DNA of 64,000 nt from a virus (Duplodnaviria; Caudoviricetes), in IMG/VR virus record IMGVR_UViG_3300014641_000001, positions 60,266-124,265 of that record; one strand, given 5' to 3'. How positions within the stretch are numbered: position 1 is the stretch's first letter; each line of letters opens with the position of its first letter. Below, piece after piece: positions 1 through 64,000 of the stretch. A program made the position numbers and the translations under genes. The notes below the pieces were generated by a model. That model was not told the DNA's origin. It saw only the letters and a program-made list of their open reading frames with translations, and searched no databases.

Positions 1-1728
1 GAAAGCAAAATAAACCACACCTTGATCTGCGACATAATTTAGCATATCCCAGGCTGTATCAAAGTTCTCCAATGGAGCGTCTAAATTAATATGTGCTATA
101 CTTCCACCTGAACAAGCCTTATCAAGAATAGCACTAAGTCTTATTTTCTCCTGCAATGTAGTTTTCACGCCAAGTGGAATCCACTGGTTGCCATATAGGG
201 GGAGTTCATATGCTTCATCTGGATAAAAGAATCTATCTTTTTCCATAAGAATCGCTGCCGCTCTCTCAGCAGGTATTTCTTCAATATTTATCTGATAGTC
301 TTTATTAGTCCCAAAATCATTCTTTGTATCTGTAATCATTTTCAGAATGTCTTTTGCAAACTCGATGCCATCGGTAGAGTAGAATGTGTTGCTAAACTCG
401 TCTTTATTGGTATATCCAAACTTCTGTAAGGCTTCATAAACACCAATGATGCCAATTGTGTTATATTGAGACTCTATAGACATTACATCTTTTGAATAAT
501 TTGGTAACAATCCTTTCTTTATATTTCTTTCAATAATACCCCTTACACAATCAAGAGCCTGAAGGTTAAGAATCACTAAATCCTTCAATGCACCTAAATA
601 GTCTTCTTTTGTACTATTTTCATATGCAATCCTAGCAAGGTTTATAGTATTTACCTTAATGCTACCTACTTCTAGAGCCGTACCTCCTATCGAATTAAAA
701 TAACCTAGGTTCTTAACATCGCTAATCAGACGACAGCAGTTGCTTAATGAGGTAATATCATCGCTTACAAAAAAGTTACTGTCAGCCCACTTCATATTAT
801 GTTTACAACACCACTTAGCGAAATCTTCGTCTACAAACTTTCCATCTTTACGGAGCAACGAATAAGAAAGTACCGGAAAAGTCATCATGTTCTTACTTCT
901 AACTTCGCTTACCACTTCCATAAAACTCTTCTGGTACTCAATCAGTTCATCAATATAGTCAATAATAAATGTGCCGTCTGGGAATTCTTTGCCGCCATAT
1001 AAAGATTCCATATATGGATGATCAAAGATAGAGAAATTCGTAAACGCCGACTGATTTACTCTCAAATATGGCTGATTTAATTTGTAGATAATCCTTTGGA
1101 ATTCTTGATCCCGGTATCTTTCTGGTGTGCCGGTATAATAACCATCTTCTACATCCTTTTTCCAGAAATAAAATGAGTAAATTAAGAAGCTAGGTAGTCC
1201 ACAAGCTCCTGATGTTCTATTGCTTGTCCAGCTTACAAATTCACCGACAAAATCAGTATATGTAACTAAGTGTTTTGGAGGCTGAGCGTTAAAGTTGTCA
1301 ATAAAATATAGACCTTTCTTCACCAAGCGTTCAATATCATAAGCAAAGCAATATGGTTTCATTGTGGAGCTAGCAGCATCATGTAAATAAAAATGTCCGT
1401 CCCACTCAGCTTTCAACCATTCATTTGCCGTCTTGAATCCATATTTCTTATTTAACTCGTAGTAGATCTTGTTGAACGCAAGCAACTTTGAGTGAGGTTT
1501 ATTCATTTCTGCCTCTAGAGAACAGATATCTTTTGTCCCAGCATTAGCATTACCATCTATACTTGCATCTGCCACAGTCTGTTTATCTACGAAATTGTCA
1601 ATGAAATCAGTATAGCTAAGTTGAGCCTCTGAAAATCCATTCAGTCTTGCCATTTCTTCTCCATACTCATTAAGCATTTTATTAAATGCCGTGGTAAAAT
1701 TTTTATTCAGTTTGATATTAATGTCCAT
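1..1728 (-). CDS. nrdD: Anaerobic (class III) ribonucleoside-triphosphate reductase, 3' end runs off the window
   Basis: Manual translation from ATG at 1728: MDINIKLNKNF...HFYLHDAAS...PYCFAYD...LSNCCRL...IPAERAA...SGGSIAH. These are NrdD-type motifs. No N-terminal ATP cone. Missing from the ORF track because it is truncated. Confidence 0.9.
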   Translation of the reverse strand, partial: MDINIKLNKNFTTAFNKMLNEYGEEMARLNGFSEAQLSYTDFIDNFVDKQTVADASIDGNANAGTKDICSLEAEMNKPHSKLLAFNKIYYELNKKYGFKTANEWLKAEWDGHFYLHDAASSTMKPYCFAYDIERLVKKGLYFIDNFNAQPPKHLVTYTDFVGEFVSWTSNRTSGACGLPSFLIYSFYFWKKDVEDGYYTGTPERYRDQEFQRIIYKLNQPYLRVNQSAFTNFSIFDHPYMESLYGGKEFPDGTFIIDYIDELIEYQKSFMEVVSEVRSKNMMTFPVLSYSLLRKDGKFVDEDFAKWCCKHNMKWADSNFFVSDDITSLSNCCRLISDVKNLGYFNSIGGTALEVGSIKVNTINLARIAYENSTKEDYLGALKDLVILNLQALDCVRGIIERNIKKGLLPNYSKDVMSIESQYNTIGIIGVYEALQKFGYTNKDEFSNTFYSTDGIEFAKDILKMITDTKNDFGTNKDYQINIEEIPAERAAAILMEKDRFFYPDEAYELPLYGNQWIPLGVKTTLQEKIRLSAILDKACSGGSIAHINLDAPLENFDTAWDMLNYVADQGVVYFAF

Positions 1729-1942
1729 TTGTGTCTCCTTGCTCCATTGTTTTTATCCATTTTGTTGCTTCTAAAAAGTCAATAACTACATCATCTACTT
1801 CTAACATAGGGGCCGATAAGAATCCCTTCTCTAACATAACGCTCGTATCATTAATTTCTTCAAAAACAATACTTTTTTCGATTAACTTCTTTTTTAAAAC
1901 TTCACACCTTGGACAATGTGTAGAATATAATTTGATTTGCAA
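1718..1942 (-). CDS. Glutaredoxin/NrdH-like redoxin
   Basis: CPRC motif and SAPMLEVD, adjacent to nrdD. Confidence 0.8.
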   Translation of the reverse strand: MQIKLYSTHCPRCEVLKKKLIEKSIVFEEINDTSVMLEKGFLSAPMLEVDDVVIDFLEATKWIKTMEQGDTNGH

Positions 1943-1961
1943 GTCTCAATCCTCCTCCTTA

Positions 1962-2423
1962 TTAACCGTAATATTTTTCTATGTACTCCAAAGCATCTAA
2001 TCTTGCATCATACCCTGTTTCAATCCTATTACAACACTCGACCACAAACGGGTGACATACTTTCTTTAAATCTAATGGTAATGTACCACCGCCAATCTCA
2101 ATCTCATCATCTTCCAGGAATCCGATAATTGGTTTTCTTGCTTTCCATGCCCAAGCAATTTCCATAATACTTCCTACCGATTGCCTTATACTCTGAAGAT
2201 TAACTAATATTACATCAGCCTTTTCAACCCTGTTATCACAAAATCTAAGGATTTCAGTATCAGACTTATGAAGTTGCTCACGGTAATTATAGTAATTGTT
2301 TGGATTCCAAGCCCTAAAAGAGTCAGAATTATTTTCAAACCATTTAATGCAAATTTCCCTCCACCAGTTACTGTCTTCAAAATTGACTTTTTCTGATGCT
2401 CCACATAACCAAACATGTTTCAT
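1962..2423 (-). CDS. Nucleoside 2-deoxyribosyltransferase-like protein
   Basis: VWLCG...WR...NP...ADVILVNL...SVGSIMEIAWA...KPIIGF pattern of the NDT/Rcl family. Confidence 0.75.
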   Translation of the reverse strand: MKHVWLCGASEKVNFEDSNWWREICIKWFENNSDSFRAWNPNNYYNYREQLHKSDTEILRFCDNRVEKADVILVNLQSIRQSVGSIMEIAWAWKARKPIIGFLEDDEIEIGGGTLPLDLKKVCHPFVVECCNRIETGYDARLDALEYIEKYYG

Positions 2424-2438
2424 TTCACTCCTCCCTTC

Positions 2439-2633
2439 CTATAAGTCCCAATTCGATTTCAAGCTTGATTCACTACTATAGGGTACATTTAACCGCTTTA
2501 GTTCATGGTTCAGTATTGTATCGTAGAAAACTGATACTTCATATCCATGCTTCATCTGCTCAATCTCGATTTCGTAAATATGGCCTTTAATAAATCCCAT
2601 GGCATTTGATTTTCCTTTGTAAGTGCTTAACAT
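2439..2633 (-). CDS. Hypothetical phage protein
   Basis: ORF track; start moved to the ATG after GAGAGA. Confidence 0.6.
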   Translation of the reverse strand: MLSTYKGKSNAMGFIKGHIYEIEIEQMKHGYEVSVFYDTILNHELKRLNVPYSSESSLKSNWDL

Positions 2634-2681
2634 TCTCTCATTGAAAACCATCTTTCATTGATCCTTTCTATCTATCGCCAA

Positions 2682-3383
2682 TCAATATTGGCTAACAGGT
2701 CGCTTTCTGACCTCTTCATTAATAGAATCTACTACTTGTTGTACATCTTTATTTCCATCTACAACGAAATCAACTTCGTCCTTTATTCCTAAGAACATTC
2801 CAAAGTCTCTTTCAACTCTTGAGCATATTTCGTTTTTATCGTCGAATGTAAACTTATCAATTCCACATCTCTTTATGTAACGAATTACTCTGTTTCCAAG
2901 GTTAGTATCAATATATATCGTAAATAAGTTCTTCGAAGTATCAAGGCTTCTGTTTAATTGACGTATTCCATTAGGTGTAAGTACCACCACTCTGTTTCCA
3001 CTCATATATTCGCTTTTTGGTGTACCGTAGAATCTATTTTGAGAATATTCTTCATATTCAGCGAAAAAACCCTCATCTAATAGCTTCTTAAACTCATCAT
3101 TTGATATAAACCAGTAATCTTCACCATTAACCTCATTTTCTCTTTTGTTTCTTGTAGTATAAGAAATGATCTTTTTATATCCTAGTTTTGATACCAAATA
3201 ATCTTCGACCGTTGATTTCCCAGATCCAGAAGCGCCTATCAATATAATTGTATATGGATTATGATTTTTGTTCGTTGGAGTATAACGCTCACCACAAGCG
3301 CTGTTTTTGTCTATCCAACAATTGTTATCTATATGTATGCATCTCTGACAAATAATGCTACTTGGATTTCCCAATTTACTCAC
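2682..3383 (-). CDS. gmk: Guanylate kinase-like protein with short Cys-rich N-terminal extension
   Basis: GASGSGKS P-loop, SYTTR..RENEVNGEDYWF, FYGT. Confidence 0.85.
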   Translation of the reverse strand: MSKLGNPSSIICQRCIHIDNNCWIDKNSACGERYTPTNKNHNPYTIILIGASGSGKSTVEDYLVSKLGYKKIISYTTRNKRENEVNGEDYWFISNDEFKKLLDEGFFAEYEEYSQNRFYGTPKSEYMSGNRVVVLTPNGIRQLNRSLDTSKNLFTIYIDTNLGNRVIRYIKRCGIDKFTFDDKNEICSRVERDFGMFLGIKDEVDFVVDGNKDVQQVVDSINEEVRKRPVSQY

Positions 3384-3957
3384 CTCCCAATACTAATTCT
3401 CTAAACATCGGTAGCTCTTCAACCCATTTACAAAATGCTCTCCATTCAAGGAGTCGGTGATTTCTTCGCTGATAATACATAGTCTTCAACTGCTGATAAT
3501 TTGTAGTAAATCCAGCAGTTAACTCAAACCCGGAAGGAACGTTATATAGAATTGTCAAATATAATTCCATTGCAAACTCAGTCCCTTTGTCTTCCAACCC
3601 GTTATAGACATCAATCATTTCTTGAACTACATCAATTATTCTCTGATCTACATATTCATTACATTGATTTTTAAAAGCAAATTTTGTGATACGATGCATA
3701 GTTGACTGACTGGAAATAAAGTCTATGAAGTGGTACCTCTCTAGCTCCACGGACATCTTGTTTGAAAATCTCATATCAAACTGAACTACTATCCCCTTAA
3801 GGAAGTTATCATGACCTGTGCCTGATTTACATGATCCCAACTTTGTAGTTGTTTTCGTAACTTCTTTTGTACAGTCTTCTGCGTTTACTGCCATTGGCAA
3901 CTTACTTACTCTGATAGCATTTTCAAGACCATAAACATTTACATTGCTAATCTGCAT
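3376..3957 (-). CDS. ThyX-like conserved phage protein
   Basis: GHDNFLKGIVVQFD, ELERYH...SSQSTMHR, NY..L..MY.QR.NHRL.EW; resembles short phage ThyX-fold proteins. Confidence 0.55.
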   Translation of the reverse strand: MQISNVNVYGLENAIRVSKLPMAVNAEDCTKEVTKTTTKLGSCKSGTGHDNFLKGIVVQFDMRFSNKMSVELERYHFIDFISSQSTMHRITKFAFKNQCNEYVDQRIIDVVQEMIDVYNGLEDKGTEFAMELYLTILYNVPSGFELTAGFTTNYQQLKTMYYQRRNHRLLEWRAFCKWVEELPMFRELVLGGE

Positions 3958-3968
3958 TCATTCTCCTC

Positions 3969-4169
3969 CTATCTGTAGTATTTTAATTCTCCATTATCAT
4001 CAAAATTATCAATATTCAAGACGACGGTATTGCCGTCTCTCAAAAATACATTCTCTATTTTTCTGTCATTTCTATATGTGTCTGACCCAATTTTGCCAGC
4101 ACAAACCAAAGCCCTGGGATATTTTAATAATTCCATCGCTAAATCTTCAGCATAAATAATTCCTTTAAT
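3969..4169 (-). CDS. Hypothetical protein (66 aa, ATT start)
   Basis: Open frame after SD GGAGG; not in the ORF track. Confidence 0.55.
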   Translation of the reverse strand: MKGIIYAEDLAMELLKYPRALVCAGKIGSDTYRNDRKIENVFLRDGNTVVLNIDNFDDNGELKYYR

Positions 4170-4240
4170 ATTTTTTTGCCTCCTATATGTAATTGTAAAA
4201 TTGTTGGGATTTTTGTTGATATGATTTAAAACAATGCTTT

Positions 4241-4711
4241 TTAAAGGTTTAGTAATCGTATTGCCCTATCAACATTTTTCTGTTGAAGCCCTTTGTTGAA
4301 TGATGTTTGAACTAATCTGTCCATGAACGGCTTCATATCTGCATCATCATCTATAATAATAAATGACTCTACCGGTTCACCCTTCCAGTTATCAATCCAT
4401 GTTTTTATTTCTTCTCCACGATAGCCGCTTGAAAGTCTTGGAGTTCGTGAAAGGAATGTAATACCATACTCACTTAATTTATCTTCTAGTTTAGTGAAGT
4501 CCTCTGCATTTCTGCTATGTACATCATAATCTCGATCAAACCAACCGATACGCCACGTAGAAGATAGAACAACTTTTGCACCCGTGGCATCAATAATTTC
4601 TTTAAGTAGCTTAATACGATTATCGTTTACAAAATATAATCCTCCGATCTTATCTCGACAGCCATTAAAATTAAGCACTCCATCAATGTCCAAAAATACG
4701 ACCTTGATAAT
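4241..4711 (-). CDS. HAD-superfamily protein (Swiss-army-knife RNA-repair type)
   Basis: VVFLDIDGVLN, VLSSTWR, RGEEI..W, IIIDDD; frame extends to an ATT after GGAGGTG. Confidence 0.85.
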   Translation of the reverse strand: MIKVVFLDIDGVLNFNGCRDKIGGLYFVNDNRIKLLKEIIDATGAKVVLSSTWRIGWFDRDYDVHSRNAEDFTKLEDKLSEYGITFLSRTPRLSSGYRGEEIKTWIDNWKGEPVESFIIIDDDADMKPFMDRLVQTSFNKGLQQKNVDRAIRLLNL

Positions 4712-4744
4712 ATCACCTCCAATTATTCATTTGAAATTTCACTT

Positions 4745-5275
4745 TCATCTTGCCTTTATAGTGTCTGCATATGTCATTACACTATCATAAAAATCTGATA
4801 TACTATTGTAATCACCGGCATCAAATACCGGGATGTCATAAACTTTGGCAATCCTGATTGCCTTACCAGTTCCTCCACTACCTTTACCATTCTTAGTCCA
4901 ACATAACACGAAACTTGAAGGTGTTTTCAAGTCTTTTCCAAGAACCTGATGACTATTTCTTGCTTGTAATTTTCTCGCTCCTTCTTTAAGATTATGCCAA
5001 TAAGGATGATACTTTTGAGCTATGTCAAATGCTTCAATATTTTTCACTACCAAATCAGAGTTAGAACCATTAAATCCTATCCATGGTACATATATTTCTT
5101 TTTCACCATATACTCTATCACATCCCTGTTCAAAAGCTAGGTCAGCACCATCAGCGTGTCCCGATCTTAATATAAAATCGTATTTTGTATCCATCAATTC
5201 ACCGATGTCTCTGAACACACTAAGTACATTTTCTGGTGTTTCTCTTGAACCAATACCTGCATAATAAATATTCAA
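4745..5275 (-). CDS. SLOG/DprA-like nucleotide-binding protein
   Basis: YAGIGSRETP, LRSGHADGADLAFE, ARN..QVLG, GGTG.AIRIA. Confidence 0.75.
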   Translation of the reverse strand: MNIYYAGIGSRETPENVLSVFRDIGELMDTKYDFILRSGHADGADLAFEQGCDRVYGEKEIYVPWIGFNGSNSDLVVKNIEAFDIAQKYHPYWHNLKEGARKLQARNSHQVLGKDLKTPSSFVLCWTKNGKGSGGTGKAIRIAKVYDIPVFDAGDYNSISDFYDSVMTYADTIKAR

Positions 5276-5290
5276 ATATAATTTCTCCTC

Positions 5291-5662
5291 TCAACTACTA
5301 TATTTATTTGCTAGTTCACTTAATATTTGCATTGATTCCTTACTTCCACAAACAGTTGGTTTCTTTTCGCAACCGGAAACCATTTTATTAAAATTGTCAA
5401 AAACAGTCTTTTCAACATTGTCAATTTTTACAGTTGTATATTTCATTAATCTTAAAAATTTTGCGATTTCTTCTTGGCATTTTGGGCATACATCTTTTTG
5501 TTTTATTTCCAAGATTTCTTTGGAAAACTCTGCTGCCTTGACATCGTTATTCATCGCATATACAGATTCGTACTCTAAACTTGGTACTGTGATGTCTGTG
5601 TGTTCACATTCTTTACCACAGTAATCACAGTAATATGTATATATTTCTTTTTTCTTTTCCAT
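5291..5662 (-). CDS. Hypothetical Zn-finger protein
   Basis: CDYCG...CPKC; SD present. Confidence 0.65.
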   Translation of the reverse strand: MEKKKEIYTYYCDYCGKECEHTDITVPSLEYESVYAMNNDVKAAEFSKEILEIKQKDVCPKCQEEIAKFLRLMKYTTVKIDNVEKTVFDNFNKMVSGCEKKPTVCGSKESMQILSELANKYSS

Positions 5663-5686
5663 TTAAACTCCTTTGAAAGTCCAGTT

Positions 5687-6031
5687 TTAACTTGTTTCCA
5701 TATTTTCCAATGCATATCCAAGTGCCTCAGAGAATCCACAACCACCATTATAAAAACTCACTACGTAATTAATTGTTCCGTCCGAGTTCAAGTTGGCGTG
5801 ATAAACATCATCTCCATCTAAGTCAACGTCTTTAATAATCTTATAAATATTGTTTTTATAAATAATAAATTTATTACGGTATTCGTCACAAAAACATTCC
5901 TCCCACGAATCATAATATGGCTTCATTTCTATCCCCTCTTTGTCGCAATATGATTTGCACCATGCCTCTACTGTTTGACAAATTGGAACTATTTTTAACA
6001 ACTTACCAACATGCGTTTCTGTCTGTGACAT
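5687..6031 (-). CDS. Hypothetical phage protein
   Basis: ORF with SD AGGAGG; bounded by junction palindromes. Confidence 0.7.
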   Translation of the reverse strand: MSQTETHVGKLLKIVPICQTVEAWCKSYCDKEGIEMKPYYDSWEECFCDEYRNKFIIYKNNIYKIIKDVDLDGDDVYHANLNSDGTINYVVSFYNGGCGFSEALGYALENMETS

Positions 6032-6213
6032 GTTTAATCCTCCTTATTTTTACGAATAGATGTTAAATTTCATCTGTTCCATATGGTTCTTTTTTGATAT
6101 ATTCTGGCTCTTTTATCAATCGCATCTTCATCGAATCTAAAGCACACTCCACCATCTGACACATTTCACCATTATGTTGAGTCGTATATCTCTTTTGTAA
6201 TCCTTCAAAATGC

Positions 6214-6504
6214 TTAATTGACTTTTCTAATATTGTCATTCAATGATGCCTCCAATTCGTTATATTTTGTTTTTACGCTTTCAATTAATTCACAAAACCA
6301 ATTGTCTGCATAACTTAATACTTTATCAATATCATTAGGATCAACTTCTTCATCATCTGTTTCTCTGCATTCATCTATGTACTCGTCACTATAATTAATT
6401 TCCCACCATGTTTCTCCAAAACTACAGTGTTTCGTGCAGGATAGAGTCCCTATTTTCCCAATGGTTTTTGAATAATCATTATCATTATTTTTAAACCAAT
6501 CCAT
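6214..6504 (-). CDS. Hypothetical acidic protein
   Basis: ORF with SD AAGGAG. Confidence 0.65.
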   Translation of the reverse strand: MDWFKNNDNDYSKTIGKIGTLSCTKHCSFGETWWEINYSDEYIDECRETDDEEVDPNDIDKVLSYADNWFCELIESVKTKYNELEASLNDNIRKVN

Positions 6505-6530
6505 GCTAACTCTCCTTTAAAATCCCAAAT

Positions 6531-7109
6531 TCATTTATCAAATTTTACGTTGTTGAGAATCTGATATAATTCACGGATAACCTTGGCATCATATAAAGCG
6601 TTATGTTTATCTCCTTGAATCTTATCTTCTTTGTAATTTTGATATAAGATGTCTTCTCTGGATTTGTCAAAAGCTTCCTTTGAAGTTATTCCATATTTCC
6701 GAGCAATGTCCTGATTGATATCATAGCACGCAGCGCATACGTTCTTGGGAATATCAAATGCTCCACCAAATAAATCAATAAACAAAACCATGTCGTAGTG
6801 GCAAACATCTGAAACCAGCTCTACCGATTCAAATTGCTTTAACCAATTACGAAGCATCATAGCAACCTCTTGCTTTGTGCCAATTCTATATCCACTAATA
6901 TACTGTTCTTCTGATTCATCTTTTCTGCACACGAGATTGTTTATTACGTTATCAAGCAGAAATTTACTCTTATCTGCATAGACTTGCTTCCAATCGAAAT
7001 CTGACAATTCAGCATAGAAAGTCCGCCTATCTTCTGAAATTAATCCTATGCTCACAAGCGTTGTGCTCTTATGTAATCCAGTAAATTCTGTATCAAAAAA
7101 TATCTTCAT
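6531..7109 (-). CDS. DEDDh 3'-5' exonuclease (Rv2179c-like)
   Basis: IFFDTEFTGL...LVSIG...HNALYDA. Confidence 0.85.
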   Translation of the reverse strand: MKIFFDTEFTGLHKSTTLVSIGLISEDRRTFYAELSDFDWKQVYADKSKFLLDNVINNLVCRKDESEEQYISGYRIGTKQEVAMMLRNWLKQFESVELVSDVCHYDMVLFIDLFGGAFDIPKNVCAACYDINQDIARKYGITSKEAFDKSREDILYQNYKEDKIQGDKHNALYDAKVIRELYQILNNVKFDK

Positions 7110-7150
7110 CTATTCCTCCTTATAAATAATGACTTTCACTATCCTCAAAT

Positions 7151-7579
7151 TTAATCGATCTGTTCAATTTTGATTTCTTGATGAGCAGGAATTACTATTT
7201 CAGGTACGTCAATCAACTTCATAATCTCAATTACTGGTTCGTGGTATTCATAACTCCAATCTGAATAATAAGAGCCTGTTCTGCACATGTACTGATTTAA
7301 GAACAAATTATAATAATCAGTGACGCTAGCTTTGCACGCATAACCGGCCTTTGACTTATCAAAAGAAACTAATTGATACTTAACGCTTCTGTCCTCATAT
7401 TTACCGTCACTTATCCAGTCATCAGTTTCAATTATCCATAGATCATAACTAATCCCATTATTTTCAAATGCGCCAGATAATTCAAGGTTTTCCGTGATGG
7501 CGAATTTATTCTTTACCAGCTCTAATAAATCATCACCACAACTTTTAAATTTCTTAAAATTTTCAACTTTAATATCCAT
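7151..7579 (-). CDS. Hypothetical phage protein
   Basis: ORF with SD; GSYYSDW motif. Confidence 0.7.
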   Translation of the reverse strand: MDIKVENFKKFKSCGDDLLELVKNKFAITENLELSGAFENNGISYDLWIIETDDWISDGKYEDRSVKYQLVSFDKSKAGYACKASVTDYYNLFLNQYMCRTGSYYSDWSYEYHEPVIEIMKLIDVPEIVIPAHQEIKIEQID

Positions 7580-7633
7580 ATTTTCTCCTATTCATGTTGT
7601 TTTTTACTATGAAACTTCCGTTTCAATTTTTAT

Positions 7634-7897
7634 TTAAATATGCCAAACTCCCCTAGTGAATAAACTGTTTGCTAAATATGAAAAATCATTTAATGCTATT
7701 GGTTCATCATAGTCGTCATTAAATTTTTTCAGTAACTTTGTAAAATTATCATAGGCAGCCAAAACTTCATCTTTACGTTTATTCTTTTCAGCAATCAATT
7801 TTTCTCTTTTAGTTTTCTCTTCATTTAAAACTTTTTCATGTTCTAAATATTCCTGCTCTGAATTAAATACTTTGTTATCATCTGAAATATATTTCAT
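7634..7897 (-). CDS. Hypothetical coiled-coil protein
   Basis: ORF with SD AAGGAG. Confidence 0.7.
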   Translation of the reverse strand: MKYISDDNKVFNSEQEYLEHEKVLNEEKTKREKLIAEKNKRKDEVLAAYDNFTKLLKKFNDDYDEPIALNDFSYLANSLFTRGVWHI

Positions 7898-7919
7898 AAT
7901 TATTTTCTCCTTATCTTTT

Positions 7920-8207
7920 TTAAGATTGATTTTGCTTACTCAGCCATTCAATTAATTCTTCTTCTGAAAATTCTTCTGACGTTTCTACATCTGGATTGTA
8001 AAATTGAATTGATGTGTTGTCTACACCTTGATTTAATAGCTGATTTATAATAGAAAATGCATTTTCAACACCAAGTAAATACGCTTTCTTTTCAAGTTCC
8101 GTCATACCATTTGTCATTGTTTTTTCATTGCTTTTCATTAAGCGTTCTGCTTCCTTTGTGTTTACCGCCCAAAATGTTAACTCGTTTAATTCGTCTATCA
8201 TTCTCAT
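7920..8207 (-). CDS. Hypothetical protein
   Basis: ORF track; coupled to the upstream gene. Confidence 0.65.
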   Translation of the reverse strand: MRMIDELNELTFWAVNTKEAERLMKSNEKTMTNGMTELEKKAYLLGVENAFSIINQLLNQGVDNTSIQFYNPDVETSEEFSEEELIEWLSKQNQS

Positions 8208-8208
8208 A

Positions 8209-8415
8209 TTACTTATCCCCTTTCATACCATCTAAATTTAATGACTTCTCACAGAATGATTTAATATCAGCAACACTCTTTCCTTCGTTACACATATTCA
8301 ATACTGCACCAAGGATACCAGTAGCACCTGCTCTCATGCCAGATAACCTAACTTTATTCACCGTATCTTCTGCTGTTTTCTGAAATAACTTTTCTGCATT
8401 TTTATTATTGCTCAT
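8209..8415 (-). CDS. Hypothetical protein
   Basis: ORF with SD AAGGAG. Confidence 0.65.
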   Translation of the reverse strand: MSNNKNAEKLFQKTAEDTVNKVRLSGMRAGATGILGAVLNMCNEGKSVADIKSFCEKSLNLDGMKGDK

Positions 8416-8428
8416 TCCTGCATCTCCT

Positions 8429-8725
8429 TTAATAAATTCTCTCTAGTCCCATATAACCCGAATAAACGATGTGTGTGTCATCATAAAACAGTGTTTTTCC
8501 AATATCCTTTCGTGTCACGTACTGATAAGAGAATCCACATCCTTTATTGTCGGGAATAAATATGTGCCTGAGCCACTTTCTTTTAATGGTTCCACGCAGT
8601 AGCATGTCTTCATCTAGTAACCATGCTGCTGTTTTCATTGATTTTGTAAATTTCATGCACTCCTTCTTTCTATATAGATGAATTGTTGATTTCATTTTTC
8701 CTTTTTTGATGAACACCAAACGCAA
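8429..8725 (-). CDS. Hypothetical protein
   Basis: ORF track; true start probably the ATG near 8695. Confidence 0.6.
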   Translation of the reverse strand: MRLVFIKKGKMKSTIHLYRKKECMKFTKSMKTAAWLLDEDMLLRGTIKRKWLRHIFIPDNKGCGFSYQYVTRKDIGKTLFYDDTHIVYSGYMGLERIY

Positions 8726-8919
8726 TTATATTCCTTCTTAAAATCTGGTGGATCTTTTATCATAAAAGATTCAATAACTTTATTCTCATCTTCTATTAAT
8801 TCACGCTCATATTGTGCATTTAGCAAATAAAATAGTCTTGCTCGTCTACCACGAATTGGTGTATTTTCTGATTCCAATGTTTCTATGGTGCTTCCATTTT
8901 CTAATTCAATCTTCATCAC
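8692..8919 (-). CDS. Hypothetical protein with terminase-like NGSTI..RG.RA segment
   Basis: IELENGSTIETLESENTPIRGRRAR. Confidence 0.55.
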   Translation of the reverse strand: MMKIELENGSTIETLESENTPIRGRRARLFYLLNAQYERELIEDENKVIESFMIKDPPDFKKEYNCVWCSSKKEK

Positions 8920-8948
8920 ATCTCACTAACTTTGAATGGTTTGTTTCA

Positions 8949-9113
8949 TTACAGTTTTTCAATTGTAACTTTGTATTTATCTCCTACGCCTGTATCAGCT
9001 CCTAGTAGTTCATCTAGTGCTGTAACTACATCGGCAGAAAAACTATGTTCATCTGTATCAAAGAACCAATCATTAAAATCATGAACCACTGTACCAATTA
9101 CTTCTGTTTTCAT
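8949..9113 (-). CDS. Hypothetical acidic protein (54 aa)
   Basis: MKTEVIGTVVHDFNDWFF...; SD GGAGG; flanked by palindromes at 8932 and 9126; not in the track. Confidence 0.65.
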   Translation of the reverse strand: MKTEVIGTVVHDFNDWFFDTDEHSFSADVVTALDELLGADTGVGDKYKVTIEKL

Positions 9114-9139
9114 TTATTTCCTCCGATCAAAGTATTATT

Positions 9140-9373
9140 TCAATGTTCAATTGTATCTTCGCCGATAATATCAAAACACTCATTTAACCATTTAAATACA
9201 TTATTTAAGTTATATGAACTATACCCCACATTACACTCTTCCTTGTCAATACAATGATATTTGATCTCATAATATGGTTTTTCAGCAGTCCCATGAACAA
9301 CTATTTCAGCGCTTTTTACTTTTATTCTTACTTTTTCAACATCATTATTTTCTTTCATTGTCACATTGCTCAT
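9140..9373 (-). CDS. Hypothetical protein
   Basis: ORF with SD; stop lies inside a palindrome. Confidence 0.7.
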   Translation of the reverse strand: MSNVTMKENNDVEKVRIKVKSAEIVVHGTAEKPYYEIKYHCIDKEECNVGYSSYNLNNVFKWLNECFDIIGEDTIEH

Positions 9374-9426
9374 ACTGTCTTTTCCTTTCTATTATATTTT
9401 TGCTTTGAATCGTTACTTTCATGCGC

Positions 9427-9636
9427 TTATTTATTCAAAGCATCATGTATAATATCTTCATATTTATTTAACAAAGCATCACGCTTTCTACAAATCGGAG
9501 GTAGACCCTGATATTGATCACACCCTCCTATACTTGCAACTCTGAATAATGAGAAATCTCTTTTCTTGGACTTCTCTGTAATTTCTTCAATAAATAAATA
9601 TAAATCCTTAATACACTGTTTCTCTGTTTTGTCCAT
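9427..9636 (-). CDS. Hypothetical protein
   Basis: ORF with SD. Confidence 0.6.
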   Translation of the reverse strand: MDKTEKQCIKDLYLFIEEITEKSKKRDFSLFRVASIGGCDQYQGLPPICRKRDALLNKYEDIIHDALNK

Positions 9637-9647
9637 ATGACATTCTC

Positions 9648-9974
9648 CTATATTTTTTTAATAATAAACTCGGCCAGATCGTCAGTAGTGTCTTCTGTAA
9701 ATTCTTCAAAGTCATCCATAGTCATAGTTTCGTGTGAAAATGCCGACTTGTCTCTTGTAAGATTGTAAGCGTATGTATCTGTGTAAATGCTAAAGTAGTC
9801 ATTCAGGATTGATACCAGATTATCCTTTAACATTCCTGTTTCGTAATCCAAAAGTCTGTTTGCTAAATAAGAAATAATGCCTGTCTCATCTTTCTCTATT
9901 CTATATTTTAAATATCCGTAATTATCTAAAACATCAATTGATCCATCTTTGTTCTTTTCTAATAATTTATTCAT
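9648..9974 (-). CDS. Hypothetical protein
   Basis: ORF; SD GAGAGG lies in the palindrome spacer. Confidence 0.65.
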   Translation of the reverse strand: MNKLLEKNKDGSIDVLDNYGYLKYRIEKDETGIISYLANRLLDYETGMLKDNLVSILNDYFSIYTDTYAYNLTRDKSAFSHETMTMDDFEEFTEDTTDDLAEFIIKKI

Positions 9975-9998
9975 CTATGAAACCTCTCTTTCAACTGA

Positions 9999-10568
9999 TT
10001 AATCATGAATATCTAGTATCGTTATATATTTACCGCCACAGTTGTCAATCATATTTTTAAATTTCTTATCAAAATCTTCATCTTTAATAAAATCTTTTCC
10101 GTTCCAATGTTCTCTGGCGATTGCTGTACCGTCAGAGTCTATACATATATAGCAGTCTTGATTATCTAAATTTAATAAATCGTCACTGAAAGCTGAATCG
10201 ACATAAAGATAACCGTCTTGCGATCCCATACTAGAAAAATATTTTTCTTCTGAGTACATGAAAGAGTTGCCTGAGAATTTCTTCATCTCATATAATAAAT
10301 AAGAATGAAAAAGTCTTCCATTTCTCGCATCTTTGGCGTAGTATCCCCATCTGTATTTTTCATCATCTTTGTCAATTTTCAGTTTTAATGAACCAGCATA
10401 TCTTCCACCAATTTGATAATAATCCCATGTGAATAGTGGGTATTCCCCAATTAACTCACCAGTTTCTTCATCACTTTTTAAATTTTCGCAATCATATTTT
10501 TCCATAATATTTGAAATATTATTTTCTGTTGGGAATTCATCTGTTATTAATAAAGTACAATAATGCAT
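9999..10568 (-). CDS. Conserved hypothetical phage protein
   Basis: WDYYQIGGRYAG...TILDIHD. Confidence 0.75.
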   Translation of the reverse strand: MHYCTLLITDEFPTENNISNIMEKYDCENLKSDEETGELIGEYPLFTWDYYQIGGRYAGSLKLKIDKDDEKYRWGYYAKDARNGRLFHSYLLYEMKKFSGNSFMYSEEKYFSSMGSQDGYLYVDSAFSDDLLNLDNQDCYICIDSDGTAIAREHWNGKDFIKDEDFDKKFKNMIDNCGGKYITILDIHD

Positions 10569-10605
10569 TTATACTCCTCCTACATTCTCCTTTGAAATCG
10601 TCATT

Positions 10606-10869
10606 TTAGTGCTTTTTGTAACTCCACATAAAGTAACCTTGTTCTCCAATTTGGTCACACATATCACAAGTATGAGGCACTTCTTTCTGTTGGTATTCAC
10701 AAGTTTTACAACCAATCGGAACTGCTTTAAATCCTAACATCCTTCCACTCTCGTACTTTATTCCAGTAATAAAATATTCTTTACTATCTATAAACACTGA
10801 TGCTTCTTGATTCTGTGTTACCCTTATCGGCTGTTTGCCTAATTTTTCCCAAATCTTTAAATATTTCAT
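10606..10869 (-). CDS. Hypothetical protein
   Basis: CxxC pairs; SD GGAGG. Confidence 0.65.
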   Translation of the reverse strand: MKYLKIWEKLGKQPIRVTQNQEASVFIDSKEYFITGIKYESGRMLGFKAVPIGCKTCEYQQKEVPHTCDMCDQIGEQGYFMWSYKKH

Positions 10870-10885
10870 GAATCCTCCAATAAAT

Positions 10886-11623
10886 TCATTCTTTCAACTG
10901 CTTATATGTAAATAACTTTTCAACTCTAATATTTTGTTTGTCGTCTTTATTCTTATTACTATCCAACAATGTTTTGACTTCCTTCTGCCAAATACATTCA
11001 AACTCATCTGGCATAGCATACTCGCTTATCAAAACAGTATTATATATGCTTGCAGCTTTTACCCAACTATAAAATTCCTCATACGGAAACCATTCGGTTT
11101 TATATTTTGTAGTACCTTTATATGGTATATCGCAGTAAATAACATATCCTTTTATTTTATCTAGCGGCAGATTTCTAAAATCACTGCATTTAAATCTAAT
11201 ACCTTTTAAATTTGGTATTTGTTTTAAAGTATTGACATATGCTTCTTTGGAATAATTTCTTTTGCCAATTTTATCTCGCCTATATCCACCAAACCACTTT
11301 CCACCATATGAGAGTTGAAACCCAACGTATCCAACTAAATAATCATTATATAAATCTTTATTATTTTGAATTGATTTATAATCGTCTTCTGAGATGTTTT
11401 CCGGAGGAAGCCAACCCCCTGATAGTTTATTAAGAACTGCGATTAGATAGTTGTGTACGTCACAACCAATTCTTTTTTCACATTTTATCTTATCAATCAT
11501 GTTCGCACCACCTACAAACGGCTCTAAGTATCCAATTGTATCATCAGTAATATAGGACTGTATAATGGGAGCCAATTCTTTGCTTAATCTATTTTTACTA
11601 CCTACATATTTCAATAACATCAC
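10886..11623 (-). CDS. DNA adenine methyltransferase (D12/Dam class)
   Basis: KYVGSK..L, YLEPFVGGA, YCDIPY (DPPY variant), ISEY, EKLF. Confidence 0.9.
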   Translation of the reverse strand: MMLLKYVGSKNRLSKELAPIIQSYITDDTIGYLEPFVGGANMIDKIKCEKRIGCDVHNYLIAVLNKLSGGWLPPENISEDDYKSIQNNKDLYNDYLVGYVGFQLSYGGKWFGGYRRDKIGKRNYSKEAYVNTLKQIPNLKGIRFKCSDFRNLPLDKIKGYVIYCDIPYKGTTKYKTEWFPYEEFYSWVKAASIYNTVLISEYAMPDEFECIWQKEVKTLLDSNKNKDDKQNIRVEKLFTYKQLKE

Positions 11624-11715
11624 CAGAAAGGTAGAATTCTCTTTGGTCGCGACACCTTTATTCCTTTCTGTTTTCTTATATTAAATTTCCAATCAAATTT
11701 TCATTTCATGTATTC

Positions 11716-12555
11716 TTATTCTCCATCACCAAACGCAAGCATTTCATCTTTAGCTCTAGTGAAGAAATTTCTATCAATCTCAAACCCATATGCCGATCTT
11801 CCCAGCTCATGAGCTGCCCTCAGTGTTGCCCCTGAACCACAACACGGATCAATTACAACGTCTCCTGGATCAGTAAATGTTTCAATTAATTTTTTTAACA
11901 CACCTACCGGCTTTTGTGCTGGATGAATTTTAGGAATGTTCTTTCCATCTTTCTCCCATGTAAACCAATTGAAAACCATATGCCCTGTACCACGAATGTT
12001 CTTACCATTTTCGTCAATCTGTAATCCATTTCTGAACTTAGGAAGTTTATTGCGGTAAAATAATAGTGCATATTCGGTTGCACCAACTACACGCATATTG
12101 GCTTTTAAAACCTGTGGACTGTAATTCTTAACAAAAACCAATGGTATGTAATTTACGAATCCATGTTTCTTAGCTGCATCAATCAATGTCTGAATCTGTT
12201 CAAAGGAGCAGAATACAATCATGCATGGGCTATCTGAACTTCTTCCTCTTGGAACTGGTCTAGTATCATCCTTTTTTAACATCTTGGAACAAAAGTGGAA
12301 GTATTCATAAAGGTTAAAATTGAAGTCTGAATTGAAAGCTGCCTTACCAGCAAGTTTACTTTCTCCATTTGAACTATCACCGTTCTTATACCACATAGGA
12401 TTAGAACCGTAAAAATTATTTCCTACATTATATGGAACATCTGCAATGATTAACTGGGCAGGTCTGATTCCGTACTTTTTATAATTCTGCATCGAGTCAC
12501 GATATATCTCACATTTAACTTTTCTTTTTGTATTCTCTCTAATATTGTTTTCCAT
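11716..12555 (-). CDS. DNA N6/N4 methyltransferase (beta class)
   Basis: IIADVPY, HPAQKPV, VIDPCCGSG, GFEID. Confidence 0.9.
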   Translation of the reverse strand: MENNIRENTKRKVKCEIYRDSMQNYKKYGIRPAQLIIADVPYNVGNNFYGSNPMWYKNGDSSNGESKLAGKAAFNSDFNFNLYEYFHFCSKMLKKDDTRPVPRGRSSDSPCMIVFCSFEQIQTLIDAAKKHGFVNYIPLVFVKNYSPQVLKANMRVVGATEYALLFYRNKLPKFRNGLQIDENGKNIRGTGHMVFNWFTWEKDGKNIPKIHPAQKPVGVLKKLIETFTDPGDVVIDPCCGSGATLRAAHELGRSAYGFEIDRNFFTRAKDEMLAFGDGE

Positions 12556-12680
12556 TTATATTTTAGGGTACAGTACTGTTACCTCGCGAGAAACCACTAC
12601 CCTTTCTTCTATTTTCACATGTTGCAATCATGTTCTTATTAGTTTAATTCTCTTTTTAATAGGATGAATCTTTAAATTCA

Positions 12681-13199
12681 TCAATAAATATTATTTTCGT
12701 AGATTTGTACTAACTTATAAAAAGTCGTTCTTTTCAATTTAAGATCGTCCATGAACTTCTTAGCAGTAATTCCATTTCTTTTCCACTCCGTAAAATACTT
12801 TTCCCATCCTTCCGGAAACTCGGCTGAAGGTCTTCCGGTTGCATTACCCGTTTTAATTGATACCTTTTTCCCATCGACTAATGGCATAGCGTCTATTCCT
12901 CGCCTTTGATTTCTTTTTTTATATCCTTCGTAATCAATAATAGGGCTTCCTTTTTGTATGTACTTTTCTTTAAGTTCTGTTTCAACGAGATATGCTTCCT
13001 TTTCAGATAAGTCAGAAACAAGAATTTCAGAGCAAACGCTATGAGCATTGATTATTGCTCCAACATGATTACTCCTATTTTCGAAATTCTTATATCTGTC
13101 TCCACTTCCTTTTCCTATGTAAAAATAATCATTCCAATCATTATTGTAAAAAGCATAAACATAATACTTATTTTGATCCATAAATAAGGAGCTTTGCAA
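12681..13199 (-). CDS. GIY-YIG-like nuclease fused to a resolvase-type C-terminal HTH
   Basis: YYVY...FYIGKGSGDR...E; C-terminal QRRGI...GRP...LKRTTFYKL. Start uncertain. Confidence 0.65.
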   Translation of the reverse strand: MQSSLFMDQNKYYVYAFYNNDWNDYFYIGKGSGDRYKNFENRSNHVGAIINAHSVCSEILVSDLSEKEAYLVETELKEKYIQKGSPIIDYEGYKKRNQRRGIDAMPLVDGKKVSIKTGNATGRPSAEFPEGWEKYFTEWKRNGITAKKFMDDLKLKRTTFYKLVQIYENNIY

Positions 13200-13319
13200 A
13201 ATTGTGTCATGACGCTCATCTCCTTTCTAATTTTATGTATATTTATTAACCCAGTGTTCGCGATCACTAGATTCATAATTTACATTTCCGCATGAAAGCG
13301 GAGTTTCATTGCCAAATTG

Positions 13320-13366
13320 TTACTATATATAGTATTGAATGGTATTAAAACCACTACATATAGTAG
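13320..13366. promoter_or_regulatory. Tandem NrdR-box pair (putative)
   Basis: TTACTATATATAGTAT (13320) and CCACTACATATAGTAG (13351), starts 31 bp apart; resemble acaCwAtATaTwGtgt. Confidence 0.65.
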
Positions 13367-13444
13367 TCACATTTTCTGTTCCTTTAACTATTTTTGAGAT
13401 TTAAACTCTTGATTATTCGCACCAGAGTAATAACCGCAAAATTA

Positions 13445-13783
13445 TTATTCTTGTAAAAATAATGTTTTCAACTTACGGATTCTTCTGTCGAAACACCTTT
13501 CAAATTCTTCTTTAGAGATAAGCTCTAATTCAGAAATAGAATTTGTTGCATAATTATCATGTTCAAAACTTTCTCCGTAACTTTCGCTGTTGAAAAAATA
13601 CACTTCATTACAAACATATTCTCCATCACCAGCTTGATCCTTTTTAATAATCTGTCCAATAGCGTCACCAGATTTATAATACCTGCCCACCACATTGTCT
13701 TTCAGGTTTTCTAATTCATTCTCTTTCTCTTTTAAAACTTCTTGTAAATATTTTATATTGCTCTTAATTTCTGTTATCGTCAT
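13445..13783 (-). CDS. Hypothetical protein
   Basis: ORF track. Confidence 0.7.
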   Translation of the reverse strand: MTITEIKSNIKYLQEVLKEKENELENLKDNVVGRYYKSGDAIGQIIKKDQAGDGEYVCNEVYFFNSESYGESFEHDNYATNSISELELISKEEFERCFDRRIRKLKTLFLQE

Positions 13784-13982
13784 TCCTGTTAAAGCCCCCT
13801 TTTACTAGTTTAGAAACCAATGAACCAAAGAACCAACCATATCCAGCACAACCGATTAAATACATTACGATAGCACCTGGTTCACATTTGCTGATCCCGT
13901 CAGTTCCAAGGCCAATTATTATAAATAAGAAAGACGATAGAAATAACAATGCTAACAATGACGTTTTAATAATTCTCTTCAT
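13764..13982 (-). CDS. Small membrane protein (2 TM)
   Basis: Two hydrophobic segments; SD AAGGAG. Confidence 0.65.
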   Translation of the reverse strand: MKRIIKTSLLALLFLSSFLFIIIGLGTDGISKCEPGAIVMYLIGCAGYGWFFGSLVSKLVKGGFNRNDDNRN

Positions 13983-14008
13983 TTTTCTCCTTTCATGAAA
14001 CACAGATT

Positions 14009-14671
14009 CTATTGTAAAATTTTAAAGTCTACAAGTATCACTTCATGCTCACCGATAATATGACTTTTTATGTCTTCTAGTGTATATGGATATTTATTTC
14101 CAATTACAATGATATCATCTGAAATTTGATCTATATTTTCATGAGCGTCTGTTTCATAAACGCTTTTATGATAATCTCCATTCGCAATTATGGTTGACAA
14201 ATAAGATTTCCCAGCCACACTGTCACCAATGAAAACCCAGACTGGTCTTTTTTCTTTGTTTCTATTAATCTCTTTAAATAATTCCATGTTAACAGTAGCA
14301 CTTCCACCTGGGTAATAATAATCTCCTCCGTTACTATCTAATGAAAAGATGTTATTTTCTACATCATTAATTTCTTTTTCTCCTAAATCAATCAAGATAT
14401 CCAAATCAAAATATAAATCAGAAATTGGAACGTGAGTCACTCCTGCAAAACTACTAACCTTTTTTATGTATCCGTGTCCGAATGAGGCAGCACACCAACC
14501 ACTATAGCAATCTCCATATTCAGTCCATAACGTGATCTCATATTTACTTCCTTCATATTTACCATGTTCCACACAGTTAAGTATGTATAAGACATTATCA
14601 TCATAGTTATCTTCTCTGTCGTTATACGTAAGTTTTTTCTCTATCCTCATATACTTTACTTTTAAATTCAT
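14009..14671 (-). CDS. Hypothetical protein with C-terminal P-loop-like motif
   Basis: GDSVAGKS near the C-terminus. Confidence 0.7.
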   Translation of the reverse strand: MNLKVKYMRIEKKLTYNDREDNYDDNVLYILNCVEHGKYEGSKYEITLWTEYGDCYSGWCAASFGHGYIKKVSSFAGVTHVPISDLYFDLDILIDLGEKEINDVENNIFSLDSNGGDYYYPGGSATVNMELFKEINRNKEKRPVWVFIGDSVAGKSYLSTIIANGDYHKSVYETDAHENIDQISDDIIVIGNKYPYTLEDIKSHIIGEHEVILVDFKILQ

Positions 14672-14771
14672 AGCTTTCTCTCCTTTTCAATTTTTAGAAA
14701 CATGAACAGCAGGATTCGAACCTACCGTCCACATGAAACTCGTATTTCCTTGCTGTTTACTAATTCTCCGT

Positions 14772-16703
14772 TTACTTACCGATTAATTGCAGAAATTCAT
14801 CTTCAGTAATAATGGGAACGTTCAGTTCTTTTGCCTTTTTATTCTTTGATGAGCTGCTCAAACTGTCATTATTTATAAGATAACTTGTTTTGGCGCTCAC
14901 AGATCCAGACACCTTACCACCCAGATTTTCAATAAGCTCTTTTAACTCTTCTCTATTAGTAAAGGTATTTAAGGAACCAGTAATCACAAATGTTTTTCCT
15001 GATAAATCAACGTTACCATTCTGACTACCATTCTTCTGCCTTTCAAATGTAAACTCATTAGCTAGTTCTCTAATCCATAAACAATTATGTCTAATAAAAT
15101 TATTCATACTATCGTTCATAGTTGAACCAAAATCATCTAACAATGACCAATTGTAATTATTGATCCACTTATCATAAAAATCCTCAAAGTCACCATTCAA
15201 ATATTTTGATATGGTTTTACTTGCTGTTCTTCCGATCAAAGGAATGGATAAAGAATAAATAAATCTATCAAGTGTCGTACTTCTGCTCTTTTCAATATTA
15301 TTCATTAATGTTGATACAGATTTATTCCCCATGCCCTCTAATCGCTCAAGTTGTTCTCTGTATTGAAACAGCCAATAAATATCTACGAAGTTTTCCAACA
15401 GTCCTACGTTTATTAATTTTTCAAGCGTGGACTCAGACAGCCCTTCTATATTAATGGCATTTTTTGAACAGAAATGAATCAACCTTGATAATAACTTAGC
15501 CCGGCAGCCATTATTGCAACAATAGAGTGTTTTGCTACCATTTTCGTTATGGATTTCTACAGCTCCATCACAACACGGACATTTATCTGGAAGTTTCCAT
15601 GTATTACTCTTTGTTTTATTTTCGTGAACTTTAGGAATGACCATATTTGCACGATACACCATAATGGAATCACCAATACCAAGTTCCAAATCTTCTATAT
15701 AAGATACATTGTGCAAGGTAGCTCTTGTGGTAACAGCTCCGTCAAGGTCTACTGGATTAAAAATAGCAACGGGATTGATCAGGCCTGTTTTAGATGTGTT
15801 CCACTCAATATCTGTCAATGCCGTTTCATATAATTGGTCTTCCCATTTTAAAGCCAACATATTAAGTGGGTGATGAGATGTGGTTCCAAGTGATTTTCCA
15901 TATGCTATATTATCGTAACGATAAATCAAACCATCAACCGGGAGCCTGAAGTTCTCTGGGTTGAACAATTTTGAGCAAACGTCCAAATCAAAAACCATAC
16001 GATGTTCTACAACTGGCATTCCGAGATCAGAAGCGTAATCGTAATCCTCACTTAGATTTTTATAATCAGTTCCTTCAACAATATCAAACACGTAATATTC
16101 TAACTTTCGTTCAATAGCAATATTGGAATCTAATTGTCTTAGTGTCCCGGCTGCAAGATTTCGTGGGTGAGAATACGGTTCTTCTAATTCAGAATTAATT
16201 CTCTCAAAAGTATCCCATGGAATAACACATTCTCCACGAAAAATAACATCTATGGATCTTCTTAGTCTGACTGGGAGGTTAACACAATGCTTGAATGTGT
16301 GAGTAACATCTTCTCCAATTGTACCGTTCCCCCTAGTGACCGCTTTATATAATTTGCCACTTCTATATTCTGCAACTACGGTCAGACCATCGAGTTTCCA
16401 AGATTGAATTACATCTCTTTCCCCAATAAATTTACGAACAACGTCTAAATCCTTTGTCTTATTGGAAGAAAGCATTGGATATTTGTGTTCCACCTTTTCA
16501 AGGAAATCAACGACCTCTCCTTGAACGTTTTGTGTCGGAGATCCTGTTAATATGTAGTCAGTTTCGTTTTCGAGCGTCAACAGTTCGTCGTACAAATCAT
16601 CATACTGTTTATCTGTCATAATGGGATTATCGTATTTATAATAGGCGTTGGCTGCCTTGCCGAGTTCATCTACCAATTCTCTTATTCTATCTACCTTATT
16701 CAA
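14772..16703 (-). CDS. ligA: NAD-dependent DNA ligase
   Basis: KLDG, TRGNG..GEDVT, HPRNLAAGTLRQLD, CPCC Zn finger, C-terminal BRCT. Confidence 0.97.
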   Translation of the reverse strand: MNKVDRIRELVDELGKAANAYYKYDNPIMTDKQYDDLYDELLTLENETDYILTGSPTQNVQGEVVDFLEKVEHKYPMLSSNKTKDLDVVRKFIGERDVIQSWKLDGLTVVAEYRSGKLYKAVTRGNGTIGEDVTHTFKHCVNLPVRLRRSIDVIFRGECVIPWDTFERINSELEEPYSHPRNLAAGTLRQLDSNIAIERKLEYYVFDIVEGTDYKNLSEDYDYASDLGMPVVEHRMVFDLDVCSKLFNPENFRLPVDGLIYRYDNIAYGKSLGTTSHHPLNMLALKWEDQLYETALTDIEWNTSKTGLINPVAIFNPVDLDGAVTTRATLHNVSYIEDLELGIGDSIMVYRANMVIPKVHENKTKSNTWKLPDKCPCCDGAVEIHNENGSKTLYCCNNGCRAKLLSRLIHFCSKNAINIEGLSESTLEKLINVGLLENFVDIYWLFQYREQLERLEGMGNKSVSTLMNNIEKSRSTTLDRFIYSLSIPLIGRTASKTISKYLNGDFEDFYDKWINNYNWSLLDDFGSTMNDSMNNFIRHNCLWIRELANEFTFERQKNGSQNGNVDLSGKTFVITGSLNTFTNREELKELIENLGGKVSGSVSAKTSYLINNDSLSSSSKNKKAKELNVPIITEDEFLQLIGK

Positions 16704-16720
16704 TCAAATCCTCCTTAGTT

Positions 16721-16930
16721 TCATAGGCAATTTCTAAATAGAAATCTTTCAATCTTATTCATTTTTCTGTAACCAGTAATTGTACCTAGTTCAATTCCCA
16801 TATCATACATGTTCTTATCAAATAAGTTAGCATATTTATGACCACCTTTTCTGTACAACACTTTTACATTAAATAAATACTCCTTTTTACTTTCCATTAC
16901 ACCTCCATAAAATACTCGTTTAGTTGGCAT
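16721..16930 (-). CDS. Hypothetical protein
   Basis: ORF track. Confidence 0.55.
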   Translation of the reverse strand: MPTKRVFYGGVMESKKEYLFNVKVLYRKGGHKYANLFDKNMYDMGIELGTITGYRKMNKIERFLFRNCL

Positions 16931-17300
16931 AGTTCATCTCACAATCTTTAAATAAATTTAATTGCTGGTTTTTAGATACTAAATAATCGTAATCTATTTT
17001 ATCGCAACTGTTCTGATATACTATTTCTCCGAAGATACCCACAATCACACAGCCCACAAGTGAAACAAGTGGACTGATTCCCAACAACATTAAAATAATC
17101 CACAATGGAACGAACATTCCGCACATTGTCCAAAGTCCAAATATGCACATTCTATTTGCGCCGTAATAATGTTCTCTCGAAACCATTTTATCTAATTTGT
17201 TTAGTTTTACAGGAGTATATCCATTCCACTTCTTATGATCATATAAAAGCTGCTGTAAATCTCTTTGTTCATAATCTCTAAGATTAAAAAATTCCGTAAT
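16920..17300 (-). CDS. Membrane protein
   Basis: Two TM segments; frame extends to an ATT after GGAGGTG. Confidence 0.6.
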   Translation of the reverse strand: MTEFFNLRDYEQRDLQQLLYDHKKWNGYTPVKLNKLDKMVSREHYYGANRMCIFGLWTMCGMFVPLWIILMLLGISPLVSLVGCVIVGIFGEIVYQNSCDKIDYDYLVSKNQQLNLFKDCEMNYAN

Positions 17301-17343
17301 TTACACCTCCCTACCCTATTTTATTATCCTTTGAACCACTGTT

Positions 17344-17658
17344 TTAAGCCCTATTATTCTCTTCGTAATATTCCATACATTTTTCTATGTAGTCCAAATG
17401 AGAATGATAAAAGTCATCAAAAATATTATTCTCTTTCTTTTCTCTATAAAAGCCTATTCTACGTTTTACTTCTTTGTACATCTCTGATTTCTGTGATGTT
17501 TTAGTTTGTTTCTGACTATATTCAAATGCCCTTAGTTCATCTTTGGACAACCACTTTACCCAGGCTCCGCAATCGTCACAGTATAAGCCGGTATTGCTAC
17601 CTTTTACTTCAGTATGGAGCGATGTGCTACCACACTTTTTACAACAATTTTGATACAT
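17344..17658 (-). CDS. Zn-ribbon protein
   Basis: CKKCGS...GLYCDDCGAWVKWL. Confidence 0.7.
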   Translation of the reverse strand: MYQNCCKKCGSTSLHTEVKGSNTGLYCDDCGAWVKWLSKDELRAFEYSQKQTKTSQKSEMYKEVKRRIGFYREKKENNIFDDFYHSHLDYIEKCMEYYEENNRA

Positions 17659-17671
17659 CTAATCCCTCCAT

Positions 17672-17917
17672 TCAATAATTATGTCTCTCATCATTATCTA
17701 TTTCTCTATGTAAAGCGGCAACTCTTACATTTATTTTGCTCAGCTCCGAAACCATACGAAGATAATTTTCTCTGAAAAAGCAGTAGTTTTCGTAAACATT
17801 TTCTTCATTTACAAAATCCGGATTCTGAACAGTCGCTTTCAGATGATTAAGCATTACTGATGCCAAATTAATTCTATTAAATAGTTCCTCTGATTTATTT
17901 CTGTTTAAAGTTTTAAT
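17672..17917 (-). CDS. Hypothetical protein
   Basis: Frame extends to an ATT after AGGAGGTG. Confidence 0.55.
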   Translation of the reverse strand: MKTLNRNKSEELFNRINLASVMLNHLKATVQNPDFVNEENVYENYCFFRENYLRMVSELSKINVRVAALHREIDNDERHNY

Positions 17918-17961
17918 GATAACACCTCCTAATTCTCCTTTGAAAAATATATTTTCTGTAA

Positions 17962-20307
17962 TTATGCTACCTTCTTATCTAACAATTCGGTTAAAAAGGT
18001 ATTTTTATCGCTGATACCACTTTGCAGTACGGCTTTATATAAGGCTGCATTCTGTGCCACAATGGTGCATTCATCTTCTGCTCTTGTAACCATTGTGTAT
18101 AGTAGTTCTTTGGTAAGCATATCCGGTGGAACTGAACTATCTAACACACCAATAATACATTTTGCAGATGATCCTTGATATTTATGCGTCGTTGATGCGT
18201 ATCCAAGAATCACACTTGAGCTTACTTCTGCGATTGTGAAATATACTTTATCATTTATAATGGGAAAGAAAATCTCAACCATGTTTGTATAGACATTAAT
18301 TGTTTTGAGTATACCTACCCACCCATTGAACACTGGTGTCTTAATTCCTTCTATATTAAATAGCTTATAATTGTTCTTGATACACATTATCTTATCGCCC
18401 TCACGCAAGAAGAACTGTTTATCTTTGCTGAGTTGTACTTTTATCTCTTGTTTAAACGCTTCTGGTGGATTTAGATACTTTTGGATATCCTGATTCAAAT
18501 TGAATACGCTTGAATTCCCTCTCTCTTTACAAGTTGCAAGAATCTGTATATCCATAATTTCTTTCTTTACAAGGCTACTGTTGTATTTCTCAATAAAATG
18601 CTTCACTACCATTTCCCTTGTTTCAGAACTCGTATCTGTAATATCAAAATGCATATCTTGTAATTCACCCATTGTTTCAAATCCAACAAACTTCTTATCA
18701 AAGATAGGTTCGCCATTTCTTATTGATTGCGAAGCAGTGATAATACCGGATTTTTGTGCCTGTCTATGAATTTTTGTAAGTTCAATCGTTGTAATATAGT
18801 TGCTGTCGTAAATATCGTGAGCAAGATTCATACATCCAATCGACTCTAGCTGTCCCATGTCCCCAAGAATTATCAATTTACAACCATCTGGAATTGCTTT
18901 AATCAATGATAAGAATATTTCTCCACCAACTAATGAAATCTCATCTAGTACAATGATGTCATATTCTAAAGGATTTTCTTCGTTAAAATTAAATCCGTTT
19001 GGTGGCTGAAATCCTAATAATCTGTGAATTGTGTATCCTTCTTTGCCAGTTACCTCCTGTAATCTTGCGCTTGCTTTGCCCGCTAAAGCTGTCTGTGCAA
19101 AGGAGTATTTCTTTAGTGATTCCAATATTCCAGACACTAAAGACGATTTACCTGTACCTGCGCCACCAGTTATGAAGCATATCTGATTGTCTAGTCCTAA
19201 TTTGATACCGTTTTTCTGCTCATCTGTGAACTTCCAGCCTTGCTTTTGCTCTTGTGCAGCAACTGTTTCCTCCCAATTGTTGTATTCAAAATCGTTTTTT
19301 GCTGAAGCGATCCGCTTTAAATGCTTGCAGATCTCATTCTCTAAATCGTAATACTTCTTGAGATATACTTTTCTATTAGCCTTATTCTCTGAATCTTCAA
19401 GAACAATAATTTCTTTTTCTGTGAGTTCTTCAATGGCTTGACCAATATTATTGCCTGTTATATTTTCTTCTTCGTCTGTATATACTTCAAGAATATTTTC
19501 TTTACCACCAAACTCATCAAAGATATACCCTGTCAGTTCACCAGAAGTTATGTATGAATTACCGCTTTGGCCTAAATCATTAAGAATAAAATTAATATAT
19601 CCCTTGATTCTTTCAGGCGATGTTTCATTAATTCCACTCTTTAATGCGATAGCATCTGCTGTTTTAAACCCAATACCATCAATATCGAAGCTCAATTTAT
19701 AAGGATTTGTCTTCACAATCTCGATAACAGTGTGAGGATTCTTATATTTCTTTATTAGTTTCTGTATGAATTTAGGTGTTAAACCATATTCATCAAGCTC
19801 CAAATATACTTCACAGTTGTCTTTGTTATCTTCAAATCTATCGACAATGCAGTTTGCAATATAATCTCCAACTCCATTTACCTTTTTCAGGCTACTGATG
19901 TCATGATCTTCGATTACTTTTAGCGGATTCTCCAACACTTTGAACATCTCTGAAATCTGTAAATCGGTAAGAAATGTTTTTAAAAATGCTTTTTGATTGG
20001 TTACAGTAGATAAATTGATTAACTGACCGATGAACATCAATTCATACTGCTTGCCTCGTTTCTCGTCTTCTACCTCTTTTGCTATAATCGTATAATCTTT
20101 GGTTGGATCAATTTCTTCTTCATATACACCCTTAATAACCAATCCACCCCAATTATCAGTGGCCGGCTCCCCTTCAAGAACCAACATTGGATACCAACTT
20201 ACTATTCCAAAAGTGTCTTCACCTTTGCCAAGTATGGTCGGGTATTTAGGGAATAAGACACGATTTAATTTCCCTTCAATTTTAATAACGTTATTCGTCT
20301 TCTTCAC
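17962..20307 (-). CDS. recD2: RecD2-like SF1B helicase
   Basis: GIGFKTAD HhH, GGAGTGKS, DEIS, GD..QL, HRQA, YASTTHKYQGS, LLYTMVTRA. Confidence 0.93.
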   Translation of the reverse strand: MKKTNNVIKIEGKLNRVLFPKYPTILGKGEDTFGIVSWYPMLVLEGEPATDNWGGLVIKGVYEEEIDPTKDYTIIAKEVEDEKRGKQYELMFIGQLINLSTVTNQKAFLKTFLTDLQISEMFKVLENPLKVIEDHDISSLKKVNGVGDYIANCIVDRFEDNKDNCEVYLELDEYGLTPKFIQKLIKKYKNPHTVIEIVKTNPYKLSFDIDGIGFKTADAIALKSGINETSPERIKGYINFILNDLGQSGNSYITSGELTGYIFDEFGGKENILEVYTDEEENITGNNIGQAIEELTEKEIIVLEDSENKANRKVYLKKYYDLENEICKHLKRIASAKNDFEYNNWEETVAAQEQKQGWKFTDEQKNGIKLGLDNQICFITGGAGTGKSSLVSGILESLKKYSFAQTALAGKASARLQEVTGKEGYTIHRLLGFQPPNGFNFNEENPLEYDIIVLDEISLVGGEIFLSLIKAIPDGCKLIILGDMGQLESIGCMNLAHDIYDSNYITTIELTKIHRQAQKSGIITASQSIRNGEPIFDKKFVGFETMGELQDMHFDITDTSSETREMVVKHFIEKYNSSLVKKEIMDIQILATCKERGNSSVFNLNQDIQKYLNPPEAFKQEIKVQLSKDKQFFLREGDKIMCIKNNYKLFNIEGIKTPVFNGWVGILKTINVYTNMVEIFFPIINDKVYFTIAEVSSSVILGYASTTHKYQGSSAKCIIGVLDSSVPPDMLTKELLYTMVTRAEDECTIVAQNAALYKAVLQSGISDKNTFLTELLDKKVA

Positions 20308-23300
20308 CGATCCTTTCCGACTGTAACTTTAAATTGCCTTGTTCATCTATCTCAGTAATAAGTTGTAGTGTGTGCCTGTAAGCGGAGTCCACATATTTTT
20401 TAGGAACAAATTGATCTTCACGTCTGTAGCCCGTCACCAATAATTTGTTACCTCTTCCAAACCAAGACTTCTCTAAAACTGTCTTCTTATTACTTTCTTC
20501 ATCCATTTCCGAAATCTGTTTATCATAGAATCCAAACTGACCTTTATAGAATTTAACCGTAACTACACCATTAGGAGTTAATAACGTAATGCTGTGTTTG
20601 TTTTTATCTTTATCGAGAACGGTTCCACAGATTCTTGTAAGTTTAAATCGTGGGCGTTCTTTTCCTCTCCAAACATAATGTTCAGATACTTTTGGTACTT
20701 CTGGAAGTGAGTTAAAATCTGAAATCATATATTCTTGTTTATTTACATGTGCTAATTCATGTTCATGGTAATAAAAACTTAACGAATCCATCTCCCATTT
20801 AGAGATTGTTCCTTCTGCCTTTTCAGTCCATGTACTTTCAAACCGATTCTTATTCACAACCGCAAGGAACTGTTTGTTGCCAAGTACCTTTGATTTGAAA
20901 TCTGCCATCAACTTATCGTATTCTCTGTCAATGCTTCCACGCTTAACCAATATAAAACCATCCTCGTCATACTCATAATCTTTGTTTTCCTGCATATTTG
21001 ACTCAAAATGCTCAAAGAAAAATGATTCTGAAAACTGTCTATCTAGCCTGTAATAATATGTATTAGGCGATTTACCTCTTTTTTCAGCGAGAAAATGATT
21101 CGAGAAAATATACTTTCTAAATTTGTAGAGTCTGTATTCATACTTCTCTTGCTTTTCTGTAAGCATTCCAATATCATGTAATGTCTGAATGCTATCCATT
21201 TGAAGATTAGAAAGCGGATTGGATATCTTTTTGATGTAATCTTTCATTATCTCTACTCTATCTTTCTTCTCCAATCTGTCGAAGCAGCCAGCTTTGATCA
21301 GAGTAATTACTGCCTTGTCACCAAATTTATTATCCTTATCTTCATTTTTGTACACATTCATCTTTTTCAAGAAGTCTTCCAAGCTTTCATATGGTTGGTT
21401 CTTAATAATCGCTCTCACGATATCTTCACCAACTCCGCATATTCCCATTAAACCAAAGACAATTTCATCCTCCTCTACGTCTGGTTCAAACCCGAATTTT
21501 GCTTTATTGATATTAGGTAACTCTATTTTTTGTCCCCTGTTTTGTATTTCGCTTATTGCCTTTGCAATTTTGCCGTAGTTTGTAGACTTATTATTCTCGT
21601 TGTTTTCGTCTGCACCGGCATTAATTGTTAAGCAAGCCGTATTCCAAAATATTTTATTGTAGTGATATGCGAGATTCATTTCTTGTAAGCAAATGGCCGA
21701 ATAAGGAAATGTATGATTCTGGGAGAAGGAATAACCAAAACTCTTTTTAAATTGTACATACCACACATATTCGAGCATTTTACTGCTCGTACCTATTTCT
21801 TCTCCCTTTTTAAAGAACAACTGTCTTGCTTTTTCAAGTACATCAGCTTTCTTTTTTGCAATTGATTTTCTAATCATGTTAGCTTCTGCAACCGTGAAGT
21901 TCGCAATCTTCTCATCCATAGATAACTTCATTACAACTTCCTGTGTCTCAGCTACCCCGTACACGGGTAACAAGTGTGGTTCAAGTGTTTTAATCTCTTC
22001 ATCTGTTAATCCATAATCTCTCATTTCCTTATACCAAAGATTTATATCCGCCTTATATTTGATGTAAGTATCAATGGGGGATTCTTCACCTTGCTCTGGC
22101 ATAAGTCTCATAAGTGAATTTGCTGTTGCTAATTCGGGTAAAGTGTGTGGCTTAACTTTCTTTGCTGCCTGTGACCCTGTGGGAGTATCAAACTGAAAAG
22201 CATCAATTATTTCGTTATTTCCCACCATGTCCCACATTTCTTTCGTGTCATAGTCCAATACGTCGGGATGAATATATTTATCGTATGTAGACTTAATATC
22301 ACCTTGGTCTTCAAGAACACCCTTTTCTATAAGTAAATCAATGGCTTTGTGTTCCTTATCCAACCCTAAAATTGTTAAACAATCAAATTTAAGCGCGCCA
22401 GTCCAATCCGAATCATGCATATTATAGGCTGTAATATCGGTGCCGTTTGGTGCTTTCATCTTACTGTTGTGTTCTAAATAACCACTGTCGAAGATGTATA
22501 CTGCCGATGCATGAATGGAACGTCCACACACAAGTCCTTCAATTAGTAACATAACCTCTTTCAGACCTTCATATTTTTCAACCGCATTTCTAAACTCAGT
22601 AACTGGCGGTCTGTTCTTTTCGGTATTTCCCTCAAAGCAATCTTTTAAAGACCAATTAGATCCTCTTTCAAATGGAATCATGTCTGCGATTGCTTGTGCA
22701 GTATCATTATCTAGCCCCCAACCTTTACAGGCTGTCAACGTACAACTCTTCGTACCTTCTGTTCGTAATGTCAAGGTATTAAGGACATTATCAATACCAA
22801 AATACTGTTTCATCAGACTAAATATCTCTTGTCTCTTGGCCGACTCTGAATCTACATCAATATCAGGAAGTTCCGGTCTTTCTGCGCTCAGGTGCCGCCA
22901 ATGAGGCAAACCATATTTCATAGGATTCATCTGTGTTATTCCTATTGCATATGCCATAAGAAATCCTGTAACAGAACCTCTTGCTACACCTACATAAGAT
23001 ACCTTCCACATAATTTCATTGATGATTCGTTGTACAAGAACATAATATGTAGCCAATCTCATACCAATTTTTTCTGAAATATTCCATACCTCACCTAGTT
23101 CAGCGTCTAGTCTGGACACAACTGCTTCTCTATATTGAAGTTTTTTGGTGATGATTGACTGCTCAATCATGTACATCAGATACTTTTCTTGCTTGTCATC
23201 GCTTTCAGCAAACTTCTTTATGTACTTATATTTAGGATAGAATTCTTTAAACACATGTCTCAACTCCACGTCTGGAATTGACTTATCGCTTGGAACAATA

Positions 23301-24364
23301 ACTGAATGACTAAGATCGTAAGTTTCAATTATGTGGTGCATTTTCATTGTGTTGGCAAAGCCGGTAACAATTTCTTCTTCTGTGAGGTGTGAACTCAGTA
23401 AATCATGCAATTCCTGAACATCCATCATATAAGTTGTTGCGTAGAAATCGCCTAATTCTCGATTGCTTACATTATCTTCGTCTGCTTTTAGATATGCTTC
23501 GTGAACTGGTCTGTGTTCCTTTTTTAAATAATGGCTATCCGTAGCAAATGAATAATCAATTCCGTATGCCTTAGACAGCATAATCAACTTTTGATTGACA
23601 ATAATTTGAGGATGTGTTTCTTGTAGCGACTCTTGTGGGATTTCTAATGTTGGTTGCAACTCCAAGAAAAAATTCTCTTTGCCAAATACGTTAATTCCCC
23701 ATGTAATATATTCATGAATCTGTCTCTTTGCTGCAACATTGCCGTCTCTAAAAAACGACAGCACATAATTTGGTAACTCCCCACCCAAACAGGCCGTGGT
23801 GGCAATAATATTGCCTTTCTCATCTCCGATTATCTCTTCTAATTCACTTTTAACAGTAGGTACACGTTCCATTTTCCCTTGCCGGTACCAATTCTTCCAC
23901 GCACTTTCAGACGATATTTTTTTTATTTGCTCATATCCTTTTGCGTTCTTTGCTATTAAAATGAAATGCCAAAACTTTGTAACACCTGATTCGTAGTTTT
24001 CTTTTACGTCTGCTATGTCATTGATAAGATAAATCTCATTACCTAATCCCAACTTGAAATCATCGTCCATTACTTCAAGATATTTCAGATTCTTTTGAAT
24101 GTCTTTATCTTCTGCAATGGCTATTTCGTCATTCTCGCTTTTAAGTTTCTTATATTTATTATGTAGGCATTTCAACTCCTGAAATCGTTGCATTATCCTA
24201 ATATGAGAGGAAACACTTTCATGCTCAGTAATGCTTACGCCTTTGTACCTTAGTTCTACTGCTCTATTTACTATATCCTCTGCCCTGATAATACAATCCT
24301 TTAATCGAAAATTAGAGTCTTCCGAATGATTATGGTTGGACATAAAATCGTAAATTGTATTCAT
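20291..24364 (-). CDS. dnaE: DNA polymerase III alpha subunit
   Basis: PHP domain (HNHS, ITEHE, TDSHY), GVARGS, PDIDVD, SIHASAV, LKFDCL, YSFSQNH. Confidence 0.96.
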   Translation of the reverse strand: MNTIYDFMSNHNHSEDSNFRLKDCIIRAEDIVNRAVELRYKGVSITEHESVSSHIRIMQRFQELKCLHNKYKKLKSENDEIAIAEDKDIQKNLKYLEVMDDDFKLGLGNEIYLINDIADVKENYESGVTKFWHFILIAKNAKGYEQIKKISSESAWKNWYRQGKMERVPTVKSELEEIIGDEKGNIIATTACLGGELPNYVLSFFRDGNVAAKRQIHEYITWGINVFGKENFFLELQPTLEIPQESLQETHPQIIVNQKLIMLSKAYGIDYSFATDSHYLKKEHRPVHEAYLKADEDNVSNRELGDFYATTYMMDVQELHDLLSSHLTEEEIVTGFANTMKMHHIIETYDLSHSVIVPSDKSIPDVELRHVFKEFYPKYKYIKKFAESDDKQEKYLMYMIEQSIITKKLQYREAVVSRLDAELGEVWNISEKIGMRLATYYVLVQRIINEIMWKVSYVGVARGSVTGFLMAYAIGITQMNPMKYGLPHWRHLSAERPELPDIDVDSESAKRQEIFSLMKQYFGIDNVLNTLTLRTEGTKSCTLTACKGWGLDNDTAQAIADMIPFERGSNWSLKDCFEGNTEKNRPPVTEFRNAVEKYEGLKEVMLLIEGLVCGRSIHASAVYIFDSGYLEHNSKMKAPNGTDITAYNMHDSDWTGALKFDCLTILGLDKEHKAIDLLIEKGVLEDQGDIKSTYDKYIHPDVLDYDTKEMWDMVGNNEIIDAFQFDTPTGSQAAKKVKPHTLPELATANSLMRLMPEQGEESPIDTYIKYKADINLWYKEMRDYGLTDEEIKTLEPHLLPVYGVAETQEVVMKLSMDEKIANFTVAEANMIRKSIAKKKADVLEKARQLFFKKGEEIGTSSKMLEYVWYVQFKKSFGYSFSQNHTFPYSAICLQEMNLAYHYNKIFWNTACLTINAGADENNENNKSTNYGKIAKAISEIQNRGQKIELPNINKAKFGFEPDVEEDEIVFGLMGICGVGEDIVRAIIKNQPYESLEDFLKKMNVYKNEDKDNKFGDKAVITLIKAGCFDRLEKKDRVEIMKDYIKKISNPLSNLQMDSIQTLHDIGMLTEKQEKYEYRLYKFRKYIFSNHFLAEKRGKSPNTYYYRLDRQFSESFFFEHFESNMQENKDYEYDEDGFILVKRGSIDREYDKLMADFKSKVLGNKQFLAVVNKNRFESTWTEKAEGTISKWEMDSLSFYYHEHELAHVNKQEYMISDFNSLPEVPKVSEHYVWRGKERPRFKLTRICGTVLDKDKNKHSITLLTPNGVVTVKFYKGQFGFYDKQISEMDEESNKKTVLEKSWFGRGNKLLVTGYRREDQFVPKKYVDSAYRHTLQLITEIDEQGNLKLQSERIGEEDE

Positions 24365-24378
24365 GCTCCCTCTCTTTC

Positions 24379-26220
24379 TTAGAATAGGAAATCGTCTTCC
24401 AGTGTAATGTTGTTTTTACTTGTAGGATTATATTCTTCACTTTCGAAATACTTAATTTTTACTTGTGGGTATCTCTGACCTTCCCATTCATTTAATGTGA
24501 ATGTACCGATAATCGTCATGTGTAATGTTTTCTTGTTCTCGCCCAACATACTTCTGTCTCTTAAGGTCATTGACTCAAATTCACCCTTGCAACAATATTT
24601 TTTAATATAGTCCACATTGTTGTATGAAAACTTGATAAACCCACTGTTATCGCCATACCCGTTAATATCTTTGGCTGGAATTTCAATATTGGTGATAGCA
24701 AATACAGGTTCATTTACTCCCTTTCCCCATATCTCATATGAATCAGCCACTTTCATGACCTGTTGAGGTGTGAGAATATTGCCGTCAATTTCATAATCAA
24801 CTTCATGAATTGTTACAAGATCATCCAGTTTCAGTTTCTTATTACATTCTGCAATAGCCATTGGCAAGTTCTTTTTCTTCAATGTGATACCGAATGCGCC
24901 GGCATGTCCTAAACAATCATCAAAAGCATTTGTTTCTAAAAGAAATTGACGGAAATCATCAATCACACCCTTGTCATATCCTCGACCAGAACCGCCAAAA
25001 GTATCTGAATCTTTGTCTTTCAAGATAACAACGGGTCGCTGATACTTCTCTGCTAACTTATTTGCTACTAACCCGGTTACTGTTTTCTTCGTGAGAATAT
25101 TCGTACCATCTACTATGATTACACTATTCTTAAAAAGTTCCTGTTTTTGGATAGCATCATCAATATCTTTCATGAAGGTTCTTACATCTTTATCCTGTCG
25201 AGACTTAATATTCGTACACACTCTTGCCATTGTTTTTTGTAATGAGTGAATCTCGATAGGTGGTTTTGGACTATCCTTGCCAGCTCCTTTTGGTCTTCTT
25301 GGTTGATACTCTCTATCTTCTATTTCTCCACAAATAGCTCTAAACAAATCAATTTGTTCATCTTCCTTACCATAGCGAATTGCCCCGTTTAATTTTGGTG
25401 CAATTACCCAGCCATAAGTTGTTAGCGTATGACCGATTTTCATTTCTTCTTCGTTCTGAATTGCTAATTCTTTAATAAGTAGATTGTGTCTGTTTTCTTC
25501 TTTGAGTCCCTCTAAAGCATAGTATCTTGTCTCAAAATTCCTCATGTCCATTGAATCCGCTATTAAACCTAAAGAAACTAAATCAAGATAATAATTGCAC
25601 ACTTCTTCCTTGATACCGTATTCCTTTGCATACGCTAAACAAAATTTATGTACTACACCGACACCTGACAATGTTGGATTAGGATATTCGCCATCAGTAC
25701 AATTAATCAATGTTGAGTATTTATACTGTTCCTTGACTATCTCATGGTGATCTAAAATGAGAATTGGTACATTACCAAACTCATAAATATCCTCTCCCTT
25801 TTCATTCTTGTCTGGTGTCAGAGACGCATCTGGAACAATAATCAAATCCAAATCATCAAATTCTGCGTAATCAGATGGCTTTAATCCATGCTCTTTATTA
25901 ATATTTACCTTATATACAATTTCAACTAAAGGGCAAATCTGTTCAATAAATTGCTTAATATAGGCAGCACTTGTAATTCCATCAACATCACAGTCTGGTT
26001 TTAGAAAAATCTTTGGATTTTCATTTCCTAAAACTTTATGTAAAAGCTCAATTCCCTCTTTCATATTTCTAAATAAGAATGGGTCATATATATTGCTTTT
26101 GTTTACGTGTAGAAATCCATATATATCATCTACTCCATTTGCTGCTAATATTGTTTCCAAGAAATCGCATTCTTTGTTAAATGCAACTTTATGAGCAGTA
26201 TTCCATAATAATCTATTCAA
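24379..26220 (-). CDS. recJ: RecJ-like DHH ssDNA exonuclease
   Basis: DCDVDGITS, ILDHH, LSGVGV, GSGRG, GHAGAFG. Confidence 0.92.
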   Translation of the reverse strand: MNRLLWNTAHKVAFNKECDFLETILAANGVDDIYGFLHVNKSNIYDPFLFRNMKEGIELLHKVLGNENPKIFLKPDCDVDGITSAAYIKQFIEQICPLVEIVYKVNINKEHGLKPSDYAEFDDLDLIIVPDASLTPDKNEKGEDIYEFGNVPILILDHHEIVKEQYKYSTLINCTDGEYPNPTLSGVGVVHKFCLAYAKEYGIKEEVCNYYLDLVSLGLIADSMDMRNFETRYYALEGLKEENRHNLLIKELAIQNEEEMKIGHTLTTYGWVIAPKLNGAIRYGKEDEQIDLFRAICGEIEDREYQPRRPKGAGKDSPKPPIEIHSLQKTMARVCTNIKSRQDKDVRTFMKDIDDAIQKQELFKNSVIIVDGTNILTKKTVTGLVANKLAEKYQRPVVILKDKDSDTFGGSGRGYDKGVIDDFRQFLLETNAFDDCLGHAGAFGITLKKKNLPMAIAECNKKLKLDDLVTIHEVDYEIDGNILTPQQVMKVADSYEIWGKGVNEPVFAITNIEIPAKDINGYGDNSGFIKFSYNNVDYIKKYCCKGEFESMTLRDRSMLGENKKTLHMTIIGTFTLNEWEGQRYPQVKIKYFESEEYNPTSKNNITLEDDFLF

Positions 26221-27341
26221 TCTATATTTTCTTCCTCTCTTTCAGTGTTAATCTCAATCTTATTTTTCATAAGGGTTTCCAACACTTCTTTACCCCTGTC
26301 AAAAGGTGACATTTTTTTATCAAGCAGTCCCAGGTTGTCCCACAGCACATAAGTTTTACAATATGGTGTAAACTTGTGTGCTAGAGAACAAATTCGATTA
26401 ACAAAACGTTCATACTTCTTATACTCTTCACTATCTGGATCATAATCTTCAAATTCGGTGGGCGAAAAGTCCTTATCATATCCTAATATGACTTCCTCTA
26501 CTCCAAGACTGAGAAGTACGTCTCTGTGCCAATTGCTAATATTGAATCCACAGGTTGCAACTACAAAAGCATCTTTACCATAATAATCGTGAGCTAACAT
26601 CACTGATTTTTCTGATTCCACAATCAACACTTTCTTTGTCTTCTTGATGCCTTTTATATGTTTATCTAAACCATACAAGTTCATATTTAATGAATGCGTA
26701 TACGTTATTCCCTGAATTGTCTCTGGCATATATTTATTCTTGGTGTCCTTCTCTTGCAAACTTCTACGTCTTATGCCAACTAATTCTCCGTTGAGATTCG
26801 TGTGCGGAATAATAATATGTTTTTGCAATTCATACCAACGAATACCAAATTCTTTCATCGTTTTAATGCTTATACCTTCGCTAATCCATCCAGTATAAAA
26901 AACGTCTTCCTCAAAATACCTAAGAATATTTGTCTCTATTTTAGGTAGTTGCTTTAATTCCTTTTTGATATGTCTTCGTATCTGAATATATTTATCAATC
27001 TTCATAAGTTCCTGATTGATTGAAATATACCTTGTATTAAATCCATATCTATTGCTGATTCCCATTTCATTAGCGACAAACGATATTGCTTCTGGAAATG
27101 TGCAGTTTTTTACTTTCATAACGAAGTTAAATAAACTCATCTGACCACAATTTGTGTAGCAATAAAACGATTTGCTCTCTCTGAAATAACAAAGTTTATG
27201 ACTGTTACCGCCATGGCAGATGGTTTGGAGCCATATCTCTTTATCCTTTACTGCGCCGAAAGGAACTGCACCAAACCTTTCCAACATACTTAAAATCTGT
27301 TCTTCAGTGATATGTTCCAGTAGATAATCCTTATCTATCAA
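26217..27341 (-). CDS. DNA primase (Zn-binding + TOPRIM), SPbeta YorJ-like
   Basis: TICHGG..HKL...CYTNCG, IIIPH...GIRRR, IVESEKSV, LGYDKD. Confidence 0.88.
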   Translation of the reverse strand: MIDKDYLLEHITEEQILSMLERFGAVPFGAVKDKEIWLQTICHGGNSHKLCYFRESKSFYCYTNCGQMSLFNFVMKVKNCTFPEAISFVANEMGISNRYGFNTRYISINQELMKIDKYIQIRRHIKKELKQLPKIETNILRYFEEDVFYTGWISEGISIKTMKEFGIRWYELQKHIIIPHTNLNGELVGIRRRSLQEKDTKNKYMPETIQGITYTHSLNMNLYGLDKHIKGIKKTKKVLIVESEKSVMLAHDYYGKDAFVVATCGFNISNWHRDVLLSLGVEEVILGYDKDFSPTEFEDYDPDSEEYKKYERFVNRICSLAHKFTPYCKTYVLWDNLGLLDKKMSPFDRGKEVLETLMKNKIEINTEREEENID

Positions 27342-27352
27342 GTTATCACCTC

Positions 27353-28984
27353 TTAAAATTCTATTTCCTTTGTTGCATCTTCCTCAATTACTAGGTTATC
27401 TACCGGGTTGACTGTTGCCTTATCCGTGGCATAGCTTTCGTCCTCTATATTTATGTATGTCTTTTCAATATCTTTGATTAGTTTGTACTCATAGTCAGTA
27501 ACAAATAAATCGTGTGTTCTCATGGTTCCGTAATCTATGTAAAGCCAAATTTTTATTTTGTTCCATTTACCGCCTCTATTTTTATACAAAGAGTAAACCA
27601 AATTAGGTGTTGGCTTATTCAACATTTCACGAAGAATAGGCTCGATCTTTTTTAATTCCTTCTCCGATGGTGGCATTGCGATCATTGCTCCATCACATTT
27701 GTCAATTATTGATTTTGCACCTCTTACAATTGTCTGGTCACGATTAGCCTCATTCTTAAAATCCCCCGTTACCTGTGTAAATGAATCAATAGACACATCA
27801 AATTCCCTACTAAAATTTTTTAATTTCTTTGAGAGATTTGACAACACCTGGTCTTCTCTTACAACCATTTTGGTTTTGGATTCCGCTGCATATTCACTAT
27901 TCAGTTCTACAGTTGCACTAATATAGTCAAACCATACATATCCAATATTATGCTCTAGTTTGTGATGCTCAATTACTTCTGATAAAGTGTTTGCATCATA
28001 TTCTGGTACATACTCAAACCAAATATTTGCTTCGTGTTCCAAAATATCAATTGCTTTGTCTACTCTTTCTTCTTCCCCCTCTTCATAGAGGTTAAATTCG
28101 ATATGATCTTGTGGTACGTCTGCTATATAAGCCCATAGAATAGGGTCAATCTCCTCCAAAAGTTCCATTTCTGTCCCAATATATAAAGCACCATTTTTTG
28201 TTCCATTTGGATTCTTGCACCATTTGTCCAATCTCTTGTCATAGTAGTACGGCGCACAAGCATATCCAATATCAGCAATACTCGTTCTGGTCTTTCCAAC
28301 TCCTGTTCCAGCAGATTTTACATTAAATCTTCGTTTTCTCAACCCATGCAAAATTGTAGTAAGGTACGCACTCGAATATCCTAATCCCCATGCTGTATCA
28401 TTCTTCCATTTTTCTTTCTGCCCATGACCACCTACACCAGCTTTTTTAGAATCCCTACCTTCTGTATTAAGGAATGGAGCAATAATCTTAGACTGTTTTT
28501 TCTTAAAGTGATTGATAATATCCTGAATAGAGTACTCATCAAGCATTTTCCTTTGTGATTCAATGGTCACTGGGTCAATCTCGTCTGGATCATAGAAATC
28601 AGAAACATTAATGCCATTCTCAACATAACTTCTAAGAAGAGAAAACTTTTTCAATTGGTCGAAATAATACCTAAAATTATTCAGCATTGCCATTTCTTGT
28701 ACCTTTTCAAGAAATTCAATACCGTTATTCTTCACAAATACTTGGTACTGTGTTTCATAATGCGAAAGGTATTCATCAATAGCAACCGAATCTACTACCT
28801 CTGCTCCCTTTTTAAACAGATTGTTAATGGATGCAAATATCAGCTTATGAAAGGTTTCTGGGAAGTCGTTTTGTACAATTTTATACTCTCTAATCAAAGA
28901 AGGCTCTTGTAATAACCCGCCGATAATTTCTCTTACGGCTTGTTTGCTTTGATAACTATTTAATTTACTTTTATTCAAGTGCAA
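27353..28984 (-). CDS. DnaB-like replicative helicase, SPbeta YorI-like
   Basis: SAGTGVGKTR, GTEME, FDYI, RGAKSIIDK, KNRGG. Confidence 0.9.
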   Translation of the reverse strand: MHLNKSKLNSYQSKQAVREIIGGLLQEPSLIREYKIVQNDFPETFHKLIFASINNLFKKGAEVVDSVAIDEYLSHYETQYQVFVKNNGIEFLEKVQEMAMLNNFRYYFDQLKKFSLLRSYVENGINVSDFYDPDEIDPVTIESQRKMLDEYSIQDIINHFKKKQSKIIAPFLNTEGRDSKKAGVGGHGQKEKWKNDTAWGLGYSSAYLTTILHGLRKRRFNVKSAGTGVGKTRTSIADIGYACAPYYYDKRLDKWCKNPNGTKNGALYIGTEMELLEEIDPILWAYIADVPQDHIEFNLYEEGEEERVDKAIDILEHEANIWFEYVPEYDANTLSEVIEHHKLEHNIGYVWFDYISATVELNSEYAAESKTKMVVREDQVLSNLSKKLKNFSREFDVSIDSFTQVTGDFKNEANRDQTIVRGAKSIIDKCDGAMIAMPPSEKELKKIEPILREMLNKPTPNLVYSLYKNRGGKWNKIKIWLYIDYGTMRTHDLFVTDYEYKLIKDIEKTYINIEDESYATDKATVNPVDNLVIEEDATKEIEF

Positions 28985-28994
28985 CTTTGTCCTT

Positions 28995-29489
28995 TCATAT
29001 TTTGTCTATATCAATAAGTGCTATATCCTCGTACAAATTCTTACTTTCGTTGCTACGTTTTACCTTGATAATTCTCTTGTTCGATGCTATATTTTCAAGA
29101 CTTAATTCAGTAACACTGTCTCTCACTGCTTTCTTGTCTACATAAAATCTTTTCGCATCGTCATACACAAAAGGGATGATACCAATTCCCATACTGTCAG
29201 CGGTATCATGCCCTTCTTGAATCTCATAGAAGAAATTTAGCGTGGTCTTCATGCCTCTATATGTATAATGGAACTGCTCTTTGAAGTCTTTTATTTGTTT
29301 CAACATCCAACCTGTCGGAGCATCTATTTCATATAGTTCACATATATAGGCAATCAAATCTTTATAGTCTTGCGACTCACGCATCTTATTATCGTAGCAA
29401 ATTTTACAGTAGTATTTGGAGTTATGGTATATAGCATTTTCCTTGTCATTGAAAGTTCCACATTCAGGACACTTTACTTTTCTAGCCAT
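28995..29489 (-). CDS. Zn-finger replication protein (YorH-like)
   Basis: KCPECG...YYCKICY; GIGIIPFVYDDA; syntenic position. Confidence 0.7.
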   Translation of the reverse strand: MARKVKCPECGTFNDKENAIYHNSKYYCKICYDNKMRESQDYKDLIAYICELYEIDAPTGWMLKQIKDFKEQFHYTYRGMKTTLNFFYEIQEGHDTADSMGIGIIPFVYDDAKRFYVDKKAVRDSVTELSLENIASNKRIIKVKRSNESKNLYEDIALIDIDKI

Positions 29490-29508
29490 CCAAAACTACC
29501 AGTCCTTT

Positions 29509-30531
29509 CTACTCTTCGATTAACATGGCTTCCTCTTTAATCAAATCCTGCAAATCATCGAGAATCAACATGAGCAAATCAATCTGTGTAGCATCGCAAT
29601 CTCTAACAAGTTTACCTTTTCCAAGTCTGGTATTCGTGACAGACTGATACTTGTCCATTGCTCCCTGCTCGTTTAAAGCCTTTGCGATTTTGCCGATTTT
29701 GCCAACTGTTTCTTTGAAATCAGCAACTTCGGTCTGATCTTTATATACATCAATAGGTTTGTCAGATACTTTTGCTCCATCTTCTTTTTCTAACTTGTCA
29801 ATTGCTTGCTGCATATCTTCAAGTAATGCAGTATATGTGAATGGAATCTTAGCTGACATATACTTATTTCTTGAACCAGCTTCCAACTCTTTGCTGCCTC
29901 TTAGATACAGAACCATTCTATTTTCGCCACTTTCAGTAGGTTCAAATGTAGAATATCCGATAACATCAACAAGTCTTGCAAGCACTTTCAGACCTCTTTT
30001 ATCTACTGTTGGCTGAGTTTTATCATACTTTTCACCATTCTCTTTAATCTGCTTTGTATCACTATGAGAAATTACAACTAATGTGTATCCAGCTTTTACG
30101 ATATCCTGGAAATATGCGTCATATTCTCTTTCCACTGCCTTGTATCCACGCTTAGATTCTGTTTCATCAAGGTAATCAACGCCCTCTTTAGCAAGAATGT
30201 ATGCTTCGCACATGTCGTATGCTAAGTCCGCGGTATCCACAATTACTGTCTTAAATACTGTTTCATCCTTTTCCCCGTCTTCAACAGCTTTTGCGTCCTT
30301 CAGCAACTGTTTCTTAACGTCTAGTGCTTCTTTCCACTTATTAATTGGCTGCGCCATTACGCCTGATAACATGTTGTACCCTTTTTCAAAAGCCACAAGA
30401 ATAGGCTTTGGGAACTTAACAGCATTACTTGTTTTTCCTGACTTCTTATCTCCATAAATCAAAAATGATTTACCACTTAAATCTCTACTAATTACACTTG
30501 GTTTAATTCCAAAAATATCAATTCCTGCCAT
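29509..30531 (-). CDS. AAA ATPase (Sak4/YorG-like recombination protein)
   Basis: YGDKKSGKT, AFEKG, VIVDT, ISH, AGSR. Confidence 0.85.
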   Translation of the reverse strand: MAGIDIFGIKPSVISRDLSGKSFLIYGDKKSGKTSNAVKFPKPILVAFEKGYNMLSGVMAQPINKWKEALDVKKQLLKDAKAVEDGEKDETVFKTVIVDTADLAYDMCEAYILAKEGVDYLDETESKRGYKAVEREYDAYFQDIVKAGYTLVVISHSDTKQIKENGEKYDKTQPTVDKRGLKVLARLVDVIGYSTFEPTESGENRMVLYLRGSKELEAGSRNKYMSAKIPFTYTALLEDMQQAIDKLEKEDGAKVSDKPIDVYKDQTEVADFKETVGKIGKIAKALNEQGAMDKYQSVTNTRLGKGKLVRDCDATQIDLLMLILDDLQDLIKEEAMLIEE

Positions 30532-30586
30532 TTAAAGATCTCCTTTATGTATGTTATTTGTTATTATATTATGGGGAAGAGAGTGC

Positions 30587-31504
30587 CTAGAAAGGCATCT
30601 CATCGTCTGTTACTGGTGCTGGTTTTGAATTAGATGAGGTTCCACCAATTGCTTTGCCAGATTTGTTTCCACCCTGATATCCCTTTTCTTCAAGTTCTTT
30701 CAGCATTGCCTTTCTCTCAGCTAAAGCAATTCTGATTGCTTCCTTGGATAACGCGCCTTCTTCATCTTCTTCAATCGCAGGATCAGCTCCTGTCAGAACC
30801 ATTTCAACATAGGACTTTCCTTCAGTTTCTCTCTGAACACCAAGTCCGCCTTTTTTCTTCGGTTTGGGTTCTGCTTTATTCAATGCGAAATCAATATAAA
30901 CCTTAGCCGTCTGTCCTACTTCGTATGCATCTTCAAATCCTTCTTTCAATTCAGCAGGTACAACAATGTTTTTAATTGGAATAATATTCCCAAAGAAATC
31001 TGTTGTAAGAATTGTCACTCTTAAACGGCCAGTTTCATCTTTATCCTCACCCTTTGTCTCTGGATTAATTGACTGGATATATCCTTCAATATCAGCAGTC
31101 CCCTTATAGTTGCCATCAACATCGTTGAAAAAAGCTGCATCAATCTTTGTTGCTTCGATTAACTTCTCTTCTGCATTTACATAGTCGTTGTTAGCGAAAC
31201 TTCCGGAAATACTAACCTCTGTTGCTTCGTCGTAAGAAGAATCTGCAACAGATCTAACCTTGTTTGCCCACTCAACAACCTTTGGATAAGCCTTATTTTC
31301 TTTCTTCTTACCATCTTTTTCACTGTACTCCTGACAGAACTTTTCAAAGTGTCTACTTTCAGCTTTAGAATCGCCAAACTGAATTACGCCTTTCACACTA
31401 ATATAAGGAATACCAGCTTTTGTCTTAGCTTCCTTTTTCTCGAATTCTGCTACCTTACCTGTAAGTACCACATTGTTTACTGTCTGTTTGATCTTGTCAC
31501 TCAT
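30587..31504 (-). CDS. Single-stranded DNA-binding protein (YorF-like)
   Basis: NNVVLTG start, OB-fold-like segments, acidic DDEMPF tail. Confidence 0.8.
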   Translation of the reverse strand: MSDKIKQTVNNVVLTGKVAEFEKKEAKTKAGIPYISVKGVIQFGDSKAESRHFEKFCQEYSEKDGKKKENKAYPKVVEWANKVRSVADSSYDEATEVSISGSFANNDYVNAEEKLIEATKIDAAFFNDVDGNYKGTADIEGYIQSINPETKGEDKDETGRLRVTILTTDFFGNIIPIKNIVVPAELKEGFEDAYEVGQTAKVYIDFALNKAEPKPKKKGGLGVQRETEGKSYVEMVLTGADPAIEEDEEGALSKEAIRIALAERKAMLKELEEKGYQGGNKSGKAIGGTSSNSKPAPVTDDEMPF

Positions 31505-31793
31505 TAAATAAATTACCTCCGTTAAATAAAATTTTTGTATGTTAAATATGTAAAATATAAAAACATCTATTACTTCAACGTCCTCCTGGACGGAACATAG
31601 AAAATCACTCTATAATGAAAAATCTATGTCAAAATAGCTGTTTATGAGCGAACTCTCCCAAGGGTGAGCTATTTCAGCACCCGTACAGATATTCTCTGTT
31701 TAGTTTTAATTTGTTAATGGGAATTTTGATTACCAGAATTTATGTATGTGTTTTCCATCTCGTCGGCCGCCAAACCGAGGCGATAGGGTGTTA

Positions 31794-31943
31794 CTATCTA
31801 ATCCATTCTCTTCTTTCATAATTGTAGTCTGGATCATATTCAAATGTTTCGCTGTCAAAATCATTATCTGACATGTAATCATCATGATATCCTAATGCAT
31901 CTCTTGTGTAGTAATCGTCTAAAAGATCATCAATAGCGCTTAT
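31794..31943 (-). CDS. Small acidic protein (49 aa, ATA start)
   Basis: Open frame after GAGGAGGTGG; rich in D/E/Y. Confidence 0.5.
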   Translation of the reverse strand: MSAIDDLLDDYYTRDALGYHDDYMSDNDFDSETFEYDPDYNYERREWIR

Positions 31944-31982
31944 CGTTAACCACCTCCTCATATCCAATTGAAACAGGAATTT

Positions 31983-32540
31983 TCACGGTATATCTTCAAC
32001 CCAGACATCTCTTGTATAAGTAATTACTTTCTTTTCAAGATGTTCTTCCTCACCACACCAGTTACATCTTCTATGCTCTGGATCAATGTATGTAAATCTT
32101 TCCTCATCATCACTAATCCAGACCCCATGCCCGTAAATGCAGCGACCAATCTCAATGTATTTCTCATAAAACTCCTTCGTTACATCAACAAAATTTGAAT
32201 TAGCATTGCACATGTAACAGAATGTTGTTTGTGAGCACTGGCCTCCCACAATTAAGCTATTGATACACTTGCCAGTAATACAATTGGAACCCAACCCGTC
32301 CGGTTCACCGAAATACAGATTTCTTAAATCCATATTATTTACATCAAATTTTACCTTGACATAGTTTTCAGAATCGCTATCATATTTTGATTCGTCAAAA
32401 TAAACCTTTCTGTAATATGGGTTATTTTTGAGATACTTGTAAATTGCCTTACTGTACTTGTCTGACTTCTTGATATTCTTTGGTTTAATAGAAGCCAGAT
32501 CAATTACATAATCAACTTTTGCTCTTTTAACATCTACCAC
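31983..32540 (-). CDS. Hypothetical phage protein
   Basis: Y..IGRC...H...RRCNWCG. Confidence 0.7.
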   Translation of the reverse strand: MVDVKRAKVDYVIDLASIKPKNIKKSDKYSKAIYKYLKNNPYYRKVYFDESKYDSDSENYVKVKFDVNNMDLRNLYFGEPDGLGSNCITGKCINSLIVGGQCSQTTFCYMCNANSNFVDVTKEFYEKYIEIGRCIYGHGVWISDDEERFTYIDPEHRRCNWCGEEEHLEKKVITYTRDVWVEDIP

Positions 32541-32578
32541 TCTGAGCCTCCTCTCATTTAATCATTCTCCTTTTATTT

Positions 32579-33304
32579 TTACAGTTTCTCAAATGTTAAA
32601 TCTGGACTTTTCACTACTTTGTAAATTTCTTTTATATACGATCTGTAATCATCTAAGGCTTTCTGATTTGTAATCTCGTAATCCAAATCACATTCCATGC
32701 AACACACTTCTATGCAATAAAAACCCTGCTCATATAATTTATCAAGTTCTTCTTCCAGCTCATCTGTTAAGGAGTTACCCATTCCCTCTAGCTGAAACAC
32801 TCTTTTGTACTTCTCCAAATCGCTTTCAGAAATTGTGATGCCTGGATCACCACAATCCTTGCATCTGAAACTGTATTTCTTTTCTGCGACGCCAATAGAT
32901 TTCAAAAGCTCTAAGTCTTGAATAGACAATTTATATTCGAGCCTATCAAGGTTATCCCAACTCATATAATATCTGCCATTCATATAAGCAGCCTTGTCCA
33001 ATCTTAATTTCTCTTCATCTGAAATATTTAATGTGTCAATTTCAGGATAATATGTAGGTTTCAATAACTGTGGATACTTTTGAATTTTCTTACTTTTTAC
33101 AATGGCAGATAATGTGTCTCTCTGAGTATCACTTATCAAATACTGAACCTGGGTAAATACGCCTTTTACTGTTTCGTAGTCATAATTGTTTAATGCATTG
33201 AGATCTAAATCATCGATCGCGTCTTTTAATTTATTTCCGACAGCCTCCAACTTAATCTTCAAATTCTCTTTTTCCTCAATAAGTTTTAAAACATCTTGAA
33301 TCAT
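32579..33304 (-). CDS. Hypothetical Zn-ribbon protein
   Basis: CKDC, CMEC; strong SD. Confidence 0.7.
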   Translation of the reverse strand: MIQDVLKLIEEKENLKIKLEAVGNKLKDAIDDLDLNALNNYDYETVKGVFTQVQYLISDTQRDTLSAIVKSKKIQKYPQLLKPTYYPEIDTLNISDEEKLRLDKAAYMNGRYYMSWDNLDRLEYKLSIQDLELLKSIGVAEKKYSFRCKDCGDPGITISESDLEKYKRVFQLEGMGNSLTDELEEELDKLYEQGFYCIEVCCMECDLDYEITNQKALDDYRSYIKEIYKVVKSPDLTFEKL

Positions 33305-33361
33305 TATTATTTCACCTCCTCTTATATATTCTCTCTTGAAATCGAAGTTTCCTCGCCTTAT

Positions 33362-33907
33362 TTAAAGAAGCTCAATTTTACACACGGTATACCCAGTGTC
33401 CTTTAAATATTGAGCAAAATCCGAATCTGAACGTGCTAATCTTTTAATGAGTGAATCAAGCGACTCCCTTTGAGTATCGTCGTTGATTGTACAGTTATCA
33501 GTTTTTACAGACGAACCCACTAAGTTATTCTTCTTACCAATCTCCAAAAGTCCTTTAATTTCTTCATTCCTCTTATCACATTCCTTTTGTGCTTCACTCT
33601 TTGTAAAATGCAAATACATATCAGCTTCATTATAAAAGTCATAATAACTTGTCCAATACCTTAACCCGTTCTTATAAGAAGTCTGGGCACCTTTGTAAAA
33701 GTTATCGCTAGAACTCCTATTAATCTTCTCCACTGTCACTGTTTTAGGAGCAACCTTCCATACCTTAATTGTTTTGCTATGTACCCCCTTACCTCCACAC
33801 TTAGAACATGTGCAATCAATAATTCCTTTCTCCAAACACCTTTCGCACGGAACTTTAATTTTCATTTCTTCCTCTCGAATCCTATACATTTCAATTGGAA
33901 ATTCCAT
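33362..33907 (-). CDS. Hypothetical protein with DnaJ-like CxxCxGxG motif
   Basis: CERCLEKG, CSKCGGKG. Confidence 0.7.
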   Translation of the reverse strand: MEFPIEMYRIREEEMKIKVPCERCLEKGIIDCTCSKCGGKGVHSKTIKVWKVAPKTVTVEKINRSSSDNFYKGAQTSYKNGLRYWTSYYDFYNEADMYLHFTKSEAQKECDKRNEEIKGLLEIGKKNNLVGSSVKTDNCTINDDTQRESLDSLIKRLARSDSDFAQYLKDTGYTVCKIELL

Positions 33908-33954
33908 TTCTATATTCTCCTTTATATTTTTTATTTACCCATAAAAGACGTGTT

Positions 33955-34146
33955 TCAAGAGATTACCTCCATATCTTCATCGGATAAGCACTCTTCCTCG
34001 ATTTCGCAGTCAAAATGTAAACGCAGTAATTCTAACCACACATGATTATCTAAATGGTGACCGGAAGTCCTGAGTTTTCCATCTACCTCAAGAATCACCC
34101 AATCGCCAGAATCACAAGTTGTCACCTTAATTTTTGTATTGGCCAT
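33955..34146 (-). CDS. Hypothetical protein
   Basis: ORF; stop lies in a palindrome. Confidence 0.65.
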   Translation of the reverse strand: MANTKIKVTTCDSGDWVILEVDGKLRTSGHHLDNHVWLELLRLHFDCEIEEECLSDEDMEVIS

Positions 34147-34149
34147 TAG

Positions 34150-34440
34150 TCACCCACTTTCCTTTTCACCTAAATATCCCAGAATACCACCAAGCCCTCT
34201 ACCTCTTACAATCTGCTTTGCCATCGATATAGGAATGTAATTCTCGCAATTGTCACCATCACATTTTAAAATACCTTTGTATTTGCCATAATCTTCGAGC
34301 TGCATAAAAACCATATCAATATTAAATGCTATTGGCTCATCCATTACTTCTTGAATATAATCAAGTTTTTCGTAGGAAGCCAAATCTTCTAAACGATTTA
34401 TTAATTTATCTACATCAATTAATCTTCCTATGTAAATCAC
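34150..34440 (-). CDS. Hypothetical phage protein (RLIDxD family)
   Basis: GRLIDVDKL; real start may be the ATA at 34431. Confidence 0.65.
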   Translation of the reverse strand: MIYIGRLIDVDKLINRLEDLASYEKLDYIQEVMDEPIAFNIDMVFMQLEDYGKYKGILKCDGDNCENYIPISMAKQIVRGRGLGGILGYLGEKESG

Positions 34441-34465
34441 CTCCTATGAAAGTCGCATTTCATTC

Positions 34466-34693
34466 TCACCCCATCTTTATATCTAGGGCCAATTTTGATA
34501 ATTCCTTGTTTTTCTCTTGACTAACTATTGTCTTAATAGTATTATAAATTTTAGTTCTACAACCTTTGCATAAATTCATCTCTACGCCAATCAGGTCACA
34601 AGGTTTACCTTCAGCAAACGTAGCTGCAATTGGAACTTTAAAATTTCTATCGTTACATTCTGACTGACACAGATCGCAATAATTCCGTACCAA
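34466..34693 (-). CDS. Hypothetical Zn-finger protein
   Basis: CDLC...LCKGC. Confidence 0.65.
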   Translation of the reverse strand: MVRNYCDLCQSECNDRNFKVPIAATFAEGKPCDLIGVEMNLCKGCRTKIYNTIKTIVSQEKNKELSKLALDIKMG

Positions 34694-34744
34694 ATTATTC
34701 TCCTTTCTGTTCTTTTATAAAATTGATCATTCAACGATTATTTT

Positions 34745-34951
34745 TCACTCTTTTTTGTCTCTAACAATCGTCATTCCAAACAGTCTTATTTCACTTACTT
34801 CTGGATATTTTTCAAAAATATCTTTTACCGTATTGCAAATTTGCTGACAACCTGGGCGCATGTCGTCCATCCATTTCTTAAACTTAGCGCTCATTCTCTT
34901 TAAAGATTCTTCTTTAATTTCTTCTTCCGACAAACCGACCCTCCATTCCAA
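34745..34951 (-). CDS. Hypothetical protein
   Basis: ORF track. Confidence 0.55.
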   Translation of the reverse strand: MEWRVGLSEEEIKEESLKRMSAKFKKWMDDMRPGCQQICNTVKDIFEKYPEVSEIRLFGMTIVRDKKE

Positions 34952-34975
34952 ATGAAAACAACCTTCTATTGGATG

Positions 34976-35746
34976 TTAAGCAACGTAATTCTCATCATTA
35001 CTCATTAATACCTTATAATTAATCATGGCTTCGTATAGTCTTGGTGGAATTATATTTTTATATTCTTCGGCTATCTTAATTATGGCGTTTTCTTTGGCTG
35101 ATCTATAAGCAGCAAAAGCTTCTTCTAATGTATTAAATGTTCCCAATGTCTGTGTATTATACCCTGCTCTATATTTTCCTCTACTCGTTTTCCTGATTCC
35201 AACTGGCAAACCAAGATTATTCTTTTTATATGTAAATAATTCATTTATCCTTTGAGGAACCAAGATACAGGTATTGGGGCTATAAATTTTACTTTTAGGA
35301 TCTAAAATATCCTTATCAATGTGTAATCGCTCATTCACTCGGTAATAATTGCTTGTATACCATTCAGCAAAGTTTTGATAATTCAACCACTCATCGCATA
35401 CTTCACATTTCCCAAAATAAGCAGGATACATATTACTATCTTTCTTGCTATAACACCTCCTAAGCATATGAAACCAAGTTTCGTACTCTTTATTTATAGC
35501 GTCTGCTCTACCTGTTTTGAATTTTCCGTTCCCAATCATTCCAATTCCATATATTGTTTTATCGTAAGGGTTTTTAACTTGCCCTCTTTTAAAATTGGAA
35601 TATGTAACATGTGTTTTAATGTAATGGTAGTCATCTAAAAATTCAATATCCAAATCTTCGGTGCTATTGAGTTTAACAATCTTCATTTTTGTTCCATGAT
35701 TGTTAAGTCTTATTTCTCCTATTTGCGCTATTATCTGCCCCTCCAT
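34976..35746 (-). CDS. HNH-family homing endonuclease-like protein with AP2-like C-terminus
   Basis: W..ML.RCY, VCDEWLNYQNFAEW, IDKDIL...YSPNTCILVP..IN, LGTFNT.EEAF.AY. Confidence 0.85.
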   Translation of the reverse strand: MEGQIIAQIGEIRLNNHGTKMKIVKLNSTEDLDIEFLDDYHYIKTHVTYSNFKRGQVKNPYDKTIYGIGMIGNGKFKTGRADAINKEYETWFHMLRRCYSKKDSNMYPAYFGKCEVCDEWLNYQNFAEWYTSNYYRVNERLHIDKDILDPKSKIYSPNTCILVPQRINELFTYKKNNLGLPVGIRKTSRGKYRAGYNTQTLGTFNTLEEAFAAYRSAKENAIIKIAEEYKNIIPPRLYEAMINYKVLMSNDENYVA

Positions 35747-35755
35747 TTTTTATTC

Positions 35756-36190
35756 CTACATCAGCTCCCTAAACTCAAATCGTTCACCACAACTACATTT
35801 AACAGTTCCACAGACACCAATGCTGGTAGGGGTAAGCTCATAAGTAAATCTTCCTCCAATGGCCCCGATTTCCTTACTCTTATGCTTTTCTTCTACATGT
35901 TTTTCTTCCCATTCATAACATGCAGCCAACTCTTCATCTGTTATGGCATAATTAAGACGTCTGTAATTTTTGGATTCCAATTCTCTTAATTCATCCTTTA
36001 ATTTCTGAATTTCTTCGTCTTTATTCCATGTACTGACCAGATCATACATTCTTGTATTTTCTGTATCCAATCGCTCGATGTAATTTGCCAGGTCAATCAG
36101 ACCTCTTTCAGCTTCATTTCTCCCGACCATATGTTTAAAAATGCTTAATGGACTTTTATTATTTTCAATTACTTTTTCAAAAATGTTCAA
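35756..36190 (-). CDS. Hypothetical phage protein
   Basis: GAIGGRFTY..TPTSIG....KCSCG. Confidence 0.7.
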   Translation of the reverse strand: MNIFEKVIENNKSPLSIFKHMVGRNEAERGLIDLANYIERLDTENTRMYDLVSTWNKDEEIQKLKDELRELESKNYRRLNYAITDEELAACYEWEEKHVEEKHKSKEIGAIGGRFTYELTPTSIGVCGTVKCSCGERFEFRELM

Positions 36191-36216
36191 TCTATTACCT
36201 CCTCAAAGGAAATCCA

Positions 36217-36738
36217 TCATTCATATGTAAACGAAGCAAGCTGCGTTGCCAAATTTTTCAATTCATTTTCAACGTATACTCTGCTCCTAATAATTCCACT
36301 GGTTGGGTACATATCTTCAATTTGTTTTGTCATTGATATTCTCTGTGCCAGTTCTGGAAAATACTCCATAGCGAGATCTAACTCCTTACCGTCATCACAA
36401 TGAGCACAATCAAATCCAAACCACCATAAATCTGATTTGACAGGGTATTTTGATTCTACTCCGCCACCTGCATATGTAATCCCACCGTGACAATTGAAAA
36501 ACGCATCTATCCTAACTCTTTCATCTTCATCAAGAAGTGCTCCTAATAAAGGAAATACTCCACTTACTTCTTTACCTTCAATGTCTGCCTTATTTATTTC
36601 TAAATAATCGTTATAATCCCTTCCATATAAACTATGTATATTAGGAACCCCAACGTATCCACATCTATACCCCATATCTCCAAATGTAACTACACAACGT
36701 AACCCATTATATTCAAAATCATTTTCTATCTTATACAT
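36217..36738 (-). CDS. Conserved hypothetical phage protein
   Basis: RCGYVGV, HGGITY, WWFGFDCAH. Confidence 0.8.
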   Translation of the reverse strand: MYKIENDFEYNGLRCVVTFGDMGYRCGYVGVPNIHSLYGRDYNDYLEINKADIEGKEVSGVFPLLGALLDEDERVRIDAFFNCHGGITYAGGGVESKYPVKSDLWWFGFDCAHCDDGKELDLAMEYFPELAQRISMTKQIEDMYPTSGIIRSRVYVENELKNLATQLASFTYE

Positions 36739-36778
36739 ATCGCTTTCTCCTTTTCCATTGAAAAATTTATTTCAATAG

Positions 36779-37030
36779 CTAATTGACCTTTACTGGTGTA
36801 TTATCAATGATGTTTTCCAAACGTTTAATTTCACTATCAATGATCATAGCAACAGAAGAACACAAACATCTAATAGAACGGTTAATATCTGCCCCATCTT
36901 CAATGGTGTCTACTGCATTTTTAACAACTGAATTATTTAGATTCTGCATAATATAATTTTGTAATTTGATTAAATTACCATAATCACTTCTCAGTTCTTC
37001 TATTTTATCTTTTACTTCTTTCACGACCAT
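36779..37030 (-). CDS. Hypothetical protein
   Basis: ORF with SD. Confidence 0.65.
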   Translation of the reverse strand: MVVKEVKDKIEELRSDYGNLIKLQNYIMQNLNNSVVKNAVDTIEDGADINRSIRCLCSSVAMIIDSEIKRLENIIDNTPVKVN

Positions 37031-37233
37031 TTTTCTTATTCCTCCTTTTCTAGCACAGGCAGCTCCTTGGGTTCAACAACTTCTTCCCATTCGGCATCGG
37101 CCACAACATTGTCATCAAAATCTTCCTCTGTATATCCATACTTTTCGTAGTCATGAAAAAATAAATCTCTACCGACCATCATTTATTTATTCTCCTTTGA
37201 AAGAACCATTTCAATCACCAACATTAAACAAAT

Positions 37234-37545
37234 CTACTTTAAATCATCGTTGAGCCATTTATATTTAACACTAAAATTCCATGCTCTTAGAACATCTCTT
37301 ATTGTTTCTTCACTGGCTGTTATCATAGGAATTATGCATAGGCTCTGTAAATTTTTATTAGATTTTTTAAGTATTAGTTTTTCAATCCAACCATAATCTG
37401 AAGCACGATCTGTAATATCGACTTGAAGATAAAAAGTGTTCCCTATAATTTTTGTCTTATATTTGTCGGCGTATATTAAGTCATCATATTTTTTGCACCA
37501 GTCATTATTATTATAATTACAATACCCCACTTCTTTTATTGGCAT
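37234..37545 (-). CDS. Hypothetical protein
   Basis: ORF with SD. Confidence 0.65.
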   Translation of the reverse strand: MPIKEVGYCNYNNNDWCKKYDDLIYADKYKTKIIGNTFYLQVDITDRASDYGWIEKLILKKSNKNLQSLCIIPMITASEETIRDVLRAWNFSVKYKWLNDDLK

Positions 37546-37565
37546 CTCGACTCTCCTTTCTCGCT

Positions 37566-38075
37566 CTATTCTCCGTCTTTTAATATTTTGCTTCTAAAAT
37601 CAGCATCTTTTAATAACTTTAAATAATACAGACAATCATCAAGTTCGTCTTCTGTAAAAGAATGTTTTCCATATCTATAATCTTCATTTATCCCAATTCG
37701 CATCATTACAGTACCATATGACGGACACATTCCGTAGCTACACCTAATACCTTGCCCAATAAATGAAGAGTAGTCTTTTATGCCTAAATACTCATCTTTT
37801 AGTATCTGAAATCCAGATATACAATCCTTAATTGACTCGGAAAGAGATATGGATGCGTCGCCATAAAAGTTTTTCTTTAAAGATTTTGTATATACAAATT
37901 TTCTAGCATTCTCAATTTTATCAAGATTATAGTTATTCATTATGATCTTTTGTTTCTGTAATAAATCAGCCTTTTTATTAGCCAATGTTTTAATGTTTTT
38001 TTCGTATTCTGATTTTAATCTTTCTTCTTCTTTGCGAAGTTCAGTTAATTTATTTTCAATTTCTAATAATTTCAT
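37566..38075 (-). CDS. Hypothetical protein
   Basis: Coiled-coil N-terminus; SD. Confidence 0.7.
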   Translation of the reverse strand: MKLLEIENKLTELRKEEERLKSEYEKNIKTLANKKADLLQKQKIIMNNYNLDKIENARKFVYTKSLKKNFYGDASISLSESIKDCISGFQILKDEYLGIKDYSSFIGQGIRCSYGMCPSYGTVMMRIGINEDYRYGKHSFTEDELDDCLYYLKLLKDADFRSKILKDGE

Positions 38076-38108
38076 AATTATATTCTCCTCTTTTCTCCCA
38101 TGAAAGGT

Positions 38109-38408
38109 TCATTTTAAAGTTAGTTGAAAATTCCCAATATCTATATTCTGAATCTGTTTTATTTTATCGTTGATCGCCTGATTCACACGTGAATCTATGA
38201 TCCTATCCACTTTATCAGTAGACGTTTTAATTGCCTCACAAACTTCTTTACCATTAACTATGTCGCCTTTTAGCTCTTTGACGAGTTTGTTTTTAACCTC
38301 ATTCTTGAACTGATCAATATTAAAAGAGTTTACAATTTCAGAAACCACCATATTTGTAATATGATCTGCGTCCCAGCCTTCTATTTTAAATGTGTAACTG
38401 CCATTCAT
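38109..38408 (-). CDS. Hypothetical protein
   Basis: ORF track. Confidence 0.65.
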   Translation of the reverse strand: MNGSYTFKIEGWDADHITNMVVSEIVNSFNIDQFKNEVKNKLVKELKGDIVNGKEVCEAIKTSTDKVDRIIDSRVNQAINDKIKQIQNIDIGNFQLTLK

Positions 38409-38737
38409 TCCTTATCGCTCCTTTGTTTTATATAATCCGTAGCGAACATTCCTATACATAGAGGACAATCATACTCTCCTCCAAAATATAACTTGTAACC
38501 TTTTTTATCTGCCACTTTATCATAACTATCAATACAAAGATAATCACTATCCCTCCAGCCAATTCTGGTATCGTTTGATGGTTCCATCGCTGGTACAATT
38601 TCGCATTCATTTAATTTAATGACCTGTTCCATATCTTTTACTATGTGCTTCTGTAAATCTTGAAACGTATCAAACTCCACGACATCTTTCATTGCTTCCG
38701 ATAATGAGCCTCTGTGTGGCCTGTATATAACGCTCAT
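38405..38737 (-). CDS. Conserved hypothetical phage protein
   Basis: YRPHRGSLSEAM...D.RIGW. Confidence 0.7.
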   Translation of the reverse strand: MSVIYRPHRGSLSEAMKDVVEFDTFQDLQKHIVKDMEQVIKLNECEIVPAMEPSNDTRIGWRDSDYLCIDSYDKVADKKGYKLYFGGEYDCPLCIGMFATDYIKQRSDKE

Positions 38738-39087
38738 TTACAAACCCCATTCTTTCTAATGATTAACTCGTATCCAACTGGTTCTAATACTTGATGCTGA
38801 AGCAAGTCGTAATTGTTCTTATAAATTTCATCTCCAAATACGTCTAATAACCCCAAGAGTTGCTTATCACAGTTAATCGCCCCTGACTTACAATATTTCA
38901 TAAAATCCGTAAAATTCATTTCTTCTTCATCATTTGGAACTCTAACATATCCATCTGAATGCAAGCGAGATGTATACCCGTCTAATTCATACCATGATAA
39001 AATTTCATGTCCAGTCATGTTGTCGTCTTCATATGTATACACACTAAAATTATCTGTGTACGCTGTTTGCACTTTATATTTCTTCAT
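38734..39087 (-). CDS. Hypothetical protein
   Basis: ORF with SD. Confidence 0.65.
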   Translation of the reverse strand: MKKYKVQTAYTDNFSVYTYEDDNMTGHEILSWYELDGYTSRLHSDGYVRVPNDEEEMNFTDFMKYCKSGAINCDKQLLGLLDVFGDEIYKNNYDLLQHQVLEPVGYELIIRKNGVCK

Positions 39088-39224
39088 TTTCTTCTCCTCT
39101 TTCCCTTTGAATGATTTGTTTTATTTAAGTTTAAATCCTACGTTATCAGTGAAGGCAACCATGCCTTTTGCAATTAATTCATCATTAAGAATCAGCGTGG
39201 GGAGTTTGACCTCCCCATACCGTA

Positions 39225-39614
39225 TTAATCTTCTAACTCAGAAAGCATCTTCTGTAATTCTTCTGCGCTCTTACCCTGTAATTCCTCTTCCTGCTTAGTT
39301 GATAAGATTCCCATAATCTTCTGTTTTCTTTCTCTTTTTTCTTTTGCTTTTAATCTTGCGTCAGCCTCTTCTAGCTTAATTGATACAATATACTTCACAA
39401 TAGCAATCTGCATTTCAAGCACTTCGTCTTCTTTAGTTCTGGTATTAAGCAAGCTTTCTTCTTTTGCCTGTTTCACTTGAGAGTTGAGAGTTTTAAATAC
39501 GGAATCAAGATTTTCCACGTTCAAATCCCATAAGTCCTCAACAGATACAGATCCTCTAAACGGAAATCTCATTTTGCTTCTTGTTGCTACCTCAAACATT
39601 TTTTCGTTATTCAT
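39225..39614 (-). CDS. Conserved phage coiled-coil protein
   Basis: FE.ATR.K.RFP.RG.VSVEDLWDL. Confidence 0.75.
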   Translation of the reverse strand: MNNEKMFEVATRSKMRFPFRGSVSVEDLWDLNVENLDSVFKTLNSQVKQAKEESLLNTRTKEDEVLEMQIAIVKYIVSIKLEEADARLKAKEKRERKQKIMGILSTKQEEELQGKSAEELQKMLSELED

Positions 39615-39635
39615 AATTATCTTTCTCCTTTTTAT

Positions 39636-41693
39636 TTAAAATTTAATTTTTAACACTCTTTCGGTTGCGCCCTTAACCTTTACTACTAAGTCTGACCTCT
39701 TTGTCATGCTAAACCCAATTCCGGAAAGCTGGTCTTCAGTATCTTCTACGTGACACTTCGCTCCAAGTGCTTCAAATACCCTCTTGTGTTCTGTTAATTC
39801 ATTCTTTAAAAATTCGTTGTAATATCCATTAGGCTCCTCTCCATTTTTACAATCCTTCAACATAAAGAATAAATGCCTGTGACCAATCCCGTCCTGTTCA
39901 TCAAAATAATTTGGACTATAACAAACAACAGAAACTGGAACGAACTGATTTGTACTAATCCCCCAAACTTCTTTCGAAGATACGGCGGAACTTCCAGAAA
40001 TCTTCTCCTTAATGGAAAAATTGCCATTGGTATCCAGTGTGACTTCTGCAACCACTACTCTTTCATCAGATCGCATTGATTTGTTATATTCGAATGTGTA
40101 AATTTCTCCGTCAAACTCAACTTCCGCTTTAAATCCTTTCCTTACACTTCCTGAATATTGATGAACAAAGAATCGATATACTCCATGCTGCATCTTTGTT
40201 TTATCTGTCCATGTAATATTCTCTACAGCAACGCTTCCGTCTGGGTGAACAATATCTACATCTAACTGTCCGGTTAATTTTGAAATACCTGGTTTTCTAC
40301 AGTTACCAAAAAAGATTTCGTTACCACTTGGTTCATTACAATGAGCATCTAAGTCACAATTATCCTTTCCGTCTTCATTCCATTGGATAGAAAATCTAAG
40401 TACCCCATCCACGTTTCCACCGGCAGCCTTTACGTTTTGTTTCATGTCGCTATCTGTAATATTACCGACATAAGCCCAGCTTAAATTGTTATTCCATTTA
40501 AACATTGATTTAGAGTCTTTATTACACGGAGCAATCATGGACACAAAGTTTTTATCATGTTTATTTTCTACAAATGCTTCAATTTCTTTAGCAGTTGGCA
40601 AAACCTTATCAATAAAATCTTTAGCAGAAACCTCTTCTACTTTTGAAAATTTCTTCGGACTAACAGACACTTCTTTTTCCATATCTCCAAAAATGTCGTT
40701 TCCTCCATTAATCCTTTTAGCAGAATCCTTGTTTGAAAACAAAATATTGTTTACCGTGATATCATCTAAATTTGCAAATCTTCTTTGTAATGAATCCATA
40801 TATCCAAGTTCCGCAATTGTCTTCTTAGCATCTTCAAGCATTTTCTTTGTATAAATCGCTTTTGGTCGCTTGTAATTAGATGGAGCAACGATCTGTTCAT
40901 ATTTCTTTACTGCAAGATCCAAATCCATTCCTTCACTAATGTTGGTAAGTAAAGTTCCAATACTGTGATTTCTGATGCGTCCGATTGATACTCCTGCTTT
41001 TACTGACTGTACCCATGCATAATTGCCTCTATCTGATTCTGTATTTAGCTTTGCGTATTCTTTCTTATATCTTAAGAACTCTTTCAAAACACCTTCCCAC
41101 TCTTCTCCCTTATATAAAGAATTCTGTGAAATAAGTTCAAGCACCGTCAAGATACCATCTTCTGTAATTTCGTCAAGAGATCTTTTAAATACGTTTCTGG
41201 TATCTCGGTATGCTCCTTTAATGTCTCCCTCTGATTTATTACTTCTGTCAACAAATTTGCTATCTAATTCAAGGTAAAAATGTTCCCATGTCTTAACCTT
41301 ACCGTTTTCCATCTGTTCATGATTTTTATCTGTTCCAATACTCTTCATTTTACTTACATATACATCGCTCACGGCTTTTGATTTTACATAAGCAGCTAAC
41401 GCATTTAATACAGGCTGATATGTAGTATCGTTAGTATTAAAATCCCAAATTGTGCTCACTTTGTTATCTTTAATAATTACTGCGTTTCCAATTGTTCTAA
41501 TGAAGCTCTTACAACATGAGCAATCATACGCTCTTCTTTCTCTGTAAACTTCGTTGGTACCAGTGGGGAAACTATCTAAGTATAGATTCCATAATTCATC
41601 TTTGTCTAAATCTACCTCAAATAAGTGAGTAGCATTTTTTGACATCTCCTTAAAGTTTTCCTGTAATAACCTCTTAAATTCATTAAATTCCAT
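39636..41693 (-). CDS. Large conserved phage protein with YfaP/DUF2135-like domain
   Basis: N-terminal YDCSCCK; LRFSIQWN...DLDAH..EP.G..I.F...LDVD...AVENI.W. Confidence 0.75.
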   Translation of the reverse strand: MEFNEFKRLLQENFKEMSKNATHLFEVDLDKDELWNLYLDSFPTGTNEVYRERRAYDCSCCKSFIRTIGNAVIIKDNKVSTIWDFNTNDTTYQPVLNALAAYVKSKAVSDVYVSKMKSIGTDKNHEQMENGKVKTWEHFYLELDSKFVDRSNKSEGDIKGAYRDTRNVFKRSLDEITEDGILTVLELISQNSLYKGEEWEGVLKEFLRYKKEYAKLNTESDRGNYAWVQSVKAGVSIGRIRNHSIGTLLTNISEGMDLDLAVKKYEQIVAPSNYKRPKAIYTKKMLEDAKKTIAELGYMDSLQRRFANLDDITVNNILFSNKDSAKRINGGNDIFGDMEKEVSVSPKKFSKVEEVSAKDFIDKVLPTAKEIEAFVENKHDKNFVSMIAPCNKDSKSMFKWNNNLSWAYVGNITDSDMKQNVKAAGGNVDGVLRFSIQWNEDGKDNCDLDAHCNEPSGNEIFFGNCRKPGISKLTGQLDVDIVHPDGSVAVENITWTDKTKMQHGVYRFFVHQYSGSVRKGFKAEVEFDGEIYTFEYNKSMRSDERVVVAEVTLDTNGNFSIKEKISGSSAVSSKEVWGISTNQFVPVSVVCYSPNYFDEQDGIGHRHLFFMLKDCKNGEEPNGYYNEFLKNELTEHKRVFEALGAKCHVEDTEDQLSGIGFSMTKRSDLVVKVKGATERVLKIKF

Positions 41694-41711
41694 TTCCTTT
41701 TCTCCTTTTCT

Positions 41712-41759
41712 TCACTATATATTGTGTTTTATATTTTATACAACTACTATATGTAGCTA
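41712..41759. promoter_or_regulatory. Tandem NrdR-box pair (putative)
   Basis: TCACTATATATTGTGT (41712) and CTACTATATGTAGCTA (41744), starts 32 bp apart, just upstream of the 685-aa gene. Confidence 0.65.
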
Positions 41760-41783
41760 TTAACTACCGATGAAATTCCGTTT

Positions 41784-42017
41784 TTACCTAGCAGCCTTCA
41801 AAAGGATATCTCTAAAACTCAGATCATTGTTATTTGTTCTTTTCCCATTAATCCTTACATGACATTTTGTACATTTCTCATACCTGTTGTGTTGCCCATT
41901 TTCGAAATGAGTTCCAGTGATCATAGTGTGTCCACATCTATCGCAATTCTTCATGAATACCCTCCTTTGATATTGCTCGGTAAATTGACAGTATTTTACC
42001 GACATGCTATAATTCAA
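41784..42017 (-). CDS. Small Zn-ribbon protein
   Basis: CDRCG...CTKC; likely start is MKNC. Confidence 0.55.
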   Translation of the reverse strand: MNYSMSVKYCQFTEQYQRRVFMKNCDRCGHTMITGTHFENGQHNRYEKCTKCHVRINGKRTNNNDLSFRDILLKAAR

Positions 42018-42151
42018 TCGTGGCTAATGCCACTTCTACTTCACTTTTCCTCTCTGTGGGATCTTGCTCATTCGAGCATGTGTAGTAGGTCTGTAAATTG
42101 GGACGAATCGAGGTACTGCCAATACTGTTTGAGACTCGTCCCTTTTAAATG

Positions 42152-42946
42152 CTATGAAAGACATTTCTTTATGTTGCATTTACTTTTAAGTAACAATTTT
42201 ACATGTGTACTGTCATGCAAATGAATTCCAAAATCCTCCTTTACTTTATTAGCTGTGAATGGAAGAACGTAATCCTCAAAATATATAATTTCATATTTAT
42301 CCGTTGGAATTTTACTTAGCAATTTTTCCAACGTAATCGGGAAATAATTTTCTCTCACTTCTCGTTCCCAATTTGTGACATACCGATATTTCATTAGAAA
42401 ATGCACTAAATTTCTATTCTCTCTTATACTTCCCCATATACTTTCGTAGTCTGATACTTGATTTGCATTTGCTTTTTGTATTACCTTTACCCAATCATTC
42501 ACATCCGCCTTACGAATTACAGAAGAGTTAACACAAAAGTCTCGGATTGCGATGTATTGGAAGCCCGAATTAAATACACTATTCCAAAATTCACTAATGG
42601 CATACGGCATAGAGTATGAATAAACTTCGTGAATCACGCTAGACAAATTTAGGAGTGATTTATTAGCATTTATAATACTTAAAGCTTCATCAAAATCACT
42701 AGTAAACAATCCACTCGTTTTATCTTTACCTTTTGCTAATTTAATCATTTCTTGACTAATGTCATATCCTATAAGACTTACGCCTGGTAGCCCTTTTGAC
42801 ATATGCTCAATTAATGTTCCGTCTGCGCAGCCAAAATCAACCAACTCTGTAATGTCATCAATCTTGTCCATAAAGAACAACTTGTCCTGAAACGATTTTC
42901 CCATTCCTTCTATGTAAATGTCATAATTTTTTATAGATTCACCCAT
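42152..42946 (-). CDS. Class I SAM-dependent methyltransferase
   Basis: LVDFGCADG, IGYDIS..M, LSSVIHEVYSY. Confidence 0.85.
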   Translation of the reverse strand: MGESIKNYDIYIEGMGKSFQDKLFFMDKIDDITELVDFGCADGTLIEHMSKGLPGVSLIGYDISQEMIKLAKGKDKTSGLFTSDFDEALSIINANKSLLNLSSVIHEVYSYSMPYAISEFWNSVFNSGFQYIAIRDFCVNSSVIRKADVNDWVKVIQKANANQVSDYESIWGSIRENRNLVHFLMKYRYVTNWEREVRENYFPITLEKLLSKIPTDKYEIIYFEDYVLPFTANKVKEDFGIHLHDSTHVKLLLKSKCNIKKCLS

Positions 42947-42947
42947 A

Positions 42948-45110
42948 TCACACCGCCCTCTTTTTTAGCAGCTGAGCCAAGCCATCTAAATCATCTCTCA
43001 TATGAAAATAATTCTCTTTTTGATTCACTTTGTATGTATTATTTTTCTTTGCAAACTCCACAAACCAGCTCTGCGCGATATTGTCACATTCTTGATCACA
43101 AGCATACCCTACAATACCAATCAGTGAAGAGAGGTTGTCCAGGTTAATTAACTTGGAGTCATTGTCTATATCCAATGTCCACTCATCAAGCATAGATAAA
43201 TAAAACTCCACATCTTCCTCTGTCTTTTCTGATCCAATGTTTTCCCGCACAAACTTCAAAGACCGAATAGCCGCCTTACGAATATCATCATTTGTCTTTA
43301 CACAACATGCCTTTACAAAGTCTGATTTCGAAAAGTTGTCCACATAATCGGTAGAAATGGTCATAATCTCATTCTCTATTTCTTTTACTTTTTCAATATG
43401 TAAATAATCATTCATTAACCGCTCTAAATGATTAATCTTGCTAACAACTACGGCTTTATCTTTAGTTGATTTACCGTTTAAATCATCGAATGATACACCG
43501 TCAATCATTTTACTATGTAACGACCGAGAAAACTCAGCCATAAATTCAACGAACTTCTTGTCATCCAATCCTGTATCCGCAAATCTTGCAAATAAGCCAA
43601 AGTAAATAAATGAATCCTTAGAATCAAACATATTGAATACCTCTTCTGTTCCAACATTTGTGATTCTTCCAACCATATCCTCAAAATTGTCAAAGCATTC
43701 TGTGGTGGCATTTTCTTTCATGTACTTGCACATATCTTCTTGCTTCTTATTCCAGTCATCTAAGAAATTAGCGGCCATTACAGATTCAACAACTACACGA
43801 TTCACAGTACCATTGTTTCCTTCAGATACTTTATATCCACCAAGATCCTTGAAAAATGGCATACCAGATATACTCTTAACCATTGAAGCAAACTCCTCGC
43901 CTAACCTTGTTATACCCTTCTGAGAAGCTGTCATTGGCTTTCCTTCATTATATCTAGCGATATGATAAGCGATGTCCTCACTTGAACAGTTTAAATATTG
44001 TACGATTTCAAAGTTATACTCGTTAAACTTGTCCTGCAATTCCTCTGGTAAATCTGTGAACTTTTTACCACGTATATCAAATTCTCTTCTTTCGCTGATT
44101 GGGAATCTTTTATCGTCAAGTTTTGGGCTTCCATCTTCGTTTTTAATTTGTGCCTGATACTCGATATTCCATCTTCTAATATTTTTGGAAATCTTATATC
44201 CACCCTTAACGAATGAATGTGCATTTGTGCAGCGTTGCTTTCCATCTAAGTCCCAAATAATTGCAAGTCCATTCATTATCTGCTCTGCAAATACAAGAGC
44301 GGGAATTGGATTTCCCTGTAAAATGTCAGAAATCAGATTTCCCTTCATGGCAGGACTCCATTGCTCTGATTCCCTCTGAAGCGGATGATCAAACCTAATA
44401 GTATAATTATCAATCTTTTTAATAATGGACGCGATACTAAGCCTATCAGGTTTGCTCTTTTCCAATGTTTGTGTAAATATTTCTTGCCCCATTTTACCCT
44501 CCTCAATTATTGAACATTTTACAGTCTCATCCCTAAATAAAATTTGCGTATTTCGGAAAGACCTAATTTGTTTACAATGGTCTTCATACTGACCCTCTCC
44601 TAAGTTTAATTTCTCTTTAATTTCAGAAATTGGAACATCATTCATCTTCATTTCAACGATTTGCCGTTGCATTGCTGATAGGCTACTAAGATACTTTTCT
44701 ATCTTTTCGTCATGTAAAAGACCAGTTTCGTCCATTAACTCCTTATCGATATCAAAGTCAGACGCTAACAAATCACCAAGAGTTGCACCTTCCTCTTCAC
44801 CAATAGGAGCGTCGAGTGATGTAGATAGCCTGTCCGCTTTACGTTTTTCTCTGTTAAGTCCAGTCATTTCAGTTTTGAATTTTCTGGTGAGACACCCTTT
44901 TAGATACACGTCAAACTGAACCCCTTTTGATTCATCAAAGACCTCTGTTGCCTTCCATAATTCTTCGTTGGCCTTACTGTAAAAATCATCATGATCCTTT
45001 TCTGAAATTCCGCCAAACTTTATGAATAATGGATATGAAATTTTCCTGAGTTTGGCCATGTTATTAGAAGCATAATCTTCCAATAACTGCTGTTTTTGCA
45101 TTGAATCCAT
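42948..45110 (-). CDS. Sigma-70-like N-terminal domain fused to a DUF262/ParB-like domain
   Basis: N-terminus: DDFYS.A...LWKA...FD..KG..F..YL, SLDAPIG, LS..QRQI HTH. Middle: LQR...W...K.NLISDILQG.PIP...DGKQRC. Confidence 0.8.
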   Translation of the reverse strand: MDSMQKQQLLEDYASNNMAKLRKISYPLFIKFGGISEKDHDDFYSKANEELWKATEVFDESKGVQFDVYLKGCLTRKFKTEMTGLNREKRKADRLSTSLDAPIGEEEGATLGDLLASDFDIDKELMDETGLLHDEKIEKYLSSLSAMQRQIVEMKMNDVPISEIKEKLNLGEGQYEDHCKQIRSFRNTQILFRDETVKCSIIEEGKMGQEIFTQTLEKSKPDRLSIASIIKKIDNYTIRFDHPLQRESEQWSPAMKGNLISDILQGNPIPALVFAEQIMNGLAIIWDLDGKQRCTNAHSFVKGGYKISKNIRRWNIEYQAQIKNEDGSPKLDDKRFPISERREFDIRGKKFTDLPEELQDKFNEYNFEIVQYLNCSSEDIAYHIARYNEGKPMTASQKGITRLGEEFASMVKSISGMPFFKDLGGYKVSEGNNGTVNRVVVESVMAANFLDDWNKKQEDMCKYMKENATTECFDNFEDMVGRITNVGTEEVFNMFDSKDSFIYFGLFARFADTGLDDKKFVEFMAEFSRSLHSKMIDGVSFDDLNGKSTKDKAVVVSKINHLERLMNDYLHIEKVKEIENEIMTISTDYVDNFSKSDFVKACCVKTNDDIRKAAIRSLKFVRENIGSEKTEEDVEFYLSMLDEWTLDIDNDSKLINLDNLSSLIGIVGYACDQECDNIAQSWFVEFAKKNNTYKVNQKENYFHMRDDLDGLAQLLKKRAV

Positions 45111-45285
45111 TTTGCCACCGCCTTTTATACTAATGAGTCAACAGTGTTAAACAACCGATATGCAACTTGAACACACCCCAAGATAATCAAAATACCCTGT
45201 GCTACCCTACACCAATCGGTTACAATATTTAATTCTTCTTTTATTTATGGGAACATATAGCAGATACGCTGATACATGAAATTAC

Positions 45286-45450
45286 TTGACTAATAAAAAG
45301 AAATTATGTAAAATACAATCAAGCATAGTAATCTGCTATGTTTCATAAATCTTGCCGTTTCTGGCCTTGATTTATGTTATGTGTAGAATCACAGTCTGTT
45401 TGTGGAGGTGCGCCAACACCGATGAAGCTAAACGGACTGTGATTTTTTAT
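45286..45450 (+). ncRNA. Candidate antisense sRNA (promoter plus terminator)
   Basis: TTGACT-17-TAAAAT at 45286-45314; stem AATCACAGTCTGTTT/AAACGGACTGTGATT followed by a T-run. Confidence 0.45.
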
Positions 45451-45477
45451 TTAATCATAACACCGTGACTAGTTATG

Positions 45478-45528
45478 ATTATAATTCGAACGTATGTTCT
45501 TTGTCAAGACCTTTCGAATATATGTTCG
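45478..45528 (-). promoter_or_regulatory. SigA promoter overlapped by two LexA (SOS) boxes
   Basis: Minus-strand TTGACA-18-TATAAT; CGAACGTATGTTCT (45487) and CGAATATATGTTCG (45515) match the Firmicute GAAC-N4-GTTC box. Confidence 0.8.
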
Positions 45529-45540
45529 ATTATTGTCGAT

Positions 45541-45822
45541 TTATTCCTTTAATAATATAGTACTTAATTTACCTCGTGGAATTATATTTCTTATATCTGG
45601 CTGTTTTTCTGTAAATACTCTCAATTGATTTACAAAATCATCATATACTCTTGCAATCGTTTCAGCTTCCATAATAATGTTTTCGCATTCATGCTTGCTT
45701 TTCTTTACAAACGCAGAGATTTCTTCGCATTCCAGGTCTTGAACTGCAACTAGAACAGTTTTTAACTTATTTCCACGATTACATTTAAGTGCTTCCTCAA
45801 TAGTCATTTCAACATATTGCAT
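45541..45822 (-). CDS. Hypothetical protein coupled to mazF
   Basis: ATG immediately after the mazF stop, with SD. Confidence 0.65.
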   Translation of the reverse strand: MQYVEMTIEEALKCNRGNKLKTVLVAVQDLECEEISAFVKKSKHECENIIMEAETIARVYDDFVNQLRVFTEKQPDIRNIIPRGKLSTILLKE

Positions 45823-45823
45823 A

Positions 45824-46186
45824 TTAAGCCACCTCTCCGAAATTTGCGTCATATACACGCTTAATTTCTCTTTTCTCTTTTTCATCAGAAATACATCCAA
45901 GATATTTAATAATTCTCTTTTCTGATATTTGTCTCATACACTCTCCCAGTACCATTGAATCCTCAACCAGCCCTTTATCGTTTCCTCTCTCAATAAGAGT
46001 ATGCGTTGGCTGATTGAGATTTTTAATTTGACTTGTTAATGGCATTACAATAGTCGTGCTACTATATAGATTTCCGATGTCGTTTTGTATTATTAACGCA
46101 GGTCTGACGCCGCCCTGCTCTGAGTCAATTACGTTCGCTCCGAAATCCACAAGTACAATATCGAATCTTTTTAATCCTTGCTTCAT
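45824..46186 (-). CDS. PemK/MazF-family endoribonuclease
   Basis: RFDIVLVDFG...SEQGGVRPALIIQNDIGN..S.TTIVMPLTS. Confidence 0.92.
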   Translation of the reverse strand: MKQGLKRFDIVLVDFGANVIDSEQGGVRPALIIQNDIGNLYSSTTIVMPLTSQIKNLNQPTHTLIERGNDKGLVEDSMVLGECMRQISEKRIIKYLGCISDEKEKREIKRVYDANFGEVA

Positions 46187-46346
46187 TTACAACGCATCCT
46201 CCCTTCTTCAACACTTTTTGCCAATCTCTTTATACTCAACATTATATACTACGCTTTATATAAAGTCAAGTATATATAGTAAATATATTTTATATTTATA
46301 TTTCTTTCTATATATGCTATACTATATATAAAGTGAGGTGTATATA

Positions 46347-46613
46347 ATGCGATTAAATATCAAAGACAAGCTAGCCGAAAAGGGAATTACCAGGTATGAA
46401 CTTGCCAAACGCATCGGTGTCTCATATCCAACAATTACTGCTATTTTCAATGGAGACTCCACAAGCATTAAATTAGAGATATTAGAGGCATTGTGCAAAG
46501 AGTTAGAATGTACCCCAAATGACTTAATCGTTTCTGATGATCCCACAGTCAGTCGGTTACTCTTATATGTAGATAAGATACAACAAGATGCAAAGAAAGA
46601 CGATAGAAATTAA
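46347..46613 (+). CDS. XRE-family HTH regulator
   Basis: ITRYELAKRIGVSYPTI...LEALCKELECTPNDL; divergent from mazF. Confidence 0.9.
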   Translation: MRLNIKDKLAEKGITRYELAKRIGVSYPTITAIFNGDSTSIKLEILEALCKELECTPNDLIVSDDPTVSRLLLYVDKIQQDAKKDDRN

Positions 46614-46628
46614 ATCTATCGTCTTTCT
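46594..46628. terminator. Probable bidirectional intrinsic terminator
   Basis: Perfect 14-bp inverted repeat AGAAAGACGATAGA/TCTATCGTCTTTCT between convergent genes. Confidence 0.75.
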
Positions 46629-46650
46629 CTTCAATTGATGAAACAGTTCT

Positions 46651-47340
46651 TTAATCGAGTCTTTTAGTTTTTATACTTGCCAACATCTTAAATACTTCTG
46701 ATGGATCGTTCAGCAATATACCACCGCCCACTCTATTTGAATTAAATTCAGACGAAAAGTAATTTATGTAATCATTTTCTTTCTCATATAAATTACTTGT
46801 GGGATATGCATAGATTCTAGAAGTATCTAATGCTCTAAAACTATCAATTGACAATACTGAACTATCTACTGCGCCAATTGGGAACATCAGTCTGTCAAAA
46901 GGTTTTATTTTACTCCAATGTTGCTGAATACGTTTTTTTATATCCAGACTTGTACCAATATAGATTTGACAGTATTCATCAAGGATCATCATATAATAGC
47001 CAGGAATTTTATCAAAGAAAGTTAAATCCTCGACATTCTGGAATTGCCTGTGTTTTTCTAAAAAGCCACCTATCTCTTTATCGAATACATCATGATCTAA
47101 TGATTCAAATAATTTCATATTTAAGTCAAAGTTTACAAGGCATTTTTCTCTATGTGCCGTACACCACTCATCAGTATAACATCTACCTTCCTCATCTTCG
47201 TAGCAGCCTTCTAGCCCCATTAATCTACTTTTAAAGGAACTAATTTTGCTTATTTCGGCATATTTACTTCTTTCCAGTTTAAAGCCATACTTGCTCTGTT
47301 GTACGATAACACCAAAGTGTTTTATGGTATTCTTGCTCAT
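46651..47340 (-). CDS. GIY-YIG nuclease family protein
   Basis: GYYMM...QIYIGTS.DIKKRIQQHW...E...N. Confidence 0.75.
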   Translation of the reverse strand: MSKNTIKHFGVIVQQSKYGFKLERSKYAEISKISSFKSRLMGLEGCYEDEEGRCYTDEWCTAHREKCLVNFDLNMKLFESLDHDVFDKEIGGFLEKHRQFQNVEDLTFFDKIPGYYMMILDEYCQIYIGTSLDIKKRIQQHWSKIKPFDRLMFPIGAVDSSVLSIDSFRALDTSRIYAYPTSNLYEKENDYINYFSSEFNSNRVGGGILLNDPSEVFKMLASIKTKRLD

Positions 47341-47367
47341 TCTCGACTCCCCATTAAAATTTAACTT

Positions 47368-47802
47368 TTAGTCGGTTAGTAAAATAATTAAATTTTTAAT
47401 AATTCTGGCAGAGTATTCTTCATATAACGTATTTGCGTACACGTTATTAATCCTTTCTTCTGAATTCAATTCAAGTTCAAACCAATCTTCTCTGTTTGAA
47501 AAGTCTTTAATCCATTTTACTTTTCTACCATACCCCATATCATTACCATTGCTAAAAGTAAATGATTTAATACCCTGACCTACAACAAACCCAATGGCTT
47601 TTATAAATATCTTTCCAGATTCACCCTTCTTCCCCATATTAAATGACTTTAAATAAACGACATCTCCAATTTTCACCCGTCTTAACATTTCATACAAAGC
47701 ACTCGCATCTTCTTTTTCATAGCCTATACAAAAACACTCTTCTTCGAGAAAATCTTTTGTAACATCAACATCATAATACGCCCCTGCTCCGAAAACAGCC
47801 AT
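47368..47802 (-). CDS. Hypothetical protein, possibly PUA/EVE-like
   Basis: F....CIGY...VKIGDVVYLK...AIG.V...RKVKW. Confidence 0.6.
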   Translation of the reverse strand: MAVFGAGAYYDVDVTKDFLEEECFCIGYEKEDASALYEMLRRVKIGDVVYLKSFNMGKKGESGKIFIKAIGFVVGQGIKSFTFSNGNDMGYGRKVKWIKDFSNREDWFELELNSEERINNVYANTLYEEYSARIIKNLIILLTD

Positions 47803-47873
47803 AGTGAATTACCTCCTTTGAGATCAATCTTTCTTTTGTGGACCACCACAATTCTTTCCTCCATTCTACCACA

Positions 47874-48677
47874 TTACTTATCGTATATAAACGACATTCT
47901 CTGTTTTCCAGCTTCAATATTTTTCTTTTCTAAACAAGCGTATCTTTCTGTAATTCTTAAATCACTATGACCAAGCTGACTTGATACTTCCAATAATGCC
48001 TGGCTTTTATCTGGTGCATTTGCGATATATTGGTGTGCCATTGTTTTTCTAAGTCCATGAGTCCCTATCTTCTGCTTAAGGCCGGCTTCCCTTCGCCCGT
48101 CCTCCATTATTTTCCACCACTCCTTAGAACCAAGATATTCGCTCTTTTGACTTTTAAAGATATAATCATTAAGTTTTTGATCTGTATCATAGTTATTCAA
48201 CCAGGAGAGCCATTCAGACAATGCTATTTCAAAATCATTGTTCCAGGATAATTCAATATGTTTTGTTTTGATGATAATCCCATCTTCGTCTCTCTTAATT
48301 GTTTTTTCAGGCACATAATCAGCCGATGCCTTATATTCCCAATTCTTATCGAAAATGTCAGACCATTTAAGGGAACAAAAATCTCCACCTCGTAGCCCCA
48401 CATTAATAGCACAAACAAACATTGTAAGGTTCCTCCTTGCTATTTTCTCCTTTGACAAAGAGGAAGCATTTTCAATTCTGTCTTGGAATATCTTATATAT
48501 TGCAATGATATCATCACGTTCATATAAGCATTCCATTTTTGTAGACTCTCTTGTACCAACTTTTTGCTTAGAGCCGTAGCGCAAATCTGGTGTTCCATCA
48601 GTCTTCAAATGAGGATACTGGATCACATCTGCACTCTTATTTTCCATTATACAACGACTTTCCTGCATAGCTGACAT
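47874..48677 (-). CDS. Tyrosine recombinase/integrase (compact)
   Basis: Full catalytic set: GLRGGD (R), PEKT (K), HGLRKT (HxxR), LGHS (H), TERY (Y). Confidence 0.93.
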   Translation of the reverse strand: MSAMQESRCIMENKSADVIQYPHLKTDGTPDLRYGSKQKVGTRESTKMECLYERDDIIAIYKIFQDRIENASSLSKEKIARRNLTMFVCAINVGLRGGDFCSLKWSDIFDKNWEYKASADYVPEKTIKRDEDGIIIKTKHIELSWNNDFEIALSEWLSWLNNYDTDQKLNDYIFKSQKSEYLGSKEWWKIMEDGRREAGLKQKIGTHGLRKTMAHQYIANAPDKSQALLEVSSQLGHSDLRITERYACLEKKNIEAGKQRMSFIYDK

Positions 48678-48785
48678 ATTGACTACCTCCTTATATTCAT
48701 TGCCTTATAAGCACTATAAAAGGCACTGGATTATTATTCTCCAATGCCCTATGTACTCCCCATAAACTCATTTAAAAACCTAGTT

Positions 48786-49133
48786 TTATTCGTATAATAT
48801 TGATCCCAACTCGTCAACAATTTGTTCGTAAACCAGATATGCTCCATCTGAATCATAAGTGTCTTTTGATTTCTGTTCATATTGCTTTAGTAATTCTTCT
48901 ATCTGCTGACGATACCACTCAGGATTGTTTCTGTTTACCCCTGATTTTATAAGAGTTTTATCGCACAATATTTTTTCGTACTTGTTTTTATTTATTCTAT
49001 TTAGGGATTTTAAAACAGCGTTTGCTTCAACCTCATTAAATACCTTTGCAGAAGATATATCCCCATTAAAAACCGGAGTGCTGCCGATCCAGTTCACAAA
49101 ACACCTCTCATTGCTATCTTTAATTATGTACAT
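48786..49133 (-). CDS. Hypothetical protein
   Basis: ORF; start adjusted; stop lies in a palindrome. Confidence 0.65.
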   Translation of the reverse strand: MYIIKDSNERCFVNWIGSTPVFNGDISSAKVFNEVEANAVLKSLNRINKNKYEKILCDKTLIKSGVNRNNPEWYRQQIEELLKQYEQKSKDTYDSDGAYLVYEQIVDELGSILYE

Positions 49134-49158
49134 ATTATGCCCCTTCTCCATATGAACC

Positions 49159-49365
49159 TTAGATTTCATCAACCTTTTCAAAGTATTCGTTTGCCATCTT
49201 ACTATCAAAGTCACATATAGCCTTCCCATCATACATAATAGTAAGCGATCTATTCCAATCATCTAAATAACACGTGAGTCCTTTTTTAAGAATAGTATTT
49301 CCCTTATCATATTCCCATGTATCTTCTGTGTTCAGATCTTTAACAAGCCTATATCTTTCTTGCAC
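49159..49365 (-). CDS. Hypothetical protein
   Basis: ORF; GTG after SD. Confidence 0.6.
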   Translation of the reverse strand: MQERYRLVKDLNTEDTWEYDKGNTILKKGLTCYLDDWNRSLTIMYDGKAICDFDSKMANEYFEKVDEI

Positions 49366-49405
49366 TAAAACACTTCCTCTCCCAATCAAACTCAAATTTC
49401 ATCTA

Positions 49406-49678
49406 TTATAAATTATGATGCTTGTATACATCTTTTATTGCCATTTCAACTTCAATTTTTCGTTTTTCCCAATCATCTTTTTTCTTTGATCCGTCTTTTA
49501 GTGCATCAATCATTACCTCAATACGGCCAACAATTCTATATCCTTCTGCAATTTGTTTTTGAACATCTGGTTCAAAAAATATAGCGTGTTTCTTTTCAGT
49601 ATATTTTTCCACATCGTCAATATATTTCTCAGCTTTATCCTTCGATATTTTATAATGCTCTGGTGTTAAGCTTCCCAT
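49406..49678 (-). CDS. Hypothetical protein
   Basis: SD AAGGAGG. Confidence 0.7.
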   Translation of the reverse strand: MGSLTPEHYKISKDKAEKYIDDVEKYTEKKHAIFFEPDVQKQIAEGYRIVGRIEVMIDALKDGSKKKDDWEKRKIEVEMAIKDVYKHHNL

Positions 49679-49940
49679 ATATGTACCTCCTTTTTAAATA
49701 AATCTATTATTTTAACTGACTTTCCACTTTAAATAATGTACGAACAACTCTATCCCAACTGTCTTCTATTTAACCACTCCACCCAATCATTTGTGTCACT
49801 TGGATATTTATCAGGGTTTTCTTTAACATCGTTAAGCAGAAGAGCCAGTCTTAATCTATCAAGACTCCCAGCTGCTTGTGCTTTATTATTGAACCTTCCA
49901 AACTGATCTTTCACTCTTTGCCCCCAATCAAATAATCATT

Positions 49941-50096
49941 TCAATTCAAAATTTCTTCTGGATTCACATCAATAAAAAATACATCTAAACTGATTTCACA
50001 CCCACAATTACCACATACGTCAGTATTTAATTCAGTTCCACAGTCTGGACATATTAACTTTATATTTTCTATTTCTATTTCAGGTTTCTTTTTCAT
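49941..50096 (-). CDS. Small Zn-ribbon protein (51 aa)
   Basis: CPDCG...CGNCG; SD GGAGG; flanked by palindromes; not in the track. Confidence 0.65.
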   Translation of the reverse strand: MKKKPEIEIENIKLICPDCGTELNTDVCGNCGCEISLDVFFIDVNPEEILN

Positions 50097-50130
50097 TATA
50101 TTACCTCCAATTTCAAATGAATCAATCCTT

Positions 50131-50373
50131 TTAATCTTCTGCCGGTCTTGGGAATCCTGACCAGTGTGTAACTTCTAATTCTTCACGTTTAGCCCTACCT
50201 TCCCATTCCCATCTCTTTATAATTTCTCCATCTACAGTCTCTTCACGCCATTTCATCACCATAGTTACTTTTCGATTCCAAGTATTACACCTTACTGATA
50301 CTAGATAATAAGTCCCACGTCCACTTAAATCCTTGGGCTCTTGCTCTAAAATGCTTATCCAATTCGCTTCCAT
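50131..50373 (-). CDS. DUF551-like phage protein
   Basis: WISI....P...VTHW..FP.P. Confidence 0.75.
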   Translation of the reverse strand: MEANWISILEQEPKDLSGRGTYYLVSVRCNTWNRKVTMVMKWREETVDGEIIKRWEWEGRAKREELEVTHWSGFPRPAED

Positions 50374-50621
50374 AACCTTATCTCTTTTCTTTAATAGTCA
50401 CCCTCATTTAATTCAGTTTTTCCCAATCTTCTTCTGACATTACATGAGTCCCATGTGCTGCCTTAATAACCACCATATTTCTCCCACAGCACTCAAACCT
50501 TCCAATCACTGTATATCCGCCTACTTTATTCATTTTCTATTCCTCCATTATACTATTTTAATAATACAAAAGCCACCAGATTTTCATAATCCGATGGCCA
50601 TCAGCGATGTGTTCTATTCAT

Positions 50622-50798
50622 TTATTTGTAATGTCCGTTGTTGATTCTTTTTGTCATCTCTTTCTTTGAATATTTACTAGAATCTCTCATGATTCCATCT
50701 AAATCTCTTGTATTTTCAGCCGGTGTGTTTGGAGTCGTACTTTCTTTTGCCCATAAAAATAATCCAACAAGTAATCCGATAAATGCTAAAGCTCCCAT
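50622..50798 (-). CDS. Small single-pass membrane protein (58 aa)
   Basis: MGALAFIGLLVGLFLWAK...; SD AAGGAG; not in the track. Confidence 0.6.
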   Translation of the reverse strand: MGALAFIGLLVGLFLWAKESTTPNTPAENTRDLDGIMRDSSKYSKKEMTKRINNGHYK

Positions 50799-50884
50799 AT
50801 TATAATCTCCTTTATACTTTTTAATTTTAATTCCTTTATTTATTTTTCTATAGCTTCCATTATTTTACCTTATAAATTCCTGAT

Positions 50885-51082
50885 TTAATTTGTATTTTTA
50901 TTTAAGGCTAGTAAAGAAACTATCATGTTAATTATTTTTTGTTTGTAATCAGAAGATATCGACTCATCATCAATAAACGTATTCATCATAGTATTAAGTC
51001 CTGCTTTCGTTCCTTCTAAGCAAGCCTGTTTATATCTCACATCTAATTCTTCTATTCTATTTCTTATTGTGCTTGATTTCAT
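50885..51082 (-). CDS. Hypothetical protein
   Basis: ORF; start adjusted to the ATG after SD. Confidence 0.6.
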   Translation of the reverse strand: MKSSTIRNRIEELDVRYKQACLEGTKAGLNTMMNTFIDDESISSDYKQKIINMIVSLLALNKNTN

Positions 51083-51134
51083 CTCTCTTTCTCCTTTTCT
51101 ACTTGAATTTGTGGATTTAATGTGTTTCTGATAT

Positions 51135-51353
51135 TTAATGCTCCGTCCAATCATCAAATTCCACTTGACTATCGACATTGATTGATTCATTTGATCCACT
51201 TACTCCAATCAATTTATCAAATCCACCATTACCGGCATAAGAATGTACGCCACCAAAACCTTCATTTGCTTTCTCAATGGCTTCTTCTCCGCTTTCTGCG
51301 TCAACTGTAACTGTAACCACTACTTCTACCGTTCCATGTACATCATATTTCAT
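51135..51353 (-). CDS. Hypothetical acidic protein
   Basis: V.V.AES.EEAIEKA. Confidence 0.7.
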   Translation of the reverse strand: MKYDVHGTVEVVVTVTVDAESGEEAIEKANEGFGGVHSYAGNGGFDKLIGVSGSNESINVDSQVEFDDWTEH

Positions 51354-51391
51354 GTATAATTCCCTCCAACCTTTTTAATAAAATCTTGTTT

Positions 51392-51901
51392 TTATTGATT
51401 TAAAAATTCCGTTTGTATATTATTTTCTTTTATCACTTGTGACAGCTTACACAACCCAAGCTGTGTATCTATATGATATGTCTCAACAAATCTCGGTTGT
51501 GTTTTATCATCAATAATGTTTTTGGCTTGTTCAATACATTTTTCAATTCCAAGAATTTGACTATTAGCTTCAAAAAATTCGTTTAATTCTTTTTTATAAA
51601 TTGGGTTTATCGATTGTGATTCAGGTGTTTCGTTTCCACAGTGTCCACCTGCTCTTATGTTTAAATCCTTATAGTCTTTATATAGCCTATTTGCATATTC
51701 AAGCGGCATTAATCCATTACATACCCAATACGTCCATGCCCTTGTAAACGTAAAACCATTCAATATCCCTATATATCTTGTTTTTACTTCCGTATGCATG
51801 TAACTTGGTAGTTTAAAAATAGGGATGTTTGCAATCTGTAATTCTTCTTTAACTTTTTGATCCGCATCTGGTTTATAATCATGTCTTGCTAAATTTTCCA
51901 T
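51392..51901 (-). CDS. Conserved hypothetical phage protein
   Basis: F.RAW.YW, R..GHCG, YHIDTQ.GL. Confidence 0.75.
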   Translation of the reverse strand: MENLARHDYKPDADQKVKEELQIANIPIFKLPSYMHTEVKTRYIGILNGFTFTRAWTYWVCNGLMPLEYANRLYKDYKDLNIRAGGHCGNETPESQSINPIYKKELNEFFEANSQILGIEKCIEQAKNIIDDKTQPRFVETYHIDTQLGLCKLSQVIKENNIQTEFLNQ

Positions 51902-52125
51902 ACATTCTCCTTTTCTGTTTGAAATATCTCTTCTATTGGTCACTTTATTTACAGCAAAGCTTTACTTTCTTTTTGATACATCATACCTTTTTTCTCACAG
52001 TATGAAACATATAAAAGATAAAGTAAATCAAACTCATACTTATGCAATAAATAATCATCATCATTTTGTGGATTATATTTTTCTTCAAACCATTTTTTGA
52101 ACGTCATTTTTAACCTCCTTTCAAA

Positions 52126-52308
52126 TCAGCATTTTGTCGCTTCAAGTTTCTCACCGCACATAGGACAAAAACTTATTTTCACATAATCGCCATCACATGA
52201 TGATATAATATTTCCCTCTTGAATATATACTTTTGAATAATGTAATATTTTATTTCCAGTCATTGTTCCCAACTCTTCATTATTTCTCATTTTACAATAT
52301 TTGCACAT
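52126..52308 (-). CDS. Small Cys-rich phage protein
   Basis: MCKYC...I.FCPMCG.KL. Confidence 0.7.
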   Translation of the reverse strand: MCKYCKMRNNEELGTMTGNKILHYSKVYIQEGNIISSCDGDYVKISFCPMCGEKLEATKC

Positions 52309-52336
52309 TTAAACCTCCTATGAAAGCACACTTCTA

Positions 52337-52492
52337 TTACTGTTTTAGCATTTTTACTGTCTCTTTTGCATATTCTACGGCTCCAAGAAGTTCTGTAGGT
52401 TTGCATTCAAGTTCTTTACCCTCCGTCAAATACTTTTGAAACTGTGTTAAAATATCAATTACTTCTTCTGGTTTAAATTTTTCATAGCTCAT
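52337..52492 (-). CDS. Hypothetical protein (51 aa)
   Basis: SD AGGAGG; not in the track. Confidence 0.6.
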   Translation of the reverse strand: MSYEKFKPEEVIDILTQFQKYLTEGKELECKPTELLGAVEYAKETVKMLKQ

Positions 52493-52521
52493 TTGATAAT
52501 CCTCCTATTTTCTTATAATAT

Positions 52522-52710
52522 TTATGAACATTGACTTATAAATTCCTCTGTACTCAATACACCTTCCCACCAACAAGCAACCGCCGGCCTTTCTTCTGAT
52601 CCGTTTAAGTAGCTCTCTAGCTGCTTTTCATAATATTTAAGCATATCATCATCAAACACTACCTTCAGCTTGCAAAAGTCCTTACACCGTTCTAATTCTC
52701 CATATCCCAT
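52522..52710 (-). CDS. Hypothetical protein
   Basis: SD GGAGGTG. Confidence 0.65.
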   Translation of the reverse strand: MGYGELERCKDFCKLKVVFDDDMLKYYEKQLESYLNGSEERPAVACWWEGVLSTEEFISQCS

Positions 52711-53216
52711 AGAAACACCTCCAATATTGAATCTACCGCTAATTATGTGCGGTTAGTGACATAAGCCAGATCAACCACTAATTCTCCTGTGGTAAGCAGC
52801 AATCACTTATTGACTGCCGGTAATGCCTTGTTTACCTTTGACAGCTACGGCTTTTATAATCTGTCACCAGATCACCGACAAGGCTATGTATTAAGATATA
52901 AGACTATGTAAAGCAAAAATCTCTGTGAAGTTATTAAATGTGTTTATGTATATGCCATTTGCAAACATCTCAATTTTTCCTTCCTTATTCTTTTGATAGT
53001 GAAATTTTACATTGCTCATTCTTAATATTCTCCTTTTGTTTGCATAAATAAAGCCATGCTTATAATTATCAATAAAGCTGCCAATGTCCAGTTTCCACAC
53101 CTATCAGACAGCATAAAGAGCGAAAAAATAGAAAGCATCGGCAAAATGCTTCCTAAGAGTTTGTAATATTTATTCAATTGTGCAGATATCATGTAATCCT
53201 CCTTAAAATGTGCTTT

Positions 53217-53486
53217 TCATTTATCCTCAAAACATTCCCACATATCAGTCTGACAACCATCACCGCCCAACATACAATTGTCCATAACAAGATGGAAACA
53301 TCGTTCACAAGGACTCTCTTCTGGATTGTTTAATAAAAATTCTGCTTCACGATCAAGACTCAAGACTTCATTTGCAACTAAATTTGCGGTCATTCTATTG
53401 CACCCGACCATTGACAGAATTCGATTTTCCATAATCGTCATTACATTATTTTTAGCATTTTTTAGTTCTTCTCTTGTTAATGCCAT
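53217..53486 (-). CDS. Hypothetical protein
   Basis: SD; flanked by palindromes. Confidence 0.7.
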   Translation of the reverse strand: MALTREELKNAKNNVMTIMENRILSMVGCNRMTANLVANEVLSLDREAEFLLNNPEESPCERCFHLVMDNCMLGGDGCQTDMWECFEDK

Positions 53487-53525
53487 TATAAATACCTCCT
53501 TAAAACCTGTTTTTCATATACTGTT

Positions 53526-53822
53526 TTATCTTCCTACAATTCTTTGTAGTCCGTTTCCCATAAAGAATGATACAAAGGTCTTTTCAAGTTCTTCCTCATT
53601 GTTTACAGTTATTACTTCACCCTTACCAGACACACAAATAATGCCGTTTTCTGTTCTTGTAGCTACAAGTTTAGTTCCGTGACCTTCTGACATCCACATT
53701 GTATCTGTTTCTTCTTCATATCCTCCCATTGGAAAGTATAATTGTCTGAATAATTTTGTTAATACTTCGCTCATTTTCATCCTCACTTTCTGCCTGTTTA
53801 GGCTATAAAATCTATTTTTCAT
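53526..53822 (-). CDS. Hypothetical protein
   Basis: ORF track. Confidence 0.6.
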   Translation of the reverse strand: MKNRFYSLNRQKVRMKMSEVLTKLFRQLYFPMGGYEEETDTMWMSEGHGTKLVATRTENGIICVSGKGEVITVNNEEELEKTFVSFFMGNGLQRIVGR

Positions 53823-54115
53823 TGAGCTATATAATCAATCCAATATTTTGATTGCCTTTTAATAAAATCTTCAACATCTTTGATTGTCCAAATTTCCTTC
53901 TCCCAATCTTCTATTAAGTTACATTCAACAATATTAAAGATAACATTTTCTCTATTTTTAATTAAATTATCAAGATATTTATAGGATTCAATATGATAAA
54001 GGCGACTCTCACTATCTTCCACAAACCAGTTTTTATCTTTTACAAGACAAAGTCTGATATTTTTATCTTTCATTTCAGAAATAATATTACCAAAATCAAC
54101 TGTTATACTATTCAT
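53819..54115 (-). CDS. Hypothetical protein
   Basis: ORF with SD. Confidence 0.65.
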   Translation of the reverse strand: MNSITVDFGNIISEMKDKNIRLCLVKDKNWFVEDSESRLYHIESYKYLDNLIKNRENVIFNIVECNLIEDWEKEIWTIKDVEDFIKRQSKYWIDYIAQ

Positions 54116-54156
54116 TATTTATCCACCTCATTTTTTATTATGAAATTACAAATTCA

Positions 54157-54375
54157 TTAGTTCATTTTATTATCTAATCCTAATGGATAATAATGTCCAC
54201 TGCATGCCTCTCCCCATTTATACATGTGATATAAAGCATTTCTTGTTTCTTTTGATAAATCATCTACTTCACAGTTTAAAAATCTGTCACAAACTGATCT
54301 TAAACAATCTTCATATCTTTTTTCGTATTCTTGTGAGTCCTTACATTCATATCGTCCGTTTTTTATATTTCCCAT
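54157..54375 (-). CDS. Hypothetical protein
   Basis: ORF with SD; flanked by palindromes. Confidence 0.65.
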   Translation of the reverse strand: MGNIKNGRYECKDSQEYEKRYEDCLRSVCDRFLNCEVDDLSKETRNALYHMYKWGEACSGHYYPLGLDNKMN

Positions 54376-54413
54376 GTGTATTATTCTCCTTTCGTTTTAA
54401 TAAAACGTGCATT

Positions 54414-55157
54414 TTATGCTATCTTACTTTTATGTTTCTTCAGTTCTGTCTTGTTTAAGCTTCTAACAAGTTTGCTCCCATTGTTTTCTGCTCCAATAAG
54501 TAACCCTTCTGTGATCATTTCATCTATAATTTTTCCAATGTGTCGCATCGTCTGACCTTTTCCATAGTTTCCATTTTCATTAATACCAATACGCTTTAAT
54601 CCAAAACGATCAGATAAATTTACGCATATATCAAGCACATAATAAAACTTATTCGTTCTTGACGTACCGCAACTTTCAAATAGTGCCTTACGTATTTCTG
54701 TATTCTTTGTGTTCAAATATTTATCATATTCAGTATCAGAAACATCATAGACTGTTTCATATAAATCGACCCATCTAAGGTAAAAAGTGTTGTGTTTCTG
54801 TAAGGCTTCTGCAATTTGCTTTACTTCATTTTTTAACACTTCTCCACTAAAATCCTGTGGGTGTAAATATAGGTGCTGCATTCCTTTGCTTACTTCCATA
54901 CAACTTCCGTTGTTATATCCACTTTTAATATTCCAACCTAATAGCTCTAAAGCTGCATACACTTCATTATAGAAATTGTTTCTATCCTCTTCCGAAAAAC
55001 TGAAAGATGGATAACCAAAATTTTTAGCCTCAATTCTGAAATGTACATTTACATATTCATTGTCATAATCGTCGCCTGGGTTCCAATTATTTGTTAAAGT
55101 GTGGTCTGCGCCGTATTCGTTACCTGTTCCATTTTGATGATATTTAATTGTTTCCAT
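54414..55157 (-). CDS. Hypothetical protein
   Basis: 247-aa ORF; flanked by palindromes. Confidence 0.75.
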   Translation of the reverse strand: METIKYHQNGTGNEYGADHTLTNNWNPGDDYDNEYVNVHFRIEAKNFGYPSFSFSEEDRNNFYNEVYAALELLGWNIKSGYNNGSCMEVSKGMQHLYLHPQDFSGEVLKNEVKQIAEALQKHNTFYLRWVDLYETVYDVSDTEYDKYLNTKNTEIRKALFESCGTSRTNKFYYVLDICVNLSDRFGLKRIGINENGNYGKGQTMRHIGKIIDEMITEGLLIGAENNGSKLVRSLNKTELKKHKSKIA

Positions 55158-55207
55158 CTAATTCCCTCCATTTAATTAAAGACATGAAACTTACTTTTTA
55201 TCTGCTT

Positions 55208-55852
55208 TTATGCAAACGTCTTTCCGTCTGATTCTCTCGTTTTAAAGTTCCTATACTCAACCACTGGCTTACCAAAATACCTGACGCAGTCTTCAAAATA
55301 TCTTGCGTCAAAACAAGCGTATTTGGACTTATATAAGTATTCACCTACTTTTTCATGTGGTACCGTTTCCGGTAAATCTTTCCAGCCTTCATATATCGCC
55401 ATACTGCAATCATAGAAGTTTATATACACATCAGTGCGTTTTCTTGCCCTTCTAACCATCATTTTAATAGCATCTGTATATTGTGCATACTGACATAGAA
55501 AAACGCCTTTAAACACGATTTTATCAGCTACAGGAAAGCCAAATTCATTCATATAAACAAGAGTGTATTTCTTTCCTATAATTAAATCAGCGTCAATAAT
55601 TGACTTCTGAAATGGCTCTGCATTATCAATGTAAAACTGTCTGAATTCCTGGATTGTATCTGATTCCATTTCTCCGGATTCTATAAAATAAGTAAGGACA
55701 TTTTCATCTGTTAGTTCCCTTTTCCATCTTCTGCAAAATAAGGATAGTAATTTCTCATATTCTTCCTTAGTCGTAGCTTGTGAAGTGACGGTAAAATATT
55801 CTCTAGCAATACGATTGTAAAATCCTGCGTTGCTTCTGATATATGTCAACAT
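55208..55852 (-). CDS. Hypothetical protein
   Basis: 214-aa ORF with SD. Confidence 0.75.
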   Translation of the reverse strand: MLTYIRSNAGFYNRIAREYFTVTSQATTKEEYEKLLSLFCRRWKRELTDENVLTYFIESGEMESDTIQEFRQFYIDNAEPFQKSIIDADLIIGKKYTLVYMNEFGFPVADKIVFKGVFLCQYAQYTDAIKMMVRRARKRTDVYINFYDCSMAIYEGWKDLPETVPHEKVGEYLYKSKYACFDARYFEDCVRYFGKPVVEYRNFKTRESDGKTFA

Positions 55853-55872
55853 GGCTTTATACCTCCTTTAAT

Positions 55873-56430
55873 TTAACAAACTAACAATAATGCTGTTTTT
55901 CTGTTTCCACTTTTAAATGGTTCCATGTTAGATACCCATACAGATCCGTAAGGTGCAGTCATTGATCCTTTTAATTTCTTCCACCCTTCCGGAATCTCTG
56001 TTAAAAGTTCAACTTTTTCCTTGGCTGCAAATTCTTTGATCTTTCTATGTTTTCTCTCTGTTGCTGTTTCTCCATTAGCCGATGAAGCCAGTCTATAAAC
56101 TTCATCAATTAACTTTTCTTTGTTCTCTTCTGTTGCTTCAAACATCCAATCGAAATTTATTTCATATCTTCCGGGTTTCTCTTGAGGATTATACATTCCA
56201 TAACAATATCCCTCTGTATCTGTCACATAAGTTTGAATACTCCAATATGTTTCCAGAACCCTATCCATATATCCATGTTTATTCCATAATACAGGAATTG
56301 CATTACTTCCACCTGGATTAGTACATTTGCTTAACTCCATCACTATCTTTTCACCTTTTGCATTAGGTTCTGTGAATGTATAAAACCATCTTGTTTCTGC
56401 CATCTGTTCAATTGTATATTCTTTTTTCAT
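55873..56430 (-). CDS. Hypothetical protein
   Basis: ORF; start adjusted; C-terminal PEGWK...TAP.G..W. Confidence 0.7.
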   Translation of the reverse strand: MKKEYTIEQMAETRWFYTFTEPNAKGEKIVMELSKCTNPGGSNAIPVLWNKHGYMDRVLETYWSIQTYVTDTEGYCYGMYNPQEKPGRYEINFDWMFEATEENKEKLIDEVYRLASSANGETATERKHRKIKEFAAKEKVELLTEIPEGWKKLKGSMTAPYGSVWVSNMEPFKSGNRKTALLLVC

Positions 56431-56667
56431 TGTTATTTCCTCCATATGATTTATTTTATTATTTATTTCCACTATAAAAGCCACTAGAGTATTTTCTAAT
56501 GGCTTCAAACTGGAATCAGATTAGTTGGGTGTATTAGAAGTTACGGCCTCTCTACCGTAGTAGTTTGTCGCCCTGATACCGTTGCCCTATAGGATGCTGT
56601 CAGCATTGACTCTTTCTAATAATCGCTATATCGGTTCCCCTTTATGCCACCCAATTAAATAAGAATT

Positions 56668-56916
56668 TTATTCGCTCTCTATTTTTAAAAACTTATGAAA
56701 CTCGTCATAAGTAACATATAAGTAAGAAGCTGTTGAATAATCGAATTTTCTAAGCGTAGAAGCTTCTTTATTCATGTCAATAATGTAAGAAATATTCCCT
56801 CTGCTAAAATAGTGAATTCCATGAACTTCTGTATGCTTATATCCATTTACCCGATCGTTAACAACAAGTTTTCTTCTCCTTCCGTCCATGACCGGCTCAA
56901 AGGTAATTGTTTTCAT
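56668..56916 (-). CDS. Hypothetical protein
   Basis: ORF; stop lies in a palindrome. Confidence 0.65.
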   Translation of the reverse strand: MKTITFEPVMDGRRRKLVVNDRVNGYKHTEVHGIHYFSRGNISYIIDMNKEASTLRKFDYSTASYLYVTYDEFHKFLKIESE

Positions 56917-56941
56917 GTGCTATTCTTCCCTTTCTTAATGC

Positions 56942-57015
56942 TTACGGACTTGTGACCGCTTGACGTGTGTCAGGTGCATTAAAACGGCTATGTGAGAGCC
57001 GTTCCACTCTGCTAA
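56942..57015 (-). ncRNA. Twister ribozyme (circularly permuted, P5-type), putative
   Basis: Minus strand GCA-GAGUG-[AACGGCU/AGCCGUU]-U-UAAUGC-AC-[P3]-GCGGUCACAAGUCCG. Pseudoknots CAC/GUG and AC/GU are compatible with the twister consensus. Confidence 0.7.
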
Positions 57016-57224
57016 TACACAATAGGTGTGTAATGCGTTTCGTATACACCTACATAATACCTACAATGACCATATTTTTCATCATTGAAAAGTTCTCCAT
57101 TATGGAAGCATAAACGTAAACATTTTTCTGCATCTTTTTCGCTATTAAATACAAAACATTCGTCACTATCTCCAAGGGCTTCTCCGTAATCAAACCAACG
57201 ATATTTTCTATAAATTGTGTACAT
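57012..57224 (-). CDS. Hypothetical protein
   Basis: ORF with SD. Confidence 0.6.
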   Translation of the reverse strand: MYTIYRKYRWFDYGEALGDSDECFVFNSEKDAEKCLRLCFHNGELFNDEKYGHCRYYVGVYETHYTPIVY

Positions 57225-57254
57225 TTTATGTTACCTTCCTGTAAAATTCGGTTT

Positions 57255-57389
57255 TTATCTACTTTCAAGCTCTTTTAAGAATTCTTCACAATGATCAATA
57301 TCCTTTTTGTGGCTTCTTCCTGTTTCTTGTTCCATACCTTTCCAGTAAAGAATCATTTCTTCTACTTGCCTTTTTAACTTTTCCTTCAT
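57255..57389 (-). CDS. Hypothetical protein (44 aa)
   Basis: SD GGAGG; exactly bounded by palindromes at 57241 and 57405; not in the track. Confidence 0.6.
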   Translation of the reverse strand: MKEKLKRQVEEMILYWKGMEQETGRSHKKDIDHCEEFLKELESR

Positions 57390-57625
57390 GTTTAAAATCC
57401 TCCAATCAAATAATCGTTTTATAGGTTTTGCATTTTGTCGATTCTCTCGGATGTCTGTTTAATTTTATTTTCAATGGCTATAAACTTTCAACTAGTATCC
57501 AATCGTATCCATTTCCAAGTTCCCTACAGATATTTTCTCTTTTATCCTTCATTCTCTGTAAATCAGTTATCAAATAATCAACAGGTTTCATGCTTTTACC
57601 TCCCTATAAAATGGATATTTCTTTG

Positions 57626-57823
57626 TTATCGCTCCCAGTAGTAGCCATTACCATCTAATAAAATGATCTGTGCGCCGTATTCGGTAGCCTGGATATCAAC
57701 AACTTGATTCATGTTGACAGTATCTACATTGGTATGCTTACCGATTAAAAAAGCACTTATTACAAGTGCTGCCACAATAACCATTTGTTTGATTTTCATT
57801 TTATAACCTTCTTTCTTTATCAT
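57626..57823 (-). CDS. Small secreted/membrane protein
   Basis: N-terminal hydrophobic helix. Confidence 0.6.
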   Translation of the reverse strand: MIKKEGYKMKIKQMVIVAALVISAFLIGKHTNVDTVNMNQVVDIQATEYGAQIILLDGNGYYWER

Positions 57824-57870
57824 TCATATTAAAATGGACTTATAACTTTTGACGGTTACAAGCCCTATAA

Positions 57871-58590
57871 TCAGCCAGTGAATTCCCAAGATGGAATAAA
57901 TTCTTTCACAGCTTTAAAATCCTTTGGATTTAAATCATGATAGCTTCCAGAGCAATCAAACTTTCTTTTGACATCACCCCACAAGTTCTGAAAATACAGT
58001 TTGTTATATCTTTTGTATTCCTTTGTGCCTTTTTCGCCAAGTAGTAGGCAAATTCTTTCCTTTGCAAGATTGTACAAAGCTTTTTGCTGTGCTTTATTGA
58101 TGGTTGAATTATCAATCAAAGTTTTAACATTGTCTTTGAGATTCATAACCTCTTGCTTTAGGTCAAGTATTTCCCCTTGTATACCCATGGAATCAAAGAA
58201 TTCCGCTTTCTTCTCTTCTGTTCCCATGAAATAGTCATGAAGAACTTTCTGCGCCTCAAGCTGATAGCGAATAAGCTTTTCCACAACTACTGGATTTTCT
58301 CGCTGCATTGTTGGTGTTAATGGTAACTTTGCAAGCCACAATGTAACGAGATCTTCTTTGATCACAAGTAATTCCTGTTCTCCTCCATTTGTAAGGTGTC
58401 TCATATTTGTGACCCCTTCACTCAACACTAGATCCTCTTGTACATTCATTACTTGACGTCTGGCTTGTGCGTCCGTTAGACCAATGTCACGACATGTTTT
58501 CCTGACAGCCAGCCAAACTTGACCACTCTTGTCTCTGATGCCTAGTAAAGTATCATTATAAAACTGTATTTCTTTTACTTCTAGCTTCAT
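57871..58590 (-). CDS. Phage antirepressor (P22 AR N-terminal + ORF6C-like)
   Basis: V..C..IGL....Q...LWLAK...KL..YQLEA..VL.DYF; C-terminal W.D.K..F...SY.DL...DF. Confidence 0.85.
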   Translation of the reverse strand: MKLEVKEIQFYNDTLLGIRDKSGQVWLAVRKTCRDIGLTDAQARRQVMNVQEDLVLSEGVTNMRHLTNGGEQELLVIKEDLVTLWLAKLPLTPTMQRENPVVVEKLIRYQLEAQKVLHDYFMGTEEKKAEFFDSMGIQGEILDLKQEVMNLKDNVKTLIDNSTINKAQQKALYNLAKERICLLLGEKGTKEYKRYNKLYFQNLWGDVKRKFDCSGSYHDLNPKDFKAVKEFIPSWEFTG

Positions 58591-59259
58591 TGTATTATTC
58601 CTTTCATGAGTTTTTATCTTTAACAGATACTAACGCACACAAAAGCCAATGATTTCAAAATAAGAAAAGCCAATCAATGAAAGATTGTCTAGCAGAGCCT
58701 CCCGTGATGGGTAGTTGTCAAGAGCTTCCAATAATCAACTTGATTTCATACGTCTTGAATATATTTGACTACACGCAATCAGTAATAAGGAATGAAGTAT
58801 ATACAATCCAAGGAGCTGATATATAGTGCCTGGTTTATGTGCGTGGTGTAACTGATAAAACTGTATTACTTCCTATATTAAAGCAAGCCTTACGGCCTTT
58901 ATTCATATTTAACGCTTATTTACTTCTATACCGCTTTTGATCTGCCTCTATGCTGCCATATCAACTCAATATGGTACATAGCCTTATAGCGGTTTAAATC
59001 ATCCTGCCTAACGTCTTCTGGTTTCTTCCTACTATCCTTTACGGTATAGCGTCTACATATTTCATACGTTGCGGATTTATTCTATTTTCAAGGTCGTATA
59101 GGCGGATGCCCTACTCGTGCCACTTCAGCCGAGTGTTTCAAAATGGGAACCATCTAAGAATTATTTTAGAGAAGCGGTTGACAGCGTGTTGCATTGTCAA
59201 TCGGTAAAGATGTTACTAGATTGTAATTCTCTGTTTTTTGGGGAAACTCTCTGCCAGAC

Positions 59260-59365
59260 TTGACAGATTGTAGGAAATGTGATATTCTCAACATGTGAAT
59301 GGTGAGCACATTTCGATGTGTTTCCCTTTGAGGGTGTACGTCTGCAAACGTGCACTCTTTTTTTT
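59260..59365 (+). ncRNA. Candidate short sRNA (promoter plus intrinsic terminator)
   Basis: TTGACA-17-TATTCT with extended TG; hairpin GAGGGTGTACGT/ACGTGCACTCTT followed by a T-run. Confidence 0.5.
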
Positions 59366-59368
59366 GTC

Positions 59369-59494
59369 TTACTCTTTGCAATTCATGAACCAATTTACAA
59401 GGCTCATAATGAAAAGAAAGAGAGAAACCAGGCTTTGTGTTATTGCCAAAAATATCATTGCTAAAATGATGAATATAAGGTTTACATTTTTCAT
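59369..59494 (-). CDS. Small hydrophobic peptide (41 aa)
   Basis: MKNVNLIFIILAMIFLAITQSLVSLFLFIMSLVNWFMNCKE; no clear SD. Confidence 0.4.
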   Translation of the reverse strand: MKNVNLIFIILAMIFLAITQSLVSLFLFIMSLVNWFMNCKE

Positions 59495-59800
59495 ATCATC
59501 TTATATAATTATAATGGAGTTGTGGCGGTGGGTAATTATCCCACAAACCACAATGTTGGTGTTAATTGCCTAAACTTATTAGCTGAATGATAAAATCTGT
59601 TATTACTTTTAGTAGACTCGCTGTTGCTGTTACAACGCTAGCCCATGCTATTAGCAATTTAATTTTATCGCTTGTAGGTTTAGGCTTTTTACTGCCCTTT
59701 CCCATTATGTAGGTTTCCCCTTTCTTAGATTTGAGGTAATAACCTCAGAGCCTAGTCAGGAATTGCACCCGACATAACGCTTGTCGTTTAGGCTTGTTTC

Positions 59801-59953
59801 TTATGAGTAGTAGTTATCAATATGGACTTTAACCTCTTCCATGGTGGTGTAGCCTGATTCAACTATCTCATCAATGATTTGCTCTATATCCTCGTTGTTA
59901 CCTCCAAGAGATATAATATAGGAAGTAATCGCTTGTTTGAATTCGTTTGTCAT
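59801..59953 (-). CDS. First gene of the leftward operon, 50-aa acidic protein
   Basis: MTNEFKQAITSYIISLGG...; SD AAGGAGG; not in the track. Confidence 0.7.
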   Translation of the reverse strand: MTNEFKQAITSYIISLGGNNEDIEQIIDEIVESGYTTMEEVKVHIDNYYS

Positions 59954-60010
59954 GGTGTGACCTCCTTATGTGATACTTGTTTGTGTGTTTCGTATTTCTT
60001 AACTGTCTTT

Positions 60011-60128
60011 ATTATAGCATATACTACATCACTTTGCAAGTGCTTTACACAACATTGTATGTTAGACTTTACATTAAATTGTATGTGTTTTAAATACAAT
60101 TGACAGGTCTTTGATTGAGTGATATAAT
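60011..60128. promoter_or_regulatory. Divergent SigA promoters with two operator-like repeats
   Basis: Minus TTGCAA-17-TATAAT (60039-60011); plus TTGACA-17-TATAAT (60100-60128); CTTTACA-N4-ATTGTATGT at 60043 and 60067. Confidence 0.75.
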
Positions 60129-60159
60129 ATATGACATATTTTTATATGGAGGTACAAAT

Positions 60160-60546
60160 ATGCGACTTATTTGTAATTCAAATACAAAAAGATATACAAT
60201 TGTTAAATTGATTAAAAAGGTTATGATTGACAGAGATATGAAAGTAGTAGACATGGCCCGTAAGATAGACCAGACAGAAAGAAGCGCTGGAAATTTACTT
60301 AACCCAAACTACAGATCAGAGAGCAGTATGACTATTGACCAGCTAGCTATGATATGTGATGCTATGGATTGTAAATTAATAATTGATATTGTACCAAATG
60401 AAAAAGTTAGTGAAAGGGATTTATTGAAACAGCAGTTTATGGATTATCAAAACGAGTATGATGACCAGCTTCCCGAAAGATTGGAATCAGCTCTAAAAAT
60501 AATACGAGAAAATATGAACAAATACAATAACAACGGTGATGAATGA
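60160..60546 (+). CDS. XRE/CI-like HTH regulator
   Basis: MKVVDMARKIDQTERSAGNLLN...MTIDQLAMICDAMDCKL.I; SD GGAGG. Confidence 0.8.
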   Translation: MRLICNSNTKRYTIVKLIKKVMIDRDMKVVDMARKIDQTERSAGNLLNPNYRSESSMTIDQLAMICDAMDCKLIIDIVPNEKVSERDLLKQQFMDYQNEYDDQLPERLESALKIIRENMNKYNNNGDE

Positions 60547-60868
60547 GTATATGTTTGTATATATTAGAGACTCCAACAAAGTTTTGCTTGTATACTAAGA
60601 CGGTTACATTAGAAATTGTTTGCCGTAACGTGTACGTATACATTTAATAATTCTCGCAAACATATACGTATATGTTTTATATTTATTGTTGCACAGACAA
60701 CAAATATTCGAACATACCAGCAATAATTATTGTGTATACAATTCAAATGTACTTATGAATATTTCGTTGTAAAAGCAACAAAATCAGATGCTTTTCATAT
60801 AGTTATTGATACTATATGTCGTTACATACGAATATATAAAAGTGAAGAAATAACAGAAGTTCACTTTT

Positions 60869-61253
60869 TTGCTTGATTTATAAGGCTTTTGTGGGATTCC
60901 TGATGGGTGGGGGTAGGTTTACATTTTAGGAACGATTCCTACCTCTCCAAAAGCTCCTATCATATACATCCACACATAATCTTCCAAATTGATCTCCGAA
61001 TACAAACAATTCACTTTTTCACTTCGGTAGTCACTTCGGGACAATCACCACAAAACCCAGTAAAATCAGCACTTATAAAGTTTTCAGACAATTTAAAATC
61101 TCATCAAAATCCTCGAATATCACCTCTAAAACTCCAAAAACCATTGATTTATCAAGCTTTCCTCGAAGTTTCCTCATTTTTACCAAAATCAACATATTGA
61201 CCACATCAAATATCACCTCTCCAAACTCCATAAATCCCTTATAAATCAATACT
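60869..61253. repeat. Cluster of quasi-palindromic and direct repeats at the strand switch
   Basis: TTGATTTAT(A/C)AAG-type motifs at about 60873, 61052, 61137 and 61232; AATATCACCTCT..AAACTCCA at 61116 and 61209; G-run GGGTGGGGGTAGG at 60905. Confidence 0.6.
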
Positions 61254-61507
61254 TTTCACGAATTCACCGAATCATAAAATACACGTCTGCCGAAGTCATC
61301 ATTTTTCAACAGAAAATAATTATTGAAATATTGGGTCTAAATTGATTCAAAATTAGCAGTCAGTTAAAATGCAACAATCACAAATAAGTAAATGACCAGG
61401 TGAGTAAATAAGCTCGCCTATTTTTAATAAATAAAATTATAAACAGAGAATTTATACATGTAGCCAAACTAATAATAATAAATTTCCAACGAAAGGGGGA
61501 AACACAA

Positions 61508-61702
61508 ATGTCAAATTCAATATTATCAATCGTGCCACAACGGTTCTCATTTGAGAAACCAACACTCACCAACGCAAAAGGTGAAATCATCTCACATGGA
61601 ATAAACATATCAATATCAATAGATGCATTCCAAGCGAATAAAGTTCAATTAAAAAAGGACTTGGCTGCTATCTTTGCAGAAGTCCTTGAATACTTTGATT
61701 AA
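61508..61702 (+). CDS. Hypothetical protein
   Basis: SD AAAGGGGG; followed by a terminator. Confidence 0.65.
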   Translation: MSNSILSIVPQRFSFEKPTLTNAKGEIISHGINISISIDAFQANKVQLKKDLAAIFAEVLEYFD

Positions 61703-61743
61703 TAAAATTAAATACGATATAAATGTCACTAGATCAAACAGAT

Positions 61744-61780
61744 AAATAGACAGGTAAAAATTGCTTGTCTATTTTTTATT
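61744..61780 (+). terminator. Intrinsic terminator
   Basis: AAATAGACAGG/CTTGTCTATTT followed by a T-run. Confidence 0.65.
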
Positions 61781-62448
61781 TGCTCAAATTAGCTTTTGGC
61801 ACAAAAAATCCATTTTAACTTCTGCCCAATAAATTATCACATAACACGTCCAAACCGTAGTCAATAGAACCTATATAGAAATTTCAAATATTGTCAGTAT
61901 GCTCTGTAACGCACCAAAAACAATTTTAAGACGTTTTATCTCTTGCGCGACAATTATATCATTCAATGTGTTTCAAGCCTATATATGGACAAATATGAGC
62001 GTCAAAATGATATGCTCATGACGCTATCTTTGTGTAAATCTACTAAAAATAAAATTCAATCTTTGTATATAATTACCAGACTCTATATTCATCTTGTCCT
62101 TAATCTCGTATTTTTCAATTCTATATATTCCTATATAAATGAAAAATCCTTACTTATTGCAATCTCTTATATCTCATACCCATGGGGGCGTACTTTTACA
62201 TCTAAACAGAGAATCACATATCACACCACTATCTCATCATTTTTATTGGCAATATATTTTTCAGCTTCTATAAGAAAACAACATATTGGATGACATGCGT
62301 AGCATGGAAGCCAACCAACAGGAACAATCGGCACGATTGTGTAAGGCGGTAGTATCACTATTGATTTATAAAAATTATTTCAGAAATAGAGAATTGGCAT
62401 TTAGACACCAATCACAATATGAAATAGCCAATAAGGAGGATAACCAAT

Positions 62449-62682
62449 ATGAAATTTTATGTAAGAGAGCTACCACAAAAACAATATCACTACCAATCAT
62501 CGGATATCTGTTTACCAAGAAACATAACTCCAAAGCCAGGCGACACATATCATGACCACTGGACTGATTACCACATTGACAGAGTTACATATTCTAAAGA
62601 TGGATTATTCGCATATGCCACTAAAACAGAATTACAGAAACGGAGAAGTAATACATGTTACAGGAAGAAGAAAAAAATATAA
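62449..62682 (+). CDS. Hypothetical protein
   Basis: SD AAGGAGG. Confidence 0.6.
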   Translation: MKFYVRELPQKQYHYQSSDICLPRNITPKPGDTYHDHWTDYHIDRVTYSKDGLFAYATKTELQKRRSNTCYRKKKKI

Positions 62683-62873
62683 AGACAACTCAAAAATTAT
62701 AAAAGGAAACGAATAATAGAGGTCTTTCTTTATATTATTACAGTCTTTCTTTATAAAAGGGTGGCTGATTTCGACACCCACAGCAGCATATACTTTTGCT
62801 TATTTTCGGAAAGTATATGTCATCACAACAACATATATGTCGTAAACGGATAATAGTAAAAGGAGAATAAATT

Positions 62874-63749
62874 TTGAGAAATATTAAAACCAGAGAACCA
62901 AAACCAAGAAGAGAAATACCATACGAAAGTGAATCGTTGAAAGACGGATTATTTACTAAGGAAGAACTATTACGTTACGGGTTATCAGATGAGGAAGTGT
63001 CTACAATCCTTGATTATCAGGCACTATTGCCGGTTTTACAAGAAGAAAATGAGAACTGGATTAGTGCAAAATTATTACATGCCCAGTTGAAAGTCGGCAA
63101 AGATTTTTCTGAATGGATAAAGAAACAAATTGATGATATGGACTTACAAGAGTCAATCGACTATAAATTCGATTCCCCTACAAAGGGGTTTCAAACTACA
63201 CGAGGTGGTGACCGACGTTCTATTGATTATTTTCTTAAAGTCTCCACTGCTAAAGAAATCGCCATGGTCGCTGGTTCTAAAGGTGGTCGTACTTCTAAAG
63301 AGTTAAAAGAAATGTCAAAGTTAGTACGTAAATATTTCATTATTATAGAAAAAGCATTCAAAAATCGTGTGAAATGGAATTACAACCGCAAAAATACGCT
63401 TATTAACTGCAAAGAATTACGTGGAGCATTAATTTCTAAAAGAGAAGAATTACTTAATGGTGTTCCAGAGTGGATAACAAGCGGGAATCTGTATTCTATT
63501 GAATTTTCATTATTAAATACTGTAATTATAGGTATGTCAGCGAAACAATACCGTGCCGAAAATAATATTCCTGAAAAAGAACAGATACGTAATCATTTTA
63601 CCAATGACCAACTTGATGACGTTGAACGGCTAGAAAGATATGATGCGCAATTAATTATTTCACAAGAGATTTATTCGTATGAAGAGCGAAAGAAAATTTT
63701 ACAGATTGAATATGAACGAGTAAAAAACAGAAAAACAAAATATGTATAG
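62874..63749 (+). CDS. AntA/AntB-family antirepressor-like protein
   Basis: ISAKLLH..L.VGKDFS.WIK...DY...GGDRRSIDYFL....AKEIAM...VRKYFI. Confidence 0.85.
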   Translation: MRNIKTREPKPRREIPYESESLKDGLFTKEELLRYGLSDEEVSTILDYQALLPVLQEENENWISAKLLHAQLKVGKDFSEWIKKQIDDMDLQESIDYKFDSPTKGFQTTRGGDRRSIDYFLKVSTAKEIAMVAGSKGGRTSKELKEMSKLVRKYFIIIEKAFKNRVKWNYNRKNTLINCKELRGALISKREELLNGVPEWITSGNLYSIEFSLLNTVIIGMSAKQYRAENNIPEKEQIRNHFTNDQLDDVERLERYDAQLIISQEIYSYEERKKILQIEYERVKNRKTKYV

Positions 63750-63782
63750 AGAATATGCAAATGAAAGGTAGGTGAATAAACA

Positions 63783-64000
63783 ATAGATATTCCAGAAAAT
63801 AATAAATCACCAACGGGAGCTGAGATTATACCGGTGGTCCCTCAAATACCAAATCGTTACATAAAGGTTCCAAAAGAGATTATTTTAGCAAACACTTTGC
63901 CAGAACATCGAATTTCAGTACTCACTTATTTGAATTACAACCAAACTTGGGACGAGATGGTACATTACTCTCCCATCTATATGATCCAGTGGTCGGGTTA
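63783..64000 (+). CDS. Hypothetical protein, truncated by the window end
   Basis: Open frame after SD AGGTAGGTG with an ATA start: ...YIKVPKEII...RISVLTYL. Confidence 0.5.
   Translation, partial: MDIPENNKSPTGAEIIPVVPQIPNRYIKVPKEIILANTLPEHRISVLTYLNYNQTWDEMVHYSPIYMIQWSG

Follow-up and report, generated by a model that had tools for sequence, protein, structure and literature searches.

The early arm of an SPbeta-like phage of gut clostridia carries an 18-bp palindrome at junction after junction between small co-oriented genes, which raises the question of what these copies do. The window, that is, the whole stretch of 64,000 nucleotides that was analysed, is the second half of a genome of 124,265 bp. 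In it we found 33 exact copies of WTRAAW-N6-WTTYAW, compared to 5.25 ± 2.3 expected from dinucleotide shuffles, none of which gave 33. When the spacing between the inverted arms was varied from N0 to N14, spacings other than N6 gave 1 to 8 matches, and everted or direct arrangements of the arms gave at most 15 each. The whole genome holds 39 copies, with only a chance-level 6 in its first 60 kb (the late arm). Junction zones, which make up 16% of the early arm, contain 29 of the 33 exact copies, and within these zones the N6 spacing gave 29 matches, N10 gave 7, and the others from N3 to N9 gave 0 to 2. The four exact copies at 17991, 37961, 39636, and 51103 look incidental or coding. When one mismatch was allowed, we found 63 junction sites occupying 55 of 99 junctions, over a background of about 15 to 19 at other spacings, so that real junction sites number roughly 45 to 50; about half of the junctions between small early genes of this phage contain the palindrome. 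In 11 of the 33 exact copies, the upstream gene has its stop codon within the left arm, and in 13 more this codon is no more than 30 nt upstream, while the next ribosome-binding site and start codon follow the palindrome at medians of 9 nt and 23 nt, respectively. The 6-bp centres of all 63 junction sites are different. These counts bear out the motif enrichment reported in the first-pass annotation, including its concentration at junctions, its estimate of about 5 chance hits in 64 kb, and its five quoted examples (4731, 7609, 13292, 37197, and 54400, all found as quoted); its total of about 55 copies was fair, and its 28 exact matches by eye were an undercount.

What is new here is the comparative result, namely, that position-specific centres are kept among relatives. 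Only about 15% of the early arm aligns by blastn with the complete genome of one relative, G008, with which the window shares 47 same-centre pairs, compared to 4.1 expected. Forty-two sites form a colinear same-centre chain between the two genomes, compared to at most 16 when centres were shuffled among sites, and for most of these 42 the DNA on both sides is unrelated, as are, usually, the proteins. Most slots between matched sites differ in length and contain proteins that have no BLASTP hit. The sites are listed here; none is assigned a strand, and a partner is a site with the same centre in the relative named.

2641..2658, junction palindrome, exact; G008 partner, downstream flank unrelated
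4731..4748, junction palindrome, exact; stop codon of upstream gene in arm; partner not found
5673..5690, junction palindrome, exact; G008 colinear partner, both flanks unrelated
6517..6534, junction palindrome, exact; G008 colinear partner, both flanks unrelated
7609..7626, junction palindrome, exact; colinear partner in G008/L085
8678..8695, junction palindrome, exact; L084, L085, and L086 partners, flanks unrelated
8932..8949, junction palindrome, exact; L084 to L086 and G008 partners
9126..9143, junction palindrome, one mismatch; G008/L085 colinear partner, flanks unrelated
9405..9422, junction palindrome, exact; L085, L086, and G008 partners
9977..9994, junction palindrome, exact, centre doubling as ribosome-binding site; L084 to L086 and G008 partners
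10592..10609, junction palindrome, one mismatch; L086 partner, flanks unrelated
10880..10897, junction palindrome, exact; L084, L085, L102, and G008 partners
12664..12681, junction palindrome, exact; L084, L086, and L102 partners
13292..13309, junction palindrome, exact; counterpart in L084/L102 belongs to an inverted pair
13995..14012, junction palindrome, one mismatch; L084 and L102 partners, flanks unrelated
14733..14750, junction palindrome, one mismatch; L085, L086, L100, L102, and G008 partners
17991..18008, exact match in the 3' end of a RecD-like helicase gene, probably incidental; kept with the gene in L084
33336..33353, junction palindrome, one mismatch; G008 colinear partner, flanks unrelated
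33941..33958, junction palindrome, exact; arm holds stop codon; partner not found
34446..34463, junction palindrome, exact; G008 colinear partner
34717..34734, junction palindrome, exact; syntenic partner not found
34952..34969, junction palindrome, one mismatch; G008 colinear partner
36758..36775, junction palindrome, exact; G008 colinear partner
37197..37214, junction palindrome, exact; G008 colinear partner, one flank common and the other not
37961..37978, exact match within the gene at 37566-38075, probably chance
38100..38117, junction palindrome, exact; L083 partner
39107..39124, junction palindrome, exact; L083 partner, order swapped relative to 38100
39636..39653, exact match made up of the final codons and stop codon of a 685-aa gene; kept with the gene in many relatives, so that coding constraint is inseparable from a role as a site
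48772..48789, junction palindrome, exact, directly upstream of the recombinase gene; L083 and G008 partners
49152..49169, junction palindrome, one mismatch; G008 colinear partner, one flank common
49385..49402, junction palindrome, one mismatch; L083 and G008 partners, flanks unrelated
49698..49715, junction palindrome, exact; partner not found
49927..49944, junction palindrome, one mismatch; L083 and G008 partners
50117..50134, junction palindrome, exact; L083 and G008 partners, centre identical, arms differing
50872..50889, junction palindrome, one mismatch; G008 colinear partner
51103..51120, palindrome, exact; G008 colinear partner; the rough gene caller found no stop nearby
51378..51395, junction palindrome, exact; L083 and G008 partners
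51919..51936, junction palindrome, one mismatch; G008 colinear partner
52320..52337, junction palindrome, one mismatch; L083 and G008 partners
53203..53220, junction palindrome, exact; G008 colinear partner
53500..53517, junction palindrome, exact; G008 colinear partner
53805..53822, junction palindrome, exact; L083 and G008 partners
54140..54157, junction palindrome, exact; L083 and G008 partners
54400..54417, junction palindrome, exact; L083 and G008 partners
55184..55201, junction palindrome, exact; L083 partner, flanks unrelated
57241..57258, junction palindrome, one mismatch; G008 colinear partner
57405..57422, junction palindrome, one mismatch; G008 colinear partner
57606..57623, junction palindrome, one mismatch; G008 colinear partner

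The same pattern was seen against L083, L084, L086, and L102 (a Lacrimispora MAG prophage), and both 40-bp flanks were less than 60% identical in 42 of the 44 same-centre pairs between the window and L083 to L086. Among IMG/VR clades A and B and this genome, we found 169 same-centre pairs with unrelated DNA on both flanks, compared to about 5 expected. SPbeta and phi3T share 18 same-centre pairs, compared to 0.24 expected; all 18 are colinear, and both flanks are unrelated in 5 of them. The centre is conserved better than the arms: just about 25% of same-centre pairs have identical arms, compared to 8% of random pairs. Where one flank is common, the adjacent arm is identical in 86 to 89% of pairs and the far arm in 51 to 64%; where neither flank is common, the arms are identical in 15 to 19%. 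The arms partly travel with their flanks. Since each site keeps its own centre, in the same order, beside unrelated genes, the palindromes resemble fixed points of crossover at which phages swap genes.

The first-pass annotation had proposed asking whether gene gain and loss in relatives break within the N6 core. Homology between relatives often ends at the edge of a site or inside it. Of the one-sided breakpoints, about half fall on the outer edge of a site and not between its arms, which a strict model of cleavage at the centre does not predict, and many mosaic breakpoints lie away from the sites, inside genes or at a ribosome-binding site.

We also found that, in relatives, a segment of about 120 to 125 bp lies between two sites with reverse-complementary centres and occurs in both orientations. 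Its inversion, found in two diverged backgrounds, exchanges the inner arms exactly as expected of a crossover within the centre. A second lineage has a homologous pair with a different, still reverse-complementary centre; the two centres of the inverted pair covary between lineages. In L084 and L102, the counterpart of the 13292 site has a mate with the reverse-complementary centre at a distance of about 138 bp. Directly after the 13292 site in the window comes an inverted copy of its centre, and the two are predicted to form a hairpin of -7.8 kcal/mol. Known invertible DNA switches include fimS, acted on by FimB and FimE, and the shufflons acted on by Rci; as in these, relatives of the phage have, immediately 5' of a gene, a short segment that occurs in both orientations between inverted sites with matching centres. 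In contrast to them, there is one site pair only, present in relatives and absent from the window.

Inverted arms around a 6-bp overlap, together with a requirement for matching centres, are a hallmark of tyrosine recombinases, as in Xer/dif, heterospecific lox, and FRT, and matching centres appear to be required for exchange at the phage sites. On balance, we lean towards the view that these are heterospecific sites with tyrosine-recombinase geometry that would serve in-register cassette exchange between related phages. Further points against this view are that tyrosine recombinases usually have arms longer than 6 bp, that in SPbeta the symmetry continues only weakly into the flanks, and that the centres are conserved beyond neutral drift, which immediate fitness does not explain. 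The closest engineered likeness is recombinase-mediated cassette exchange with heterospecific lox or FRT sites (Cre and Flp), in which only same-spacer sites recombine, so that a segment between two different spacers is exchanged in register and not deleted. Those sites also have inverted arms around a short spacer but use 2 or 3 spacer variants, 13-bp arms, and an 8-bp spacer, whereas the phage counterpart would be a natural one, with arms of 6 bp and some 50 different centres.

The idea of recombination sites in the first-pass annotation is partly supported by the same-centre sites that stay colinear beside unrelated genes and by the one inversion, but its analogy to integrons fails: we found no attC-type hairpins, and a single attI/Pc platform is absent. 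Integron attC sites are imperfect hairpins of 57 to 141 bp that recombine in single-stranded form, and a single attI beside intI and Pc is where cassettes enter. The phage region resembles an integron in having small, co-oriented, apparently promoterless genes between repeated sites and a tyrosine recombinase in the element; its sites differ in being 18-bp duplex palindromes with weak folds and position-specific centres. Because all 63 junction centres differ, the shuffling or excision within one genome that had also been proposed is not favoured by the design, and the pattern fits an exchange that takes place in register from one related genome to another. On Acinetobacter plasmids, pdif (XerC/XerD) sites flank dif modules (Mindlin et al. 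2019, PMC6449649). The likeness is that numerous short sites of recombinase type, each with a central region of 6 bp, occur in accessory regions and border discrete adaptive gene modules found in different replicons. As described there, pdif sites are 28 bp long with distinct XerC and XerD arms like those of host dif, unlike the symmetric 6-bp phage arms, and here the replicon is a phage in which each position has its own centre, colinear across relatives.

The window encodes one candidate enzyme.

47874..48677, minus strand, Xer-like tyrosine recombinase of 267 aa (P0001), candidate enzyme; Pfam PF00589, 4.9e-16

Its catalytic R, HxxR, H, and Y align with those of XerA (5hxy), giving the full catalytic signature, and homologues are 88% identical in L083 and 44% identical at the syntenic place in G008. 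No orthologue of this family was detectable in SPbeta, although SPbeta has sites. Each phage examined encodes 2 or 3 proteins of the tyrosine-recombinase fold; in YomM, a Lys apparently replaces the second catalytic Arg, as read off the alignment. Candidates for the exchange enzyme would be P0001, a YomM-like late-arm protein, and a host Xer protein.

A possible but rather unlikely alternative is that the sites mainly dock a dimeric phage DNA-binding protein that could silence the early arm globally or road-block it during lysogeny (as with stoperators or the dispersed P1 operators), or organise the chromosome, with recombination as a by-product. The arms are dyad symmetric, with half-site centres, judged from the sequence, 11 to 12 bp apart, or about one helical turn; the sites occur only in the early arm and in non-coding gaps; and arm sequence varies by lineage (TAAAA in SPbeta, TGAAA or TAAAA in this phage), as expected if it co-evolved with a phage protein. 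The stoperators of L5 gp71 in cluster A mycobacteriophages and the C1 operators of P1 are likewise dozens of short intergenic sites in temperate phages, but they are asymmetric, orientation-dependent protein-binding sites, all alike and without a position-specific centre, and they are not known to serve as mosaic joints. Docking leaves unexplained why each position has its own 6-bp centre, kept better than the arms and colinear between unrelated genes, and why the centres of the inverted pair covary. We found no promoter-like signal beside the sites, and a role as promoters was rejected. The SPbeta master repressor MrpR/YopR, which has the tyrosine-recombinase fold, binds only about ten sites of a different motif, the 15-bp SPBRE at about ten promoters (ten ChAP-seq peaks, not about 40; PMC10516654). 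SPBRE, too, is repeated between genes in this phage family, and the protein that binds it has a recombinase fold; when derived de novo from its promoters, it is A/T-rich and unrelated to the palindrome, which was rejected as an SPBRE operator.

Also doubtful is the proposal that the sites are passive linkers, short conserved boundary patches at which unrelated genes are joined by phage annealing or recombination proteins, or by illegitimate recombination and subsequent selection, in either case with no dedicated site-specific enzyme. The phage does encode Sak4-like, RecJ-like, and RecD-like helicase proteins, and the breakpoints at site edges and away from sites fit this proposal. There is precedent in lambdoid boundary sequences and in the PeSLs of T4-type phages (PMC3945230; Arbiol et al. 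2010, PMC2839356), the latter being units of a promoter plus a terminator whose copies recombine through their homology. As portrayed there, PeSLs are similarly repeated intergenic elements in hyperplastic regions of small non-essential genes, with modular shuffling between related phages; the phage sites differ in having neither promoter nor stable stem-loop and in having centres that all differ within a genome. Because the arms differ in the majority of same-centre pairs, identity often extends over just 6 to 10 bp, very short for annealing-based exchange, and passive linkers give no reason for palindromic arms, strict N6 spacing, or the inverted pair with its covarying centres and clean inversion.

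A role in RNA, where the sites would form intercistronic hairpins that act in processing, stability, termination, or translational control, is very improbable: the sites do lie between stop codon and next ribosome-binding site on the transcribed strand, but the predicted hairpins (-0.5 to -5.5 kcal/mol) are mostly no better than shuffles, several minimum-energy folds leave the arms unused, the paired R/Y positions show no covariation (G-C 13, G-T 7, A-T 7, A-C 6), and terminator-like hits number 4, compared to 3.1 expected, so that both hairpin and terminator were rejected. The idea that base composition alone produces the pattern, through AT-rich junctions and their TGA or TAA stop codons, is suggested by the stop codon in the left arm of a third of copies but refuted by the spacing control, in which N6 alone is enriched in junction zones (29 versus 0 to 2) and everted and direct arrangements are not, and we regard it as next to impossible.

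Under the reading that we prefer, heterospecific sites for cassette exchange, each double-stranded site would consist of two degenerate 6-bp arms and a 6-bp centre, unique to its junction, that acts as an address. We infer that exchange is site specific and enzymatic, with a tyrosine recombinase as the probable enzyme. In an encounter between two related phages, or of one phage with a resident prophage, exchange would occur only between sites with the same centre, and whole cassettes, each with its ribosome-binding site, one or more open reading frames, and stop, would be swapped in register, leaving gene order undisturbed.

The window (60266 to 124265) is the second half of a virus record that consists of a single contig of 124,265 bp with 34% GC. 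In the window, the minus strand carries almost all genes from 1,700 to 58,600. We found genes for a YorL-type DNA polymerase, a RecJ-like exonuclease, a primase, a DnaB-like helicase, and a Sak4-like protein, as well as genes for a RecD-like helicase, an NAD-dependent ligase, and a 685-aa protein of phrog_1735. The polymerase gene matched only SPbeta-type phages (of Bacillus, Staphylococcus, and Enterococcus), at 60 to 80% identity, and the closest prophages were found in MAGs of a Lacrimispora sp. and of uncultured Eubacteriales, where the helicase is 94 to 96% identical. On the basis of these matches, the window is assigned to an SPbeta-like phage of Lachnospiraceae-type clostridia and represents its early/replication arm. 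The small-gene region at 48700 to 56500 gave no match when close relatives were sought in the phage collection.

Between two small early genes, this arm also contains a type-P5 twister ribozyme (56944 to 57013, minus strand; Rfam RF02684, 48.8 bits compared to a gathering score of 37.6). A tRNA-Gln (anticodon TTG) was called by ARAGORN at 45151 to 45222 on the minus strand and is absent from the Rfam output at the gathering threshold. On the same strand, a 720-aa ORF (42948 to 45110) joins a sigma-70 region-2-like N terminus (phrog_351 sigma factor) to a GmrSD_N nuclease-type domain, and this fusion ORF is followed by a methyltransferase-like gene (42152 to 42946).

The 18-bp junction palindrome WTRAAW-N6-WTTYAW, which consists of two 6-bp arms around a 6-base center, is present in 33 copies in the window, compared to 5.25 ± 2.3 in shuffled sequences. 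This enrichment is limited to inverted arms at N6: other spacings give 1 to 8 matches, and no everted or direct arm arrangement gives more than 15. Only 6 copies are present in the 60 kb of the late arm of the genome. The first-pass annotation had placed the motif at gene junctions by eye, and this placement was borne out: junction zones make up 16% of the arm and hold 29 of the 33 exact copies, while the N3 to N9 spacings flanking N6 give 0 to 2 matches in the same zones. Its count of about 55 copies is fair: a site is present at 55 of 99 junctions when one mismatch is allowed, and after background subtraction, we estimate 45 to 50 real sites. Allowing one mismatch also produced an apparent signal at N5 (49 matches), an artifact that arises when N6 sites are read with a one-base shift. 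An upstream stop codon precedes the site, lying within the left arm in 11 cases, and the next ribosome-binding site follows at a median distance of 9 nt. The sites are scattered over three blocks of the 57-kb arm and lie to either side of the gene for P0001, a 267-aa Xer-like tyrosine recombinase (47874 to 48677, minus strand), and they have the two inverted arms around a 6-bp central region, at strictly N6 spacing, of an Xer/dif-type core site.

The same architecture is found in SPbeta with TAAAA arms, where there are 34 copies at N6 compared to 1.7 at other spacings and 48 copies with a degenerate pattern, and where the symmetry continues weakly into the flanks, reaching about 11 bp per arm. 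Among relatives fetched by their 685-aa gene, the motif is common to the two closest clades (A and B). We regard the palindrome architecture, as judged from these genomes, as a feature of the family. When more distant relatives (a ~40% GC group and a 35%-identity group) were searched de novo for spaced palindromes of other kinds, nothing clear emerged; one such distant genome, G010, has 7 copies of the motif compared to 2 in the control.

All 63 centers within this genome are distinct, which is not significant on that count alone. We then compared centers between phages, using "same-center pair" for sites in different phages with an identical 6-base center and "slot" for the stretch between neighboring sites. 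The complete relative G008, in which only about 15% of the arm can be aligned to the window by blastn, forms 47 same-center pairs with the window compared to 4.1 expected, and a partner was found there for 22 of the 29 exact junction sites. These pairs form a colinear chain 42 long, compared to at most 16 when centers were shuffled among sites, a control that keeps the number of same-center pairs by construction and tests colinearity only. Partners in different phages are identical at 6 of 6 center positions and differ in their arms, and the slots between matched sites mostly have different lengths and encode proteins without BLASTP similarity, with near-identical genes in a few. In an offset control, 6-mers upstream of the sites gave 0 to 5 matches, compared to 9 to 15 at the center.

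Order is kept in other relatives as well, with same-center partners in L083 for eleven consecutive window sites between 55184 and 41770, and in L084 to L086 and the Lacrimispora MAG prophage L102 for twelve window sites between 14733 and 7609. Across the two clades and this genome, we found 169 same-center pairs between different loci in which both 40-bp flanks are unrelated, compared to about 5 expected. A comparison of SPbeta with phi3T gave 18 same-center pairs (0.24 expected), all 18 of them colinear; both flanks are unrelated in 5 of these, and homology ends exactly at the site edge in 6 or 7. When the window was compared with the first 78 loci, shared centers were mostly noise or coding conservation, because these phages are too divergent or lack coverage of the regions.

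Just downstream of site 14733, at about 14700 to 14730 on the minus strand, lies a tRNA T-arm-like stretch, GGTTCGAATCC, which may be a tRNA fragment; no tRNA was called there. A 279-aa protein encoded at 11716 to 12555 (minus strand), with an N4/N6 DNA-methyltransferase motif recognized by eye, is 97.8% identical in G008. The G008 slots around this methyltransferase-like cassette are unrelated to those of the window, and such identity amid unrelated slots suggests that the cassette was recently transferred.

Arms are identical in about 25% of same-center pairs and in 8% of random pairs, so the center is the best-conserved part of the site. Pairs that share only the upstream flank have identical left arms in 86% of cases and identical right arms in 51%; for pairs that share only the downstream flank, the values are 64% (left) and 89% (right). 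Identical arms occur in 15 to 19% of pairs with neither flank in common. This dependence on the flanks indicates that about one-half of the joints lie between the two arms, with the others at the outer edge of the site. BLAST ends cluster 8 to 9 bp from site centers. Of 812 such ends, 7.9% are within 10 bp of sites, compared to 0.9% for random positions and 6.3% for all ORF stops, and because it is hardly enriched over ORF stops, this histogram is not decisive by itself. In locus L008, two complete sites lie 4 bp apart (19813 to 19852) where other relatives have several kilobases, which looks like an "empty" slot.

A pair of sites with mutually reverse-complementary centers encloses a segment of about 125 bp in clade A. 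This segment has one orientation in L006, L009, L010, L035, and L053 and the opposite orientation in L025 and L056, and the inner arms are swapped between orientations exactly as predicted for a crossover in the center. L084 and L102, which belong to the lineage of the window, have a homologous segment whose site pair (at 15492 and 15630 in L084) has a different yet still reverse-complementary center; the left site of this pair is the counterpart of window site 13292, and the window has the first part of the segment only, with no second site. Since reverse-complementary centers are kept in both lineages, the two centers covary, which argues, indirectly, that the identity of the centers matters. 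The segment was located at the following positions:

L009, 19532-19688: invertible segment, conserved, ~120 bp, structured, two covarying hairpins
L025, 18978-19134: same segment
L084, 15492-15647: same segment

The segment is just 5' of a cytosine-methyltransferase-like ORF, seems to contain the start of that ORF, and may be an on/off switch. No Rfam family matched the L084 copy.

P0001 has the catalytic R, HxxR, H, and Y residues and general similarity to PF00589 and XerA/XerH. Its identity is 88% to the L083 protein and 44% to the protein at the syntenic position in G008. We found no significant BLASTP similarity between P0001 and SPbeta YopP, YopR, or YomM, and YopP had no match among solved structures. 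Two further genes lie outside the window in the complete genome, G000:

G000:C1:56662-57195, minus strand: tyrosine-recombinase-fold gene
G000:C1:12380-12784, plus strand: tyrosine-recombinase-fold gene

Of these two genes, one encodes an integrase-like protein of about 390 to 405 aa (far end of the early arm) and the other a YomM-like protein of about 337 aa (late arm), which is also present in SPbeta and in the relatives sampled from both clades. Candidates for an enzyme that would act at the sites are P0001, the YomM-like protein, or a host Xer protein.

The inverted arms, strict 6-bp spacing, matching centers, and clean inversion are consistent with the overlap-region logic of tyrosine recombinases. 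Unique centers in one genome would prevent deletions, while the same centers in a relative would still permit in-register exchange, as is the case for heterospecific lox/FRT sites. A further-reaching interpretation, to which we give slightly less than even odds, is that SPbeta-like phages carry about 50 natural heterospecific sites genome-wide, each with its own 6-bp overlap conserved in distant relatives, at which a tyrosine recombinase could swap accessory cassettes in register between co-resident phages and flip a gene switch at one inverted pair.

It is unlikely that the site is instead a docking site for a dimeric regulator, and we place a similarly low probability on a passive linker used by phage annealing proteins; both account less well for the position-specific, covarying centers. 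Stoperators and other dispersed operators are many near-identical repressor-bound sites; the sites found here are also numerous and share their arms, but their centers are position specific and conserved. Integron attC sites are hairpin-folding, imperfect inverted repeats of 57 to 141 bp with R/L boxes, and in an integron platform, intI lies beside attI and a Pc promoter and the cassettes form an array that starts there. In contrast, the sites in the window are 18 bp long, have weak folds and WTRAAW/WTTYAW arms, and are found in three blocks flanking the recombinase gene, without enrichment of promoter-like matches, so the integron analogy of the first-pass annotation fails for lack of both attC-type hairpins and an attI/Pc platform. 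T4-type PeSL units each have a strong sigma-70-type promoter and a terminator stem-loop, whereas neither promoters nor terminators are enriched at our sites and folds are weak.

An RNA hairpin was rejected, as folds range from -0.5 to -5.5 kcal/mol and are mostly shuffle-like, and paired R/Y positions do not covary. At site 13292 (13286 to 13309), an inverted copy of the center directly follows the right arm, and the resulting hairpin (-7.8 kcal/mol) is the sole stable one among the sites tested. We also rejected a promoter (45 promoter-like matches compared to 57.6 in shuffles, with fixed flanking hexamers absent) and a terminator (4 matches compared to 3.1). SPBRE, the 15-bp sequence at promoters of SPbeta bound by the repressor MrpR (PMC10516654), was excluded, as the motif derived from ten MrpR-bound SPbeta promoters differs from the palindrome. 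A YonO promoter was excluded because YonO has a single start for the entire late operon.

We found no description of address-bearing junction sites in the searchable literature. The joints of phage mosaics are usually explained by rare recombination events, either illegitimate or homologous but relaxed, with selection acting afterward. In the phages compared here, a defined site marks the joints, and its six central bases behave like a position label common to distant relatives. Many of the accessory genes that would be exchanged are likely to be host-takeover or anti-defense genes. The same type of site occurs in SPbeta and phi3T of Bacillus subtilis, two genetically tractable phages in which the proposed exchange is directly testable. 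If it is true, these phages would have a built-in equivalent of recombinase-mediated cassette exchange and a natural toolbox of orthogonal recombination sites, allowing dedicated exchange of accessory genes with gene order unscrambled.

Follow-up and report, generated by a model that had tools for sequence, protein, structure and literature searches.

Introduction

Why do the stop codons of so many early genes of an SPbeta-like phage fall at one fixed position within a short inverted repeat, and does this repeat delimit exchangeable gene cassettes? How large temperate phages exchange accessory genes without damage to the adjacent genes has been a question since the modular theory of phage evolution. 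The window analysed here, a stretch of 64,000 nt, covers the early arm of an SPbeta-like phage with a genome of 124 kb, and for this stretch it had been predicted that genes are trimmed to integron-like cassette boundaries.

A palindrome at early-gene junctions

About half of the early-gene junctions of this phage contain a 16-base palindrome, TGAAA-N6-TTTCA (TRAAA-N6-TTTYA in its wider form). The palindromy includes the flanking A..T, giving (A)TGAAA-N6-TTTCA(W) as the consensus in this phage, and conservation ends at 6 bp per arm. The exact motif was found 24 times in the window where about 3 copies are expected (2.75 in shuffles, with 0/100 shuffles reaching 24), and it ranked top in a de novo palindrome scan. 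Copies with at most one mismatch number ~47 among the 101 minus-strand early-gene junctions (Table 1). Most exact copies (20/24) and 28/70 of the one-mismatch copies are non-coding, in an arm which is only 14% non-coding, while all window centres differ from one another (48/48), and the centre sequence is thus free. The motif is specific to the early arm, as the tightly packed late arm shows no enrichment and holds 4/28 of the genome copies. Strong promoter-like and terminator-like sites are present inside the co-oriented array, and replication operons are interspersed.

Table 1. Palindrome copies and associated features in the window, by descending coordinate.
Position	Strand	Feature	Context
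57607..57622	-	Palindrome, 1 mismatch	Intergenic, stop 6 nt upstream
57406..57421	-	Palindrome, 1 mismatch	Intergenic, then SD
57242..57257	-	Exact palindrome	Stop TAA = bases 1-3
56655..56670	-	Palindrome, 1 mismatch (3' arm TTTAA)	Stop in register
55185..55200	-	Exact palindrome	Intergenic, stop 10 nt upstream
54401..54416	-	Exact palindrome	Stop in register
54141..54156	-	Palindrome, 1 mismatch	Intergenic, in-frame stop 3 nt upstream
53806..53821	-	Exact palindrome	Stop TGA in register
53501..53516	-	Exact palindrome	Intergenic, stop 12 nt upstream
53204..53219	-	Exact palindrome	Stop in register, SD immediately after
52321..52336	-	Palindrome, 1 mismatch	Intergenic, stop 3 nt upstream
51920..51935	-	Palindrome, 1 mismatch	Intergenic
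51379..51394	-	Exact palindrome	Stop in register
50118..50133	-	Palindrome, 1 mismatch (ATTCA)	Stop in register
49928..49943	-	Palindrome, 1 mismatch (TTTGA)	Stop in register
49699..49714	-	Palindrome, 1 mismatch	Intergenic
49386..49401	-	Palindrome, 1 mismatch	Intergenic
48773..48788	-	Exact palindrome	Stop in register, just upstream of 267-aa recombinase gene
47874..48677	-	267-aa tyrosine recombinase gene (PF00589)	Within array
47355..47370	-	Exact palindrome	Stop in register
46639..46654	-	Palindrome-like copy	Gene end, 5-base centre if stop put in register
46630-46592		Terminator-like hairpin	After palindrome-like copy 46639..46654
41771..41786	-	Exact palindrome	Stop in register
39108..39123	-	Palindrome, 1 mismatch	Intergenic, then SD
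38101..38116	-	Exact palindrome	Upstream ORF ends in centre (offset 5)
37198..37213	-	Exact palindrome (TGAAA..TTTCA)	Intergenic, then SD
36759..36774	-	Exact palindrome	Intergenic
34953..34968	-	Palindrome, 1 mismatch	Intergenic
34718..34733	-	Palindrome, 1 mismatch	Intergenic
34447..34462	-	Exact palindrome	Intergenic, in-frame stop 6 nt upstream
33942..33957	-	Exact palindrome	Stop in register
33337..33352	-	Palindrome, 1 mismatch (GGAAA)	Intergenic
31969..31985	-	7-base-centre variant	Stop TGA in register
31616..31631	-	Palindrome, 1 mismatch	Intergenic
17941..17956	-	Palindrome, 1 mismatch	Intergenic, then SD
14734..14749	-	Palindrome, 1 mismatch (GGAAA)	Intergenic
13996..14011	-	Palindrome, 1 mismatch (TAGAA)	Stop TAG in register
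13293..13308	-	Exact palindrome	Intergenic
11693..11708	-	Palindrome, 1 mismatch	Intergenic
10881..10896	-	Palindrome, 1 mismatch	Upstream ORF ends in centre (offset 8)
10593..10608	-	Exact palindrome	Stop in register
9978..9993	-	Exact palindrome	Intergenic; purine-rich centre GAGAGG may be the SD for the next gene
9406..9421	-	Palindrome, 1 mismatch	Intergenic
9127..9142	-	Palindrome, 1 mismatch	Stop in register
8933..8948	-	Palindrome, 1 mismatch	Intergenic, stop 3 nt upstream
7610..7625	-	Exact palindrome	Intergenic
7123..7138	-	Palindrome, 1 mismatch	Intergenic
6518..6533	-	Palindrome, 1 mismatch (TGAAT)	Stop in register
5674..5689	-	Exact palindrome	Stop in register
4732..4747	-	Exact palindrome	Stop in register
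4227..4243	-	7-base-centre variant	Stop TAA in register

Stop codons in register with the palindrome

The original prediction placed stop codons in a fixed register inside one arm, and this was borne out: the coordinates it listed are all low ends of minus-strand ORFs (19/19), and these stops form the first three bases of the 16-mer (bases 2-4 of the 18-mer used in that prediction). The sites themselves are less uniform: at 4241 and 31983 the centre is 7 bases long, the copies at 6531, 9140, 14009, 49941, 50131 and 56668 carry one arm mismatch, and a further register case, with its stop at 53819, had been missed. Motif bases 1-3 are thus the stop of the preceding gene in 18 copies plus the two with the 7-base centre. 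Four more ORFs had been described as stopping in the core; this holds for 38109 (exact motif) and 10886 (one mismatch), whereas 52126 and 36217 are weak matches with two mismatches.

Relative to upstream stops, the motif shows a clear spike at offset 0, taken by 18 of the 42 copies that have such a stop in the range -30 to +12 (p = 8e-19 vs uniform spread). Counting all offsets, 26/42 copies near a stop are in frame with the upstream ORF, including offsets of -3, -6 and -12. In the relatives, offset 0 was found in 16/54 and an in-frame position in 33/54 (p = 2.7e-5), and the register is present in SPbeta and phi3T too. More than half of the palindrome copies have no stop codon on the motif.

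An A-rich stop context does not explain this register, and the far arm is conserved, since TTTYA follows stops only at a fixed spacing: after the 28 gene stops in TRAAA context it was found at spacer 6 in 12 and at spacer 7 in two, and at none of spacers 3-5 and 8-10. The expectation that the next SD begins in or just after the other arm was confirmed as well, with the first SD-like word 0-4 bases past the 3' arm in 19/40 copies having one. By contrast, we found no sign that genes are trimmed to the site: both register genes that carry Pfam domains encode them in full, with another 9-12 residues after the domain.

Conservation and breakpoints in SPbeta, phi3T and close relatives

SPbeta and phi3T contain the element as TAAAA-N6-TTTTA, with 36 copies in SPbeta vs 3 for a reversed-pattern control; compared with SPbeta, both arms are altered together in this phage, with G in place of A and C in place of T. 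The SPbeta and phi3T site extends to an 11-6-11 layout with outer TYT..ARA elements, which are not conserved in this phage or its G1 relatives, and some SPbeta copies (76171, 99498) are located between a terminator and the next promoter, where little RNA is made. From these comparisons we read the motif as a lineage-conserved junction element of SPbeta-like phages, associated with early and accessory gene junctions. We found no mention of the palindrome in the openly accessible SPbeta papers that were searched.

Between SPbeta and phi3T, homology blocks have both their starts and their ends at the motif or within it, with single-base precision. One block of 3.2 kb (99.97% identity) has motifs at its borders and unrelated sequence on either side, two islands (centres TGCATA and AGACTG) are retained with both flanks different, and one deletion joined sites with unlike centres (TTGAAG and AGACTG). 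Among close relatives of this phage, breakpoints were found at 30/42 motif junctions vs 113/332 motif-less junctions, an enrichment which is partly confounded, because accessory regions are rich in both motifs and mosaicism. In one motif-to-motif deletion (G1) the crossover was at the outer edge of the 3' arm, outside the centre. Clean indels among the relatives have SD or ATG microhomologies as frequently as the motif, and a dedicated enzyme is therefore not supported.

These comparisons support the palindrome as a marker of the boundaries of exchangeable gene modules, in the sense of a recombination joint. The proposed cassette boundary can be retained in this form, given the homology-block ends and breakpoints, but not as integron membership, which fails on the defining features tested: IntI and attC architecture are both missing, and the genes are not truncated.

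Possible functions of the palindrome

The explanation we favour, tentatively, is that the motif is a double-stranded DNA site for a putative dimeric protein, with offset 0 as the tightest packing and exchange as a possible by-product. Such a protein would contact two half-sites of 5-6 bp each on the same helix face, separated by a fixed 6-bp centre of free sequence, and both arms have changed together between lineages. Because the 5' half-site starts with TGA or TAA, offset 0 would pack stop, site and next SD most tightly without constraining the upstream protein, and the register would be a consequence of the site's own sequence, leaving the reading frame closed whatever gets joined downstream. 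New sites probably arise on pre-existing TRA-AA stops, and later nonsense changes a few codons upstream would give the in-frame offsets of -3, -6 and -12. With 10-12 bases in common at about half of the junctions, the palindrome would also be a preferred crossover for short-homology module exchange between related phages, similar to the PeSLs of T4-type phages, and this may be no more than a by-product. The explanation is favoured by the motif's abundance and intergenic position, the fixed spacing of the far arm, the register shared with the relatives, SPbeta and phi3T, the joint arm changes, the free centres, the weak fold as RNA, the SPbeta copies between terminator and promoter, the late arm without enrichment, the intact register genes and the breakpoints at the motif. 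Against it, the in-frame share of nearby copies (61-62%) is higher than packing alone obviously predicts, the breakpoint enrichment is partly confounded, and the 11-6-11 layout in SPbeta and phi3T is typical of tyrosine-recombinase core sites.

With regard to the nature of such a protein, a simple immunity repressor is not supported, as the control region of the cI-like HTH repressor contains no motif copy and its probable operators at 60043-60086 are other repeats, unlike the motif. An operator had been disfavoured originally on the ground that it would be expected at promoters, an argument which is not supported, given that in cluster A mycobacteriophages the stoperators, to which the repressor binds, are found in short gaps between genes (PMC9283540).

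A less likely alternative is that the palindromes are core sites of a dedicated exchange system, in which a phage tyrosine recombinase would bind the arms and swap strands across the 6-bp centre, with each junction's centre as an address preserving gene order, and the stops in the 5' arm ensuring that exchange never opens a frame. An Xer-like protein of the YomM type, encoded outside the window at genome 11906-12928, would be the candidate enzyme. The layout of two arms around 6 bp fits, as do the 11-6-11 layout with TYT and ARA elements, the retained islands and the motif-bounded block in SPbeta and phi3T, and the YomM-like protein of this phage keeps the R, HxxR, H and Y residues, although in SPbeta YomM a K replaces the second catalytic R. 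The YomM-like recombinase is common to this phage, SPbeta and the motif-bearing relative G001 and missing in four motif-less relatives, but this co-occurrence is confounded by the same presence/absence profile in terminase and tail genes. The deletion between unlike centres and the G1 crossover outside the centre also argue against such a system, this phage shows no conservation past 6 bp per arm, and generic short-homology recombination is sufficient for the SD/ATG indels. Neither the 267-aa nor the YomM-like recombinase meets any NCBIfam Xer or IntI cut-off, with both far below those for Xer and the 267-aa protein below all NCBIfam cut-offs, and no homologue of the latter was found in G001-G005, including G001. 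That SPbeta-like phages hold a built-in cassette exchange, with a YomM-type recombinase, 6-bp centres as position addresses and 5'-arm stops keeping both genes intact, as a counterpart of integrons or dif modules with another site and enzyme, is rather unlikely.

The palindrome could also act in mRNA, as a small hairpin linking the stop in the 5' arm to the SD just past the 3' arm, for termination-reinitiation coupling, binding of a translational repressor or processing of early transcripts. The stop position in 18-20 copies, the SD spacing in 19/40, the early-arm specificity and RNA processing by a twister ribozyme at at least one junction of this phage are all consistent with this. The predicted folding is not: the MFE averages -1.4 kcal/mol, no fold is predicted for half of the exact copies, mismatches in the would-be pairs are as common as wobble pairs (A-C in 12/48 copies vs G-U in 8), and in SPbeta the stem would consist of five A-U pairs. 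Copies also occur past terminators and ahead of promoters, as well as behind the final gene of an operon where no SD comes next, and over half lie off any stop. An RNA hairpin as the palindrome's function is hence unlikely.

A classical integron-like system, with folded single-strand attC-type sites, an IntI-type integrase and cassettes read from one promoter, would match the small co-oriented genes with a site at each 3' end and the tyrosine recombinase gene inside the array, but is very improbable, as the 267-aa recombinase scores 19.3 bits vs a cut-off of 265 with the IntI model TIGR02249 and the YomM-like protein gives no match, the site is 16-18 bp vs 57-141 bp for attC and lacks both a GTTRRRY core and extrahelical bases, the strands of the palindrome barely fold, the array is interspersed with replication genes and operons having their own promoters and terminators, and motif-bearing G001 has no homologue of the 267-aa recombinase.

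SPbeta and phi3T, which also carry the element, are model phages of Bacillus subtilis amenable to genetics, and the choice between operator and recombinase site is directly testable in that host. The palindrome gives access, at the level of sequence, to the way in which large temperate phages exchange accessory genes, many with roles in defence or counter-defence, while the neighbouring genes stay intact, and can be used in annotation to pinpoint gene ends and small-gene boundaries in SPbeta-like phages.

Comparison with known systems

attC sites are 57-141 bp long, with R''-L''/L'-R' pairing, a GTTRRRY core and extrahelical bases, and are active as a folded single strand. The palindrome shares with them the position at the 3' end of small co-oriented genes and a stop that can be within the site, while their size, folded single-strand structure, conserved core and IntI integrase are all missing. 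The dif/pdif Xer sites of dif modules are 11-6-11 tyrosine-recombinase core sites; here the inverted arms around a 6-bp centre, the adjoining exchangeable gene modules and the 11-6-11 layout of SPbeta-group copies are similar, but this phage conserves only 5-6 bp per arm.

The promoter-early stem-loop (PeSL) cassettes of T4-type phages, which combine a sigma-70-type promoter with a terminator hairpin (Arbiol et al. 2010, PMC2839356; Comeau et al. 2014, PMC4122927), are likewise short conserved intergenic motifs repeated among small non-essential early genes, and in both cases copies of the motif mark where insertions, deletions and replacements between related phages begin and end. Unlike PeSLs, the palindrome has no promoter (83 promoter-like hits vs 85.4 in shuffles, and no -10 element in the motif), folds weakly or not at all, with terminator-like hairpins lying apart from it, has a strict 5-6-5 layout with a free centre, and overlaps stop codons. 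Cluster A mycobacteriophages (L5 gp71) have stoperators of 13-14 bp, asymmetric sites that follow the direction of transcription and share the sequence of the early-promoter operator (PMC9283540, PMC6550527). As with the palindrome, there are dozens of copies in short gaps between co-directional genes, and since stoperators sit far from promoters, the palindrome's location does not speak against a repressor-type reading; the differences are its palindromic form and the different repeats in the control region of the cI-like gene. Finally, SPBRE, the operator in SPbeta of MrpR (YopR), a protein with a tyrosine-recombinase fold, was derived from ten ChAP-seq promoters and contains ATACA-N7-TGTAT within ACAAATACAAAWAATATGTATATAAT (PMC10516654). 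It is also a repeated intergenic element in the same phage family, but its sequence differs from that of the palindrome, and the 15-bp SPBRE has about ten occurrences, which are embedded in promoters.

Stop codons in register with the junction palindrome

An unbiased palindrome scan ranked TRAAA-N6-TTTYA, with a one-base extension (A..T), at the top, and exact copies of this 16-mer occur 24 times in the window versus 2.75 times in shuffled sequences. The exact copies are non-coding in 20/24 cases, as are 28/70 of those with one mismatch, versus only 14% of the early arm as a whole. The 101 gene junctions hold 47 credible copies of the motif, and the median junction gap is 47 nt with the motif versus 18.5 nt without it. 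The original prediction had placed the stop codons of upstream genes in a fixed register within one palindrome arm, and all 19 stops that it listed are ORF ends formed by bases 1-3 of TRAAA-N6-TTTYA on the coding strand. This position (offset 0) accounts for 18 of the 42 copies near an upstream stop (p = 8e-19 versus a uniform spread), and 26 of the 42 are in frame with the upstream ORF; two additional copies with the stop in register have a 7-base centre. The next SD had been predicted to begin often in or just after the other arm, and the first SD-like word does lie 0-4 bases past the 3' arm in 19 of the 40 copies that have one.

Such a register could in principle come from the A-rich context of stop codons, without conservation of the distal arm. 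As the sole cause this is ruled out by the far arm: TTTYA follows the 28 TRAAA stops after a spacer of 6 in 12 cases and of 7 in two, and after no other spacing between 3 and 10; TTTYA has a background rate of 0.008 per base.

The early arm and its features

The window (bases 60266-124265 of the 124,265-bp virus contig) belongs to an SPbeta-like phage and represents its early or replication arm. This assignment follows from a polymerase with 44% identity to YorL of Bacillus phage SPbeta and from further SPbeta matches of the phage, which include the replication module, terminase, tape measure, HU-like protein, YomM-like tyrosine recombinase and an RNA polymerase probably of the YonO type. Minus-strand genes occupy positions ~1 to 59,400, among them genes for a PolC/DnaE-type polymerase, RecJ-like and exonuclease V-like proteins, DnaB helicase, NAD ligase and NrdD. 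A megablast search of the window against known phages found no DNA similarity.

Coordinates and other observations are collected in the table. The 839-aa ORF probably encodes the late-gene RNA polymerase, a single-chain enzyme of the YonO type, and the repeat at the contig end points to overlapping assembly ends of a genome that is circular or terminally redundant. Because a twister ribozyme lies in a junction gap, the mRNA is probably cleaved at one junction or more. The ~1-kb stretch before the strand switch could hold a non-coding RNA, and the AT-rich nested repeats may be an origin or control region. The 20-nt direct repeats differ from the junction palindrome and probably serve the lysis-lysogeny switch as operators.

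Features of the window and of the remainder of the contig
Feature	Position	Strand	Observation
Two motif copies with purine-rich, SD-like 6-bp centres (GAGAGG, GGAGGA)	window 9978-9993; genome 25979-25994		Start codon within 2-3 bases past 3' arm
720-aa protein	window 42948-45110	-	Weak sigma-70 region 2 match with GmrSD_N (DUF262) domain; unusual combination
Second promoter-like site	window 45507-45478		Adjoined by the nested repeats
AT-rich nested direct and inverted repeats (TATATAC..., 36-47 nt)	window 46241-46346		One strong promoter-like site overlapped; long terminator hairpin immediately upstream
267-aa tyrosine recombinase	window 47874-48677	-	Inside the array
Type-P5 twister ribozyme (RF02684)	window 56944-57013	-	48.8 bits vs gathering score 37.6; in 95-nt gap between two small early genes
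Anti-repressor-like gene	window 57871-58590		
Stretch of ~1 kb without a convincing ORF	window 58600-59560		Several hairpins; between anti-repressor-like gene and strand switch
Two 20-nt direct repeats, 24 nt apart	window 60043-60086		Divergent switch region, just upstream of HTH gene
Cro/C1-type (cI-like) HTH gene	window 60115-60546	+	Control-region repeats differ from the motif
839-aa ORF, outside window	genome 2658-5177	+	tblastn match to SPbeta DNA (1e-15, 24% identity); same length as yonO coordinates imply
Contig end repeat	final 100 bases of contig		Repeat of start bases 25-124

Conservation of the palindrome in related phages

SPbeta contains TAAAA-N6-TTTTA 36 times versus 3 for the reversed control, with 29 of the 36 in its early arm, and many of its genes stop in register (among them yoqG, yoqS, yoqY, yorT, mtbP, yorZ, yosC, yosF and yosR); phi3T follows the same pattern. 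Among 78 viral loci sharing a 685-aa protein with the window phage, TGAAA-N6-TTTCA is restricted to the closest group (G1), which has 46 unique copies versus 2.0 expected. The register recurs in G1, where 16/54 copies are at offset 0 and 33/54 are in frame (p = 2.7e-5). Whole-contig motif counts were 17 versus 6 in the control for one relative (G001), with no excess in four more distant genomes, and a Staphylococcus SPbeta-like phage is modestly enriched (7 versus 0.9 in 44 kb). The two arms differ jointly between lineages (TAAAA/TTTTA versus TGAAA/TTTCA).

When all early-arm copies of SPbeta (L001/L002) and phi3T (L004/L083) were considered, the site extends to TYT-N3-TAAAA-N6-TTTTA-N3-ARA, a 28-bp 11-6-11 layout with T-Y-T at -6 to -4 and A-R-A at +20 to +22, the A at +22 being present in 50/51 copies; no such extension was seen in the window phage. 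An apparent second palindrome in GC-richer relatives (AAGTGTT-N5-AACACTT) proved to be a single orthologous site within a gene.

A putative protein-binding site at gene junctions

We take the element to be a putative double-stranded DNA site for a dimeric protein, located at early and accessory gene junctions. The register would be a consequence of the stop codon with which the half-site opens, and offset 0 would be the tightest packing of stop, site and SD that leaves the upstream protein unconstrained, while also keeping the frame closed after any exchange. Sites may have been born on stops, with later upstream nonsense changes yielding offsets of -3, -6 and -12, and the in-frame excess at these offsets fits such a history. 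In SPbeta, copies at 76171 and 99498 are preceded by a terminator and followed by the next promoter, and some others lie past the last gene of an operon, which argues for a role on DNA.

Exchange at the palindrome

In a blastn comparison of SPbeta with phi3T, a 3.2-kb block of 99.97% identity with unrelated flanks runs from the 5' edge of one motif copy to within the 3' arm of another, and the interval between two copies is filled by yorT in SPbeta and by a methylase gene in phi3T. In phi3T, the site following yoqG has the centre seen behind yoqI in SPbeta, and two islands (~17-30 bp; centres TGCATA and AGACTG) are retained although both flanks differ.

Within G1, 8.1% of HSP ends fall inside the motif, versus 0.6% for random and 4.7% for random intergenic positions. 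Short gaps are breakpoints in 30/42 cases with the motif versus 113/332 without (odds ratio 4.8, p = 6e-6), a comparison confounded by the presence of both motifs and mosaicism in the accessory regions. Of the clean indels, about 11 are distinct; 3-4 of these are at motif arms, and the others coincide with 7-10-base microhomologies at an SD or start codon. The exchange events can thus be explained by generic short-homology recombination, for which the motif is simply the longest shared word. The crossover of one motif-to-motif deletion is at the outer edge of the 3' arm. The window phage and G1 have two 6-bp centres in common versus 0.6 expected, which is not significant.

Other readings of the site

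The palindrome was also compared with SPBRE, the MrpR (YopR) operator of SPbeta, but SPBRE as derived here from ten MrpR-bound promoters (PMC10516654) reads ATACA-N7-TGTAT and lies inside a promoter, and this identity was rejected. A stable RNA hairpin was likewise rejected, as was covariation of the arms as RNA pairing: the mean MFE is -1.4 kcal/mol, a fold is absent from half of the exact copies, and A with C is as frequent at the would-be pair as G with U. A promoter or terminator reading was rejected.

Candidate proteins and comparison with integrons

The 267-aa recombinase was discarded as a partner of the motif, no homologue being found in the motif-bearing G001; BLAST of this protein against YopP and YopR gave no significant match. 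The YomM-like Xer-type recombinase, encoded outside the window, is common to the window phage, SPbeta and G001 and absent from four motif-less relatives, a profile identical to that of the terminase and tail genes. It has the catalytic R, HxxR, H and Y in the window phage, whereas in SPbeta YomM a K replaces the second R; a PDB sequence search with the YomM-like protein gave no match.

The suggestion that genes are trimmed precisely to the site, as in integron cassettes, did not hold, as in two register genes the encoded domains (HAD_SAK_2 and Rv2179c-like) are intact; a comparison of C-termini with homologues elsewhere was without power, a single register gene having a homologue among 110 loci. 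Of the proposed cassette boundary, the exchange at sites between SPbeta and phi3T and within G1 stands, and integron membership falls, both recombinases being generic and far under the IntI and Xer cut-offs. Set beside integron attC, every feature of which is absent from the motif site, the junction palindrome is a place where genome alignments show exchange, be it the purpose of the site or a by-product.
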